Assembly: GCF_004010195.1 (NCBI RefSeq) | Contig: NC_057719.1 | Span: forward strand, 3,108,286-3,171,796 | Origin: Chiloscyllium plagiosum | Taxonomy: Eukaryota | Direction: 5' to 3' | DNA: 63,511 nucleotides | Shown: positions 1 to 63,511 of the stretch, piece after piece | Layout: the number at the start of each line of letters is the position of its first letter | How positions within the stretch are numbered: the first letter of the stretch is position 1 | Notes under the pieces: generated by a model | Told to the model about the DNA's origin: nothing | The model's input: the letters and a program-made list of their open reading frames with translations, nothing else | Databases searched by the model: none | Made by a program: the position numbers and the translations under genes

Positions 1-281
1 GCAATCTTCTTCCCAACCTCTCCGCCCCCACCCGCACTCCGACCTATCACCCTCACCTTAACCTCCTTCCACCTGTCGCATTCCCAATGTCCCTCCCTCA
101 AGTCCGTCCTCTCTACCTTTTATCTTAGCCTGCTTGGCACATCCTCCTCATTCGTGAAGAAGGGCTTATGCCCGAAACGTCGATTCTCCTTCTCCTTGGA
201 TGCTGCCTGACCTGCTGCGCTTTTCCAGCAACACATTTTTAAGCTCTGATCTCCAGCATCTGCAGTTCTCACTTTCTCCTA
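1..281 (+). mobile_element. 3' terminal fragment of a Penelope-like element with a degenerate hammerhead motif
   Basis: Same terminal module (GAAGGGCTTATGCCCGAAACGTCGATT...CCAGCATCTGCAG..CTCACTTTCTCC) that bounds the GIY-YIG-bearing element at 16058-17515. Confidence 0.7.
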
Positions 282-900
282 GCAATCAGGACAGCCTACC
301 CACCATGCTGCTTCCCTAACCACCCTTCACACCTTCTGGCCACCTCTAGGATAGCCCATCTCAGTACCCGCCTGGGGTGACAGCGCTGAGGACGGCCTGC
401 CTGCCTTCCAGCTCTCGGTCCGCCCTGACACAACTTCTGGACACCTCTAGGACAGCCCATCCCGGTACCTGCCCGGGGTGACAGCACTGAGGACGGGCTA
501 CCCGCCTTCTGGCTCTCGGTCTGCTCCTATGTACCATTGGGCTCTCACCCACCCCAATGCACCATCTGGCCTGTGGACTGCCCTGATACACCTTCCAGCC
601 ACCTCTAGGACAGCCCGTCCCCTTCCCCAGGGTCGACAGAGTACAGGGCAGACCACAAGCTTTCTGGATCTCAGCCTGCCCCTACCCACCTTCTGGCTTT
701 CGGCCGCTCAGACACACCTACCGACCACCTCTAGGACGGCACGTCCTGATTACCCCTTCTCAGGACGACAGCGCTCAGAACGGCCTACCCACGCTCTGGC
801 TCTCGGGGCAACCGCCATCAGGATGGCCTACTCACCGTCAGGTTCACAGGACGGCCTACCCTCCCTCCGGCTCTCAGGGTGACAGCTTTCAGGACGATCT
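282..900. repeat. Degenerate GC-rich tandem repeat with irregular ~100-160 bp units
   Basis: ACCTCTAGGA recurs near 342, 443, 601 and 727, each followed by GACAGC.CT.AGGACGGCCTACCC-like blocks. Confidence 0.6.
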
Positions 901-1574
901 ATGAGCCTCCCAGCTCACAGTGAGGCCTGCCTGACCCAGGGACACACGACAGTGCAGGTGGTAAACCCAACAAGCAACAAGACAGAGTCAATTATCAACA
1001 GTGTTCTTTCTAGTATAGAGCCCATTATCATAAACAATTCTCTTCAAAATATAGAGTATTCCCAGGAACAGAGTCCTCTCCAGTATAAAAAGTTAGAAAT
1101 GGAGTCCACTCCAAACTGCAGAGTGCATTGCAAAAACAGAGTCCACAACCGAGGGTGGAGTCCACTCCTGAAGGCAGCAAATACATACCCCACAGCAAAC
1201 TCACAGGTGTTCAGTCTCCATGGAGACCTGGTCCATCCACAAAGGACCAGGCCCACTCACAGGAACACTATAAAGTTGTAGTTAACACACAGGAGTTTAG
1301 TCCACTCCCGAAGGCAGCAAATGCTCACCTCCCAGCACACACACAGGTGTCCAGTCTCTCTGGAGGCCTAGTCACCCACAAAGGGTCAGGCTTACACACA
1401 CAGTAACAGCTCATCTGGAAAAGGCCTCAGTCCAAACACCAAACAAAAGTGAAAACACATTCAAAAAAAGAAGAAAGAAAACTAGAGTGCAGGGGCTAAC
1501 CCCTGCCATAAAATTAGCATAGTCCTTTTCTCAAGATAAAGGGAAAAAGAGTAACACACAAGCTGTAACCAGCC

Positions 1575-2790
1575 ATAGAGTCATAGAGATGTATAGCATG
1601 GAAACAGACCCTTCACTCCAACTCGTCCATGCTGACCAGATATCCCAACCCAATCTCGTCCCACCTGCCAGCACCCGGCCCATATTCCTCCAAATCCTTC
1701 CTATTCATATACCCATCCAAATGCCTCTTAAATGTTGCAATTGTACCAGCCTCCACCACTTCCTCTGGCAGCTCATTCGATACACGTACTACCCTCTGCG
1801 TGAAAATGTTGCCCCTTCGGTCTCTTTTATATCTTTCCCCTCTCACCCTAAATCTATACCCTCTAGTTCTGGACTCCCCGATCCCAGGGAAAAGATTTTG
1901 CGTATTTTTCTTATCCATGCCCCTCATGATTTTATAAACCTCTATAAGGTCACCCCTCAGCCTCTGACATTCCAAGAAAAACAACCTCAGCTTATTCAAC
2001 CTCTCTCTATAGCTCAAATCCCCCAACCCTGGCAACATCCTTGTCAAGCTTTTCTGAACCCTTTCAAGTTTCACAACATCTTTCCAATAGGAAGGAGACC
2101 AGAATTGCATGCAATATTCCAACAGTGGCCTAACCAATGTCCTGTACAGCCACAACATGACCTCCCAACTCCTGTACTCAATACTCTGACCAATAAAGNN
2201 NNNNNNNNNNNNNNNNNNNNNNNNNNNNNNNNNNNNNNNNNNNNNNNNNNNNNNNNNNNNNNNNNCGCTGTCCACTACACCTCCAATTTTGGTGTCATCT
2301 GCAAACTTACTAACTGCACCTCTTATGCTCGCATCCAAATCATTTATGTAAATGACAAAAATTAGAGGACCCAGCACTGATCCTTGTGACACTCCACTGG
2401 TCACAGGTCTCCAGTCTAAAAAACAACCCTCCATCACCACCCTCTCTCTTCTGCCTTTGAGCCAGTTCTGTATCCAAATGGCTAGTTCTCCCTGTATTCC
2501 ATGAGATCTAACCTTGGTAACCAGTCTCTCATGGGGAACCTTGTCGAATGCCTTACTGAAGTCCATACAGATCACATCTACCACATCTGCCCTCATCAAT
2601 CCTCTTTGTTGCTTCTTCAAACAACTCAATCAAATTTGTGAGACATGATTTCCCACGCACAAAGCCATGTTGACTATCCCTAATCAGTCCTTGCCTTTCC
2701 AAATACATGTACATCCTGTCCCTCAAGATTCCCTCCAACTACTTGCCCACCACCGAGGTCAGGTTCACCGGTCTATAGTTCCCTGGCTTG
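1575..2790 (-). mobile_element. CR1 LINE, 5'-truncated (RT C-terminal half plus 3' UTR)
   Basis: ORF 1613-2629 has [28 protein letters not shown] and RPLLEYC; ends in the CTCTATGA-type tail. Confidence 0.95.
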
Positions 2791-4072
2791 AAACACATTG
2801 ACTGTGGAAATCAAGCAATTTAGAAATCAGTCCTCAATAAAAAAGGAATCCCAGTTACAAAACTGCTTTTGTAAACCAGCCTGTTTCAGAATCAGGTTCT
2901 CCCCAAAAAAGCAGAAAACAACAGCAACAGTAACACAGTGACTCTGGCCCAGCCACCACCGAGCCAATCCCCATAAACTGAGGAGATTCTAAATCTCCTA
3001 GTTTTTAAAAATTTTATTAAACAATACACAGTTTACAAAAAAATGTTAACATTAACAGCTGCTTTACAAGGGTAAGGAGCAGCAAAGCCAGGCCCCAAAC
3101 CCTATCGTTCAATCAGTTTTCAGGGAAATGAGGACAAATCTCCTGTTTCTATCTGTCAGCCAGGGCTCCCTGATAGGACCACATTAACAGCCCCAGTCAG
3201 GTCACTCATGTTCTATGTGATCCACCTGGCTAACCTGTTACAATCAGTACATGCAGTGGTCAGTCCCTCAGACCAGCACCAACAGTGGACTGGGAATCAC
3301 TCATTGTCAGTCGGGGAGCTGCAAACACAGCAGGCAAGGGGCTGGTCATCTCTAGGGCCTACTTGTCGCTGTCGGTCAGATGTCTAGGGATCTGACTGTC
3401 AAAGGAAGAAGCAAGCGAGGATCTATAGGGATAGGACTGGAGGTATGCTCAGTGCCAAAAGGGATGCAACAGTCATGGCTATGGGGATGTAAGAAGCATT
3501 TCTGGAAGTGGGATGAAGGGAGGTGACAGGGACAAACTGAAGGTGTACAGGAGTTGTGGTGGAACATCATCATAGGGCATGGTAGGCTATGGAAGTGGGG
3601 TTCAGGTTATTAGTGGCAGTGACCTCACAGTGGCCTCCTCAGGAAGAACATGGAGGAACAGTGGGGGCATCATTAAAGCCTAATGCCAGGGTTCAGGGAG
3701 GGGGGAACGGGGAGAACAGTTGGAGGCAGAGTGGGCCAGTGCGGTGGGTCACCACACAGGGGAACTGGGCACAGGAAATGGGGTAGATGTAAAAGGGGAC
3801 ATGAAGGCTCAGGGGTTTATAGAACATTGAACAGTACAGGCCGGTACAGTCCCTTCAGCCCACAGTGTTGTGCCTGCCTTTCATCCTACTCTTGGCAAAT
3901 GGCAACCAAATAGAGCCAGTTGACGATGGTATCACTGTGAGATATGACTGGCACCTTGCTGGGACAATCCCAGGGTGGGCAGGGTCAGTGTCAGTTTGAT
4001 GGCGGAAAGCATTGGAGTCATGTCCTGAAAGGATACTAGGACACAAAGCAGGCATTAACATAATTAACAAAG

Positions 4073-4235
4073 GGTGGCATGGTGGCTTAGTGCTGCTTCA
4101 CAAGTGCCAGGGACCCGGGATCCATCCAGCCTTGGGCAATATAGGGTAGGGGAATGGGCCTGGATGGGTTACTCTCCGGAGGGTTGGTGTGGACTTGTTG
4201 GGCTGAAGGGTCTGTTTCCACACTATAGGGATTCT
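4073..4235 (+). mobile_element. HE1-type SINE, internally deleted
   Basis: tRNA-like head GGTGGCATGGTGGCTTAG and 3' part GGACTTGTTGGGCTGAAGGG.CTGTTTCCACACT. Confidence 0.65.
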
Positions 4236-4284
4236 AATTCTAATAATGCAGATATGTATAATTTGCAGTCATTTCATTGTGCCG

Positions 4285-4580
4285 AACCAGAGGACACAGT
4301 TTAAAAATAAAGGTAGGCCATTTAGAACAGAGATGAGGAGAAACTTCTTCACCCAGAGAGTGGCAGGTGTGTGGAATGCTCTACCCCAGAAGGCAGTGGA
4401 GGCCCAGTCTCTGGATTCGTTTAAGAAAGAGTTGGATAGAGCTGTCAAGGATAGTGGAATCAAGGGTTATGAGATAAGGCAGGAACAGGATACTGATTAA
4501 GGATGATCAGCCATGATCATAATGAATGGTGGTGCAGGCACGAAGGGCAGAATGGCCTACTCCTGCACCTATTGTCTATC
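4285..4580 (+). mobile_element. CR1 3' fragment
   Basis: RRNFFTQRV...WNALP...FKKELD followed by 3' UTR GATCAGCCATGATC...GGCCTACTCCTGC. Confidence 0.85.
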
Positions 4581-4899
4581 CAAAAAACCATCCCATGCCC
4601 ATCTTGATTGCACTAATTGAAGGTGCCCCCACCATATTTCCAGGAAGTGCAGTCCACACCCCAACTACTCACTGAAGGTGACAGTCAGTCTGCAGCTCTA
4701 TGTGACTGGCACCTTACGGGGAGCGAAAGGCAACCTGTGTGGGGTCTCTCAGTGATACACACACAAATGCATCAGGACAGTAACCCTTGTACCTGTGTAG
4801 CGTCACACTGGTTCATTTTCTTCGCTCTGTGGCAGGGTCAGTGCTGCAGCCTGGGCCGTAGGATTCAGGAACATCGCTAAGCTCTCCCAGGTACCAGAT

Positions 4900-5215
4900 A
4901 CCATCAATAGCGCACGCATGGCACCGAGAAGATTGTATCACAACCCTCCTGAATTTATCAGCAGAAAGATGTTCCGTTAATGTTCAGGTGATCTGTGATC
5001 ACTGTTCCCACTTCCTGGACATGTATGCCTGCTACCCTGGCTGTTGCCTTGGCATCCTGGAGCATTCTTATGTATACACTGCGTTGGAGAGTCTGGCTAC
5101 TGGGGGACAAGGGCTACTCACTGTGACTATGGCTGATATCAACATGACACAGCCCCCTGACTGATGCAGAGAACTGATACAATGCTGCCCACACTTTGAC
5201 CAGGGCTGGCAGGGC
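4900..5215 (+). mobile_element. Degenerate PIF/Harbinger DDE transposase fragment
   Basis: Manual translation across frameshifts gives EFISRK (4951), VNVQVICDH (4976), YPG, WLLGDKGYSL (5094) and LTDAEN*YNAAHTLTR, in the order of Harbinger/HARBI1 motifs. Confidence 0.75.
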
Positions 5216-5744
5216 AGATGATGGGGTTCCTGACGGTGTATGTCCACTGCTTGGCTCCATCTGGCGGGGGGTGTTGGAGACATCCAGTGGAGTTGGGACA
5301 GAACGTACCTCATCATCCCGGCATACTGCGCTCTACACAACTGCAATGGGCAATGAGGAGACGGGATAGATGCCGAGGAACTGGAGGGACAGGAGTATCA
5401 TTCCGAGCAGGTGGACAAGGACGCTGGGAAGGAGCATGCCTTCTTTGCCCGTAATGGAGCTGAGCTGCGTGAGGTACTACACAGCAGGGCCTCTCAAGTA
5501 GGCTACACTGGGATATAGTAGCTGGGAGCAGTGAACCATCCCAGGGTGTTGGTCACAATTTCTTGCCTGCCTGAGGCGATCCTGTACTGGACAAGGAGAA
5601 GCTGTGGGTCTCCAGTGGACATTGGCAACAGAGGAGCGGTGACTTAGACAGGGTGCTTAGACAGAATGTAGCTGAAGTCAGGTAAACAGTGCGGTCTGAC
5701 TGTTAAATAACTATGAGGGTAAGGGAATGGGAGCATGCGTATGA

Positions 5745-6265
5745 TGGAGTTTTGATCGCCACACTACCAGAAGGATGCGGAAACTTTAGGGAGAGTACAG
5801 AGAAGGTTCACCAGGATGTTGCCTAGTCTCAAGGGCACTGGCTCTGGGGAAAGGTTAAAAAGACTGGAAAAACATCAGCTGAGAGGAATACTGATAGAGG
5901 CCCAGGCAATTATGAGAGGCATAGGCAGGTTGGATAGTCAGAGACTTTTCCCCAGGGTTGAAGTTTCAATTACAAGGGGGCACAGGTTCATGGTGAGGGG
6001 GAGGGATAGTTTAAGGGAGATGTGCGAGGGAAGTATTTCACTCAGAGAACGGTAGGAGCCTGGAACACACTGCCAGTAAAGGTGGTGGAAACAGGCATGT
6101 TGGTTACATTGAAGAGGCATCTGGATGGTTACAGGAATAGGGAGGGAATACAGGGATAGGACTGAATAAGGGCAGAAGGTTTGTTTTTGAGTTTAGTTAG
6201 GGCATGATGATCAGCAAAGGCTGGGATGGCCGAAGGGCCTGTTCCTGTGCTGTATTTCTCTTTTG
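5745..6265 (+). mobile_element. CR1 3' fragment
   Basis: RVQRRFTRMLP...LRGILIE...RGH motifs plus 3' UTR. Confidence 0.8.
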
Positions 6266-6599
6266 TTCTTTTGAATACCAGCCAGGAGCAGCATGGCTGT
6301 GCCATGACATTGCTGGTGAGGGAATGCCAACACTGATTGCCAACGTTTGTACAGTTAGCTTTGAAATATGGCATAGACACAAAGGATGCCAGTGGATGTT
6401 CACTGAGTGGTGAATTGTTCTGGAAACAGCGCATGGTTAAATGGGGTTGGAATCAGTTGGAATAGACATCATTGGGTATGGGTGACGGGTTAAAGAGGTG
6501 GGTTTGGTAAGATACAATGAGAAATCTCACTCGGTGTTGTGGCCAAAAAATCCTCCAAATAACACAACACAACCTGCTCTTAACCATTTCGATGTACAA

Positions 6600-7580
6600 T
6601 ATGCACACACACACAAACACACCCCCCCCCACACACACACACACACCACACAATCACACCTACACACAAACACACCCACACACACACACAACACACACAA
6701 ACACACCCACACACACACACNNNNNNNNNNNNNNNNNNNNNNNNNNNNNNNNNNNNNNNNNNNNNNNNNNNNNNNNNNNNNNNNNNNNNNNNNNNNNNNN
6801 NNNNNNNNNNNNNNNNNNNNNNNNNNNNNNNNNNNNNNNNNNNNNNNNNNNNNNNNNNNNNNNNNNNNNNNNNNNNNNNNNNNNNNNNNNNNNNNNNNNN
6901 NNNNNNNNNNNNNNNNNNNNNNNNNNNNNNNNNNNNNNNNNNNNNNNNNNNNNNNNNNNNNNNNNNNNNNNNNNNAACACACCAACACAAATGTACACAC
7001 ACAAACACACCCACATACAAACCCCTTTGCACAAACACCCACACAATTGTACACACACAAACACACTCATCAACACAAAAACATGCATATACAAAACACA
7101 TCCACACAAATAAATACATACACAAACATACACATATGCACCCACACACAAACACACCCACGTACAGATGTGTACACACATACATGTACACACACCCCCA
7201 CAAATAGATACAACTACACACGTACATACACATCTACACATAATGTGCATACATGTGTACATACTCACACACCCACACAGATGCATACACATAGACATGC
7301 GCACAGATACAAAGATACACACAGACACAAACATGCACACATTTAGACACATACACAGATACGTGTACATACAATGACACATACAGACACTTGCACAGAG
7401 ACACACATGCACCAGGAATGCATGTTAATGCACAGACACACACTCGTTCACACTCACACATGTACACTGACATCTGCACAGAGATACACATGCACACAAA
7501 CACATGGACACACAAGCAGATACACACATACTTATACACACAACACACAAAAACATATACAGACTTTCACTCATGCACAT
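6600..7580. repeat. CA-rich low-complexity/microsatellite tract containing an assembly gap
   Basis: (CA)n variants throughout; Ns at 6721-6975. Confidence 0.95.
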
Positions 7581-8168
7581 TCTCAGACAAACCTAAATGC
7601 ACAATAAAATTCCATGGTTTAGAAAGAAAAATAAATCAAGAATTGTAGAAACTAGACTGTGTTGAGCTCTGGAGTAGGAGGTAAAGAGGTGCTAAGTGGA
7701 AAAGCAGTGTGTGTGTGATGGAATCAGTACTGAGTTGAGTTCTGGCCAGCCTGCTATTAAAACTAAAATTGCTCACAGGAGAGTTGTGTAATATTCAGAC
7801 AGATCGTGTTTAATCAGGTGTCCCAATGCCAAAAATAAGAAAAGAACATCACTCCAATAAAGTCAAGATCAGTGAAGTGGAGCACTCGCAGATACTAGTG
7901 TACAAGGGCTTAATGTGTTCTCATGCAATCCATTAACCTGATATTTTAATGGTTTGTTTTAAATGGGTTAGTACCTCTGTTACAATGATGCAGTAGGTAA
8001 TTTCTCCAAAGTAGTTTAAGTACCCATATTCTTTAATATCTTACAGTGTTATTTTAAAGGGTAAGCTAGTTGAGAATTAGTGGACAGCTTTCAATGTCGA
8101 TTATTTGTCAGTTTCTGCAGAGTTTCTGTTCACAACATAAGGATCTGGCTGGGATGAACATTTGCTAA

Positions 8169-8251
8169 AAATGTGTTGCTGGAAAAGCGCAGCAGGTCAG
8201 GCAGAATCCAAGGAACAGGAGAATCAACGTTTCGGGCATAAGCCCTTCTTC
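8169..8251 (-). mobile_element. Short Penelope-like terminal fragment with 15-bp TSD
   Basis: Flanked by ATGAACATTTGCTAA at 8154-8168 and 8252-8266. Confidence 0.75.
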
Positions 8252-8479
8252 ATGAACATTTGCTAATCAACCAGGTCAGACCTGTCATTTCACACCCACA
8301 GAGCAGGTGGGACTTGAACACAGATGTCCTAGCTCAGAGGAGGGGACATTACCACTGCACCACAAGGCCCTCTGATTGGGAATATTGCTTAGTACCTGAG
8401 TTTTACCAAGTGCCCAGCCCTCTGTTTGTCACACAGTTGTATAGTTTATTCCCTCACCTAATTAAACTGGCTCAATTGA

Positions 8480-9090
8480 ATGGGTGCAGGGTGGCTCAGT
8501 GGTTAGCACTGCTGCCTCACAGTGCCAGGGACCTGGGTTCAATTCCATCCTTGGGTGACAGTATGTATGGAGTTTGCACATTCTCCTTATTTCTGTGTGG
8601 GTGTGCTGTAGCTTCCTCCCACAGATGAGTGGATTAGCCATGTTAAATTGCCCATAGTATCCCAGGGATGTGCAAGCTCAGTCTCACTTTAAGGTGAGAG
8701 AGGAAAAGTTAAAGATGGACCCATGGGACAACCTCTTCACACAGAGAGTGGTGTGGACATGGAGTGGGCTGCCAGAGAATGTGGTTGAGGTAGGTACAAC
8801 AACAACATTTAGAAAACATTTGGATAGGCACGTGAATGGGAAGGGTTTAGAGGGATACGGACCAAATATGGGCAATTGGAACTAGCTGAATGGGCACCAT
8901 GGCCAGTTTGGGGCAAAGGGCCTGTTTCCATGCTTTATGACTCTATTAGTCTATGACTAGGTGGAGTCAGCCTTGGGAATGTTGGGTTATAGGGATGGGG
9001 TGGGTCTGGGTGTGATGATCTTTGGAGGGTCAGTGTGAACTTGATGGGCTAAATGGCTTGTTTTCACACTGTGGAGATTCTATGAATCTA
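8480..9090 (+). mobile_element. HE1-type SINE interrupted by a CR1 3' fragment (~8680-8960)
   Basis: GGTGGCTCAGTGGTTAGCACTGCTGCCTCACAG head; the SINE body resumes after the CR1 tail. Confidence 0.8.
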
Positions 9091-9475
9091 TATCATTTTT
9101 AGGATGATGCGTTAAACTAAGGTTATTTCTGCATTCTCAAGTGGACATTTTAAAAAAGCTCTGAGAGTGTTTTAAGTAGAGTGGGGCCATTCTCCCTTGG
9201 CTCCTGGTTGTTACTTATCGCTCAATTGACAGCAGTGAGACAGATTAGGTAGTCACTATTACCTTGCTGTTTTGTGAGTTAGCAACTAGGCTACTGCAGT
9301 TTCCACATTACAGCAGTGATTACACTTTGAAAGTACTTCATCAGCTGTCAAACACTTCCCAGGGAGAAAAACCACTGACAAAGAAATGGTCATACTGAAT
9401 ATATAGGTCATACTGAAGCTCCTTGATGAGATATGTACAAGACAAGACATCTTTTTCTAATTTTACTGTTTTTCT

Positions 9476-9783
9476 AGATTACATTACAGTGTGGAAACAG
9501 GCCCTTCAGCCCAACAAGTCCCACACTGACCTGCCAAAGCGCAACCCACCCATACCCCTACATTTACCCCTTACCTAACACTACGGGCAATTTAGCCTGG
9601 CCAATTCACCTGACCTGCACATCTTTGTGACTGTGGGAGGAAACCGGAGCACCCGGAGGAAACCCACGCAGACACGGGGAGAATGTGCAAACTCCACACA
9701 GTCAGTCGCCTGAGGCGGGAATTGAACCCAGGTCTCCGGCGCTATGAAGCAACAGTGCTAACCACTGTGCCACCGTGCCGCCC
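9476..9783 (-). mobile_element. Full-length HE1-type SINE
   Basis: Reverse complement GGCGGCACGGTGGCACAGTGGTTAGCAC...GGTTCAATTCCC with A/B boxes, complete body and tail. Confidence 0.9.
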
Positions 9784-10851
9784 ATCTTTCTGGGATAACA
9801 ATAAAAGGTGCTATAGAAATGCAAGTCTTTCTTTTCCTCCTTCCCTGTATTCAGTGCAATTCACATAAGATTCCTCTTATGCTGCCTGATGGAAGTTGTA
9901 CAGTCGTGGTGTAAAGGCCTTACACTGTGAAGAGAGAGAGAGAAAGAATGTGCATTCTGAGAAGCTCTCTCACTTCGCTAAATGACTTTTCCCTTCTTAC
10001 TGATTTAGTGGTTTTATATGAATGTGTACAGGGTAGAGAACTGTCCTTCTGTAGTGACTGGGAACTGTGCAGAGTTAAAAGGGGAAGGTTTTATATTTCG
10101 TCGACCTGGCTGGGCAGCTGGAGGGGGTTGCGAAGGTGTAACTGAGCAGAGGAGGTGGAGCATGGAGCATGAGGTGAAGCTGGTCACATTTCCAGGGTAC
10201 GGAGATAAGCTCCTACTCCAGTTGACTTTACTAAAACTTATCGTCTTAACCCCAATTCACCCCCACTGCTAGTGAGATGTGTTGCACACACAGTGTAAAC
10301 ACTATCTCCCTGAAATAACACTGCTCATCACAGAAACTCCATATCGTATATTAAAATGGCTGACAAAGGACTTGGTTACCCAAGCAACAGGCTCATTTCA
10401 GGGTGGTGTTGGTGATTTGGAAGTTCAGAGTACATTTTCTCCATGATCTTTGGAATACTTTTATTCGGTTCCACCTGCAAATTGAAACTCTTTCCCACAC
10501 AATGAATAATCCTTACCCTGCTGAATAAATAGAAACTCCAACACTATCATACAGTGACTTAGAGCCTAAGACATTGGAGCAAGTGTAGGCCATGGTCCCT
10601 CCAGCTTGCTCTGCCCTTTCATGACATGATGGCCAATTTACTTCAACTCCACTTTGCTGCCTAATTCTCATGTCCCTCCATTGACTTATGGTCTAAAACT
10701 CTACCTCAGCCTTAACTATACTCAATGGCTGAGCACCTACAGCCACCTGAAGTAGAAAATTCTAAAGATTCACAACCATACTGAGTGAAAATAATCCCTC
10801 TCCTCTGCATTCTGAATGACTGACCTGTTGAGAGAGATGGTCACATTGTGA

Positions 10852-11240
10852 ACGTCAGAGGCTGAGGGCTGACCTTATAGAGGTTTACAAAATTATGAGG
10901 GGCATGGATAGGATAAATAGACAAAGTCTTTTCCCTGGGGTCGGTGAGTCCAGACCTAGAGGGCATAGGTTTAGGGTGAGAGGGGAAAGATATAAAAGAG
11001 ATCTACGGGGCAGAGGGTGGTACGTGTATGGAATCTGCTGCCAGATGAAGTGGTGGAGACTGGTACAATCACAACATTTAATAGGAATTTGGATGGGAAT
11101 ATGAATAAGGGAGGTATAGGGGGATATGGGCCGGGTGCTGGCAGGTGGGACTAGATTGGATTGGGATATCTGGTCTGCATGGACAGGTTGGACCGAAAAG
11201 TCTGTTTCCATGCTGTACATCTCTATGACTCTATGACTCT
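10852..11240 (+). mobile_element. CR1 3' fragment
   Basis: DLIEVYKIMRG...RGHRF and CTCTATGACTCTATGA tail. Confidence 0.9.
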
Positions 11241-12025
11241 TAAATGTCCCCTGGGCATCTAGGGATGTGCTGGCCTCACCAGTGATGCCTGCATCCTGTG
11301 AATGAATAAAGAAAAAAAAGAACTCTTATCAACTCCACATGGTCTCGGCTCATTCTGCTCAATTCTTCCTGATTGGACAATCCTCCCATCCCAGTAATCA
11401 ATCTTTGTTTTCCTTATCTTGCTGACCAAACAGAACTGCTCTAGTACATAGTGGATAATCCCTAACCTGCTGAATAAACAGCAAATCCAGACCATTACAA
11501 ACTTAGTAATCATGACCCTGCTGAACAGAAGCTCAATACAGTTTTACATGAAATGTTATGATTAACTTTTTTTTCCCAGTTTTTCTTCTGGAACTGATGC
11601 ATTTTAGTAACTGTTCTGCTATTAATGGCAGTGTCCTGGAACCTCACTCAAGTGACGACTCTTTGTGAGTGAGGGGAGATATTAGCTGTCTACAGTCCCT
11701 CCCATCAGCAGACAACAGGTCAGGCAAGCTGCAACCTCTTCTCAAATTCTTTGCTGCTGGGCTTTAGATTTTTGAAGGAGCTGGAGGCTCAGTATAATTG
11801 CTTCATCACCAATCCCCATTATTCTATCCCCAGTTACTATCATAGCCACGATCAGCACAGAGTGAGGCCAAGTTGAAGTCTTTCATCTGCGTGTGGCCCA
11901 GAGCATCTCAAAGTAGGCAATTATACACATACCCAGCGGCCACAGTCATGGATTTTAGGAAGACTACAGCAGAAATTTTAAAGAAGACCATTTTGAGAAG
12001 TGTAGATGAGCTGAGAGACCTTCAT

Positions 12026-12153
12026 CTAGGCGAAAGTGAGGACTGCGGATGCTGGAGATCAGTGTCGAGAATGTGGTGCTGGAAAAGAACAGTAAGTCAG
12101 GCAGCATCCGAGAAGCAGGAAAATCAAAGTTTCGGGCAAAAGCCCTTCATCAG
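12026..12153 (-). mobile_element. Short Penelope-like terminal fragment with 13-bp TSD
   Basis: GAGAGACCTTCAT at 12013-12025 and 12154-12166. Confidence 0.75.
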
Positions 12154-12464
12154 GAGAGACCTTCATGCCCATTTACACAAATCCTGAAAGCTGTGCAGGT
12201 GGTGAAGGAAGTTCTCATCTTTTGCAGAACTATAAATTTGGATCCTCCAATTAGTTTTCCAGTCTTGTTACAGAACCAAAACAGCTCTAGCAAAGTCCCA
12301 AATTACATTCTTTATGACTTTGACAAAAGGTAAATCTTCCATTTTTGACCTTCTCAGCCTGTCTATGTCCTTTGATGTGTTCACCATACCATCTTCCTCT
12401 TTACTGTCATCAGTTGGGTTCCATCTTGGTTGGCTACATACAGACTTAACTATTCCAGTTCATT

Positions 12465-13190
12465 CATAGAATCTCTACATTATGGAAGCAGGTCATTTGG
12501 CCCATTGAGTCCATACCGATCATCTCATCGCCTCACCATATCCCTGCATTTTCCATTGCTAACCCACCTAATCTGCACATCCCTGAACACTATGGGCAAT
12601 GTAGCTTGGCCAATATAGGCGAAAGTGAGGACTGCAGATGCTAAAGGTCAGAGTCAAGATTAGAGTGGTGCTGCAAAACCACAGCAGGTCAGGCAGCATC
12701 TGAGGAGCAGTAAAATCGACATTTCGGGCAAAAGCCCTTCATCAGGAATGAGGCAGAGAGTCTCCGGGTTGGAGAGATAAGTGGGAGGGAAGTGGGGTTG
12801 GGGAGAAGGTAGTTAAGAGTGCAATAGATGGATGGAAGTTCAACCTCAGGGCATCAATGTGGACTTCACCAGTTTCCTAATTTCCCCTCTCCCCACCTTA
12901 TCCCAGTTCCAACCTTCCAGCTCAGCGCCGTCCAAGGGCTTTTGCCTGAAATGGCGATTTTCCTGCTCCTCGGATACTGCCTGACCTGCTGTGCTTTTCC
13001 AGCACCACTCTAATCTTGGCCAATATACCCTACCTGCACATCATTGGTCTGTGGGAGGAAACCAGAGTATTTGGAGGAAACCCACACAGACACGGGGAGA
13101 ATGTGCAAACTCCACACAGATTGAGGCAGGAATTGAACCTGGGTTCCTGCAGCAGTCAAACTGTTCTGCCTAACCACCTGACTGTTGTCC
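12465..13190 (-). mobile_element. HE1-type SINE split by an inverted-terminus Penelope-like insertion (12618-13014)
   Basis: TSD CTTGGCCAATATA at 12605-12617 and 13015-13027; SINE halves on either side. Confidence 0.8.
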
Positions 13191-13199
13191 CACATTTTA

Positions 13200-13680
13200 C
13201 TCTCAATAACCGAGGTGATCCAATACTCTGCTGTTCATCTCTTCACCTGCAGCATGTTTTGTCCCCTTATCCTTGTGCTCGCTGACTGATATTGACCCCA
13301 TTCTGGCAGCATCTTGATTTTAAAATTCTCGTCCTTGTTTTCAAATCCTTCCCCAGCTTTCACCCTTCCTGTTCTCTCCTCCAGCTCTACAACCCTTGGA
13401 GATCTCTTTGTTCCACTAATTATGGCCTTCTGAAAATCCTCAACTTTACTTTCTGTACTGTTGGCTACTGTGCTGATAATTAGCCAGATCCTAAAGTTTG
13501 GAATAACCCACACCTCTACACCTTTCCACCTCACTCTCCCCCTTTAAAATGATTCTTAAAGTGCAACTCTTTGGCCAAGCTCTTGTTCACCATACTTCAT
13601 ATTTTCTTTGTCAAATTTTGTTTTCTAATGCCCCATTGTAAGCGTTTTGTTTATGTTAAAGCTGTACAAATGTAATTTTT
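13200..13680 (+). mobile_element. Old L2-like LINE 3' fragment
   Basis: DFKILVLVFKS-type C-terminal motif, then TTTGGAATA, TTCTTAAA and an L2-like 3' end. Confidence 0.55.
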
Positions 13681-14589
13681 TTTTAATCAGGCCTTATGAA
13701 TAGAAGGATGGTAGTGGTGATTATAGTGATTATAGTGGAAACAAAAAACAGAAGTTAATGGAAAAGCTCAGCAGATCTGACAGCATCCGTGAAGAGAAGT
13801 CAAAGTTAATGTGTCGGGTCAAGTAACCCTTCCTCAGAACATTATAGTAGAATTTTATCCATTACAAATTCAGCCCAGGCTGGAAAATATTGGATAATTC
13901 TGGTCTCCACATTTCAGAAAAAATGTTAAAGCTTTCCAAGGTGAAGCGGTTTGTGAGGAATGAGGGATTCAGTTCTGAGGAAAATTCAGAAAAAAATAGG
14001 ATTAGTCTCCTTGAAACAGAGAAACTGTGACCTAATCACAGTTTTCAAGATGATGAGAAGCATTATACTATATAGAAGGGTCGTGACTACAGATGTGTCC
14101 AGTGAACTGTGAATTATACACCTCATTTAGCTCCTTCATTGTCAACTAAGTGCAAACTTGACGCTGTTATCAAATAAAATACAGACACAAAGATTAAAAT
14201 GTGACATGAATAAAAGACACTTCTAGCAATGGAAGTCAGATCAGACCACGATCAGAGTACACTTGGCTTGCTTGAAAACTTATCTTTGCAAAGGAATTAA
14301 AAATGCAAGGTCAGAGTTCACCAGCTGTGACAGCTTCTAAAGTTGAACAGTTGGAAGTTGGTTACCGAGATAGACCCCTTAAATGGAGCAGAATTTGAGT
14401 GAAGAGATGGTTTCTTGTTCTTCGTTTGCAGATTGCCCGGACTCCGGCTGCAGAACTCTGCGTTATTTCTTAAAGAACCGTTCCCTTTTAGCTCAGAACT
14501 CTCTTCTCTGAAGATGCTGCCTCCCAGAGACCTATCCTGGGGAGTTCCAGCTTTCCAAAAAAGGTTCACAGCAACATAAAAATCAAACA

Positions 14590-15860
14590 GAGAGTCATAG
14601 AGATGTACAGTGCAGAAATGGACCCTTCAGTCCAATTCTTCCATGCCAACCAGATATCTTAGTTAAATTGAGTCCCATTTGCCAGCATTTGGCCCATATC
14701 CCTCTAAACCTTTCCTATGCATATACCCATCAGATGTCTTTTAAATGTTGTCATTATCCCAGCCTCCACCAACTCCTCTGGCAGCTCATGCCACACACGC
14801 ACCTCTCTCTGTGTGAAAGAGTTGACCCTTAGGTCCCTTTTAAGTCTTTCCCCTCTCACCTTAAACCTATGCCTTCTAGATTGGAATTCATCCACCCCAG
14901 GGAAAAAAACCTTGTCTATTTACCCTATTCGTACCCCTCATGATTTTATAAACCTCTGTAAAGTCACCACTCAGCCTCTGATACTCCAGGGAAAATAGCT
15001 CCAGCCTATTCAGCCTCTCCCTCTAACTCAAACCCTCAAACCCTGGCAACATCCTTGTAAATCTTTTCTGAACCCTTTCAAGTTTTACAACATCCTTCCT
15101 ATAGCAAGGAAACCAGAACTGAACACAGTATTCCAAAAGTGGCCTAACCAATGTCCTGTATAAGCAGTAACATGATCTCTGAACTCCTCTACTCAATGCA
15201 CTGACCAATAAAGGCAAGCATACAAAATACCTTATAAAAGCAAATTACTGCGGACACTAGAATCTGAAACCAAAAGAGAAAATGCTGGAAAATCTCAGCA
15301 GGTCTGGCAGCATCTGGAAGGAGAGAAAAGAGCTGATGTTTTGAATCTAACTGACCCTTTGGAACGTCAGCTCTTTTCTCTCCTTACAGATACAAAATAC
15401 CTTCTTCACCATCTCATCTGGCAGTGAATCCACTTTCAAAGAACTATGAACCTTTGTTCAGCAACACTCCCAGGACCTTACCACTAAGTGTATAAGTCCT
15501 ACCCTGATTTGCTTTTCCAAAATGCAGCACCTCACATTTATCTAAATTAAACTCCATCCACCACTCCTCTGCCCATTGGCCCATCTGATCAAGGTACCAT
15601 TGTAATCTGAGGTAGCCTTCTTCGCTGTCCATTACACCTCCAATTTTGGTGTCATCTGCAAACTTATTAACCATACCTCCTATGTTCACATTGGAATCAT
15701 TTATGTAAATAGAAAAGCAGTGGACCCAGCACTGATCCTTGTGGCACACTGCTGGTCACAGGCCTCCAGTCTGAAAAGCAACCCTCCATCACCACCATCT
15801 TCTACCATCAAGCGAGTTTGTATCCAAATGGCCACGTCTCCCTCTATTCCATACATAAAT
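14590..15860 (-). mobile_element. CR1 LINE fragment with a nested short insertion (15234-15389, 14-bp TSD)
   Basis: FADDTK, FNLDKCEVLHFG and RPLLEYC motifs; ATACAAAATACCTT at 15220-15233 and 15390-15403. Confidence 0.9.
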
Positions 15861-16057
15861 TGGCTGCTATTAAGTTTTGACAGATCCTTGTCCCACAAAG
15901 CAGACTCAATAATACTGGAATTCTTCATGTTGGTTTATATCAGTCTCTTGTTTATCTTAGAAGTTTTGAAAGTTCCCACCTTCATTGTGTTGTCTAAAAG
16001 GGCAAGCAAATTTCAAACAGCTCCCTTTGTGGTTGCTATTGAGAGAACACACTAACC

Positions 16058-17515
16058 AGGCAGAAGTGGGTACTGCGATGCTGGAGATTAGAGTCAAGAT
16101 TAGTGTGGTGCTGGAAAAGCACAGCAGGTCAGGCAGCATCCAAGGAGCAAGAAAATCATCATTTCAGGCAAAAGCCCTTCATCAGGAATGAACATACAAA
16201 CCAGCCTGCCTTTTGCTATTCAACTTTTGGCTGCCATTTTTTTATATGGAGTATTTCTCTTTCCAGCTTATCTCCTTCACTTCCTGTCCCACCGCCCTTG
16301 AACCCCACCCCTCCAACCGCAATAAGAATAGAACCTCAATGGTCCTCACCTTCCACCTCACCAACCTCTGGATACATTGCATCATCCTCCATCACTTTTG
16401 CCATCTACAAACAGACCCCACCACCAGGGATATATTTCTCTCCCACCCCTAACTGCAATCCAGAGAGACCATTCCCTCTATGACAGGAGTGGTTAGCACT
16501 GCTGCCTCGCAGCATCAGGGACCCAGGTTCGATTCCAGCCTCGGGCGACTGTCTGTTTGGAGTTTACACATTCTCCCCGTGTCTGTGTGGGTTTCCTACA
16601 AGTGCTCTAATTTCCTTCCATAATCCAAAGATGTGCAGGTTAGGTGAATTGACAATTCTAAATTGCCCATAGTGTTCAGGGATGTATAGGTTAGGTGCAT
16701 TAGTCAGGGGTAAATGTAGGGGAATGGGTCTGGGTGGGTTACTTTTCAGAGGGTCAATATGGACTTGTTGGGCTGAAGAGATTCACTGTAGGGATTCTTT
16801 GATTCTATGACTCCCTTGTCAGGTCCAGCCCCCCCCCCACCAAACCCAGCACTCCCAGAACCTTCCCCTGCCACGGCAGGAAATGCAAAACCTGTGCCCA
16901 CACCTCCCCCCTCAACTCCATCTAAGGCCCCAAAAGATTCTTCCACATCCGACAGAGATTTACCTGCACTTCCACACACGCCATGTACTGCATCAGTTGC
17001 ACACGATGTGTTCCCCTCTATTTTGGGGAGACAGGTTGCCAACTTGCAGATCGTTTCAGAGAACATCTCTGGGACACCCGCACCAACCAACCCCACTGCC
17101 CTGTGGCTGAACACTTCAACTCCCTCTCTCACTCTGCCAAGGACATGCAGGTCCTGGGCCTCCTCCACCGCCAAACTGTTACCACCCGGAGGAAGAACAC
17201 CTCATCTTCTGCCTTGGGACCCTCCAATCACACAGGATCAATGTGGATGTCACCAGTTTCAACCTTCCAACTCAGCACCGCCCTTGAACTGTCCATTTTC
17301 CTTCCCGCTTATCCGCTCCACCCTCCGCTCTGACCTATCACCTTCCCTTCCACCTTTATCTACCTATTGCATACACAGCTACCATCTCCCCCAGCCCAAT
17401 CCCCTCCCATTTATCTCTCAGTCCCCTTGGCCCATAAGTCCCCCAGCTGTTCTTTTCCAGCACCTCACTGTTTGACTCTGATCTCTAACATCTGCAGTCC
17501 TCACTTTCTCCTAGT
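16058..17515 (+). mobile_element. Penelope-like retroelement remnant with GIY-YIG endonuclease
   Basis: ORF 16983-17333 YCISCTRCVPLYFGETGCQLADRFREHL...VAEHFN; upstream NRTSMVLTFH...LQTDPTTRDIF; inverted terminal module at 16058-16190. Confidence 0.85.
16487..16810 (+). mobile_element. HE1-type SINE inserted in the Penelope-like element
   Basis: GTGGTTAGCACTGCTGCCTC...GGTTCGATTCC head and SINE body. Confidence 0.85.
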
Positions 17516-17693
17516 CGATTATTTAAAGGTAAATAAACTTTCTTCATAAAATATACAATATTCGAATAGCATATTGGGAAAACAATACAATCTCTGGAAG
17601 GGTGTATCATGACTGGAGGTAACAGATTAAAAATCATTGGAAGATGAGAATGGTAGCTTAGAAAACCTTTTTTCCACACATGCAGTTATTGGG

Positions 17694-18940
17694 ATAGAAC
17701 ATAGAACATAGAACATAGAAGAATACAGCGCAGTACAGGCCCTTCGGCCCTCGATGTTGCGCCGATCCAAGCCCACCTAACCTACACTAGCCCACTATCC
17801 TCCATATGCCTATCCAATGCCCGCTTAAATGCCCATAATGAGGGAGAGTCCACCACTGCTACTGGTAGGGTATTCCATGAACCCACGACTCGCTGAGTAA
17901 AGAACCTACCCCCGTACCAGAGTCTTATACAACTGCATCATGACCTCAGGACTCCGGAACTCAATTCCTCTACCAATAAAAGCCAGTACGCCATATGCCT
18001 TCCTCACCGCACTATTTACCTGGGTGGCAACTTTCAGAGATCTGTGTACATGGACACCAAGATCCCTCTGCTCATCCACACTACCAAGTATCCGACCATT
18101 AGCCCAGTACCCCATCTTTTTGTTATTCTTCCCAAAGTGAATCACCTCGCACTTAGCTACATTGAATTCCATCTGCCACCTTTCTGCCCAGCTCTGCAGC
18201 TTCTCTATATCCTGCTGTAACCTGCCACATCCTTCCTCACTGTCAACAACTCCTTCGACTTTCGTATCATCCGCAAACTTGCTTACCCAACCTTCTAACC
18301 CCTCTTCCATGTCATTTATAAAAATGACAAACAGCAATGGTCCCAAAACAGATCCTTGCGGAACACCGCTATTGACGGCACTCCATGAAGAAACTTTGCC
18401 ATCAACTACTACCCTCTGTCTTCTTCCATCCAGCCAATTCCTAATCCAAACCTCCAACTCACCCTCAATGCCATATCTCCGTATTTTCTGCAGTGGCCTA
18501 CCATGGGGAACCTTATCAAACGCCTTACTAAAATCCATATATACCACATCTACCGCTTTCCCCTCATCAACCTCCTTCGTCACCTTTTCAAAGAATTCAA
18601 TAAGGTTTGTGAGGCACGACTTGCCCTTCACAAAACCATGCTGACTATCCTTGATCACATTATTCCTATCCAGATGTGCATAAATCCTATCCCTTACAAT
18701 TCTCTCTAAGACTTTGCCCACAACAGAAGTGAGACTCACCGGCCTACAGTTGCTAGGGTTATCCCTACTCCCCTTTTTGAACAAGGGAACCACATTTGCT
18801 ATCCTCCAGTCTTCTGGCACTACTCCTGTAGACAACGAGGACATAAAAATCAAGGCCAACGGCTCTGCAATCTCCTCCCTTGCTTCCCAGAGAATCCTAG
18901 GATAAATGCCATCAGGCCCAGGGGACTTATCTATTTTCAC
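17694..18940 (-). mobile_element. Young CR1 with an uninterrupted 344-aa RT segment and an internal deletion near 17910
   Basis: [36 protein letters not shown] and FADD motifs; (AGAACAT)n tail at ~17696-17720. Confidence 0.95.
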
Positions 18941-19264
18941 CTATTTTCACCTATTTTCATCTATTTTCTTGAACCTTGTACCTGAAAAGGGGGAGTGAAA
19001 GTTAATTCCATTAAGAAGCTACAAAGGGAGTTCCACATTGTTGGGGAATGGCAAATGCTCAGGGTTACAGTCAAAAGCAAGAGATGTGGGACGAGGTGCA
19101 ACTTTTCTTTCTAGGGATCAGAACATAAATTGTGGCTCCTTCTGCATTAGGAGTTTCTATGATTCTATGAATTGTGGTGGGGAATAATAAAGATTTTTTA
19201 AAAATGAGTTTACAACACGAGTAAGACATCACCTTCCAGCTGGTATAATGAGATGCGTTTTTGC

Positions 19265-20680
19265 AGGAATGAACCAGGATGTTGCCTGGTATGGGGGTTT
19301 TTAGGAATGAAGAAAGGTTCAATAGACTGGGTTTGGTTTCACTGGAATGCAGGAGATTGAGGGGCAACCTGATAGAAGTTTTTAAGATTGTGAATGGCAT
19401 GGATAAGAGTGGAAAGTATGAGGCTTTTTCCCAGGGTGGAGGGGTCAATTACTAGGGGACACAGGTTCAACGTGTGAGGGGGGATGTTTAAAAGAGATGT
19501 GCGAGGCAGATTTTTCACACAAAGGATAGTGAGTGCTTAGACCATAAGACCATAAGACATAGGAGCGGAAGTAAGGCCATTCGGCCCATCGAGTCCACTC
19601 CGCTATTCAGTCATGGCTGATGGGCATTTCAACTCCACTTACCCGCATTCTCCCCGTAGCCCTTAATTCCTTGTGACATCAAGAATTTATCAATCTCAGC
19701 CTTGAAGCCATTTAGCATCCCAGCCTCCACTGCACTCTGTGGCAATGAATTCCACAGGCTCACCACACTCTGGCTGAAGAAATGTATGTTAGACTTACCA
19801 TTCCAGGGATCATCCGTGTGAATCTCCGTTGGACACGTTCCAGTGCCAGTATGTCCTTCCTGAGGTGTGGGGACCAAAACTGGACACAGTACTCCAAATG
19901 GGGCCTAACCAGAGCTTTATAAAGTCTCAGTAGCACAACAGTGCTTTTATATTCCAACCCTCTTGAGATAATTGACAACATTGCATTCGCTTTCTAAATC
20001 ACGGACTCAACCTGCATGTTTACCTTTAGAGAATCCTCAACTAGCACTCACAGATCCCTCTGTACTTTGGCTTTATGAATTTTCTCACCGTTTAGAAAGT
20101 AATCCATGCTTCTAATCTTTTTTCCAAAGTGCAAGACCTCGCATTTGCTCACATTGAATTCCATCAGCCATTTCCTGGACGACTCCTCCAAACTGTCTAG
20201 ATCCTTCTGCTGCCTCCCGCCTGTCTACCTTGGATTCCAACATCTGCAGTTTTTTTTGTCTCTAACCAGGATTTTCCCTTGAACGTCGAAGGCGAAGAGG
20301 TGACCTGGTAGAGGTTTATAAAATCATAAGGGGCATGGATACAGTAAATAGACAAGTTATTTTCCATGGGGTGGGGCAGTCCAGAAGTAGAGATTTAGGG
20401 TGAGAGGGGAAAGACTTAAAAGGGACCCAAGGTGCAACCTTTTCATGTCGAGGGTGGTACCTGTATGGAATGAGCTGCCAGAGGAAGTGGTGGAGATTGG
20501 TACAATTACAGCATTTAAAAGGCATCTCGATGAGTATATGAATAGGATGGGTTTAGAGGGATATGGGCCAAGTGCTGGCAAATGGGACTAGATTAGGTTA
20601 GGATAGCCAGTCGGTATGGACGAATTGGACCGAAGCGTTTGTTACCTTGCTGTACATCTCTATGGCTTTATGACTCTAAT
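19265..20680. mobile_element. Cluster of three CR1 fragments (+ 19265-19535, - 19538-20215, + 20268-20680)
   Basis: CR1 ORF2 C-terminal motifs and three different 3' regions/tails. Confidence 0.85.
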
Positions 20681-21889
20681 AGAAAGACCTAAAGCAGAAG
20701 GTTCCTGTTTATTGTACAAGAGTGAAATGTATGCAGTGTATGGGCAGTTGTTCATGGTGGGTATGAAGGTTGATGGCTTTCTGAGTGTATCAGGTAGAGA
20801 TGGGTCAGAGTCAGGCGCAGTCTGACAGTGTGTCAGAAAGAGTAGTGTTTAGTCAGCATCAGACAGACTCTCTCACTTTGAGGCTGTCTGATTAAATACA
20901 AAGTTTACCTGGGTCCTCCTGTAGTCTGTGTAGGAGATTAATCACAACAGAATATATCACCAGAGAAAGGTCATCGGGAAGTTTGTAAATCCATGGCATT
21001 TGGGAAAGATATTAAATGGATCCAATGGTATTTGTTTCCATGGTATTCGATTCCATTCTTCTCTATTACTTATGAATGTAATAACTTGGTCTCCTGTAAA
21101 CAGAACCAATATGGTTCAATGGGCAAACCTCCATAAATCTGATTACAGTAGGGATCACTGGGCAAGTGAACTCATAAACAAAATGAGATTTGTCCTGTTA
21201 CAAGAGAGAATTGGGCATCATTTTTCTGCTTTCAGGAATCGTTGCACTCATGCATATAATTGATTTTAGAAATTTAGAATTACAGATACAATATTCTGCT
21301 GTGCAATTAGAGGATTCAGCTCGGATATTTAATAATCCAATCCTGTTGCTGGCAATTAATCTGAAAGTTAAGACAAATAGATGCTCTGGTTGCAGACAGT
21401 ACTAAAGGGGAGTATCATTTTCGGAATTATCTCTCTCCCTCTCACTGTGGCTGGAAGGAATATTCTAAATTGGTATGTGTTTGCCTTGGGGAGAGCTCAG
21501 TGTGCAGTGAGCAAGATATTGGCATTTCACTTCTGCAACTTGGATTCTGGACCATCGCTGCTGTACAGCCTCACAGCCAGCAATGTCATATCAACTCACT
21601 CAGTGAGGATCAGGAAATTCCAAGAGGATGTAACGGTTACCCTACTGAAGAAAGACAGTGTGGAACACTTACTCAAATGAACAAACAGTAGTAGTAGGCA
21701 GTTACATAATGAATGACCCATATTGCAAATAAACAGTAATCTGTATGTTTATACAGTGAGTAAGATTTACTCTGAATAAACAGTGGCACTGTACAATTTA
21801 CAGTGTGACCCATATTATGAATACACAGTAATATTATAGTGTCATAGCAAGTGACTCATACAAGCAATTACATACAAAGTAACCCTTAA

Positions 21890-24858
21890 CTAGTTGAATA
21901 GTCTGTGCAATCTCACAGTGAGCAACCCTTAGCTATCTGGATAGTCAGTAATCTGTACAATCTCACAGTGAGTAACCCTTCGGTACCTGGATAATCAGTA
22001 ATCTGTGCAATCTCACAGTAAGTAACCCTTCACTACTTGGTTAGTCAGTAATGTGTACTATCTCACGGTGAGTAACCCTTAGCTACCTGGATAGTCAGTA
22101 ATCTATACAATCTCACAGTGAGTAACCCTTAGCTACCTGGATAGTCAGTAATCTGTACAATCTCACAGTGAGTAACCCTTCGCTACCTGGATAGTCAGTA
22201 ATCTGTACTATCTCACAGTGAGTAACAATTAGCTACCTGAATAGTCAGTAATCTGTACAATCTCACAGTGAGTAACCCTTAGCTACCTGGATAGTCAGTA
22301 AACTGTACTATCTCACAGTGAGTAACCCTTAGCTACCTGGATAGTCAGTAATCTGTACAATCTCACAGTGAGTAACCCTTAGCTACCTGAATAGTCAGTA
22401 ATCTGTACAATCTCACAGTGAGTAACTCTTAGCTACCTGGATAGTCAGTAATCTGTACAATCTCACAGTGAGTAACCCCTAGTTACCTGGATAATCAGTA
22501 ATCTGTACAATCTCACAGTGAGTAACCCTTAGCTACCTGGATAGTCAGTGATCGGTACTATCTCACGGTGAGTAACTCTTAGCTAACTGGATAGTCAGTA
22601 ATCTGTACAATCTCACAGTGAGTAACCCTTCGCTACCTGGATAGTCAGTAATCTGTACAATCTCACAGTGAGTAACCCCTAGTTACCTGGATAATCAGTA
22701 ATCTGTACTATCTCACAGTGAGTAACCCTTAGCTAACTGGATAGTCAGTAATCTGTACTATCTCACGGTGAGTAACTCTTAGCTACCTGAATAGTCAGTA
22801 ATCTGTACAATCTCACAGTGAGTAACCCTTCGCAACCTGGATAGTCAGTAATCTGTACAATCTCACAGTGAGTAACACCTAGCTACCTGGATCGTCAGTA
22901 ATCTGTACAATCTCACAGTGAGTAACCCTTCGCTACCTGAATAGTCAGTGATCTGTACAATCTCACAGTGAGTAACCCTTCGCTACCTGGATAGTCAGTA
23001 ATCTGTACTATCTCACAGTGAGTAACCCTTAGCTACCTGGATAGTCAGTAATCTGTACAATCTCACAGTGAGTAATCCCTAGTTACCTGGATAATCAGTA
23101 ATCTGTGCAATCTCACAGTAAGTAACCCTTCACTACTTGGTTAGTCAGTAATGTGTACTATCTCACGGTGAGTAACCCTTAGCTACCTGGATAGTCAGTA
23201 ATCTGTACAATCTAACAGTGAGTAACTATTGCCTACCTGAATAGTCAGTAATCTGTACTATCTCAAAGTGAGTAACCCTTCGCTACCTGGATAATCAGTA
23301 ATCTGTACAATCTCACAGTAAGTAACCCTTCACTACTTGTTTAGTCAGTAATGTGTACTATCTCACAGTGAGTAACTCTTAGCTACCTGGATAGTCAGTA
23401 ATCTGTACAATCTCACAGTGAGTAACTCTTAGCTACCTGGATAGTCAGTAATCAGTACAATCTCACAGTGAGTAAACCTTAGCTACCTGGATAGTCAGTA
23501 ATCTGTACAATCTCACAGTGAGTAACCCTTAGCTACCTGGATAGTCAGTAATCTGTACAATCTCACAGTGAGTAACCCTTCGCTACCTGGATAGTCAATA
23601 ATCTGTACAATCTCACAGTGAGTAACCCCTAGTTACCTGGATAATCAGTAATCTGTACAATCTCACAGTGAGTAACTCTTAGCTACCTGGATAGTCAGTA
23701 ATCTGTACAATCTCACAGTGAGNNNNNNNNNNNNNNNNNNNNNNNNNNNNNNNNNNNNNNNNNNNNNNNNNNNNNNNNNNNNNNNNNNNNNNNNNNNNNN
23801 NNNNNNNNNNNNNNNNNNNNNNNNNNNNNNNNNNNNNNNNNNNNNNNNNNNNNNNNNNNNNNNNNNNNNNNNNNNNNNNNNNNNNNNNNNNNNNNNNNNN
23901 NNNNNNNNNNNNNNNNNNNNNNNNNNNNNNNNNNNNNNNNNNNNNNNNNNNNNNNNNNNNNNNNNNNNNNNNNNNNNNNNNNNNNNNNNNNNNNNNNNNN
24001 NNNNNNNNNNNNNNNNNNNNNNNNNNNNNNNNNNNNNNNNNNNNNNNNNNNNNNNNNNNNNNNNNNNNNNNNNNNNNNNNNNNNNNNNNNNNNNNNNNNN
24101 NNNNNNNNNNNNNNNNNNNNNNNNNNNNNNNNNNNNNNNNNNNNNNNNNNNNNNNNNNNNNNNNNNNNNNNNNNNNNNNNNNNNNNNNNNNNNNNNNNNN
24201 NNNNNNNNNNNNNNNNNNNNNNTTACTTACAATCTCACAGTGAGTAACCCTTAGCTAACTGGATAGTCAGTAATCTGTACTATCTCACAGTGAGTAACAC
24301 CTAGCTACCTGGATAATCAGTAATCTGTACAAACTCACAGTGAGTAACCCTTAGCTACTGACTACCCAGGCAGCTAAGGGTTACTCACTGTGAGATTTTA
24401 CAGATTACTGATTATCCAGGTAGCTAAGGGTTACTCACCGCGGGATAGTACACATTACTGACTAACCAAGTAGTGAAGGGTTACTTACTTACAATCTCAC
24501 AGTGAGCAACCCTTAGCTACCTGGATAGTCAGTAAACTGTACTATCTCACAGTGAGTAACCCTTAGCTATCTGGATAGTCAGTAATCTATACAATCTCAC
24601 AGTGAGTAACCCTTCGCTACCTGGATAGTCAGTAATCTGTACAATCTGACAGTGAGTAACCCTTTGTTACCTGGATAGTCAGTAATCTGTACAATCTCAC
24701 AGTGAGTAACCCTTCGCTACCTGGATAGTCAGTAATCTGTGCAATCTCACAGTGAGTAACCGTTTGTTACCTGGATAATCAGTAATCTGTACAATCTCAC
24801 AGTGAGTAACCCTTTGTTACCTGGATAATCAGTAATCTGTACAATTACACAGTGAGTG
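21890..24858. repeat. 50-bp tandem satellite, about 48 visible units plus a 500-N gap
   Basis: Unit ATCTGTACAATCTCACAGTGAGTAACCCTTAGCTACCTGGATAGTCAGTA. Confidence 0.97.
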
Positions 24859-24859
24859 A

Positions 24860-27700
24860 TGAATGTTGGTGTTGTGTTTTTGGATGTTGAATTCATTCGG
24901 ATTAAACAGAGTGTGCCTTGTGTAGCAATGGCTCCTTCAGTCCCTCAGAGTTTCATTGGGGGTGGAAAAAGATCTCATTGAAGATAGTAAAGATAGTTTA
25001 CCACAGGGTACAATGGAAACCCAAGACGGGGTAGGAGAAGTAAAAAAAGTGCAGGTGTTTTCATTGCAATGAAGTAGGTTACATGAAGTCGCTGTGTTGG
25101 TGGTTTAGAAAAAGCACAGAGAAGACAGATACGCGAAAACGGGAAATGTCAGTGAATTTTCTTGAAGTGGTCGAGGGAAGCACAGTGGAAGCTAAAAAGC
25201 TGCAAAAGAATGTACAATCTGATCATGGGTTGGTGGAGAAGGGAGTACCAGATCTCTTTAAAGGATTTATTTGTGTGGGTAAGGTTTACTCATGTATGCA
25301 AGGGGAGCAGGTAAAGAAATTAAGATTTTAGGAGATACTCGAGCAAGTCAATCTTTGATGGTGACAGATGAGATATGAAATTTGGAAGGAAAATTGTCGG
25401 AAAATGTGGTATTATGGGGAATTCATGGTGAAAAGAGCAGTGTCATGGGTAGGAGTGCTGCCTCCTGTGGTTGAAAAGGCAGTGGAAAATCAGGCAACTG
25501 AGTTGCTATATAAAGTATATCTGGGATTTTCTTGACTGTGTGATAACAAAGTCACAAAGCCACTGGTTGGAAACAGGAGGAGAACTTTAAGAATAAAGAA
25601 AAGGAAGTTGAAGCTCAATTATCAAAGACCATGTTTGATCAAATGCTTCAGAGAAATTAGCTGAATTACAACAGAAAGATGAAAAACTAAAGCAGTTGCA
25701 TCAAAAAGTATACCCAGAACTGAGTGTATCCCAGAATGTTACTATCTTAAAAATGAATCTTAATGAGGAAATAGAGACCATCACATATTCAGGCAGATGA
25801 GAAATGGGCAGAAGTTTAACAACTTGTATTACCAGTGGGTTATAGAAAGGAGGTGTTGTAGGTAGCACGTGTACTACCAGTAGGAGATCATTTAGGGGGT
25901 AAGAAAAACTCAAGCTAAAATACAAAAACATTTTTACTGGCCTGAACTTTATAAGGACGTAATTGAATTTTGCTAGACATGTTATTTGTGCCAGGTAATT
26001 GGAAAACATCAGAGTGATAAAACCTGCACCTTTAATACCCATTCCTGCATTTGAGGAACCTTTCGCAAGTCTTAATTGCATAGGACCCCTGCATAAAACA
26101 AAAAGTGAGAATCAGTATCTGTTGACCATAATGGATGTGTCCTCGAGATTTCCAGAGGCCATTCCATGAGGCAGTATCATGGCTGAAAGAATTGGAGTGG
26201 AGTCACACATTTTTTTTACTAGATGACCCACTGGGATACAATCAGATCAAAGGTCAAATCTTACATCAAAGTTATTCAAGGAAGATGTGGAAAAGTTAGG
26301 AATAAAACAATTCTAATCCACTGTGCACCATCTATAATCGCAGGGAACATTAGAACGGTGGCATCAAACTTGAAAGACTATGTTGAGGGCTCATTGTCAG
26401 AGGATTGGAATAAAGGAATTCTGTTTTGTACTTTTTACAATTAGGGATGCACTTAATGAATCAACTAAATTCAGTCCACTAGATTTTGGGCATGAGGTGA
26501 AAGAACCATAAAAATTAATTAAGGAGAAATTGGTGAGCCAGAGCTCAGAGACCACATATTTGGACTATGTTTCAAATTTTAGGGAAAGATTAAATAGCGT
26601 GGGTGAGTTGGCAAGACAGCATTTTAAAATATCACAAGAAGCAGACAAGAAATCAAAAATTCGTAGTTTCGCTCGTGGAGATGAAGGGTTAGTGTTACTT
26701 TAATGATCAGTGGACCTTTAAAGGCAAGGTTTAGTGGACCTTATCAAATTGCAAAGAGACTGAGGTCAATTATTTGTTAAAAACGGCAGATAGAAAGAAA
26801 TCTCCCAGAATATGTCATGTGGACATGTTCAAAAGGTATTCTGACAGGGAAGGAAAGCCATAGGAGAATGTGTTACTGGTTACAACACAAAGTGAACAAC
26901 CAAGTTCAGATGATTCTGAATTGGACATACCTCAAATTAAATTGGACAATGAGGATGTTCTCAAAAATTGGGATGAATTGTTGAGTTACCTTCCAAAGAA
27001 AAATCGAAGTGACCTGAAAGAGTTATTATTTTCATATGGGAAGATATGTGAGAATAAGCTGGGAAGTACTAATCTGATTATGCATGATGCAGACACAGGA
27101 AATGCTGTTCCAATTAAGCAACACCCTTATAGACCTAACCCTCTAAACTTGATACACATTCAAAAAGAGATTGAATGCATCCTCGAAGACAATGTAATCT
27201 AAGTGAGTTATAGCAACTGGAGCTCACCCATAGTAATGTTGTCAAAACCAGATGGTACCCAATGGTAATGTGTGGACTATTGCAAAGTCAATGCAGTTAC
27301 AAAGTCTGATTCATATCCTATTTCACATTTGGACGATTGCATTGAGAAAGTGGGTTTTATCGGAAATTCAAACCAGGTTTTAGCAGCGTGGCTGCTCCAT
27401 TGACTGACTTATTGAAGAAGGTCACACAACACGCACTGCTCCAATAGCTAGTGTTCCCAAAAATACCTGTTGGACTATAACCTGGTGTTATGTGATTTTT
27501 AACTTTGTCCACCCCAATCCAACACTGGCACCTCCACATTATTGAAGACTTTCAGGGAACAGCGGACTGTCAGAAGGTATTTAACAGCCTGAAAGCTGTG
27601 TTAACCACTGCCTCAGTGTTAGCCACACCTAATTATAAAAGTCCATTCAAGGTGCTACATTTTTTATTCACCGGAGAGTATTGTTGTCCAGTCACTGGAA
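24860..27700 (+). mobile_element. Degenerate Gypsy LTR-retrotransposon internal region, Gmr1-like order gag-PR-INT-RT-(RH)
   Basis: CFHCNEVGYMKSLC knuckle (~25057), GDTRASQS protease (~25331), GHLG...HFYWP and YLLTIMDVSSRFPEAIP integrase (~25880-26170), FSGPY (~26730), PIKQHPYR/WSSPIV/CVDY RT (~27110-27350), AAPLTDLLKK connection region. Confidence 0.85.
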
Positions 27701-28143
27701 GGACAGTTGTATAGTCACCATGAAGCACCAATCTTTCATCACTAGATATCACTAGTCTCTATTCAATATAACCACCCCTTCTGTCCCTGTCTTCTCCAGT
27801 CTCCCTTACTTCATCCCCTTTGCTTCCCTTAATCAGACTTTCCTTAGTTGCCTTCCTACCTTCATGTATTCACTCTCTTCTTTATCCCCTCTTTCTTACT
27901 GCCTTCCTCCTTTCCCTCCTAGCTCCCCCACACTCTGACACTCCCCNNNNNNNNNNNNNNNNNNNNNNNNNNNNNNCACATCACCCCCACACCCTGACAC
28001 TCCCCCTCACACACACACACACCTCCCTAGACACTCCCTGGCTCCTTAGAACTGCTCCCCCAGCACCACAACCCTGTCACCAATGTAAGTGTGTGGGGTG
28101 GAGAGAGAGAAATAGTCAGAGGGAGGGAGAGAGAGAGAGAGAG

Positions 28144-28672
28144 AATCATGGAGTCATAGAGATGTACAGCACAGAAGCAGATTCTTTGGTCCACATCAGA
28201 TATCCAAAATTATTCTAGTCCCATTTTTGCCAGCACTTAGCCCATTTCCCTCTAAACCCTTCCGATTCATGTGCCCATCCAGGTGCCTTTTAAATGTTGT
28301 AATTGTACCAGCCTCCACCACTCCCTCCTTCAGCTCATTGTATACACACACCACCTTCTGCTTGAAAAAGTTGCCCCTCAGGTCCTTTTTAAATCTTTCC
28401 CCTCTCACCTTAAACCTATGCCCTCTAGTTCTGGACTCCCCCACCCCAGGGAAAAGGCCTTGTCTGTTTACCCTATCCATGTCCCTCATGATTTTATAAA
28501 CCTCGATAAGGTCTCCCTCAGTCTCCGACACTCCAGGGAAAACAGCCCCAGCCAATTCAGCCTCTCCCAATAACTCAAACCCTCCAACCCTGGCAACACC
28601 CTTGTAATTCTCTTCTGAACCCTTTCAAGTTTCACATTATCCTTCCAAGACCAGAATTGTGCACAATATTCT
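28144..28672 (-). mobile_element. CR1 3' fragment
   Basis: GDLIEVYKIM...RGHRFKV...FKRHLD. Confidence 0.9.
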
Positions 28673-28974
28673 GAGCGAGAGATAAAGAGAGAGAGAGAGA
28701 GACAGAGAGAATGAGTCAGAAAGAATGAAATAGAGTGAAAATAAGTCAGAGATTGTGATAGACAGAATGAGTCAGAGAGACTCTGATAGAGAGAATGAGT
28801 CAGAAAGACTGTGATAGAGAGAATGAGTCAGAGAGACTGTGATAAAGAGTTCTGAGGAAGGGTCAGTCAGCCCAAAACATTAACTCTGATTTCTCACCAC
28901 AGATGCTCCAGTCCTGTTGAGCTGTTAAAGCAATTTCTCTTCTTATGTGTGATAGAGAGAATACCTCCGAGATA

Positions 28975-29755
28975 ATGAACAAAGAACAATACAGCACAGG
29001 AACAGGCCCTACGGCCCTCCAAGCCTGTGCTGACACATCTTGTCCTTCCATACTAAAACTGTCTTCACTTACAGGATCCATGTCCCTCTGTTCCATTCCT
29101 ATTCATGCATTTGTCCCAGTACTTCTTGAATGCTGCTATTGTGTCTGCTCTGGCAGCGCGTTCCCTGACCTTTGTGTGAAAGCCCTGCCTTGCATATCTC
29201 TTTTAAACTCCCCCCCGCCCCTTGAACCTGTGTCCCCTAGTAGTTGACCCCTCCACCCTGGGAAAAAGCCTCATGCTTCCCACACTCCCCATGCTATTCA
29301 CAATCTTATAAACTTCTATCAGGACACCCCTCAACCTCCTGCATTCCAGTCAAACCACACCCAGTCTATCCAACCTTTCGTTATAGCTAAAATCCCCCAT
29401 ACCAGGCAACAAGCCTTCTCTATACATTCTCCAAAGTATCCACATCCTTCTGGTAGTGTGATGATCAGAATTATACACAATATTCCAAGTGCGGCCTGAC
29501 TAAAGTTCTATAGAGCTGCAGCATGACTTGTCTATCCTTATACTCAATGCCCCTTCCAATGAAAGCAAGTTTGCCATCTGCCTTTTTTACTCCCTTATCT
29601 CCTGGCGCTGTTACCTTCAGTGATCTGTGCATCTGCACACACAGATCCTCTGTACATTAATACTCCTAAATTCTGCCATTCACTGTATAATTTCCACTTG
29701 GACTTGACCTTCCAAAATGCATCACCTCACATTTGTCCAGATTAACCATCATCTA
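28975..29755 (-). mobile_element. CR1 3' fragment
   Basis: Reverse-complement CEVMHFG and RPHLEYC coding plus GGGCCTGTTCCTGTGCTGTA 3' UTR. Confidence 0.8.
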
Positions 29756-29975
29756 CTATTTTTCTACCCATGGGAATGAGTCAGAGTGAAAGTAAGTGTG
29801 AAATAGAGAATCAGAGTGAGAGACAGAAAAAGCCAAAGAGAGGGAGAGTGAAAGGGTGAGAGGAAAGATAGAGTGAAAGAGTGAAAATAAGTCAGAGTGA
29901 AAATGAACTGGAGAGAGTAATAGTGGTGCTGGAAGAGCACAGCAGTTCAGGCAGCATCCGAGGAGCAGTAAAATT

Positions 29976-30003
29976 GACGTTTCGGGCAAAAGCCCTTCGT
30001 CAG
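29976..30003 (-). ncRNA. Minimal hammerhead ribozyme motif
   Basis: CTGACGA-A-GGGC(TTTT)GCCC-GAAA-CGTC; differs from the + copy only at the variable N7 position. Confidence 0.7.
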
Positions 30004-30009
30004 GAATTC

Positions 30010-30037
30010 CTGATGAAGGGCTTTTGCCCGAAACGTC
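30010..30037 (+). ncRNA. Minimal hammerhead ribozyme motif
   Basis: CTGATGA-A-GGGC(TTTT)GCCC-GAAA-CGTC: core boxes, 4-bp stem II, palindromic ACGT helix III, GUC site. Confidence 0.7.
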
Positions 30038-30139
30038 GATTTTCCTGCTCCTCGGATGCTGCCTGAACTGCTGTGCTCTTCCAGCACACTAATCAAAAAT
30101 CGGTTTCCAGCATCTGCAGTCATTGTTTTTACCCTGGAG

Positions 30140-31090
30140 AGAAGAATAACAGAGGGAAAGTGATAGAGTGGTGGAGTGGTATAGAAGGGACAGAGAGAGG
30201 GGAAGTGAATGTGAGGTAAGTAGTGAGAGAGTTATGAAAGATGGAGGAGACGGAGTGAGAGAGTGATGGATGGGAGGGACAGACAGTGTGGGAGGGAGGG
30301 ACTAAGTGTGGGAGGGATGGATGGAGGGAATGAGTGAGTGCAAGATGGAGGGAGACAGTGTGGGAAGGATAGAGGAGGAAGGAGAGTGTGATGGGGAGAG
30401 AGTGCGCAATGGAAGGAGACAGTGTGTGTTATGGGGAGAGNNNNNNNNNNNNNNNNNNNNNNNNNNNNNNNNNNNNNNNNNNNNNNNNNNNNNNNNNNNN
30501 NNNNNNNNNNNNNNNNNNNNNNNNNNNNNNNNNNNNNNNNNNNNNNNNNNNNNNNNNNNNNNNNNNNNNNNNNNNNNNNNNNNNNNNNNNNNNNNNNNNN
30601 NNNNNNNNNNNNNNNNNNNNNNNNNNNNNNNNNNNNNNNNNNNNNNNNNNNNNNNNNNNNNNNNNNNNNNNNNNNNNNNNNNNNNNNNNNNNNTTGGAGG
30701 GAGAGAGTGATGGTGGGAGAGTGTGAGATGGGGAAGGAGAGAGAGTGTGTGATGGAGGGAGAGTGTGATGGAGGGAGAGAGTATGATGGAGGGGAAGAGA
30801 GTGTGAGATGGAGGGAGAGAGAGTATGATGGAGGGGAAGAGACAATGTGATGGAGGGAGCGAGCAGGCCGCTGGTTGTCCGGGCGGGGTGAGGTGAGGGT
30901 TGAGCCTGAGGAGCAATGTGAGTATAATCCTCAGTCGGAGGGTGAGGAATCCGGCTCCTCTGGGGCTTCTGCAGTTTTTGTTTCTCTCTCTGTCTGTGTC
31001 TGTCCCTCTCTTTCTCGGAGTCATTGTCTCTCTCCCTCAGTCTCTTTGCCTTTCTCTCTCTCTCTGGCTGTGCCTCTCTCCTTCTCCCTG
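30140..31090. repeat. GA-rich then CT-rich low-complexity tract with a gap
   Basis: GATGGAGGGAGAGAGT-like repeats; (TC)n at ~30980-31090. Confidence 0.85.
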
Positions 31091-31099
31091 CCCCACAGA

Positions 31100-31546
31100 C
31101 TGGGTTCCGGGCAATGCCCAGCCTGAGGAAGGTGGTAGTGCCTGGGGAAGCTCGGTGCTGTGTAGAGGGAGAGTCCGGGGGGAGAGGGAGCTGCGTGTTT
31201 GCGAGCGGACTCAGTGAGTGAGGGCAGCGCCGGCTGTAAACCGTGCACACAGCAAGCTGCTCCCGGCTCACTCCAACCACAACTTCCATTTGAGCAGCGC
31301 CCACTTCCTCCCCTCGGCTCCGGCCAAAGTTCGCCGATTCTCCAGGAGCAGCTCTCAGAGACGAGGGCCGAAGATGACAGCGGTCTGCCGGGGAAGATGA
31401 GCGGATTTTCCAACGAGGTGCTTTGGAAACGGGCTGCTAACTCCTGCAGCTGATCCGAGGGGCCGGGCTCTGAGCTGCTGAAACCTGTGAATTCCTCAGC
31501 CTCTGGTAACTTGCTCTTTACCCACTCTCAGGTCAATACGGTGAGG
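31100..31546 (+). promoter_or_regulatory. CpG-rich unique region, candidate TUNAR promoter and first exon
   Basis: The most CpG-dense non-repeat stretch in the window; candidate donors G|GTAACT (31506) and CG|GTGAGG (31541); link to TUNAR is inferred. Confidence 0.5.
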
Positions 31547-31889
31547 ACTGGTTTCACTCCTAGAGTCTCTGTGTGAGTGTGTGCGCTTCCAGTGTGTCTC
31601 TGCTGTTTTCACTGGACTCTCTCTGACTGCTGACAATTCCTCCTGTTGAGGGGAGTAGCCCCTACAAACACAGAGCCCCTACCTACACTGTGCCCACTGT
31701 AGAGACTGGATCCTGGGCTGTGCCTACTGTCCCCTGGTACCATGCAGTGATATGGTGGTCATGTCCATAGCCGCTAGTCTCCCGATGGAGTTTGGGTTCA
31801 AATTCCACTGTAGTAGAGATGGTGGGATTTAAACTCAATTTTTAAATAGCTGGCCAGGTGGTGCCCAATAGTCTTGTTGAATCACAAAT

Positions 31890-32680
31890 AGTTAGTTTGC
31901 AGGTGCAGTAGGTACTTAAGGCAGATGGGCAAAAGTGAGGACTGCAGATGCTGGAAATCAGAGTCCATATTAGAGTGGTGCTGGAAAAGCACAGCACGTC
32001 AGGTAACATCCAAGGAGCAGGAAAATCAACGTTTCAGGCAAAAGCCCTTCGTCAGGCAAATGCAATATTGTCCTTCATTGCGCGAGGTAGATTATGTTGC
32101 AGCTGTACAGGGTGCTGGTGAGGGCACACCTGGGTTACTGTGTACAGTTTTGGTCTCCTTCCTTGAGAAAGGATGTACTGGCACTGGAGGGGGTGCAGAG
32201 GAGGTTCGCTAGGTTGGTTCCAGAGTTGAGGGGATTGCCTTATGAGGAGAGATTGTGTAGACTGGGACTAAATCTATTGGAATTTAGAAGAATGAGAGGG
32301 AATCTTATAGGAATGTATAAAATTATGAAGGGAATAGATAAGATAGAAGCAGGGAAGTTATTTCCACTGGCCGGTGAAACTAGAACGAGGGAGCATAGCC
32401 CAAAATCAGGGGGAGCAGGTTTCAGACTGAGTTAAGGAGGAACTTCTCCACCCAGAGAGTTGGGAATCTGTGGAATTCCCTGCCCAGGGAAGCAGTTGAG
32501 GCTACCTCATTGAATGTTTTAAGGCAAAGATAAATTTTTGCACAGTAATGGAATTAAGGGTATGGTGAGTGGGCGGGTAAGTGGAGCTGAGTCCATGAAA
32601 AGATCAGTCATGATCTTATTGAATGGTGGAGCAGGCTTGATGGGCCAGACGGCCTACTCCTGCTCCTAGCTCTTATGGTC
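31890..32680 (+). mobile_element. CR1 3' fragment with a short Penelope-like insertion (~31928-32054)
   Basis: ORF 32094-32435 RAHLGYCVQFWSP...EGVQRRF. Confidence 0.85.
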
Positions 32681-33228
32681 TTAACCAAAAAAAACCCACC
32701 TGGGTCATTAAAGTCGTTTAGGGAAGGAAACTGCCATCCCTACCTGGTCTGCTTTACATGTGACTCCAGACCCACAGCAATGTGGTTGACTCTTAGCTGC
32801 CCTCTGGGCAATTATGGATGGGCAATAAATGCTGGGTCTAGCCAGAGACGCCCACAATCCTGTGAGCAAATTATAAAAAAAAGCACTTTCGCTGTGGCCT
32901 AACCAATGCTTAATATAATTTCAGCATAACCTCCCAACTCAAACTCTATGCCTCAGCGAATAAAGTTGAAATCACACAACTCCAGGTTCTAGTCCAACAG
33001 GTTTATTTGGAAGTATAAACTTTCGGAATACTGCTCCTTCATCACCTGAACTTTGTCCACCCCTGTCCAATACCAGCTCCTCAAAATCAGTGAATATATG
33101 CAAACCAGACAGTTAGGTATAGGCCTGTAGCTTTCAAAGGTGTGAGGGCTACAGCAGTGAATGAGCAAGTCAGGGAGAAAATTGAGTGATATTCTGGTCT
33201 TCATGATAGTAGGGTTTTGTGATTAGAA

Positions 33229-33757
33229 TCTGGATTAGTGGTGCTGGAAGAGCACAGCAGTTCAGGCAGCATCCAAGGAGCTTCGAAATCGACGTTTTGG
33301 GCAAAAGCCCTTCATCAGGAATAAAGGCAGTGAGCCGGGAGCGTGGAGAGATAAGCTAGGGGAGGGTGGGGGGGGGGAGAAAGTAGCATAGNNNNNNGTT
33401 GAAGTGTTCCGAGGCAGAAGATGAGGCGTTCTTCCTCCAGGCGTCTGGTGGTGAGAGAGCGGCAGTGAGACCTGCCTATCTCCTTTTCCATCTATCCACT
33501 CCACCCTCGCCTCCCTGACCTATCACCTTCATCCCCTCCCCCACTCACCCATTGTACTCTATGCTACTTTCTCCCCACCCCCACCCTCCTCTAGCTTATC
33601 TCTCCACGCTCCAGGCTCACTGCCTTTATTCCTGATGAAGGGCTTTTGCCTGAAACGTCAATTTCAAAGCCCCTTGGATGCTGCCTGAACTGCTGTGCTC
33701 TTCCAGCACCACTAATCCAGAATCTGGTTTCCAGCATCTGCAGTCATTGTTTTTATC
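33229..33757. mobile_element. Penelope-like insertion with inverted termini
   Basis: Inverted arms ~33229-33390 and ~33560-33725; TTTTGTGATTAGAA at 33215-33228 and 33758-33771; hammerhead-like motif at 33632-33659. Confidence 0.85.
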
Positions 33758-35094
33758 TTTTGTGATTAGAAACCCACATAACAGTCAAAGCTGTGCACTC
33801 CCTCATTTAGCCTCAGATTATTCTCGGGAGAAGGGTGGGTTTAGTGGAACAGAGTTTGGAGTGGGGACCAGAAACAGTGGTATCAGTCCTCCCCATATTT
33901 AATTGGAAAATAAATTCTATTCATCCTGTCCTGGATGTTGGATAAGTTAGTAACAGAGGAGGGATTGAGAGAGGTGATGGTCATGTTGGAGGGTTGTCAG
34001 CTTTAAATGTATGAACTAATGCTGTGCTTTTAGACAATGTTACTAAGGGCAGCGTGGAGGTGGTAAATAGGGGGCCTAAGGATAGAGTCTTCGGGACACC
34101 AGAGGCAATGGAGCTGGGGCAGGAAGGGAAGAGAGTGTAAGCTCGTCTGGCTGTGATAGATGCACCATAATGGACCCAGGTGGAAGCAGTCTAATCCAGC
34201 CGAACGAGAGTGGAGAGATGTTGAGGCAGGATGGTGTGGTTCACTGTGTCAAAGGCTTCAGACAGGTCAGGAAGTTTTTCTTTTATTCATTTGTGGGATG
34301 TGGGTGTCACTGGCTGGGCCCAGTATTTATTACCCATCCCTAGTTGCCCCTTGAGAAGGTGGGGGGTGAGCTGCCTTCTTGAACTGCTGCAGTCCATGTG
34401 CTGTAGGTCCAGGATTTTGACCCAGTGACACTGAAGGAACGGTGATATATTTCTAAATCAGGATGTGAGTAGCTTGGAGGGGAATGTGAAAGTGGTGGTT
34501 TTCTGCTGACTTTGTCTATTTAGATGATTTGATTTATTGTTGTCACATGTACCTAAGTACAGTGAAAAGCTTTGTTTGCAAGCATTACAGGCAGATCATA
34601 GCAAACAAGGACATACAGATCATAGGGTGCTTAGACCGATGGAGGCATACAGAAGTGGAAATGGTCCTGGGTTTGGAAGGTGCTATATGAGGATCTTTGG
34701 TGAATTTCTGCAGTGCGTCTTGTAGATGGTACACACTGCTGCTACTGAGCGTCGGTGGTGGAGGGGGTGGATGCTGAGAAATAGTGAGTGGGAAGTTTAC
34801 CTTCCTCACAATCACAGAGGATGTTATTTTGGACTTTGTTTTCGGTTCTGTGACAGGAACAGAAACCTGATTGACTCAAACACGGAGTTCCAGGAAGAAT
34901 GGGCAAGGATTTTGGGAGGCAAGTTTATTTTTAATTCATTCACAGGATGTGAACATGATTGGTTAGGATCTGGAATTAATAATCTAACGATAACTGTGTA
35001 ACCAATATTCCATTGTCAGAGAAACCCTTCAGGTTCACTCATGTCCTCTAGGGAAATAAATCTGCTGTCCTTACCTGGTCTGGCCAACATGTTG

Positions 35095-37240
35095 TTAGAG
35101 TCGTAGAGTCATACAACATGGAAACAGACCCTTCAGTCCAACTCAATGCTGATCTGGTTTCCCAAACTGAACTAGTCTCATTTTCCAGCATTTGCCCCAT
35201 ATCCCTTTGAACCTTCCTATTCATGTAGCTGTCCAAATATCTTTTAACTGTACCTATACCTATTACTTTTTCTGGCAGCTCATTCCATTTACATATCACC
35301 CTCTGTATGAAAAGGTAACCCCTTTTAAAACTTCCCTGTCTCAAACCTAAGCCCTTTGGTTTTGAACTCCCCAACCCTAAGGACAGGACCTTTGCTATTC
35401 ACCTTATCTATGGCCCTCATCATTTATAAACCTCTATAACCCCTCAACTTCTTACGCTTTAGGGAAAAATGTCCCAGCTTCTCCTTTTAACTCAAACCCT
35501 CCTCTCCCTGTAACATTCTTCTAGATTTTTGCAGTACCCTTTCCAATGTAATAATATTCTTCCTATAACCGGTGACCAGAACTGTACACACTACCCCAAA
35601 TGTGGCCTCACCAATGTCCTGTACAGCTGCAACATGGTGTACCAACTCTTACACTCAATGGTCTAACCAATGAAGGCATGCATGCTAAACATCTTCTTCA
35701 CCACCAGGTCTACTTGTGACACCACTTTCAAGGAACTATATACCCGAGTCTCTAAGTCTCTCTGCTCAACAACACCCCACAGGGCCCTACCACTAAGTGT
35801 ATACGTCCTGCCTTGATTTTCCTTACCAAAATGCAACACCTCATATTTATCTAAATTCAACCCCATCTGCCAATCCTCAGTCCATTTGTCCATCTGATCA
35901 AGATCCTGTTGTAATCTGACATAACCTTCTTCACTATACCACCAATTTTGGTGTTATCTGCAAAAGTATGAACCATGCTTCCCACATTCTAATCCAAATC
36001 ATTCATAAAAATTACAAACAAAAGTAGACCCAGTACCGATCCCTATAGGACACCATTGGTCAAAGACTTCAGCTTAAAAACAACCATCAACCATCTCCTT
36101 CAGTCTCCTACTATCAAGCCAACTTTGTATCCAATTAGTTTGCTCTCCCTGGATCCCATGTGATCTATCTTCACTAACCAGTTTACCATGCGGATCCCTG
36201 TCAGTGGCCTTGCTAAAGTCCACATGGACAACATCTACCGCCCTACCCTCATCAGCCTTCTTGGTCACATCCTCAAAAGGCTGAATCAGATTGTGAGACA
36301 TGATTTCCCACACATAACACGATGCTGACTATCCCTAATCATTCCTTGACTTTCCAAATGCCTCTCTCAGCATGTTCTTCAACAACCCACCCGCCATTCA
36401 AACTCATTGGTCTATAGTTCCCTGGCTTTTCCTTGCAGCCTTTCTGAAGAAAAGACACAACATTAGTAACCCACTTGTCTTATGGCACCTCACCCATGGC
36501 TGCAGATGATATAACTATTTCTACTAGGGGCCTCACAATTTCTTCCCTAACTTCCCACAATGTCCTAGGATACACCTGATCAGGTCCTGGGGATTTATGT
36601 ACTTCTATGCTTTTTAAGACCTCCAGCACCTTCTCTTCTGTAATGTGAACTGTTTTCAAGACATCACTATTTATTTCCCCAAGTTGTCTAGCTTCCATGT
36701 CTTCCTCCACTGTAAATACTGACAGAAATATTCATTAAGTATCTCACCCATCTATACATGGGTGGTTCCACACATAGATGACCTCATTGATATTTAAGAG
36801 GCCCTATTCTCTGCCTAGGTACACTTTTGCCTTTAATATACTTATAGAATATCTTTGGATTCTCTTCAACCTTATCTGTTAAAGCTTTCTCATGTCCCCC
36901 TTTTGCCCTCCAAATCTCCTCTTTAAGTATGCCCCTACTCTCCATAGAAGGATTCACCTGATCCCAGTTGTCTATATCTTACATATGCCTCCTTTTGTTT
37001 ACAAGAGCCTCAATATCTTTAGTCATCCACTGTTCCCTTCTCCTATCAGCCTTGTACTTCACACTAACAGGAATATACTGCCCCAGAAGTCTCATTATCT
37101 CGCATTTGAAAGCCTCCCACTTGCCAGGTGTCCTTTTAGCTGTGAACAGCCTTCCCCAATCAACTTTTGGAAGTTCCTGTCTAATAACTTCAAAACTGGC
37201 CTTGCTCCAATAACTTTATCTTTTAACTATCCTTTTCCAT
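35095..37240 (-). mobile_element. Degenerate CR1, about 2.1 kb
   Basis: KSPGPDQVYPRTL, VDFSKA and LDKYEVLHFG motifs; CR1 tail near 35100. Confidence 0.9.
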
Positions 37241-37779
37241 AACCTCAATGTGGTTGACTCTTAATTGCCTTCTGGGTAATTAGGGATGGGCAATAAATGT
37301 TGGCTTAGCCAGTGACACCCGCATCCTATGAAACGTAGCTTGGAGTTGGGAATGGTAGATTTCAAGTTCAGTAGATTGAAGGGATGATATTTTGAGGACT
37401 ATGAGCTTCGAATTAGAAGTGTATTGTGGATTTATGAACTACAAATGCAGGAGATGGGTACAACATGGTTTGGGTTTGACTGGATTAGAGATAAAAGGAT
37501 GAGAAGTGAAGAGGGTCCTTTGTGCTTCTGAACAAAAGGTGAGTGTAGCTGGGTGGACTGCACTGGAACTAGACCCAATGGAATGGAAACTGACAGAACT
37601 GCAGATGCTGGAAACCAAACAAAAACAAAAATTGCTGCAAAAGCCCAGCAGGTCTGGCAGCATCTGTTGAGAGAAGTCAGAGTTAGCGTTTCGAGTCTGG
37701 ATGTGACTCTTCTTCAGAACAGAGAGAGGTAGAAATGTGATAGGTTACAGACAAAGACCCGAGAAGTAGCAGGCTATGA

Positions 37780-38500
37780 CCATCTCCAATAAAAGAGAAT
37801 CTAACCATTGTTCCTTGACATTCAATGGTGTTATCATTATTAAATCCCCCACTATCAACTTCCTGGGGGTTACCATTGACTAGAAACTAGGCTCATCATG
37901 TGAATAGAGTGGTTATAAGAGCAGGTCAGAGGCTAGGAATACTACAGCGAGCAACTCACCTCCTGACTCCCCAAAGCCTGTCCATCATCTACAAGGCAAA
38001 AGTCAGGAGTCTGATGGAATACAACCCACTTGCCCTGGATGGGTGCAGCTCCAACAACACTCAAGAAGCTTGACACCATCCAGGACAAAGCAGCCCACTC
38101 AATTGGCACCACATCCACAAGCATCCACTCCCTCCACCGCCAATGCTCAGTAGCAGCAGTGTGTACCATCTACAAGATGCACTGCAGAAATTCACCAAGG
38201 TTCTTCAGATAGCACCTTCCAAACCCACGACCACTTCCATTTAGAAGGACAAGGGCAGCAGACACATGGAACATCGCCCCCTGTAACTTCCCTTGTAAGC
38301 CACTAACAATCCAGACTCGGAAATATATCGCCGTTCCTTCACTGACGCTGGGTCACCATCCTGGAATTCCCTCCCTCATGTTACCCACTACATGTGCACT
38401 GCAGCAGATTAAGAGGCAGCTCTCCATCATCTTCGTAAGGGCATTGAGGGATGGCAATAATAGTGGCCCAGTCCGCGATATGCATGTCCCATGAGTGAAT
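37780..38500 (+). mobile_element. Older LINE 3' fragment (CR1/L2 group)
   Basis: YKAKVRSLMEY...TTLKKLDTIQDKAA motif; 3' end GGCAATAATAGTGGCCCAG. Confidence 0.7.
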
Positions 38501-38577
38501 AAGAGGAAAATGCTGTTAGAAGTTGGGAAAGGAGAGGAGGAATAAAAGGGAAGCTGTGGAATTGGGCAGAGAAATCG

Positions 38578-39221
38578 CAGCAGGACCTTGATCAGCTGGG
38601 GAAGTGGGCCAAGAAATGGCAAATGGAGTTTAATATAGATATGTGTGAGGTCTTGTATTTTGGAAAGTCAAATCAAGGTAGGAGTTTCATGGTGAATGAT
38701 AGGGCCTTAAGGAGTGTAGTGGAACAGAGGGACCTTGGAGTTCAGGTTCACAGTACTCTGAAAGACAGGGCCGTGAAGAAGGCTTTTGACACACTGACCT
38801 TCATCAGTCAGAGCATTCAGTATAAAAGTTATGTTGCAGTTATACAAGACATGGGTTAGGCCACATTTGGAGTATTGTGTTCAGCTTTGATCACCTTGTT
38901 ATAGGAAGGATGTTATTAAACTGGAAAGAGTGCAGAAGAAATTTGCCAGGACTCAATGGTCTGAGTTATAGGGAGAGGTTGGACAAGCTAGGACATTTTT
39001 CTTTCGAGTACAGGAGACTGAGGGAGGACCTTATAGAAGTTATAAGATCATGAGAGGCATGGATAGGATGAATGCACTCAGTCTTTTCCCCCAGGGTTGA
39101 GGAATCGAGTACTAGAGGCCAACAGTTTAAGGTTAGAGGGGAAAGAATAAAAGGGAACCTGAGGGGCAAATCTTTTACACAGAGGGTGGTATGCATATGG
39201 AATGGGTTGTCAGTGGAGTTG
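38578..39221 (+). mobile_element. CR1 fragment
   Basis: MEFNIDMCEVLYFG, RPHLEYC and DLIEV motifs. Confidence 0.85.
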
Positions 39222-40540
39222 TAGAGTCATAGAGATGTACAGCACGGAAAAAAGACCCTTCGGTCCAACCCGTCCATGCTGACCAGCAATTCCAACCCAA
39301 TCTAGTCCCACTTGCCAGCACCTGGCACATATCCCTCCAAACTCTTTCTATTCATATACCCATCCAGATGCCTTTTAAATATTGCAATTTTATTAGCCTC
39401 CACCACTTCCTCTGGCAGCTCATTCCATACATGTACCACCCTCTGTGTGAAAAAGTTGCCTCTTTTATATCTTTCCTCTCTCACCCTAAACCTATGCCCT
39501 CTAGTTCTTTGTCTATTTATACCTCTCATGATTTTGTAAACCTCTACAAGGTCATCCCTCAGCCTCCGACGCTCCAGGGAAAACAGCCCCAGCCTATTCA
39601 ACCTCTCCCTATATCTCAAATCCTCCAACCCTGGCAACATCCTTGGGAATCTTTTCTGAATCCTTTCAAGATTCACAACATCTTTCCGATAGGAAGGAGA
39701 CCAGAATTGCACGCAATATTCCAACAGTGGCCTAACCAATGTCCTGTACAGCTGCAACATGACCTCCCAACTCCTGTACTTAATGCTCTGACCAGTAAAG
39801 GAAGCATACCAAACGTCTTCTTCACTATCATATCCACCTGCGATTCCGATTTCAGGGAGCTATGAACCTGCACTCCAAGGTCTCGTTGTTCAGTGACACA
39901 CCCTAGGACCTGACCATTCAGTGCATAAGTCTTGCTAAGCTTTGCTTTCCCAAAATACAGCACCTCACATTTATCTAAGTTAAACTCCATCAGCCACTTC
40001 TCAGCCCATTGGCCCATCTGATCGAGATCTCATTGTAATCTGAGGTAATCTTCTTCACTGTCCGCTACACCTCCAATTTTGGTGTCATCTGCAAACTTAC
40101 TAACTGTAACTCTTTTGCTCACATCCAAATCATTTATATAAATGATGAAAAGTAGTAGACCCAGCACCGATCCTTGTGGCACTCCACTGGTCAGAGGCCT
40201 CCAGTCTGAAAAACAACCCTCCACCACCACCCTCTGTCTTCTACCTTTGAGCCAGTTCTGTATCCAAATGGTGAGTTCTCTCTGTATTCCATGAGATCTA
40301 ACCTTGCTAATCAGACTCCCATGGGGAACCTTGTCAAACACCTTACTGAAGTCCATAAGGATCACATCTACTGCTCTGCCCTCATCAATCCTCTTTGTTA
40401 CTTCTTCAAAAAATTCAATCAAGTTTGTGAGAAATGATTTCCCACGCACAAAGTCATGTTTACTATCCCTAATCAGTCCTTGCCTTTCCAAATACATGTA
40501 CATCCTGTCCCTCAGGATTCCCTCCAACAACTTGTCCACC
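39222..40540 (-). mobile_element. CR1, 5'-truncated
   Basis: ORFs 40030-40539, 39673-40017 and 39302-39760 together span the RT C-terminal half. Confidence 0.95.
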
Positions 40541-41407
40541 TAACCCACATATCTTTTGACTGTGAGAGAAAGCGTATGGAGGGGCCTGTGTCCACATTGA
40601 GAAACAGTATTATGCACCACTTGCCCCCTCAACAAGCTCAATTTTACCCCTCTGTCATGCTGCAGATCCCAGAGGCACTGTCATTGATAATTCCATAACT
40701 GTGTCTGAAGGTGCAGTCACATATCCCCCCCACCCGCCAGAACTCTAGGGCATATGTTTAAGGTGAGAGGGAAAAGATTTAAATGGGATCTAAGGGGGAA
40801 GTCTTTCACGTAGAGGGTGGTGCATATGTGGAATGAGCTGCCAGAGGAAATGATGGAGGCTGATACAATTACAGCATTTAAAAGACATTTGGACAGGTAC
40901 ATGAATAGGAAGGGTTTAGAGGGATATGGGCCAGGAGTTGGCAAATGGGACTAGACTAATTTCGAATATCTGGTCAGCATGGACGAGTTGGACCTACAGT
41001 AAATCTCTATGACTCTATGATGCTCACAAAGTAGACATTGAGCTGTTATACCATACACCAGGGTGAAGTGAAACAGTCCATCAGCCAGCTCACCCCATGA
41101 CCCTTTCTCCTTCAGCTCAGTTCAGCCTCCTCTCAGTAACACCATCTGCTGATGGGAGTCTTCTGTTCTTACACACAGCCCTGTCCAATCCAGTCCAAGA
41201 GTTGTTTCTCGTCCTTGCTACTTACAGTTAGGCTGCAAGGTCACCCCATGAAAGCACAAACTGCAATCTTCCTTGGAAATCTGGCTTCCTTAAATTACAA
41301 CGGAATCTTTTTGAAAGCACCTAGGCTCATAACACAAGGTTAATCCTAGACTTCACAAAGCCATTGAGATACGTGGGTTTTAATCACTTCAAACCTTTTC
41401 ACAGAAA
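40536..41407 (+). repeat. Local direct duplication, copy 1
   Basis: Near-identical to 52516-53407, including non-TE sequence. Confidence 0.95.
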
Positions 41408-42460
41408 CGAGAGCAATAAAAATGTGAAACATTTGTCCAGACCAAGTTAGACCTGAAGACATAGGAGGTCATTCAACCCATTGATCCAGGCTGGTAAAGC
41501 ACATAAAAATGGAACCCAAATGGAGAACAGAGTCCACAGTAAGAAATTGTTGGACTCAATGTTGAGCCCTGAAGGCTGTAAATTGTCTGATTGGAAGATG
41601 AGATATTGCTTCTTTAGCTTGTATTGAGTCTTACTGCATCAAGCTGTAGACAGAAACTGTGGCCTGATGGTAGTTTGGAAAGTTGTGCAGAATGTGAGTG
41701 GTACCATAGAAATGCAGGTCATTCTGTCTAATTGAAGCCCTAAAAATGAGCCTGGAGGAATTTTGAAATGAACACCTTGATGAGACAGGAGAGAAGAAAT
41801 GAATGGTGATGGTATTTTTCTCAGATTTGTGGAAGAAGGCTGAAAGAAGGAACAAATTACTGCAGATGCTGGAATCAGGTTTGAAAAGAACAAATGCTGG
41901 AGATCACAGCGGGTCAGACAGCATCCACAGAGAGAGAGCAAGCTACTGTTTTGAGTCGAGATGACTCTAGATTCTAAACGTTAGCTTACTGTCCGTCGAT
42001 GCTGTCTGACCCGCTGTGATCTCCTGCATTTGTTGTTTTCAAACCTGATTCCACTTCTGAAGAAGAGTCATACCTCGGTCTCAAAACATTCTCTCTCTCT
42101 CTCTCTCTTTCTCTCCCTCTCTCCCCACTGTCTGACCTGCTGAATTTCTTCAGCCCTTTCTGTTTCTATTCAAGATTTCCAGCACCAACAATATTTTGCG
42201 TTTATAAACCTTCTTGCATCCTCATTGTCTGATTCAGGGGAGGTCATGCTGCAGTGCCAGTTTCTAAAAGAGAGTTTTCCATTAATTCCTTTTCCTAATT
42301 CTTTTGCCATAATCCTGCAAATGTTTCCTTTCCAATTATTTATCGAATTCCTGGTTTGAAAGTTTCTGTTTAATTAGCTTCCACTGCCCTTTCAGAAGGA
42401 TCATAGCAACTTGCTACAAAAATATAATTTCACCTCACCTGTCATTGTTTCTTTAGCTTG

Positions 42461-42489
42461 TCACATTTGCTCTTTGATATTCCAGGTAG
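42461..42489 (+). other. 3' splice acceptor of the TUNAR coding exon
   Basis: Pyrimidine tract TTTGCTCTTTGATATTCCAG|G with AG at 42484-42485; alternative AGs at 42455-42456 and 42488-42489. Confidence 0.6.
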
Positions 42490-42522
42490 ACCCGTCTCTC
42501 CGCCTCAGACCTTGCTGTGAAG

Positions 42523-42672
42523 ATGGTAATAACTGCGGCCAATGAAGAGGACAACGCTTCGAATGAAGAAAAGGAGAGTAAGGAGGAGACCATTCTGGCC
42601 ATTTTAGGCATCGTTGGGACTATCCTCAATCTTTTAGTCATCATCTTTGTGTACATTTACACAACGTTGTAA
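42523..42672 (+). CDS. TUNAR: TUNAR/megamind transmembrane microprotein (pTUNAR/BNLN homologue), 49 aa: MVITAANEEDNASNEEKESKEETILAILGIVGTILNLLVIIFVYIYTTL
   Basis: Manual translation; strong Kozak context AAGATGG; acidic N-terminus and C-terminal hydrophobic helix; matches the human 48-aa peptide as recalled (MVIT...EKESKEE...LGIIGTILNLIVIIFVYIYTTL). Confidence 0.93.
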   Translation: MVITAANEEDNASNEEKESKEETILAILGIVGTILNLLVIIFVYIYTTL

Positions 42673-45075
42673 TCAGGGCTGACCAAGCCAGGCAATAGAT
42701 ACTAACTGCAGTTGGGAGAGGCTCTTGATGGTGCTGTTAATGTAATAATAGTGTACACAAGGCAAGTCCTGATGTTCTTGACTATTCAAAGAACTCAATT
42801 ATCTTTACTTAAGATGCAATGTGAATGCGAGGACTGTGTTAGATAGAGAGCATCTATGTAGAAGACCATGTCAATTTGCCAGCAGGGATCAGCCTTTTCC
42901 TTAAGTCTAACATGCCAGGACACTGGTGCAATGAGGAAGAATAACTGATGTCAGGCTGGTAGTGTAATGATAGAGGAGGCCACCAGACAAAGGCTTCTGC
43001 AAGAAGCTCCAACCAAAATCACCAATGATGATCTTGTGGTATCTATCCTGAACAACACAGAACAGAGTTGGCTTTTTCTGTTCCTGTGCAATCCTCCAAC
43101 TGACTGTCTTCAAATCTGGATTATGTCTGGATCAATTCTCTGCAGCTAACCTTGAAGGTTTTACATAAGAAGTGCAGAGGATTGCCCCAGGGAAGGAAGC
43201 GAAGAAATGGATAACCTGGATGCAAGCAAACAAGCAGGATGTTCACCCATTAAGATGGATATATCACAGACCCTGAGCACCACAATGAATTGTCTCACTT
43301 GTTATCTTTTCACAATTCAAACATGATTGGATTTGAGCAGTTTCTGAACACACAGCATTTCCTCTGACTTCATGAGCTTCCAACTTCATCATCCCGGTCT
43401 GGAACATTGATCTGTCTGATGGTCTCTCAGAGGATCCACTGACCAGAATGTCCACCATTGTCATTTTGCCAATTTCCTGCTCATTCAGTCAATGTCATGG
43501 AGCAGCCTCTCCTGCCCCCTGCCTTCCCCAACCTGTATAAACAACTCTTCTGTTCTACCACTGGACAGGCTCACGTGAACCCCTCCCCCCAAGGTGGATT
43601 GGGTCACATGGCTGGTTTAGATCATGTGGTCCTCTACCTCATCCAAGAAATGACTGACATGTGACTCCCAATTACAATTTAGGATGAAATGAAATGGAAG
43701 CACATTTTGTAAGGAACTCAATTTTCCCACTTTTAGAGCTTGTATTCTGTATGAAACATTCGCGCTATTGAAACAGGGATTTTGGTGAAACAAAGGATAA
43801 TGTTTAAATTTTAATTATTCACTCGATAGGTCTTGGGACTTAAAACTATTTAATGTTAAACCATCTTCCTAACACCATTAGTGATATTTAACCTTGTTTT
43901 GAATGAATGGCCTTTTCCCTCAAAGATAAACATAATTTAAGGTTGCTTAACTGTCTGATAAAACAATCCAGTGGTTTTAACTATGATATATCAGAGTGAT
44001 TACAGGACTTGCATTTATCCCAGTGCCTTAATCTTCATTAAAATGCCCTAGTATGTGTCAAGGGCCAAACACAGATGAAGACAGAGTTAGGTGAGATGAC
44101 ATACTCAAACAGCTAGGTCTCCTGTGGAGAGCTTCAAAACCAGGGGGATCGGTCATGAGAGGTGCTGGTAAAGCCCAAACATTCTGACATGTTTGCCTAA
44201 TGCAAATTCAATTAACTTCAGCAGATCAACTAACTCCACAAAGATCTACGCACATGATGCACCAAGGCTCCTCAGACAGCGCCTTCTAAATCCCCGGCTA
44301 CTTCCATCGAGAAGGACAAGGGCAGCAGATACATGGGAACACCACCCCCTGCATGTTCCCCTCCGAGCCACTCAGCATCCTGACTCGGAAATGTATCGCC
44401 GTTCCTTCAGTGTCACTGGGTCAGAATCCTGAAACTCTGTCCATGACTGGACTGTGGGTGAACCTGGACATGAACTGGACTCTGAATTTCAGGCCTCAGG
44501 CCTCTAACATAACAGTGCTCTCGCAAAGACAGAACTTTATGTTTATGTAACACTTTCAACCAGGAAAACATTAAAAAGCATTTTATGGAATCACAGAGTT
44601 GTTAAGATATAGGTGGATGTCATTCAGCCTATCATGGGCTCTCTGAATTAGACATTTCATTTATACTGTTGTTCTGCTGCCTTAGCTGTGGAACCCAGTC
44701 TATTCTTCTTTTACTGATTTCCTTTTGCAAGCCTCAGTTTCCCCTGCCTCCACCACACTGTCAGGCAGGGCATTCAGCCCAAGTGAATTTCTAGATGAAG
44801 AGTCACCTAGACTCTAAACATTAGCTTGCTCTCACTGCATGGATGCTGCCCGACCCGCTGTGATCTCCAGCATTTGTTGTTTTCAGTGATAAAATTACAA
44901 TGAATTTGAATACAAGTACTTGTTGGCAGTGATTGTGTATTTAGTGTGTTATTTAACTGGTTTGTGTTAAACCCATCTGTGAACTGTTTGAAGAAATTGC
45001 TTTCTTATCTATTCTCCAGTTTAGATACTTTCCTGAATGGTTCACACAATTAAAAGGGACATTTCCCTCTGCTTT
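42673..45075 (+). other. Probable TUNAR 3' UTR
   Basis: Largely unique sequence, AT-rich distally; candidate ATTAAA at 45049-45054 followed by a T-rich tract; the end point is a guess. Confidence 0.4.
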
Positions 45076-45899
45076 TTCTCCATCATCAATAGCTTGGCAT
45101 TTCTAGCTCAATCACTGGTAGCTCACTGTGTGAAAGACAATGTTTCTCACCACATCATTTTTGCTTCATTTGAAAACTAAATCAGTGTTGTCTCGTTTTC
45201 GTGAATGGGAACAATTTGTCCCTATTTACTCTGTCCGGGCCACTCATGACTTTATGAAGATTATGATCAGACAGAAATGACACAGCATGGGAGAGGGAGA
45301 TGAATGATAGTTTGGTTAGAGAGAGAGAGATTTGAAGGAATACCATAGGACATTTAGAGAGGTTCAGAGAAGAGATTTCAGACCTTAGGGCCCAGGCAGA
45401 TAAAGGCCAAGCCACTGATGGTGGAGGAAAGGCAATGGGAAATATTGCTTTTCATTATGTGCATGATTCATAAAGATATCTAAACTTGAAGATAAATAAG
45501 AAAGTAATTTCTTCAGTTCAAAGAGGGCTTTAACATAAACCAGTTAACAAACACACTCAATATACAACCACTGCAATCAAGTACTCAAATTCAAATTCAT
45601 TTCCATTTTATCAGGGGCTATAGGTTCCAGGAATGAGTAACTTGGCTCTATGAGGATAGATTGAAGACATTGGGACTGTTCCCCCTGGAGAGAGGAAGCT
45701 GAGAGGAGATTGATAGAAATTTACAAGATCATTGAGTGGCCTGGAGGGAGAAGCTGTCCCAACTTGTAAAGGAGGAAGGAGTGAGAGGGCGTACATTTAA
45801 AGTGATGTGGAACTGAAGCAAGGGTGATATGAGCAAAAAAAAACGTTTTCCCGTAGTGAGTTGTTAGGGTTCGGAATGTACTGCCTGGAAATGTAGTCA

Positions 45900-46235
45900 A
45901 AGTCAGACATCACACAACACCAGGCTATAGTCCAACAGGTCTTTTTGATATCACAAGCTTTCGGAGTGCTGCTCCTTCATCAGGTCCTGAGGAAGGGTCT
46001 CTGGACCTGAAATGTTAACTTTGATTTCTCTTCACAGATGCTGCCAGACAGACATGCTGAGCTTTTCCAGCAACTTCTGTTTTTGTTTCTGTTGGGCTAT
46101 AACCTGGTGTCGTGTGACTTCTGACTTCATACACTCTGAGGAACAGCCTTGCAAGTTTGTTCTGCTGTAGTGGGTGAAGATTACCGACACTTCTGACTTT
46201 GTGCACCCAGTCCAACACCGGCAACTCTACATCAT
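45900..46235. mobile_element. Composite of two Penelope-like terminal modules inserted in a CR1 fragment (45610-46420)
   Basis: Inverted CACACAACACCAGG.TATAGTCCAACA arms; hammerhead-like motifs at ~45956-45983 (-) and ~45987-46016 (+). Confidence 0.65.
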
Positions 46236-47689
46236 GGAGGCAGGTTGGAGGCAGGTTCTGCTGAGGCATTCCTAACGGGCATTGGATGGTTATTTGGATA
46301 GAAACGGTCTGCAGGGATATAGTGAAAAGGCAGGAGATTGGCATGAAGAGATAGAACAGACACGACAGGGCCAAATGGTCTCATTTTGCACTGTAGTAAT
46401 CCTCTGTGATTCTTTGAATTCTGAAAGTCTGGGGACCACAGACTTATGGGGCCTGTACAGAACTCTCATTGGGGTCTGCAAAATAACATACACTGAACAG
46501 GGCTGTTTCTAACGGCTGGGCAGGCTGATCCAAGTTTGGTACAAGCCTGGATTCTGAAATGGATATACAGCCATACGTTAGGCAGAGCAGAGTGAGCTGC
46601 CTGCACCATCTCCCAGAGGAGGCTGCACATAAAATTCTGAGATTAACAGGGACATTGTTGTGGTAATGGTCAAGTAAACGTCAATTACTGAACACCCTGA
46701 TTACTTACAAATATCAAGCACTTATCATGTGTAGTGTTTTTCACACTTTGAGTATTTTAAATTCCTATAATGTAGATGGGGGTTTGTAATTCACTCCTAA
46801 TCAGGCCCATCAAGCAAAGGAATTTCAGAACCATTGACTTTTGTAACCCTGTGCGGTAATCAGAGAAATTTGGAAAATGATAGGTCACAAGAAATGAAAC
46901 ATAACTGCTTGGAACCCAGATGTGTGGGAACTGGAATGTGTACCAGGGATGTCACTGACTTTGAGCTGGAGAAATCAATGCAAAAATAAACAGCATCTTT
47001 ATGAAATACAAACTCCACTGGTTTGGGGGATTTAATTGTGACACACTCAGTAAACCACAGTTGTGTTAATCTTTCCATTGCAAATGTAAAGGCCTCCAGC
47101 TGATTGGAGACAATTACCCAGCTGACTGCACTCCTACAGCATTGACACAACATTCAACTCATCACTGAACAGGACGCAGTTTATAGCAACTTTCTCCGTC
47201 AGCTAATTATTACAAACAGCAGGGATCGGGAATTCAAATCCTTTTTCCTGCTGAACTCAAGACTGCGTGACAATTATTACCAAACAGGGAAGTTCTTATG
47301 TTTCTATAGCATCTTTTTGCTTTATTGAATAGAACAGGGGATGGTAAGTGAGGACATCTCTGTTACCCAGCACAGCTTCCAGTTTCATGGGATCTGAAAT
47401 AAAAATGCAAAATGTTGGTGAATCTCAGCAGCTGTAGAGAGAGGAGTCATAGCGGACTATTGAATGTGAAATCTGTTTCTCCACAGACGCTGCCAGATCT
47501 GCTGAATTTCCTGTTTTTAGTTCAGATTTCCAACATCCGGAGGATTTTAGTTTTGTACTCATCATCCGTGTGATCTGACTTTATATAATGCACACGCTCA
47601 GTAGAGTTTTTTAGATTGAAGGTAGAGTAAACTTTGATTTCACATCTCCTCTCAGTTTCACTCCTCCCACAACTTGTTCCCCTCATGAA

Positions 47690-47975
47690 AATGTAGAAAT
47701 GTAGAAAACAGGAGCAGAAGGAGGCCATTTGGCCTTCGCACCTACTGTACCATTCTACATGATCATGGTTGATCATCCAATTTTGTCCCCTGTTTCCCAC
47801 TTTCTCCCTACACTCTTTAATCCCTTTATCCCGAAGAACTACATTTAACTCCTCCTTGAAAACATTCAATGTTTTGGCCTCAACCGTTGTCTGTGGCAGA
47901 GAATCCCACAGTTTCCCCACTCTCTAGGTGAAGACATTTCTCCTCATCTCAGTCCTAAACAGCCTACTCTATATC
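47690..47975 (-). mobile_element. CR1 3' fragment
   Basis: LWDSLPQTTVEAKTLNVFKEEL plus 3' UTR. Confidence 0.8.
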
Positions 47976-48744
47976 GTGTAAGTGTGGATTATTTATACAC
48001 CTGTCATTGTCTACTTTGCTCCATAATAATGTCTTTGTGCTCCCCAGAGTGGCTCAGTGGTTAGCAACTGTTGCCTCACAGCACCAGGGACCTGGGTTTG
48101 TTTCCAACCTCAGGCACCTTATAGTGGACAGGAAGCCATGTGGCAGTGTGCACCCTGTATGCTTCCAACTCAAGGTCCTCGTCTGAGGCCCCTATGGCAG
48201 ATCCATCTGCAGCTTGCTCCCCCACCACAGAGAGTAAGGTAAGAGTGAGCTGGGAATTAAACAGGGACATACTGCCACTCTCAAAGCCCTCAGAATCACT
48301 GGGGTCACACAGGAACTGACTGCAGACCTGTAATGCAGAGTCACCTCCTCTGAGTTCGGGACAGGCAGGATCTCCTTTACTCTTTTGCCTCCCTTTTATC
48401 TGCTCGATAGAGAGGGTGGAACATCAGTGAGGAGTTACAGACCTTCATTGCAGGGAGCAGAGAGATGTAGGAGATGTGAGACTGGCAGCTGTGGTAGGTG
48501 TGGGAGGTAAGGTGGTGAATCACTGGTATGGGTACAAATCTACAAAGAAAGGTTATGTGTGTGTGTGTTCCATTTTTTTTTCAAATTGGCTCTGTTAACC
48601 ATTTTTGCAGAATAAGCCTTGTTTTAGGATAATCAATATTTTTGTTATTTATGAAAGAAATCTGCTAGATGGATCTTTTTATTCTGCAGTTAATATTAGA
48701 GAAGGTGATATAATTGGCCATTTCAGTATCTGCAGAAATCACTT

Positions 48745-49325
48745 AAAAGGCACTAGTCAGACACTAGCTGGAATACTGTGAACATTTTTGGGCTCCTTAT
48801 CGAAGGAAAGGTAGATTGAAAGTGGAGGGAGTCCAGAGCAGGTTCACGGGGCTGATCCAGGGGTTGGAGGGACTGTCCTATGAGGAGTGGTTCAGTAGTT
48901 TGGGTCTGTATTTATTGGAGTTTAGAAGAATGAGAGGTGACTTCATTGAAACATGTAGGATGGTTAGGAGACTTGACTGGAGGAGATGTGGAAAGGTTAC
49001 TTCCTTTGTGGGAGAGTTTGGAACCAGAGGCCATCATCTCAGACTTACGGGTTACCAATTTAAGATAGAGATAAGGAGAAATTTCTTCTCTCATACGGGA
49101 GTGAATCTGTGCAATTCTTTACCACAAAGGGCTGTCGAGACTGGGTAATTCAGTATATTCAAGGCTGAGAGAGATAGATTTTTAATCAGGAAGGGAATCA
49201 AGGATTACAGGGAAAGGGCAGGAGAGTGGAGTCAAAGATGATCAGATCAACCACGATCTCATTGAATGGCAGAGCAGTCTTGATGGGCTGAATGGCCTAC
49301 TTCTGCCTCTATTCTTATGGTGCTA
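48745..49325 (+). mobile_element. CR1 3' fragment
   Basis: ORF 48816-49148 EGVQSRFT...RRMRGDFIE...RRNFFS. Confidence 0.85.
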
Positions 49326-49953
49326 AATATATGTTGTGGCCAATGGAGTGGTGTGACTAGAGAGAGTGAGCTAGTCTCAGTCTTAACACTGTAATGCCCT
49401 GGAAGAGGTTTCTGAGTTTCGACATGATCACCTACTCATTCTGCAAAACTCTAGATAAATACCGAGCCGGTTTCCTCCATTTCTCCTCAGGGATAATCCC
49501 AGGGACTATCCTGAGGAAACTCAGTTGCACTCCATCAGTGCCAAAGAGAAGCATTATAGAGCAGGCCGCGGTTATAGCTTCCACTGGAGACACAGGGCTC
49601 ATTACTGGTCCTTCCTGGGAAAGGGAGCAGCAGCACGAGGATACTCCAAACCTGGGAAGCTTCAACAACTGACACTGTACCTTGTCCAAAGGTCAGATGG
49701 CATCCTCTGAAGAAACAGGAATGCTCTGTTTTCCCGAAATTAAAAACCTGAGAACCAGATAGCTGTGAACTGTGACCTTTCCAGGAAGAATATGATGATA
49801 TAGACATGCTTGACAAAGACAAGGGCAGATGACTCAGGACCACCTCATCGACCTAGAACCATAGAATCCCTACAGTGTAGAAGCAGGCCATTCAGCCCAC
49901 TGAGTCCACACCGACCCTCCGAAAAGCATCCCACCCAGACCCATACCGCTATT

Positions 49954-52485
49954 CTAGAGAAAGAGATTGGTGAAGAAAAATGTAGGTCCCTGCCAGATCA
50001 AAATGGGAGAATGTATAACAGGGGGCAAAGAAATGGCTGAGCAACTGAATCCATACTTTGGTTCTGTCTTCACTAAAGAAGAGATCTGAGGGAGTGTTGC
50101 TGAACAAAGAGACCTTGGAATGCAGGTTCATAGCTCCTTGAAAGTGAAGTCACAGGTAGATAGGATAGTGAAGAAGGCGTTTGTCTGCTTTCTTTTATTG
50201 GTCAGAGTATTGAGTACAGGAGTTGGGAGGTCATGTTGCGGCTGTACAGGACTTTGGTTAAGCCACTGTTGGAATATTGCATGCAATTCTGGTCTCCTTC
50301 CTATCGGAAAGATGTTGTGAAACTTGAAAGGGTTCAGAAAAGATTTACAAGGATGTTGCCAGAGTTGGAGGATTTGAGCTACAGGGAGAGACTGAACAGG
50401 CTGAGGCTGTTTTCCCTGGAGCGTTGGAGCTGAGAGGTGACATTGTAGAGGTTTACAAAATTATGAGGGGCATGGATAGGGTAAATAGACAAAATCTTTT
50501 CCCTGGGGTCGGGGAGTCCAAAACTAGAGGGCATAGGTTGAGGGTGAGAGGGGAAAGATATAAAAGAGACTTAAGGGGCAACATTTTCACACAGAGGGTG
50601 GTGCGTGTATGGAATGAGCTGCCAGAGGAAGTGGTGGAGGCTGGTACAATTGCAACATTTAAGAGGCATCTGGATGGATATATGAATAGAAAAGGTTTGG
50701 AGGGATATGGGCCGGGTGCTGGCAGGTGGGACTAGATTGGGTTGGGATATCTGGTCGGCATGGACAGGATGGACCAAAGGGTTTGTTTCCATGTTGTACA
50801 TCTCTATGACACAAGTCAGATATCAGAAATATTGGAGAATGCAAAATTTGGTGAGAGGAAAGAACCAAGGAAAGTCAATATTAGTAGAGAAATGGTGCTG
50901 GGAAATGATGAGGGGATTAAAGGTGGATAAATCCCCAGAGCCTGTATATTCCAGAGTACTTAAGGAAGTGGCTCTCAAAAAAGCAGATGCATTGATGGTC
51001 ATCTTCCAGAAGTCTATAGACTGTGGTACAGTTCGTGCAGATTGGAGGAGAGCTAATGTTACTCCAAATTCAAAAAGGGAGTTAGAGAGTAACCAGGGAA
51101 TTGTAAACCAGTAAGCCTAACATCGGGAGTAGGGAAAATTCCCAAATCCATTATCTAGGATTTTATAGCAGAACATTTAGAAGGCAGTGGCAGGATTGGA
51201 TAGAGTCAGCATGGATTTATGAAGGGGAAATCATGCTTGACAAATCTGTTGGAATTCCATGGAGGTGTAACTAGTAGAGTTGACAAGGGGGAGCTAGTTG
51301 ATGTGATAATGTTTGGACTTTCAGAATGCGTTTGATAAAGTCTTGCCTAAGAGATTATTGCGCAAGATTAAAGCACATGGGATTGGGGGAAGTGTATTGA
51401 GATGGACAGGAAACTGGTTGGCAGACAGGAAATAAAGAGTAGGAATTAATGGGTCCTTTTCAATTGGCAGCAGTAACTAGTGGGATGCCACAGGGATTGG
51501 TGCTAGGACCCTAGCCATTCACAATATAGAGTAATGATTTGGATGAGGGGACTAAGTATAACATGTCAAAGTTTGCAGATGATCCCAAGTTGGATGAGAG
51601 GGTGAACTGTGACCAGGGTGCAAAGATCCTTCAGCATGTTCTGGACAGGTTGGTTGAGTGGGCAAATCAATGGCAGATACAATATAATTTGGTAAATGTG
51701 AGGTTACTCACTTTGGAAGCAAGAGCAAGGCAGCAGATCACTGCCTGACTGGCTGTAAATTGGGAGAGGGGAGTGTGCAGTGGGACCTGGGTGTCCTTAT
51801 GCACCAGTCGCTGAAGGTAAGCATGTAGGTGCAGCAGGTGGTCAAGAAGATAAATGGTATGTGAGCCTTCACTGTGAGAGGGTTCAACTACAGGAGCAGG
51901 GATGCGTTGTTGCAGTTACACAGGACCTTGGTGAGCACCGCCCCCCCCCCAGAATATTGTGGGCAGTTTTTGTCTCCTTTTCTGAGGAAGGATGCTCTTG
52001 CTCTGGAGGGAGTGTAGCGAAGGTTTCCCAGGCTGATTCCGGGGATAGTGGGATTGAGGAGACATTGACTAGGTTAGGATTGTTTTCGCTGGAATTCAGA
52101 CAATGAGGGAGGATCTCATAGAGATTTGTAACATTCTAACAGGACTAGACAGGGTAGATGCAGGGAGGATGTTCCCAATGGTGGGTGTGTCCAGAACCAG
52201 GGGTCACAGTCTGGTGGACCATTTAGGATGGAGATGGAGAGACATTTCTTCACCCAAAGAGTGGTGGGCCTGTGGAATTCATCATCACAGGAAGTAATTA
52301 ATGGCAAAACATTGAATGTAAAGGAGTGTCTAGATATAGCACTTGGGGTAAATGGGACCAAATGTTATGGGGAGAAAGCAGGAAGAGGCTATTGAGTTGG
52401 ATGATCAGCCATGATCGTGATGAACTGTGAAGCAGGCTCGAAGGGCTGAATGGCCTCCTCCTGCTCCTATCTTCTATGTTTCTAT
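49954..52485 (+). mobile_element. Degenerate CR1 containing a younger nested CR1 (50088-50810), itself inserted in an HE1 SINE (49857-49953 and 52482-52550)
   Basis: RT motifs from ~50920 to 52100; the SINE halves join at CTAT. Confidence 0.85.
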
Positions 52486-52515
52486 CCCTGTAATCCCATA
52501 TTTACCATAGCCAAC

Positions 52516-53407
52516 CCACCTAACCCACATATCTTTTGACTGTGAGAGAAAGCGTATGGAGGGGCCTGTGTCCACATTGAGAAACAGTATTATGCACCAC
52601 TTGCCCCCTCAACAAGCTCAATTTTACCCCTCTGTCATGCTGCAGATCCCAGAGGCACTGTCATTGATAATTCCATAACTGTGTCTGAAGGTGCAGTCAC
52701 ATATCCCCCCCACCCGCCAGAACTCTAGGGCATATGTTTAAGGTGAGAGGGAAAAGATTTAAATGGGATCTAAGGGGGAAGTCTTTCATGTAGAGGGTGG
52801 TGCATATGTGGAATGAGCTGCCAGAGGAAATGATGGAGGCTGATACAATTACAGCATTTAAAAGGCATCTGGATGAGTATATGAATAGGAAGGGTTTAGA
52901 GGGATATGGGCCAGGAGTTGGCAAATGGGACTAGATTAATTTCGGATATCTGGTCAGCATGGACGAGTTGGACCTACAGTAAATCTCTATGACTCTATGA
53001 TGCTCACAAAGTAGACATTAAACTCACAAAGTAGACATTGAGCTGTTACACCATACACCAGGGTGAAGTGAAACAGTCCATCAGCCAGATCACCCCATGA
53101 CCCTTTCTCCTTCAGCTCAGTTCAGCCTCCTCTCAGTAACACCATCTGCTGATGGGAGTCTTCTGTTCTTACACACAGCCCTGTCCAATCCAGTCCGAGA
53201 GTTGTTTCTCGTCCTTGCTACTTACAGTTAGGCTGCAAGGTCACCCCATGAAAGCACAAACTGCAATCTTCCTTGGAAATCTGGCTTCCTTAAATTACAA
53301 CAGAATCTTTTTGAAAGCACCTAGGCTCATAACACAAGGTTAATCCTAGATTTCACAAAGCCATTGAGATACGTGGGTTTTAATCACTTCAAACCTTTTC
53401 ACAGAAA
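52516..53407 (+). repeat. Local direct duplication, copy 2 (probable source)
   Basis: Matches 40536-41407 apart from substitutions and an extra 20-bp tandem duplication at ~53003-53039. Confidence 0.95.
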
Positions 53408-53649
53408 GTTCAATCTGACTCCTAATTAATTAATATTCTTCAACTATCAACATCCCAGAATATCCTTTTGAGGGTAAGAATAAAGGGGTTATATTTCTGT
53501 CAAGCTCCTTTTACATTTCAATTTAATTTTAAAATATTACTGTGGATTCATTTTGTACATCTCTCTGGATCAAACATCAAGTACTATTCAGCACAGACTA
53601 CTATTGTCCACTTTGACTTCTCTATATGATAGGAGGCACGGTGGCTGAA

Positions 53650-53940
53650 GGGTGGCACGGTGGCACAATGGTTAGCACAGCACCAAGGACCTGGGTTCAA
53701 TTCCAGCCTTGGGTGACTGTCTGTGTGGAATTTGTGTATTCCCCCCATGTCTGTGTGGGTTTCCTCCCACAGTCCAAAGATATGCAGGTTAGGTGGATTG
53801 GCAATGTTAAATTGCCCCATAGTGTCTAGAGATGTGCAAGGTTGGTGGCTTAACTATAAGAAATATAGAGTTGATGGGATGATCTCTGAAGGGTTGGTAT
53901 GGGCTGAGTGGCCTGTTTCCACACGGTCATGATTCTATGA
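53650..53940 (+). mobile_element. HE1-type SINE
   Basis: GGTGGCACGGTGGCACAATGGTTAGCAC...GGTTCAATTCC. Confidence 0.85.
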
Positions 53941-54544
53941 ATGTGTCACATTTTCTACGGAGAAAGAAAGAGTTAATATTTCAAGGCCAATATGACTTTT
54001 CTCCAGAACTGAGGAGTCAGGTTGAACTCAAAATATTAACCTAGTTTCTCCTCCCACATCCATTACCAGACCCGCAGAATTTCTCCAGCAATTTGAGTTT
54101 GTCAATATTTTTTATTGCTTTGGTAAGTTCATTTTGTGATATGGGAGCGGCGGAAGGGAATTGGATCTTGGATTTGCAGAAGCAAAATACTGTGGATGCT
54201 GAAGATCTGAAATAAAAGCAGACATTACTGGAGAAACTCAGCAGGACTGGTAGCATTTGTGAAGAGAGAAACTTCAGTTCCAAACAGTCATATTGGACTC
54301 AAAACATTAACTTTCTTCATCTTTCCACAGACACTGCCTGACCGACTGGGCTTCTCCAGCGCTTTCTGTTATTTATTTGAGGTTAACAAAGTCTTGCTTG
54401 ATTAAGGCATCTCTTACAAATCAAAACTCCTCTCAGGCTGAATTTAACAAATGGGCATATCTGGCCACCAACTTAGATAACAGACTGATTAAAACAGGCA
54501 AGCCCTTTGTCCTATTTCACACAGCAATGCCCACATGCAGCCAT

Positions 54545-55240
54545 GGTGTTGAGGAGCCGGGGTTGGACTGGGGTGGACAAGGTTAAAAATCACACAACAT
54601 CAGGTTATAGTCCAACAGGCACTAGCTTTCGGAGCACTGCTCCTTCATCATAGGACATAGAATTTATAGTCAAAGATCAAAATATCATACAATTAATGCG
54701 ATGTATTGAACAAACCTGGATTGCTGTTAAGTCTTTAATCACCTGGAATGAGGATGCCGGTTTCAATTAACCAATGTGTAAATCCCAAAATTTCTTTCAA
54801 TTCAACGCCCTGAGATAACTTAAGATTTTATCAGTTTCAAGGTGACATCTCAGCTCAGACAATGCATTAAAGGTGTGAGGTTAGAGTCTGTTTGTGTCCC
54901 AACCTGGAGTCAGAGTGGTTCTATTTCCAAAGTAGGAATTGATAAAATGTCACATGGACTGACTGCCGATAGATTGTGTTTTGAACAAAATAGGATGTAT
55001 CTGCTAATGCAAATCTGAAAATGCAAATTCACCCCATAGATGTACGTGTGCGTGTGCGTGTCTCTGTATGTCTGTGTGTCTTTATGTGTGTCTCTGTGTG
55101 TTTCTGTGTGTGTCAGTGGGTGTCTGTCTGTGTGTGTGCATGTGTGTGTGACTGTGTGTGTGTGTGTGTGTGTAGTGGAGGGAGCAGGTGGCAGTAGGGG
55201 GTGTGTAGTGAGGGAGAGGTTAAGTGTCTGTGTGTGAGAC
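54545..55240. mobile_element. Probable non-autonomous Penelope-related element ending in a TG-rich tract
   Basis: Terminal module GTTGGACTGGGGTGGACAA...TATAGTCCAACAGG...CTTTCGGAGC.CTGCTCCTTCATCA, shared with 27421-27540, 32965-33085 and 45900. Confidence 0.55.
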
Positions 55241-55419
55241 AGTGTTAAACAGATCAACTGAGGGTGGGCATAAAGGACCCCCACCTTCTCAAGAGGCAAC
55301 TGTGGATGGGCAATAAATGCTGGGCCCAGCCAGCGATGCCTATGTCCCTCAAATGAATATGAACAACAGCAAGAGTCAGAGAAGGGTATGCATTGACCTA
55401 CAGACTGGAAACAACAATA

Positions 55420-56280
55420 ACAGAAACAGTCCTGTCCACTCTGTAACGTTCTCCCCACTAACATCTGGGGGCTGGTCCCAACATTGGGAGAGCTGTCTCA
55501 CAGACTCGTCAAGCAACAGCCTGACATAGTCATACTCACAGGATTATACCTTACAGACAGTGTCCCAGACCCCACCATCACCATCCCTGGATATGTCCTG
55601 TCCCACCAGTTGGGCACATCCAACAGAAGTGGTGTCATGCTGGGATACAGTCAGGAGGGAGGGAGATGCTCTGGGAGGCCCCAGCATTGACTCTGGACCC
55701 CGTGATATCTCATGGTTTCAGGTTAAACATGAGCACGGAACCCTCCTGTTGGTTACCACGTACCATCCTCCCTCGGCTGATGAATCAGTACTCCTCCATG
55801 TTGAACAACACGTGAAGGAATCACTGAGAATGACAGGGGCACAAAATGTGCTCTAGGTGGGGGATTTCAATGTCCACCACCAAGAGTGGCTCTGCAGCAG
55901 CATTACTGATCGAGCTGGTCAGGTCCTAAAGGACATAGCTGCTAGATTGTGTCTGCTGCAGGTGGTGAGTGAACCAACAAGAGGGAGAAACATACTTGAC
56001 CTCATCCTTAGCAGTCTGCCAGCTGCAGATGCATCTGTCCATGACAGTATCGGTAAGAGTAAAAACAATGACTGCAGATGCTGGAAACCAGATTCTGGAT
56101 TAGTGGTGCTGGCAGAGCACAGCAATTCACAGCCTGTCATCGGATTTTGCCAGTCCTCGGATGCTGCCTGAATTGCTGTGCTCTTCCAGCACCACTGATC
56201 CAGTATTGGTAAAAGTGATCACCGCACAGTCCTTGAGGAGACAAAGTCCCACCTTCATACTGAGTCTATCCTCCATCAAA
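55420..56280 (+). mobile_element. LINE apurinic-endonuclease (APE) domain remnant with a short palindromic insertion (56061-56200)
   Basis: PDIVILT, IPGY, GDFNVHH, EPTRGRNILDLIL and SDH motifs; near-TSD CAGTAT(C/T)GGTAA(G/A)AGT at 56045-56060 and 56201-56216. Confidence 0.85.
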
Positions 56281-56489
56281 AGATAATTAGGCAAACCATT
56301 AGCACAGACCTGTATAGCAATGAATGCCTTATCTTATCTCTTTCAAACCTTAGCTTATCTACTCCTCCAAAGTCATTTGAATTCCAAACAAACAGTAGCT
56401 GGCTTACAGCACACATTAAACCTTTGACTTCGGTCATTAGCAGGTGGGAAACAGGCTATGTAAGTTTGAATTCATTTCCAAGAAATCAC

Positions 56490-56757
56490 TCAGAATCTGT
56501 ACAGTGCGGAAGCAGGCCATTTGGCCCATCGAGTCAATACTGACCCTCCGAACAGCATCCCACCCAGACCTACCCCCCTACCCTTAATTTCCCATGGCTA
56601 ACCCACCGGGTCAGCACATCTTTGGACTGTGGGAGGAAACCTATGCAGGCAGAGGGGGAGAATATGCAAACTCCACACAGACAGTCACCCAAGGCTGGGA
56701 TTGAACCCAGGTTCCTGGCACTGTGAGGCAGTGGTGCTGACCACTGAACCACCCTGC
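56490..56757 (-). mobile_element. HE1-type SINE
   Basis: Reverse-complement tRNA-like head and SINE body. Confidence 0.85.
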
Positions 56758-56869
56758 CAGTTCATGGTTCTATTCAATTCAGAAAATATCCAAATAATTC
56801 CATCTCTTCCAGCTTCCTTCACACAATCCTTAAACATACATTTGTATTCCAGACAACATGGAGGTACAG

Positions 56870-57810
56870 GTATCTGGGAATGAGTTAGAGACTGGAATCT
56901 AATCGAGGGGTTCAGGGTGGTTTATATAGGGAATTACAGAAACCCAGGAGTGAGTTACAGACTGGGATCTAATCGAGGGGTTCAGAATGGTTTATATGTC
57001 GAATAACAGATACCTGGGAGTGAGTTACAGACTGGAATCTAATCGAGGGGTTCAGGGTAGTTTATATATAGAATTACAGAAACCCAGGAGTGAGTTATAG
57101 ACTGGAATCTAATCAAGAGGTTCAGAGTAGTTTATATATAGAATAACAGATACCCGGGAGTGAGTTACAGACTGGAATCTAATCGAAAGGTTGGGGTAGT
57201 TTATGTATAAAATAACAGATACCTGAGAGTGAGTTGCAGACTGGAATCTAATTGAGGGGGTTCGGGGTGGTATATATATAGAATAACAAATACCCAGGAG
57301 TGAGTTCCTGACTGGAATCTAATCAAGGGGTTTGGGATGGTTTATATACAGAATAACAGATACCAGGGAGTGAGTTACAGACTGGAATCTAATCGAGAGG
57401 TTCAGGGTGGTTCATGTACAGAATAACAGATACCCGGGAGTGAGTTCCTGACTGGAATCTAATCAAGGGGTTTGGGATGGTTTATATACAGAATAACAGA
57501 TACCAGGGAGTGAGTTACAGACTGGAATCTAATCGAGAGGTTCAGGGTGGTTCATGTACAGAATAACAGATACCCGGGAGTGAGTTACAGACTGGAATCT
57601 AATCGAGAGGTTCAGGATGGTTTATATATAGAATAACCGATACCTGGGAGTGAGTTACAGACTGGAATCTAATTGAGGGAGTTCGGGGTGGTTTATATAT
57701 AGTATAACAGATACCCAGGAGTGAGCCTGGAATCTAATCGAGGGGTCTGGGATGGTTTATACACAGAATAATAGATACCAGGGAGTGAATCTGATTGAGG
57801 GTTTCAGGAG
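56870..57810. repeat. 70-bp tandem satellite, about 13 units
   Basis: Unit GAATAACAGATACCCGGGAGTGAGTTACAGACTGGAATCTAATCGAGGGGTTCAGGGTGGTTTATATATA, starting at 57001, 57071, 57141 and onward. Confidence 0.95.
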
Positions 57811-59069
57811 GTGTATATATATATATATATAGAATCAAATTGAAGGTTTCTAGTAATCTGTCACCTTTCTGAGATTGGAGATGAATTTCTCTGTTCTCTG
57901 GAGTGGTTGACCAAAGCACCTACTGTATTAACACTTTTTCAGGGTAATTAGGGATGGATATTAAACACCCACATCCTGAGACTCAATGAGAGTCAGCTAT
58001 CTGATCTACAGCACCCTGAGGAACTGCCTCAAATCTCTCACAGCATATCACAAGTGCAAATGTAATTTTAAAACACGATAAAACAGGAATGAGGGGGTGT
58101 TGTGGAGGTTGTGTTCAGATGTGGGAAATAAAAGGAATTTCGATGAATCTCGAGATGAGTTCAATTTTTCGGGATTTTTTTCATCAGATGAGAAAAGTTG
58201 AAACGTCATTTAATGTTTGTTTTAATTCAATGTGTGGGGAATGAAAACGAGGTTTGAAATTGTACATTTTTTTCTGCCCTTGCATCACCGATCCTCCACG
58301 CAGTAGAAAGCCGTCAAGGATGAAAGAAAGAATTTGCATTTGTATAGTACCTGCCATAAATTCAGGCTGGCTCAAAACACCTTCCAGTTGGTGAAATAAA
58401 TGTGGAAGTAAAGCTCACCCTTTGTAATGTTGGAACCCTGGCCAGCCAAGACATGCCCAGCAAGTTCCCACAAGTACAATTGTGATAATGACCAAGTCTT
58501 TCATTCTTTACAACTATGAAGTGACAAACAAGATGAATGGCAAGAAGAGATTCACTTGGGTGTGAATTCAGAATGGAGGGGCATCAGTCCATTCCATTTA
58601 TTAGGAACAACTTGTCCTTTAACAGTCTGTCTCCTTTAACCGAATCAGAATCTCTGCAGCAGCAACTGCCTCATTGATGGGGGACTGGAGCTCGATTAAT
58701 GTTTCATTGATACCCCAGCTGGCCCCAATAATGTTCTGCTATCGATCTGACCAAACAGGCTCAAAATCTCAAAATGCAAGCCTGCTAACTGCTTGTTCCA
58801 CCTGGCACCAACATCTCAGGCCACGTTCCATGGACATTGGCCACATGTACCCCGTGTTTACAGGCATTGCCAAATGACAGATACCAGGCTCTAAGAACAC
58901 AGCTCATGGACTGGACCAGGCAGTCTCTCTGGGCTCCTCACTCTCTGTCAGAGGGCTCACTCACTCACCCTGAGCCCATTCGAAGGTTGCTCTGCACCAT
59001 CATTTCTTCCCAATCAGTGCAGGCACGATGCATGTCATTGCTCTCGGCAATCTATCAGGCCGACAGTAA

Positions 59070-59880
59070 TAGGACCAAGCGGAGGCCAATCGGCCCCTTG
59101 AGCTTGCTACGCCTCTCAGTAGGATCATGGCAGATCCAATATTCCTCACATCCTCTCTCCTGGCCTTTCCCTGTAACCCTTGATTCCCCGACTGATCAAG
59201 AATCTCTCTCTCTCAGCCTTAAATACAGACAAGGACTCTGCCCCCACAGCTCTCTGTGGTAAGGAGTTCCAAAGACTCACAACCCTCTGAGGGATGAAAT
59301 TCCTCCTCATCTCAGTCTTAAATTGGTGCCCCTTTATTCTGAGACTGTGCCCTCTGGTCCTAGACTCTCCCATGAGGGGGAACATCCTCTCAGCATTTAC
59401 CCTGTCAAGCTCCTTAAGGATCTGATGTGTTTCAGTGAGATCACCTCTCATTCTTCTCAACTCCAGTGAGTACAGTCCCAACCTGTTTTTACCTTTGTTC
59501 AGAAGACAATTCCTCCATACCAGAGACCATCCTAGTGAACCTTCTCAGAACTGTCTCCAATGAAATGATAACTTGCCTTAAATAAGGGGCCTGTGACTGC
59601 TCCAGATGTGCTTTTCCCAGTCCCTTGTACAGCTACAGCAAGACGTTCCTACTCATATATACTCCAACCCTCTTGAAATAAGGACAAACATTCCATTAGC
59701 CTTCCCGATTTCCTTCTGCACACTGTATGCTAGCTGTCCATGCTTTGCAAATCTCAAATAAATTAATCAGATACGATTTCCTTTTCATGAACTCAAGCTG
59801 ACTTTGCGTGATTAGATTATGATTTTTCAATGATGCTGCTGTTACTTCCTTGGAAACTGATTCCAACATTTTCCCAACAA
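59070..59880 (-). mobile_element. CR1 fragment
   Basis: ORF 59146-59481 RRMRGDLTE...RGHSLRI...WNSLP. Confidence 0.85.
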
Positions 59881-60074
59881 TCCATAATCAGCCGAGAGCT
59901 TATTAACCTCTCTCCCTTTTTGAGTAGGGCTGTCAGTCAGTCCTCAGTCAGGTCAGAGGAGTAAGGGCAGCTTTGCTCAGGAACAGCAAGCCAAGGGCAG
60001 TCTCTGATACCAGGGGCTCGGACACAGACAGTCAGACACTCACATGAGGGGCTTCTTTGGCCTCTAATTGAGGC

Positions 60075-63000
60075 ATAGGGCCATACAGCACGGAAACAGA
60101 CCCTTCGGTTCAACCAGTCCATGCCAACCATATTCCCACCTAAACTAATCCCACCTGCCTGCTCTTGGCCCATATCCCTCCAAACCTTTCCTATTCATGA
60201 ACTTATCCAAATGCCTTTTAAATGTTGTAACTGTACCGCATCCACCACTTCCTTTGGCAGTTTGTTCCACACACTAACCACTCTCTGTGTCCCTCATGTC
60301 CTTTTAAAATCCTTCTCCTGTCATCTTAAACTTTGCTCTTTAGTTTTGAACTTGTCCCACCCTAAGGAATAGATCAGTGTCATTCACCTTATCTATACCC
60401 CTCATGATTTTATAAACCTCTATAAGTTCACTCCTCAACCTCCTACACTCCAGTGAAACAAGTCCCAGCTTTCAATCTATTTTTATATCTCAAACCCTCC
60501 ATTCCTGACAACATCCTACTAAATCTTTTCTGAACTCTCTCTTGTTTAATAATATCACAAGACCATCAGACATAGGAGCAGAAATTAGGCCATTCAGCCC
60601 ATTGAATCTGCTGATTTAATCATGGCTGATAAGTTTCCCAACCCCATTCTCCCACTCTCTCCCCGTAACCTCGGATCTACTTGATACTCAATAACCTTTC
60701 TACCTCAGTCTTAAATATACTCAATGACCTGGCCTCCACAGCCTTCTGTGGCAGTGAGTTCCACAGATTCCTGACTCTCTGGCTGAAGAAGTTTCTCCTT
60801 CTCTCCGTTTTAAAATGTTTTCCCTTTACTCTAAGGCTGTGCCCTTGTGTCCTCGACTCTCCTACCAACAGAAACATCTTCCCAATGTCCACTCTGTCCA
60901 CGTCATTCAGTATTCTGTATGTTTCATTTAGATCCCCCTCATCCTTCTAAACTTCTTCGAGTACAGACCCAGAGTCCTCAAACGTTCCTCATATGTTAAG
61001 CTTTTTATTCCTGGGACCATTCTCGTGAACCTCCTCTGAACATGCTCCAGGGCCAGTACATCCTTCCTGAGATATAGGGCCCAAACAAGCGCACTATACT
61101 CCAAATGTGATCTGCAAAATCACAGCAGGTCTGGCAGCATTCCTGATGGAGGGTTAATGCCCGAAACATCGATTCTCCTGCTCCTCGGATGCTGCCTGAC
61201 CAGCTGTGCTTTTCCAGCACCACGCTCTTGTCTCTGATCTCCAGCATCTGCAGTCCTCACTTTCTACAAATGTGGTCTGAGCAGAGCCTTATAGAGCCTC
61301 AGAAGTACATTCCTGCTTTTATTTTCAATTCCTCTCAAAATAAATGCCATCATTGCATTTGCCCTCTTAACTACTGACTCAACCTGCAAGTTTACCCTGA
61401 GAGAATCCTGGACGAGAATTCCCAAGTCCCTTTGCACTTAAGAATTCTGAATTTTCTCTCCATGACTCTCTCTCTCTCTCCATGCTTCTATTCTTCCTAC
61501 CAAAGTGCATGACCTCACCCTTTCCCACATTGTACTCCATCTGCCACTTCTTTGCCCACCCTCCTAAACTGTCCAAATCCTTCTACAGCCTCCCTACCTC
61601 CTCAATGCTACCTGTCCCTCCACCGATCTTTATATCATTGCAAACTTAGCCAGAATGCCTTCAGTTCCTTCATCTAGATCATTAATGTATAAAGTGAAAC
61701 GTTGTGGTCCCAACACTGAGTCTTACGGAACGCACTTGTCACCGGCTACCATCCTGAGAAGGACCCTTTTATCCTCACTCTCTGCTTCCTGCTTTTATCC
61801 TTCCCCTAGTGGGGTGACCAGAACTGGACACAGTACTCCAGAAGAGGTCTCATTGATATCCTGTACAACCTCAACGTGACATCCTAACTCGCTGTACTCA
61901 AAGGTCAGAGCAATGAAGGCCAGATTGCCAAATGTCCTCTCGACATGTGACACAAATTTCAAAGAATTATGTACCTGAACCCCTACGTCTCTCTGTTCTA
62001 CAACATTACCCAGGGCCCTACTATTAACAGTATAAGTCCTGCTTTTGTTTATTTTACCAAAATGCAGCACCTCACATTTTTCCAAACTAAACTCCATTTG
62101 CCACTCCTCAGCCCATTGACCAAGATCCCTTTGTAATTTTAGATAACTTTCCTCACTGTCCACCATGCCATCCGCAAAGTTACTAACCATACCTCCTAAC
62201 CTTTCATCCAAATGGTGAGGAGTGAAATATCAGGCAGCTGCCTTGACCCTTTATGCCAATTGTGGACTGTTACCCTCCTGGAATAAGAGAGAGAGAGAGT
62301 CATAGTGATGTGCAGCACTAAAACAGACCCTTCAGTCCAACTCGTCCATGCTGACCAGGTATCCTAACCTAATCTAGATTAGATTACTTATAGTGTGGAA
62401 ACAGTGCCTTCAAATCCACACCGGCCCTCCGTAGAGCAACCCACCCAGACCCATTCCCCTACACCTAACACTACGCCTAACCTGCACATTTTTGAATTGT
62501 GGGAGGAAACTGGAGCACCCGGAGGAAACCCACGCAGACACGGGGAGAATGTGCAAACTCCACACAGAAAGTTGCCTGAGGCGGGAATTGAACCCGGGTC
62601 TCTGGCGCTGTGAGGCAGCAGTGCTAACCACTGTGCCACCGTGCCGCCCACTAATCCCATTTGACAGCACCCGTGTGCTTATCCCTCCAAACGCTTCCTA
62701 TTCATATACCCATCCAGATGCCTTTTAAATGTTGTAATTATACCAGCCTCCACCACTTCCTCTGGCAGCTCATTCTATACATGCACCACCCTCTGCGTTA
62801 AAATGTTGCTCTTTAGGTCCCTTTTAAATCTTTCCCCTCTCACCTAAATATATGCCCTTGAGTTCTAGACTCTCCCACCTCAGGGAGAAAAATATCTTTG
62901 TCTATTTACCCTATCCATGCCCCTCATGATTTTATAAACCTCTATGAGGTCACCCCTCAGCCTCTGATGCTCCAGGGAAAACAGCCCCAGCCTATTCAAC

Positions 63001-63511
63001 CTCTCCCTATAGCTCAAACCCTCCAATCCTGGCAACACCCTTGTAAATCTTTTCTGAACCCTTTCAAGTTTCACAACATCTTTCCAATAGGAAGGAGACC
63101 AGAATTGCATGCAATATTCCAACAGTGGCCTAACCAGTGTCCTGTACAGCCACAACATGACCTCCCAACTCCTGTGCTCAATACTCTGACCAATAAAGGA
63201 AAGCATACCAAATGCCTTCTTCACTATCCTATCAATAAAGGTAAGTGTGCCAAACCTTCACTATCCTATCCACCTGCTATTCCAATTTCAAGGAGCTATG
63301 AACCTTCACTCCAAGGTCTTTTTGTTCAGCAACACTCCCCAGGACCTTACCATTAAGTGTATAAGTCCTGACCTGAAATGCCTTTCTGAAATGCAGCATC
63401 TCACATTTATCTGAATTAAACTCCATCTGCCACTTCTCAGCCCATTGGCACATCTGGTCAAGATCTTATTGTAATCTGAGGTAACCTGCTTCGCTGTCCA
63501 CTATACCTCCA
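60075..63511 (-). mobile_element. Array of at least four CR1 fragments (60075-60555, 60556-61790, 61795-62215, 62296-63511)
   Basis: Repeated CR1 ORF2 C-terminal motifs; Penelope-like insert at 61115-61266 with near-TSD CAAATGTG(A/G)TCTG. Confidence 0.85.
62375..62649 (-). mobile_element. HE1-type SINE inserted in a CR1 3' UTR
   Basis: Complete head GGCGGCACGGTGGCACAGTGG; CTAATC on both sides. Confidence 0.88.

Follow-up and report, generated by a model that had tools for sequence, protein, structure and literature searches.

Minimal type I hammerhead motifs, very probably carried on end-pieces of Penelope-like elements, in a genomic window of Chiloscyllium plagiosum

The minimal hammerhead ribozyme (min-HHR) was described by Cervera and de la Pena in 2014 (PMC4209133), together with its extra A, its palindromic segment and solo copies that number thousands in a single genome; no mention of cartilaginous fishes was found in the text and one supplement file of that paper. 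Among Penelope-like elements (PLEs), a CX2-5CxxC linker precedes GIY-YIG in Neptune (PMC8557442), and bimodal 3′ ends or optional tails have been described (PMC8557442, PMC3846280, PMC11167929). We analyzed a 63,511-nucleotide stretch of Chiloscyllium plagiosum DNA (NC_057719.1, positions 3,108,286 to 3,171,796, forward strand), hereafter the window, in which a sequence-only reading had reported hammerheads with covarying stems in several repeat families. The motif class is already known; what is new here is the host group and the unusually high density. The features in Table 1 are very probably minimal type I hammerheads on PLE end-pieces, which would have been inserted singly as short, mostly damaged and likely inert copies.

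Across the whole window, 21 minimal type I hammerhead motifs with four stem-II variants were found (about 21 per 62 kb), bearing out the earlier estimate of more than a dozen motifs at very high density. Six cores matched CTGANGA/GAAA exactly and enclosed a Watson-Crick stem II of 4 bp or more, versus none in any of 12 dinucleotide-shuffled sequences; when up to one mismatch was allowed, 11 cores were detected versus a shuffle mean of 0.42, and all 11 carried the extra A after A9. The recurring pattern is real and far more frequent than chance predicts, and all four letters are represented at N7, as had been claimed. Among the ten motifs named in the sequence-only reading, 12744 and 54650 shifted to 12745 and 54651 (C3 = A in the latter), and at 44800 the stem II position held but the core is broken (C3-equivalent at about 44792, G12 = T). 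The full pattern as originally written is present in three of the ten (30010, 30003 and 45983), 12745 and 45987 conform to it if a G.U wobble is allowed in the palindrome, and 12153, 13837, 37717, 44800 and 54651 are broken. An Rfam search of the window returned no hammerhead family among 20 matches with E up to 5, as would be expected if the repeats resembled a hammerhead by chance; against this, the identical core occurs in two unrelated tail groups, the stems covary, and all traits agree with the published min-HHR consensus. Chance likeness is already refuted as the identity of the motif, and we give it practically no credence. Rfam miRNA matches at 15309-15394 and 29953-30059 scored under gathering and were rejected, their source being fold-back pairs. 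Hammerhead pattern scans of viral contigs gave no match, and 11 metagenome and 7 prokaryote pattern loci, none of them similar to the window by BLAST, were dismissed as chance matches.

Table 1. Hammerhead-bearing and related copies in the window
Position	Strand	Feature	Details	Target-site duplication
148..193	+	Family A hammerhead	C3 = G; about 60 nt of element 3′ UTR upstream; long tail to about 280	
8169..8253	−	Family A copy	Begins inside core; short tail	15 bp
12028..12154	−	Family A copy	Begins at C3; long tail; broken palindrome	13 bp
12617..13015	both	Head-to-head family A pair	− arm: hammerhead 12745, intact except G.U wobble, long tail; + arm: PLE ORF end 12838-12894, core-deleted hammerhead at about 12928, short tail	13 bp
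13740..13840	−	Family D copy	C3 at 13837; A14 = C	12 bp, 1 mismatch
15247..15394		Family D fold-back pair	Partial hammerhead	16 bp, 1 mismatch
16058..17513		5′-truncated broken PLE, Neptune-type by linker	Inverted family A hammerhead 16185 (−); ORF remnants 16270-16470 and 16809-17266 (+), split by SINE-like insert; CX4CxxC linker, GIY-YIG region, 3′ UTR, family A tail with hammerhead deleted	
27422..27538	+	Family B copy	Without hammerhead 5′ half	10 bp
28849..28944	+	Family D copy	C3 at 28852; G12 = A	12 bp, 1 mismatch
29917..30133		Head-to-head family A pair	Joint at −4 of both copies; 30010 (+) fully intact, long tail; 30003 (−) short tail; one long hairpin	9 bp
31928..32056	−	Family A copy	Begins about C3; long tail	9 bp, 1 mismatch
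32966..33045	−	Family B copy	From U4; AATAAA 33007-33002; reads with poly(A) at 32990	
33231..33757		Head-to-head family A pair	PLE ORF end 33390-33476 (−); short tail on 33318 (−, G12 = A), long tail on 33632 (+)	16 bp, 1 mismatch
37595..37720	−	Family C copy	C3 at 37717; U16.1 = C	
41850..42200		Family C fold-back pair	Partial hammerheads; then C copy 42057 (+, G12 = A)	
44790..44885	+	Family C copy	Broken core	
45899..45985	−	Family B copy	Intact hammerhead 45983; helix I 2 bp	
45986..46088	+	Family D copy	Lies head-to-head inside a family B pair; C3 at 45987	
53963..54012	−	Family C copy in fold-back pair	A6 = G; detected by the covariance model alone	
54178..54378		Family C fold-back pair	Partial hammerheads	
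54545..54651	−	Family B copy	C3 missing, apparently through an internal deletion	
56057..56200		Head-to-head family A tails	Joint near cleavage site; one long, one short	12 bp, 1 mismatch
61138..61266	+	Family A copy	Begins at −5; A9 = G; long tail; preceded by inverted C/D-type tail scrap	

When 20 copies were anchored at C3 and G12, helix II was paired in 79/80 cells, with pairs 10.2, 10.3 and 10.4 differing on both sides between families and G10.1 invariant; the proposed pairing stem II variants were thereby upheld. Two further comparisons were also favorable. In a model-fitted alignment of 22 matches, 81.6% of cells were paired and 0/500 shuffles reached that value, the covariation coming from four families only and so representing very few independent events; and the majority letter was common to all four families at 12/13 core positions versus 1/20 tail positions. 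The extra A was present in 20/20 aligned copies. The core majority letter fits the hammerhead core everywhere in families A, C and D, and C3 is present in one of the three window copies of family B. The palindrome at 15.2-16.2, without a loop III, pairs in 14/20 copies and is consistent with the dimer-type architecture put forward earlier; five of the six failures, which fall in families A, C and D, reflect transitions at CpG sites of the CA or GT type or comparable decay. Helix I measures 2 bp in family A, where a U.U mismatch follows, 3 bp in family B, for which the upstream CAC letters were taken from loose ends of reads, and 3-4 bp in families C/D. Its first pair is C-G in A and B versus U-A in C and D (14/20 cells), the second is paired in 17/20 cells and the third in 5/20. 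A two-strand fold of 30010 placed the double-hammerhead pairing at −18.9 versus a minimum of −28.0 kcal/mol; because this pairing lies above the minimum energy, protein help may be required even for intact units.

Families A, C and D have homologous tails, with local scores of 46-96 versus shuffled maxima of at most 34, and the tail of family B is unrelated to them (scores 14-19, inside the shuffle range). Judged by these alignments, the four stem-II variants form two unrelated groups, A/C/D and B, so that the four lineages once counted stand as variants of stem II but not as independent groups. At three places in the window, PLE ORF remnants directly adjoin family A sequence, which confirmed the suspected Penelope link. 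The ORF remnant shares 66% identity with P0001 across 122 aa, and the full-length relatives P0072 and P0120 gave RVT_1 and GIY-YIG Pfam matches below the curated cut-offs, under which the relatives' RT and GIY-YIG scores mostly fell. A Neptune-type CX4CxxC linker is carried by the PLE remnant, and by this linker family A is classed as Neptune-type. No full-length PLE ORF lies within the window. The ORF junction was seen in the window for family A only, families B, C and D having no linked ORF there; their architecture and, for C and D, tail homology to A make it likely that they are PLE-borne as well.

Target duplications in family A measured 9-15 bp, with 16 bp (one mismatch) at 33231..33757, and a target-duplication score of at least 9 was obtained for 10/22 units versus 4.75% of 400 random pairs. 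The 3′ ends of family A are bimodal, at about +84-87 and +123-128 from C3, with an optional tail of about 40 bp, and all four duplication-bounded A-A pairs have one short and one long 3′ end each. Target duplications, head-to-head pairs and the optional tail are all typical of Penelope elements. Retrozyme-type tandem repeats were not found: same-strand spacings are at least 273 nt, and the pairs that lie nearest each other either combine different families or include broken copies. A single chimeric event as the origin of the B/D junction 45983/45987 was rejected, as D interrupts the B tail. We infer the following copying route. The ribozyme would likely be under selection in source elements, where two copies would pair via the 4-nt palindrome to form helix III, and the paired hammerheads would cut after GUC (A), CUA/CUU (B) and GUU (C/D). 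Copies likely derive from target-primed reverse transcription beginning inside the RNA, with two internal start sites about 40 nt apart yielding the short or the long tail; the template is likely uncleaved RNA, because copies span the cleavage site. Priming on both target strands would give a head-to-head pair inside one target duplication, and insertion would be followed by neutral decay, fastest at three CpGs within the ribozyme.

Most copies are mutated, as had been expected: 3/21 motifs are intact, and none is in tandem with an intact partner. Private non-CpG changes affected 3/109 cells in the core and 17/506 in the tail (p = 1.0), and 14/66 CpG cells differed; after insertion, the core decayed at the same rate as the tail. 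Because core and tail decay equally, 3/21 intact motifs need no selection, which argues against the intact copies 30010, 12745 and 45983 being host-used ribozymes that cut a local transcript. Although every core base is kept in these three copies, 30010 and its inverted partner are tied up together in a long hairpin (−176.7 kcal/mol, z −23), and the helix II probability of 30010 in context is 0; with 300 nt of context, helix I has a probability of 0 in each of the three, and the nearest same-strand partner of 12745 is 12153, 592 nt off and with a broken palindrome. Host use therefore appears highly improbable.

Sixteen of 34 5′ ends lay within −6..+1 of C3 (corrected p about 3e-12 versus a uniform null over −60..+80, 28 ends), these ends being hand-mapped, the interval picked after viewing and some C/D ends lacking an anchoring duplication. 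Only the junction 56115/56183 is near the cleavage site. Cleavage was rejected as the source of the pile-up, since it would place ends at position 1.1 (about +28) and not at −6..+1; a structural roadblock also fits poorly, as reverse transcriptase would reach the fold from its 3′ side. The summed depth of DNA contigs drops immediately 5′ of helix I, in X1 from 5.1e6 to 1.6e6 and in X13 from 6.1e6 to 1.4e6, a summed value (5e6 versus a flank depth of 11.8) that is not a copy number; 726 (X1) and 714 (X13) contigs with long mixed flanks depart at 33322, and inverted joints map to 33321-33322. For family B, 767 RNA reads have poly-T at 32990, 12-13 nt past AATAAA. Family B transcripts in one RNA run continue uncut over the cleavage site, with poly(A) 27 nt further, and the absence of a read drop at that site says nothing on dimer self-cleavage. 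No pile-up of RNA 5′ starts was seen in the reads, which came from a 3′-primed library, and no RNA source containing 44500-46400 was among those listed.

A strong-stop variant would refine the best explanation and not replace it. Element RNA would begin 3-6 nt before C3 and tail-primed reverse transcription would run off there, most copies being run-off products and longer ones arising by a jump to the 3′ hammerhead repeat; in family B this repeat would end at the poly(A) site past the cleavage site, as in retroviral R-U5. The clustered 5′ ends, the lone junction by the cleavage site, the depth drop with its departing contigs and inverted joints, the poly-T reads and the internal reverse transcription starts of an anole PLE (PMC11167929) all suit this variant. 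Nevertheless, apart from the hand mapping, the post hoc interval and the unanchored C/D ends, a private mismatch at 33323 and the divergence of the upstream UTR among subfamilies also contribute to the depth drop, the start site in D. virilis is separated from helix I downstream by 46 nt and a 75-nt intron (PMC2377424 with PMC4209133), the RNA starts show no pile-up, even if the library was 3′-primed, and the poly(A) reads may stem from host genes using the B copy as a terminator. We hold the variant to be rather improbable. In its general form, PLEs would use a retrovirus-like strong-stop and jump, with RNA starting at the hammerhead 5′ edge, the stretch from ribozyme to poly(A) serving as R and the tail as U5; the copies of about 130 bp (perhaps 10^5 or more in shark genomes) would be failed first-strand jumps, family B would spread working poly(A) sites, and the hammerhead would mark the strand-transfer repeat and not act as a template cutter, a proposal that we make tentatively and with more doubt than confidence.

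The 5′ pile-up and the uniform lengths could also mean that the short units of hammerhead and tail represent SINE-like, non-autonomous families, which would have short masters starting at the ribozyme and be moved by PLE proteins, rather than truncations of long elements; non-autonomous PLE-derived hammerhead repeats are known in vertebrates (10.64898/2026.07.22.740005). However, the same family A subfamilies also occur with a long upstream UTR and ORF (12745, 33318/33632, 16270-17513), the 5′ ends spread over 8 nt and not one base, and the window has no tandem arrays, unlike retrozymes. We judge such masters unlikely. The very many dated insertions with target duplications form a natural sample, so that genome data by themselves can put the PLE replication cycle to the test. 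Should 5′ ends prove to cluster at helix I and family B RNA to receive its poly(A) shortly after the cleavage site, this would constrain the ribozyme's place of action and argue against cut RNA as the template.

The motifs share with metazoan PLE pseudo-LTR min-HHRs (PMC4209133) the type I core, the extra nucleotide between 9 and 10.1, G10.1-C11.1, the palindromic 15.2-16.2 without loop III, and several covarying families per genome, mostly solo, with close opposite-strand pairs. They differ in helix II, which has 4-5 bp versus 7-8 bp in the Schistosoma families, and in the helix I of family A with its 2 bp; their density, if the window is typical, would far exceed the roughly 4,000 copies of coelacanth and 9,000 of Xenopus (PMC4209133). 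Neptune (PMC8557442) and Adineta Penelopes (PMC3846280) likewise show 5′ truncation, an inverted 5′ copy, a tail of 30-40 bp that one arm may carry, target duplications of roughly 8-10 bp and the linker before GIY-YIG, whereas duplications here reach 13-16 bp; the available portions of both papers hold no mention that we found of a 5′-end pile-up at the ribozyme 5′ edge. Non-LTR retrozymes (PMC7229834; 10.64898/2026.07.22.740005) are also non-coding, PLE-derived and equipped with a type I hammerhead, but are defined by at least two consecutive tandem units, each with a complete ribozyme, in contrast to the solo or head-to-head copies here, each with its own target duplication. The Anolis Poseidon element PAc (Frangieh et al. 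2024, PMC11167929) resembles family A in its two 3′ ends, which delimit a tail at roughly 85-130 nt past the hammerhead start; as is probable here, its copies derive from uncleaved RNA, and, as here, no RNA-seq reads end at the cleavage site. PAc nevertheless belongs to the Poseidon clade and its ORF begins inside the hammerhead, whereas family A is of Neptune type by its linker.

The scan looked for CTGANGA, then a Watson-Crick-paired stem no shorter than 4 bp, then GAAA, with 12 dinucleotide shuffles as controls. Six exact matches occurred in the window and none in any shuffle, and with one mismatch allowed the counts were 11 and a shuffle mean of 0.42, confirming the recurrent hammerhead pattern described in the sequence-only reading. 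BLAST with the motifs and a covariance model trained on 17 copies extended the set; the model gave 22 matches at E up to 1, among them its 17 training copies and an apparently random match at 45495. Altogether, 21 largely complete motifs and about 10 partial ones were found, bearing out the claim of more than a dozen in 63 kb. By stem II they fall into family A (GGGC/GCCC; 11 largely complete motifs), B (GGAG/CTCC; 3), C (GAGTC/GACTC type; 4), and D (GGGT/ACCC type; 3). The coordinates named earlier were right to within one base, apart from 44800, and three of the ten named motifs fit the full pattern as written, the other seven departing from it.

Pairing was counted in 20 copies, with C3 and G12 of the conventional hammerhead numbering as anchor points and a later-found copy at 53963-54012 excluded. 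Helix II was paired in 79 of 80 cells, and three of its four pairs differed on both sides between families, so the earlier observation that stem II sequences differ yet still pair holds, with few independent events behind the covariation. A model-fitted alignment, which is biased towards the structure, was 81.6% paired, a value reached by none of 500 shuffles (slid controls, 12-57%). The extra A was present in all 20 copies. One majority letter was common to all families at 12 of 13 core positions versus 1 of 20 tail positions. The palindrome switches as proposed: it is AGCT in family B, where reads confirmed the majority letters, and ACGT in the other three families. Helix I, omitted from the earlier reading, is present but short, opening with a C-G pair in families A and B and with a U-A pair in C and D. 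It comprises 2 bp followed by a U.U mismatch in family A. In family B, 606 RNA reads diverge from the window copy at 33044, and in their consensus C3 is preceded by CAC, which is complementary to the GUG that most reads show past the cleavage site. CAGTT precedes the core in two family C copies. The C/D copies 15361 (-) and 54276 (+) carry CCAAA in place of the core, reflecting either the junction of a fold-back or a subfamily in which U4 has changed.

The window is repeat-rich vertebrate DNA, 46% of it having a second match inside the window by self-comparison, and CR1-like RT fragments are numerous and dominant. A high-copy short tandem array surrounds a 500-N gap at 21864-24860 (self-BLAST depth 51-88). 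The proposed tie to Penelope-like elements (PLEs) was supported in that family A is joined to RT and GIY-YIG remnants.

Coordinates of carrier-element and transcript features in the window
Feature	Position	Strand	Details
CR1-like LINE RT fragment	17906-18940	-	RVT_1, E 1e-35; many others in window
PLE unit	16058-17513		inverted family A hammerhead, then RT-end and GIY-YIG remnants, 3' UTR, family A tail
PLE ORF end	12838-12894		inside family A head-to-head pair
PLE ORF end	33390-33476		inside family A head-to-head pair
Family B AATAAA	33002-33007	-	poly(A) junction at 32990; GU-rich stretch downstream

The ORF remnant of the PLE unit, the only one in the window, shares 66% identity with P0001 across 122 aa, and its best protein relative is labelled as coming from the bamboo shark Chiloscyllium punctatum, which makes a carpet shark the likely host. 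With E up to 0.001 the remnant has 2,376 relatives, two full-length ones giving weak RVT_1 and GIY-YIG matches, and it carries a CX4CxxC linker, the Neptune mark among PLEs in the accessible text of PMC8557442. A SINE-like repeat at 16488-16807, with up to five other window matches, splits it. No ORF adjoining family B, C, or D copies was found in the window. Families A, C, and D share homologous tails, to which the B tail is not homologous. The stretch 54655-55250 upstream of a family B copy, which ends in a CA/TG microsatellite and gave no ORF match, may be the B 3' UTR. A weak match to the PLE ORF C terminus of another family lies at 41525-41641 (-), with no hammerhead linked downstream.

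Of 22 units tested, 10 had target duplications with a score of 9 or more, compared with 4.75% of 400 random pairs. Family A 3' ends form two groups about 40 nt apart, and all four A-A head-to-head pairs (inverted copies) bounded by a duplication have one long and one short arm. In the nested stack 45899-46235, a family B pair is interrupted at its CCTG by a family D copy inserted head-to-head; the same B tail holds a second insert of about 60 bp flanked by an 11-bp direct repeat. If transcribed, fold-back pairs would form long double-stranded RNA; two of them, 15309-15394 and 29953-30059, gave spurious miRNA-precursor matches in Rfam.

Many copies had been called mutated, and indeed only 12745 (-), 30010 (+), and 45983 (-) of the 21 retain the palindrome and every core base together with 2 bp or more of helix I. 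No intact same-strand partner was found near these three in the window, helix I had a predicted probability of 0 for each in 300-nt context, and 30010 is predicted to be buried in a hairpin with its inverted partner. Private non-CpG changes in family A were equally frequent in core (3/109) and tail (17/506; p=1.0), and 14 of 66 CpG cells differed. All differences pooled were rarer in the core (3/109 versus 44/506; p=0.044), since it is spared by the changes that subfamilies share. This pattern matches selection on source elements followed by neutral decay after insertion. Easy activity even of source elements is disfavoured, because double-hammerhead pairing was not the predicted two-strand energy minimum (helix I excluded from the sum) and because the accessible portions of two papers describe low dimer activity (PMC4209133) and cleavage only with protein (PMC11167929).

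Transcripts were examined in one informative RNA run, a single-cell poly(A) library sampled at about 2% (3,256 reads aligned). Family B reads were about 10:1 in ribozyme sense, and mixed letters at several positions indicated that several copies contribute. Depth was equal across the scissile bond (1167 and 1167), which shows that uncut RNA exists rather than that cutting is absent, since a library of this kind would not retain a 27-nt cleavage product. In 767 reads poly-T began 12-13 nt past AATAAA and 27 nt beyond the predicted cleavage site. The signal is kept in only one of four family B copies of the window; family B copies may act as terminators for host genes.

Of 34 5' ends mapped by hand, 16 lay within -6 to +1 of C3, 11 inside or past the ribozyme, 6 more than 60 nt upstream, and 1 at about -60, with only one junction near the cleavage site. 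On 32940-33391, the depth of DNA contigs from two organisms dropped three- to four-fold immediately 5' of helix I, partly owing to upstream subfamily divergence; more than 700 contigs departed at 33322, and inverted joints occurred at 33321-33322. Taken together, the 5'-end pile-up and the family B poly(A) site point, though improbably in our judgement, to a strong-stop model of PLE copying, in which element RNA would start at the hammerhead 5' edge, tail-primed RT would run off, and a jump would follow via the terminal repeat, resembling retroviral R-U5. Against it, RNA starts did not pile up in the RNA run, and the sections available of PMC2377424 and PMC4209133 place the start site of D. 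virilis well upstream of helix I. No publication on this model, or on a poly(A) signal beside PLE hammerheads, was found in a search covering few subscription papers.

Splice-acceptor-like motifs (CTGAC, pyrimidine run, CAG) occur in the A, C, and D tails, e.g., 37660-37690 (-) and 12670-12700 (-), with ATG following in C/D; in family C, CAG also immediately precedes helix I (54012 -, 54276 +). These recall the D. virilis intron, which ends at helix I. The paired layout of long and short arms in family A equals the PLE arrangement in the accessible parts of PMC8557442 and PMC3846280, which the available text of PMC11167929 explains by two internal RT starts. A search weighted away from subscription literature found no publication on shark PLE hammerheads; in the portions available, Penelope is listed in whale shark (PMC8455134), and a preprint (10.64898/2026.07.22.740005) found PLE-derived hammerhead repeats in one chondrichthyan. 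The dimer model is reviewed in PMC6765202 and PMC6155905, as far as their accessible text goes. The hammerhead-on-PLE interpretation of the window motifs is supported. Every structural trait found here, together with the solo and opposite-strand copies, is already given for minimal hammerheads in the accessible text of PMC4209133, which counts thousands in coelacanth and Xenopus, and the window motifs belong to this known class.

What the first reader, a model, noticed from the sequence alone, without database searches (positions are those of the whole stretch)
42523..42672. Hidden 49-aa TUNAR/megamind microprotein gene in a shark
Seen: an ORF below the 60-aa track cutoff, with a strong Kozak context, a splice acceptor 37 nt upstream, an acidic N-terminus and a C-terminal transmembrane helix ending IIFVYIYTTL. 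Known: mammalian TUNAR and zebrafish megamind were first described as lncRNAs and encode a 48-aa ER peptide (pTUNAR/BNLN) linked to SERCA calcium handling. Inferred: this is a cartilaginous-fish homologue, so the peptide predates the bony/cartilaginous split. Differences from the recalled human sequence are conservative in the helix and concentrated in the N-terminal linker (one extra residue), as expected for selection on protein. It is likely to be missed by annotation pipelines.
Basis: partly seen in the sequence, partly recalled or inferred. Interest (0 to 1): 0.85.

Follow-up and report, generated by a model that had tools for sequence, protein, structure and literature searches.

The report
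Shark TUNAR gene, one of four
This is a real, spliced shark gene for the known 49-residue membrane microprotein TUNAR, already annotated in other sharks and so mostly ordinary, but this genome carries four copies of the family, likely left by the two early vertebrate genome doublings, and the peptide likely tunes calcium pumping in the endoplasmic reticulum as reported in mammals.

Summary
The ORF is real: window 42523-42672 (+), 49 aa, a full-length match to Pfam TUNAR (E 1e-24). It is 40/49 identical to a bird TUNAR and 36/49 to bat and seal TUNAR. A 2,191-nt run contig shows a spliced transcript (exon 1 at 31204-31540, exon 2 from 42486, GT-AG intron). C14orf132 starts 32 kb downstream on the same strand, which marks this copy as the TUNAR orthologue rather than megamind. 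This exact protein is absent from the protein collection. The added result is that the genome has four family members. They are this gene, one antisense inside a BIRC6 intron (megamind type), one beside an HHIP-like gene, and a probably decaying one beside a FERM gene. They lie on the same four contigs as the reticulon and EML paralogues, which suggests a whole-genome-duplication quartet. Between the three intact copies the helix has pN/pS 0.10-0.17, and family conservation falls on one helix face. SERCA binding is inferred from mammalian papers and is untested here. Verdict: new member of a known family, modest interest.

The parts
31204..31540 (+). Exon 1 (5' UTR; the true start may lie further upstream), in a GC-rich non-repeat stretch; ends at a G|GTGAGG donor
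   Evidence: Run X9 contig of 2,191 nt covers 31204-31539 joined to 42485-44339; the one-base ambiguity resolves to GT-AG
31374..31453 (+). Two short overlapping upstream ORFs (8 and 18 codons) in exon 1, both ending before the main ATG
   Evidence: function untested
31541..42485 (+). Intron, 10,945 nt, GT...AG, largely repeats
42486..44339 (+). Exon 2: 37 nt of 5' UTR, the whole coding sequence and at least 1.67 kb of 3' UTR (3' end not determined)
   Evidence: X9 contig; pieces of run X1, another organism label, also lie on 43137-43583 and 43995-44341
42487..42489 (+). In-frame TAG 36 nt upstream of the ATG; it rules out an N-terminally extended isoform through this acceptor
42523..42672 (+). 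TUNAR coding sequence, 49 aa plus TAA
42523..42588 (+). Acidic N-terminal segment (residues 1-22), variable in the family except the EE just before the helix
42592..42660 (+). Predicted transmembrane helix (about residues 24-46) with a conserved face E22/L25/G29/G32-T33/N36-L37/V39/V43/T47
   Evidence: hydropathy; conservation moment p = 0.0026 on 77 unique cores

Best explanation
This is a spliced two-exon shark gene that encodes a 49-residue TUNAR-family peptide, is the likely orthologue of mammalian TUNAR, and likely works as an ER membrane helix that binds a SERCA calcium pump and tunes calcium re-uptake. Shown here: the ORF, the splice, family membership, the C14orf132 neighbour, three paralogues elsewhere in the genome, and selection on the helix at protein level. 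Inferred from the sequence: no signal peptide and a helix ending three residues before the stop suggest a tail-anchored protein with its acidic N-terminus in the cytosol; one face of the helix is held nearly invariant from lamprey to mammal and would pack against a membrane partner, while the opposite face varies among aliphatic residues and would face lipid. Inferred from two mammalian papers: the partner is SERCA2 or SERCA3, in neurons and endocrine cells. The four copies likely descend from one ancestral vertebrate gene through two genome doublings.
For: Pfam TUNAR 1e-24 over the full length. 36 of 36 candidates in the homologue search carry PF21954; the best is a sevengill shark 'TUNAR-like' at 84%. 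Spliced contig with a GT-AG intron. C14orf132 exons at C10:3,183,085 and about 3,237,825, same strand; the sevengill shark's TUNAR-like and C14orf132 proteins are listed with the same longest-contig length, 87,304,332. GSKIP, an ATG2, a DICER-type domain and a poly(A) polymerase are on the same contig; these names share one human chr14 interval list with TUNAR (PMC6834745, one passage). In the tree the window gene groups with the sevengill shark protein (85/92) inside a bird/Xenopus group (82/92). Last 29 codons: C10 against C9 has 25 third-position and 0 second-position differences, pN/pS 0.10; C10 against C41 0.17; C9 against C41 0.13. DNA likeness of the coding exon to the C41 copy covers only the helix codons and ends at the stop codon. 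Conservation moment p = 0.0026. ER location and SERCA2/SERCA3 co-immunoprecipitation of the mammalian peptide: PMC8758570 and PMC8416971, passages. Shark SERCA genes are present.
Against: Nothing here shows translation, tissue or location of the shark peptide; the library type of run X9 is not on record, and the one raw-read RNA run laid gave 0 reads (no test). The two mammalian papers disagree on direction (SERCA2 activation against SERCA3 inhibition) and rely largely on tagged overexpression for binding. The tree has 51 columns, 57 of 110 inner branches are open and the bootstrap had not settled, so orthology rests on synteny. Adjacency of TUNAR and C14orf132 in human is recalled, not read. 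Gene order on C10 is not collinear with the recalled human order (ATG2/GSKIP at 0.06-0.19 Mb, this gene at 3.15, DICER at 4.12, poly(A) polymerase at 11.97 Mb). The selection test is between paralogues with saturated synonymous sites, not between orthologues.
Confidence: 0.62

Rival explanations
1. Same gene and peptide, but the conserved helix face serves another partner: a different ER or plasma-membrane transporter or channel, or the peptide's own oligomer, with calcium changes secondary.
For: The helix lacks the xLFxxF motif of regulins and shows no apparent similarity to them or to DWORF; the authors leave other mechanisms open (PMC8758570, passages). The two papers report opposite effects on ER calcium. 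The invariant positions follow a 3/4 heptad spacing with small and polar residues (G29, G32, T33, N36), a pattern common in helix oligomers (reading from general knowledge).
Against: Two independent groups recovered SERCA isoforms, one by unbiased pull-down and mass spectrometry followed by co-IP and proximity ligation (PMC8416971).
Confidence: 0.28
2. The locus works mainly as a long non-coding RNA, as TUNA/megamind was first described, and the ORF is incidental.
For: The transcript has a 374-nt leader with two upstream ORFs and a long 3' UTR. An RNA-level role was the original description (cited in PMC8758570).
Against: Between paralogues DNA changes at nearly every third codon position while the protein is kept; DNA likeness stops at the stop codon; no Rfam family in 30000-48000; a start-codon knockout in mouse cells gave a phenotype with RNA level unchanged (PMC8758570).
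Confidence: 0.05
3. The window gene is a TUNAR-family paralogue, such as megamind, and not the orthologue of mammalian TUNAR.
For: NCBI calls the closest shark relative 'TUNAR-like' and gives the plain name 'TUNAR' to other shark copies; deep branches of the tree are unresolved; marker order on C10 is scrambled.
Against: C14orf132 is 32 kb downstream. The BIRC6-intronic copy is on C9, and zebrafish megamind lies antisense in a birc6 intron (PMC4408788, PMC3668355, passages). N-terminal identity is 12-14 of 20 to tetrapod TUNAR against 7-8 of 20 to the two intact paralogues.
Confidence: 0.04

Closest known systems
Mammalian TUNAR peptide (pTUNAR / BNLN; Pfam PF21954; PMC8758570, PMC8416971)
   Same: Full-length family match; 36/49 identity to bat and seal proteins; ORF at the start of the last exon; C-terminal single helix; C14orf132 next to it (human adjacency recalled).
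   Different: One residue longer in the acidic linker; no N-terminally extended isoform through the observed acceptor (in-frame stop), whereas mammals have a 65-aa form; mammals appear to have one copy (recalled), this shark has four.
Heptranchias perlo 'protein TUNAR-like' (P0002)
   Same: 41/49 identity; sister in the tree; listed on a contig of the same length as that species' C14orf132.
   Different: Annotated with two extra N-terminal residues (ATG where this gene has GTG).
Zebrafish megamind (linc-birc6)
   Same: Same family; conserved last acceptor reported across gnathostomes (PMC4408788).
   Different: Megamind lies antisense in a birc6 intron; that position is held here by the C9 copy (31/49 identical to the window peptide), so it is a paralogue of this gene.
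SERCA regulins (phospholamban, sarcolipin, myoregulin, endoregulin, another-regulin) and DWORF
   Same: Small single-helix ER/SR peptides reported to act on SERCA; the likely working model.
   Different: No sequence relation: no regulin Pfam hit, no PDB relative, motif xLFxxF absent (PMC8758570).

Membership tests
TUNAR family (Pfam PF21954) | Score above the curated cut-off over the whole model | tested here: met
   86.5 bits against 27, residues 1-49 on model 1-48
TUNAR family (Pfam PF21954) | Acidic N-terminus, EE, then one C-terminal helix with the G..GT.LNL.V..FVYIYT pattern | tested here: met
TUNAR family (Pfam PF21954) | ORF at the start of the last exon of a spliced transcript | tested here: met
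   X9 contig, GT-AG intron, ATG 37 nt into exon 2; same layout in human per PMC8416971. The 3' end was not mapped and the run's library type is not on record.
TUNAR family (Pfam PF21954) | Purifying selection at protein level | tested here: met
   pN/pS 0.10-0.17 among the three intact paralogues, last 29 codons; not tested between orthologues
TUNAR family (Pfam PF21954) | Translated, ER-located, brain and islet expression | not testable with these tools
   No Ribo-seq, proteomics or tissue labels
TUNAR orthologue (human 14q32 locus) | Linked to C14orf132 and other 14q32 genes | tested here: met
   C14orf132 32 kb downstream; GSKIP, ATG2, DICER-type domain, poly(A) polymerase on the same contig but not in collinear order
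TUNAR orthologue (human 14q32 locus) | Groups with tetrapod TUNAR in a tree | tested here: inconclusive
   Groups with bird and Xenopus sequences at 82/92; deeper branches open
Megamind (linc-birc6) orthologue | Antisense inside a BIRC6 intron | tested here: not met
   The only BIRC6 domain hits are on C9, and BIRC6 exons flank the C9 copy, not the window gene
SERCA regulins | xLFxxF motif or sequence relation to phospholamban/sarcolipin | tested here: not met
SERCA regulins | Binds SERCA and changes its activity | not testable with these tools
   Needs a bench assay; reported for the mammalian peptide only
Two-round genome-duplication quartet (ohnologues) | Four copies on four paralogous chromosomes | tested here: met
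   TUNAR copies on C9, C10, C41, C45; 6 of 6 reticulon matches and 10 of 10 HELP matches lie on the same four contigs; 4 of 4 poly(A) polymerase matches on C9 and C10. ATG2 does not fit: 4 matches on C10, 2 on C8, 2 unplaced. Markers were chosen from memory of human paralogons.
Two-round genome-duplication quartet (ohnologues) | Duplications dated before the jawed-vertebrate radiation, with a single outgroup copy | tested here: inconclusive
   Lamprey relatives exist and shark copies have look-alikes in bony vertebrates, but the tree cannot date the splits; no invertebrate member among the 20 profile hits looked up by name

The most novel reading that the evidence does not exclude
TUNAR is not a single microprotein gene but the survivor of a four-member family made by the two early vertebrate genome doublings. 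This shark still shows all four positions (C14orf132-linked, BIRC6-intronic, HHIP-like-linked and a decaying FERM-gene-linked copy), and the helix face that binds the partner was already fixed in the lamprey-shark ancestor. Zebrafish megamind would then be a paralogue that mammals lost, not the counterpart of mammalian TUNAR, and redundancy among copies could explain why a megamind deletion mutant did not account for the morpholino phenotype.
Probability: 0.65. Interest if true: 0.45.

Novelty: new member of a known kind. Interest (0 to 1): 0.3.

Why it matters
As stated, the finding adds one unannotated species record to a known, Pfam-modelled family, which matters little. The wider picture is more useful. 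It sorts TUNAR from megamind by position, and it shows that database names in sharks sit on different paralogues. It also gives natural variants from lamprey to mammal that point to a short list of helix residues (G29, G32, T33, N36, L37, V43, T47) to test in the unsettled question of whether and how the peptide acts on SERCA. And it predicts that fish loss-of-function work must remove several copies at once.

Tried and rejected
Complex prediction of residues 8-49 with a shark SERCA2 (residues 42-996): no answer, score 0.00 in two runs, alignments not used, controls not folded; not evidence either way. RNA search: no holder on record as RNA was listed. Of 4 runs laid (of 22 listed), the single-cell raw reads gave 0 laid (no test), X7 showed no listed piece on the coding exon, X1 only 3' UTR pieces, and X9 the spliced contig. 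A processed-retrocopy origin of the spliced contig was considered; no second near-identical copy appears in the genome searches. PF15555 was a wrong guess for C14orf132 and gave 0 matches. PDB has no relative of the family (2 weak hits, best E 0.013). Rfam: 0 matches in 30000-48000. Weak genome hits on C27, C5 and C12 were below the Pfam cut-off and were dropped. No recognisable gene among the 35 best-scoring frames of the 70 kb upstream. The tree used 114 of 142 sequences (16 dropped for lacking the C-terminal anchor or being short, 12 as duplicates) and cannot order the duplications. The conservation count kept 135 of 141 sequences, 77 unique cores. Ulitsky 2011, Lin 2014 and Hezroni 2015 are not held; I recall Ulitsky 2011 describing several syntenic contexts for megamind homologues (birc6, hhipl1, bdkrb2), which would lower the novelty of the paralogy. 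Paper searches: TUNAR+shark 0 papers; megamind+hhipl1 0; megamind+peptide+paralog+zebrafish 2, listings only, not on topic by title; none of the 20 listed of 124 in the ohnologue search mentions TUNAR. Supplements of PMC8416971 had no shark or lamprey term; that of PMC8758570 could not be read and may list cartilaginous fish; held supplements of two ohnologue papers had none of the gene names searched, so they are no test. Earlier-findings look-ups returned nothing relevant.

Full report
Observation. Window 42523-42672 (+) is an open frame of 49 codons, with A at -3 and G at +4 of the start codon and an acceptor AG at 42484-42485. It has the highest 19-residue hydropathy (2.84) of 142 ATG-started ORFs of 40-60 aa in the window. 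It matches Pfam TUNAR PF21954 end to end at E 1e-24. The window is otherwise repeat-rich: 57% is covered by repeats in a self-comparison with 200 kb of neighbouring DNA. The organism is a shark: a SERCA2 exon of this genome is 100% identical to several shark proteins and one TUNAR paralogue is identical to a Chiloscyllium record.

Gene structure. Of 4 runs laid, run X9 holds a 2,191-nt contig that covers 31204-31539 and 42485-44339. The shared G resolves to exon 1 ending at 31540 and exon 2 starting at 42486, with a 10,945-nt GT-AG intron. The run's library type and tissue are not on record, but the contig skips a canonical intron and the genome searches show no processed copy, so it is best read as mRNA. 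The leader is 374 nt with two short upstream ORFs. An in-frame TAG 36 nt before the ATG prevents the N-terminally extended form seen in mammals and in many database entries. The single-cell raw reads gave no test (0 laid, about 6% of the run read).

Relatives. All 36 candidates of the word-indexed search carry PF21954; the best are a sevengill shark 'TUNAR-like' (84%) and bird, turtle and frog TUNAR (about 80-84%), and Scyliorhinus 'TUNAR' is at 64-66%. The exact protein is not in the collection. A profile search of 1.84 billion representatives gave 135 hits at E up to 0.001, which fall by eye into several N-terminal types. Of 20 hits looked up, 12 carry names: three lampreys (Petromyzon marinus, Lampetra fluviatilis, L. 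planeri), a horn shark, a sturgeon, three teleosts, a gecko, a snake, a bat and a seal; 8 are unnamed. The family is therefore already annotated in cartilaginous fish and reaches back to jawless vertebrates.

Which copy is this? The own genome has four matches above the Pfam cut-off, on C10 (window), C9, C41 and C45. Downstream of the window gene, on the same strand, lie the two exons of C14orf132, the first 32 kb away (identity 93% to Stegostoma C14orf132). GSKIP, an ATG2, a DICER-type domain and a poly(A) polymerase are on C10 too, though spread over 12 Mb. These names appear with TUNAR in one human chr14 interval list (PMC6834745, one passage); their order in human is recalled. The C9 copy (50 aa) lies on the + strand between two minus-strand BIRC6 exons at 19,963,799 and 19,917,322, the position described for zebrafish megamind (PMC4408788 and PMC3668355, passages). 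The C41 copy (52 aa) is 38 kb from an HHIP-like gene. The C45 copy is 23 kb from a FERM-domain gene (FRMD8-like by recall). It keeps the helix (43.3 bits) but lacks the acidic segment, and its in-frame ATG is followed by a stop after four codons. It is probably decaying, though an assembly error or a splice to an unseen exon is not excluded. So the window gene is the TUNAR orthologue by synteny. NCBI names mislead: 'TUNAR' in Scyliorhinus groups with the BIRC6 copy (99/87), 'TUNAR' in Chiloscyllium punctatum is identical to the HHIP-linked copy, and the true orthologue in Heptranchias is called 'TUNAR-like'.

A duplication quartet. All 6 reticulon matches and all 10 HELP (EML) matches fall on C9, C10, C41 and C45, each contig represented, and all 4 poly(A) polymerase matches fall on C9 and C10. 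ATG2 does not fit, with its second set on C8 and unplaced contigs. I chose these markers from memory of the human 14q/2p/11q/19q paralogon, so the test is targeted, not blind. The tree (114 of 142 sequences, 51 columns) cannot date the duplications. The quartet reading is likely but not proven.

Selection and mechanism. Over the last 29 codons C10 and C9 differ at 25 third positions, 6 first positions and no second position. pN/pS is 0.10-0.17 among the three intact copies and 0.23-0.32 for pairs with C45. DNA likeness of exon 2 to the C41 copy covers the helix codons and ends at the stop codon; two other short matches lie outside the coding part. This is the signature of a protein, not of an RNA element. 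Across 77 unique cores the least variable positions are E22, L25, G29, G32, T33, L35, N36, L37, V39, V43, Y44 and T47, and conservation is one-sided on a helical wheel (p = 0.0026). I infer a tail-anchored ER helix with a partner-binding face. For the mammalian peptide, ER location and binding to SERCA2 (PMC8758570, passages) and SERCA3 (PMC8416971, passages) are reported, with opposite inferred effects. The peptide is not a regulin by sequence. I put SERCA modulation at about 0.6, another membrane partner or self-assembly at about 0.3, and an RNA-only role at about 0.05. That this ORF is a real TUNAR-family coding gene is near certain.

Novelty. The peptide is known, is described as conserved across vertebrates (88 of 100 genomes in PMC8416971), has a Pfam model and is annotated in other sharks. 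Searches found no paper joining TUNAR with shark or megamind with hhipl1, but the key early papers are not held and, by my recall, already describe several megamind homologue loci. A review passage notes that megamind morpholino effects persisted in a mutant lacking the target (PMC7155256); redundancy among paralogues is my inference. Verdict: new member of a known kind, interest 0.3; the four-copy history would merit about 0.45.

Noticed in passing
L002:1486-1638 (G000:C9:19,941,815-19,941,967, +): Intact 50-aa TUNAR paralogue antisense inside a BIRC6 intron, the megamind position; an acceptor-like AG lies about 40 nt upstream.
   Followed up: yes
L003:1450-1608 (G000:C41:6,183,419-6,183,577, +): Intact 52-aa paralogue, identical to an NCBI Chiloscyllium punctatum 'protein TUNAR'; 38 kb from an HHIP-like gene on the opposite strand and 0.67 Mb from an EML HELP domain.
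   Followed up: yes
L004:1444-1593 (G000:C45, about 4,456,330-4,456,476, +): Fourth paralogue with the helix kept but no acidic N-terminus and no open ATG in frame; probably decaying; 23 kb from a FERM-domain gene.
   Followed up: partly
L016:1289-1315 and L021:6029-6250 (G000:C10:3,183,085 and 3,237,825): Two exons of C14orf132, itself an uncharacterised small protein of about 83 aa with a C-terminal hydrophobic helix, so two conserved membrane microprotein genes sit in tandem.
   Followed up: partly
window 31374-31453: Two overlapping upstream ORFs in the TUNAR leader, both starting in an AAG-ATG context, which may dampen translation.
   Followed up: no
proteins P0269-P0290: Divergent TUNAR-family types (for example ending VYTPV) mostly from unnamed assemblies, one from a carp; they may be the bony-fish form of the fourth copy.
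   Followed up: no
window, throughout (e.g. 1613-2629, 17906-18940, 39302-40539): Many fragments of reverse-transcriptase-bearing LINE repeats and several N gaps; 57% of the window is repeat by self-comparison.
   Followed up: no
G000:C10:64 kb to 11.97 Mb: ATG2/GSKIP, TUNAR, DICER and poly(A) polymerase are spread over 12 Mb and out of the recalled human order; rearrangement or scaffolding error.
   Followed up: no
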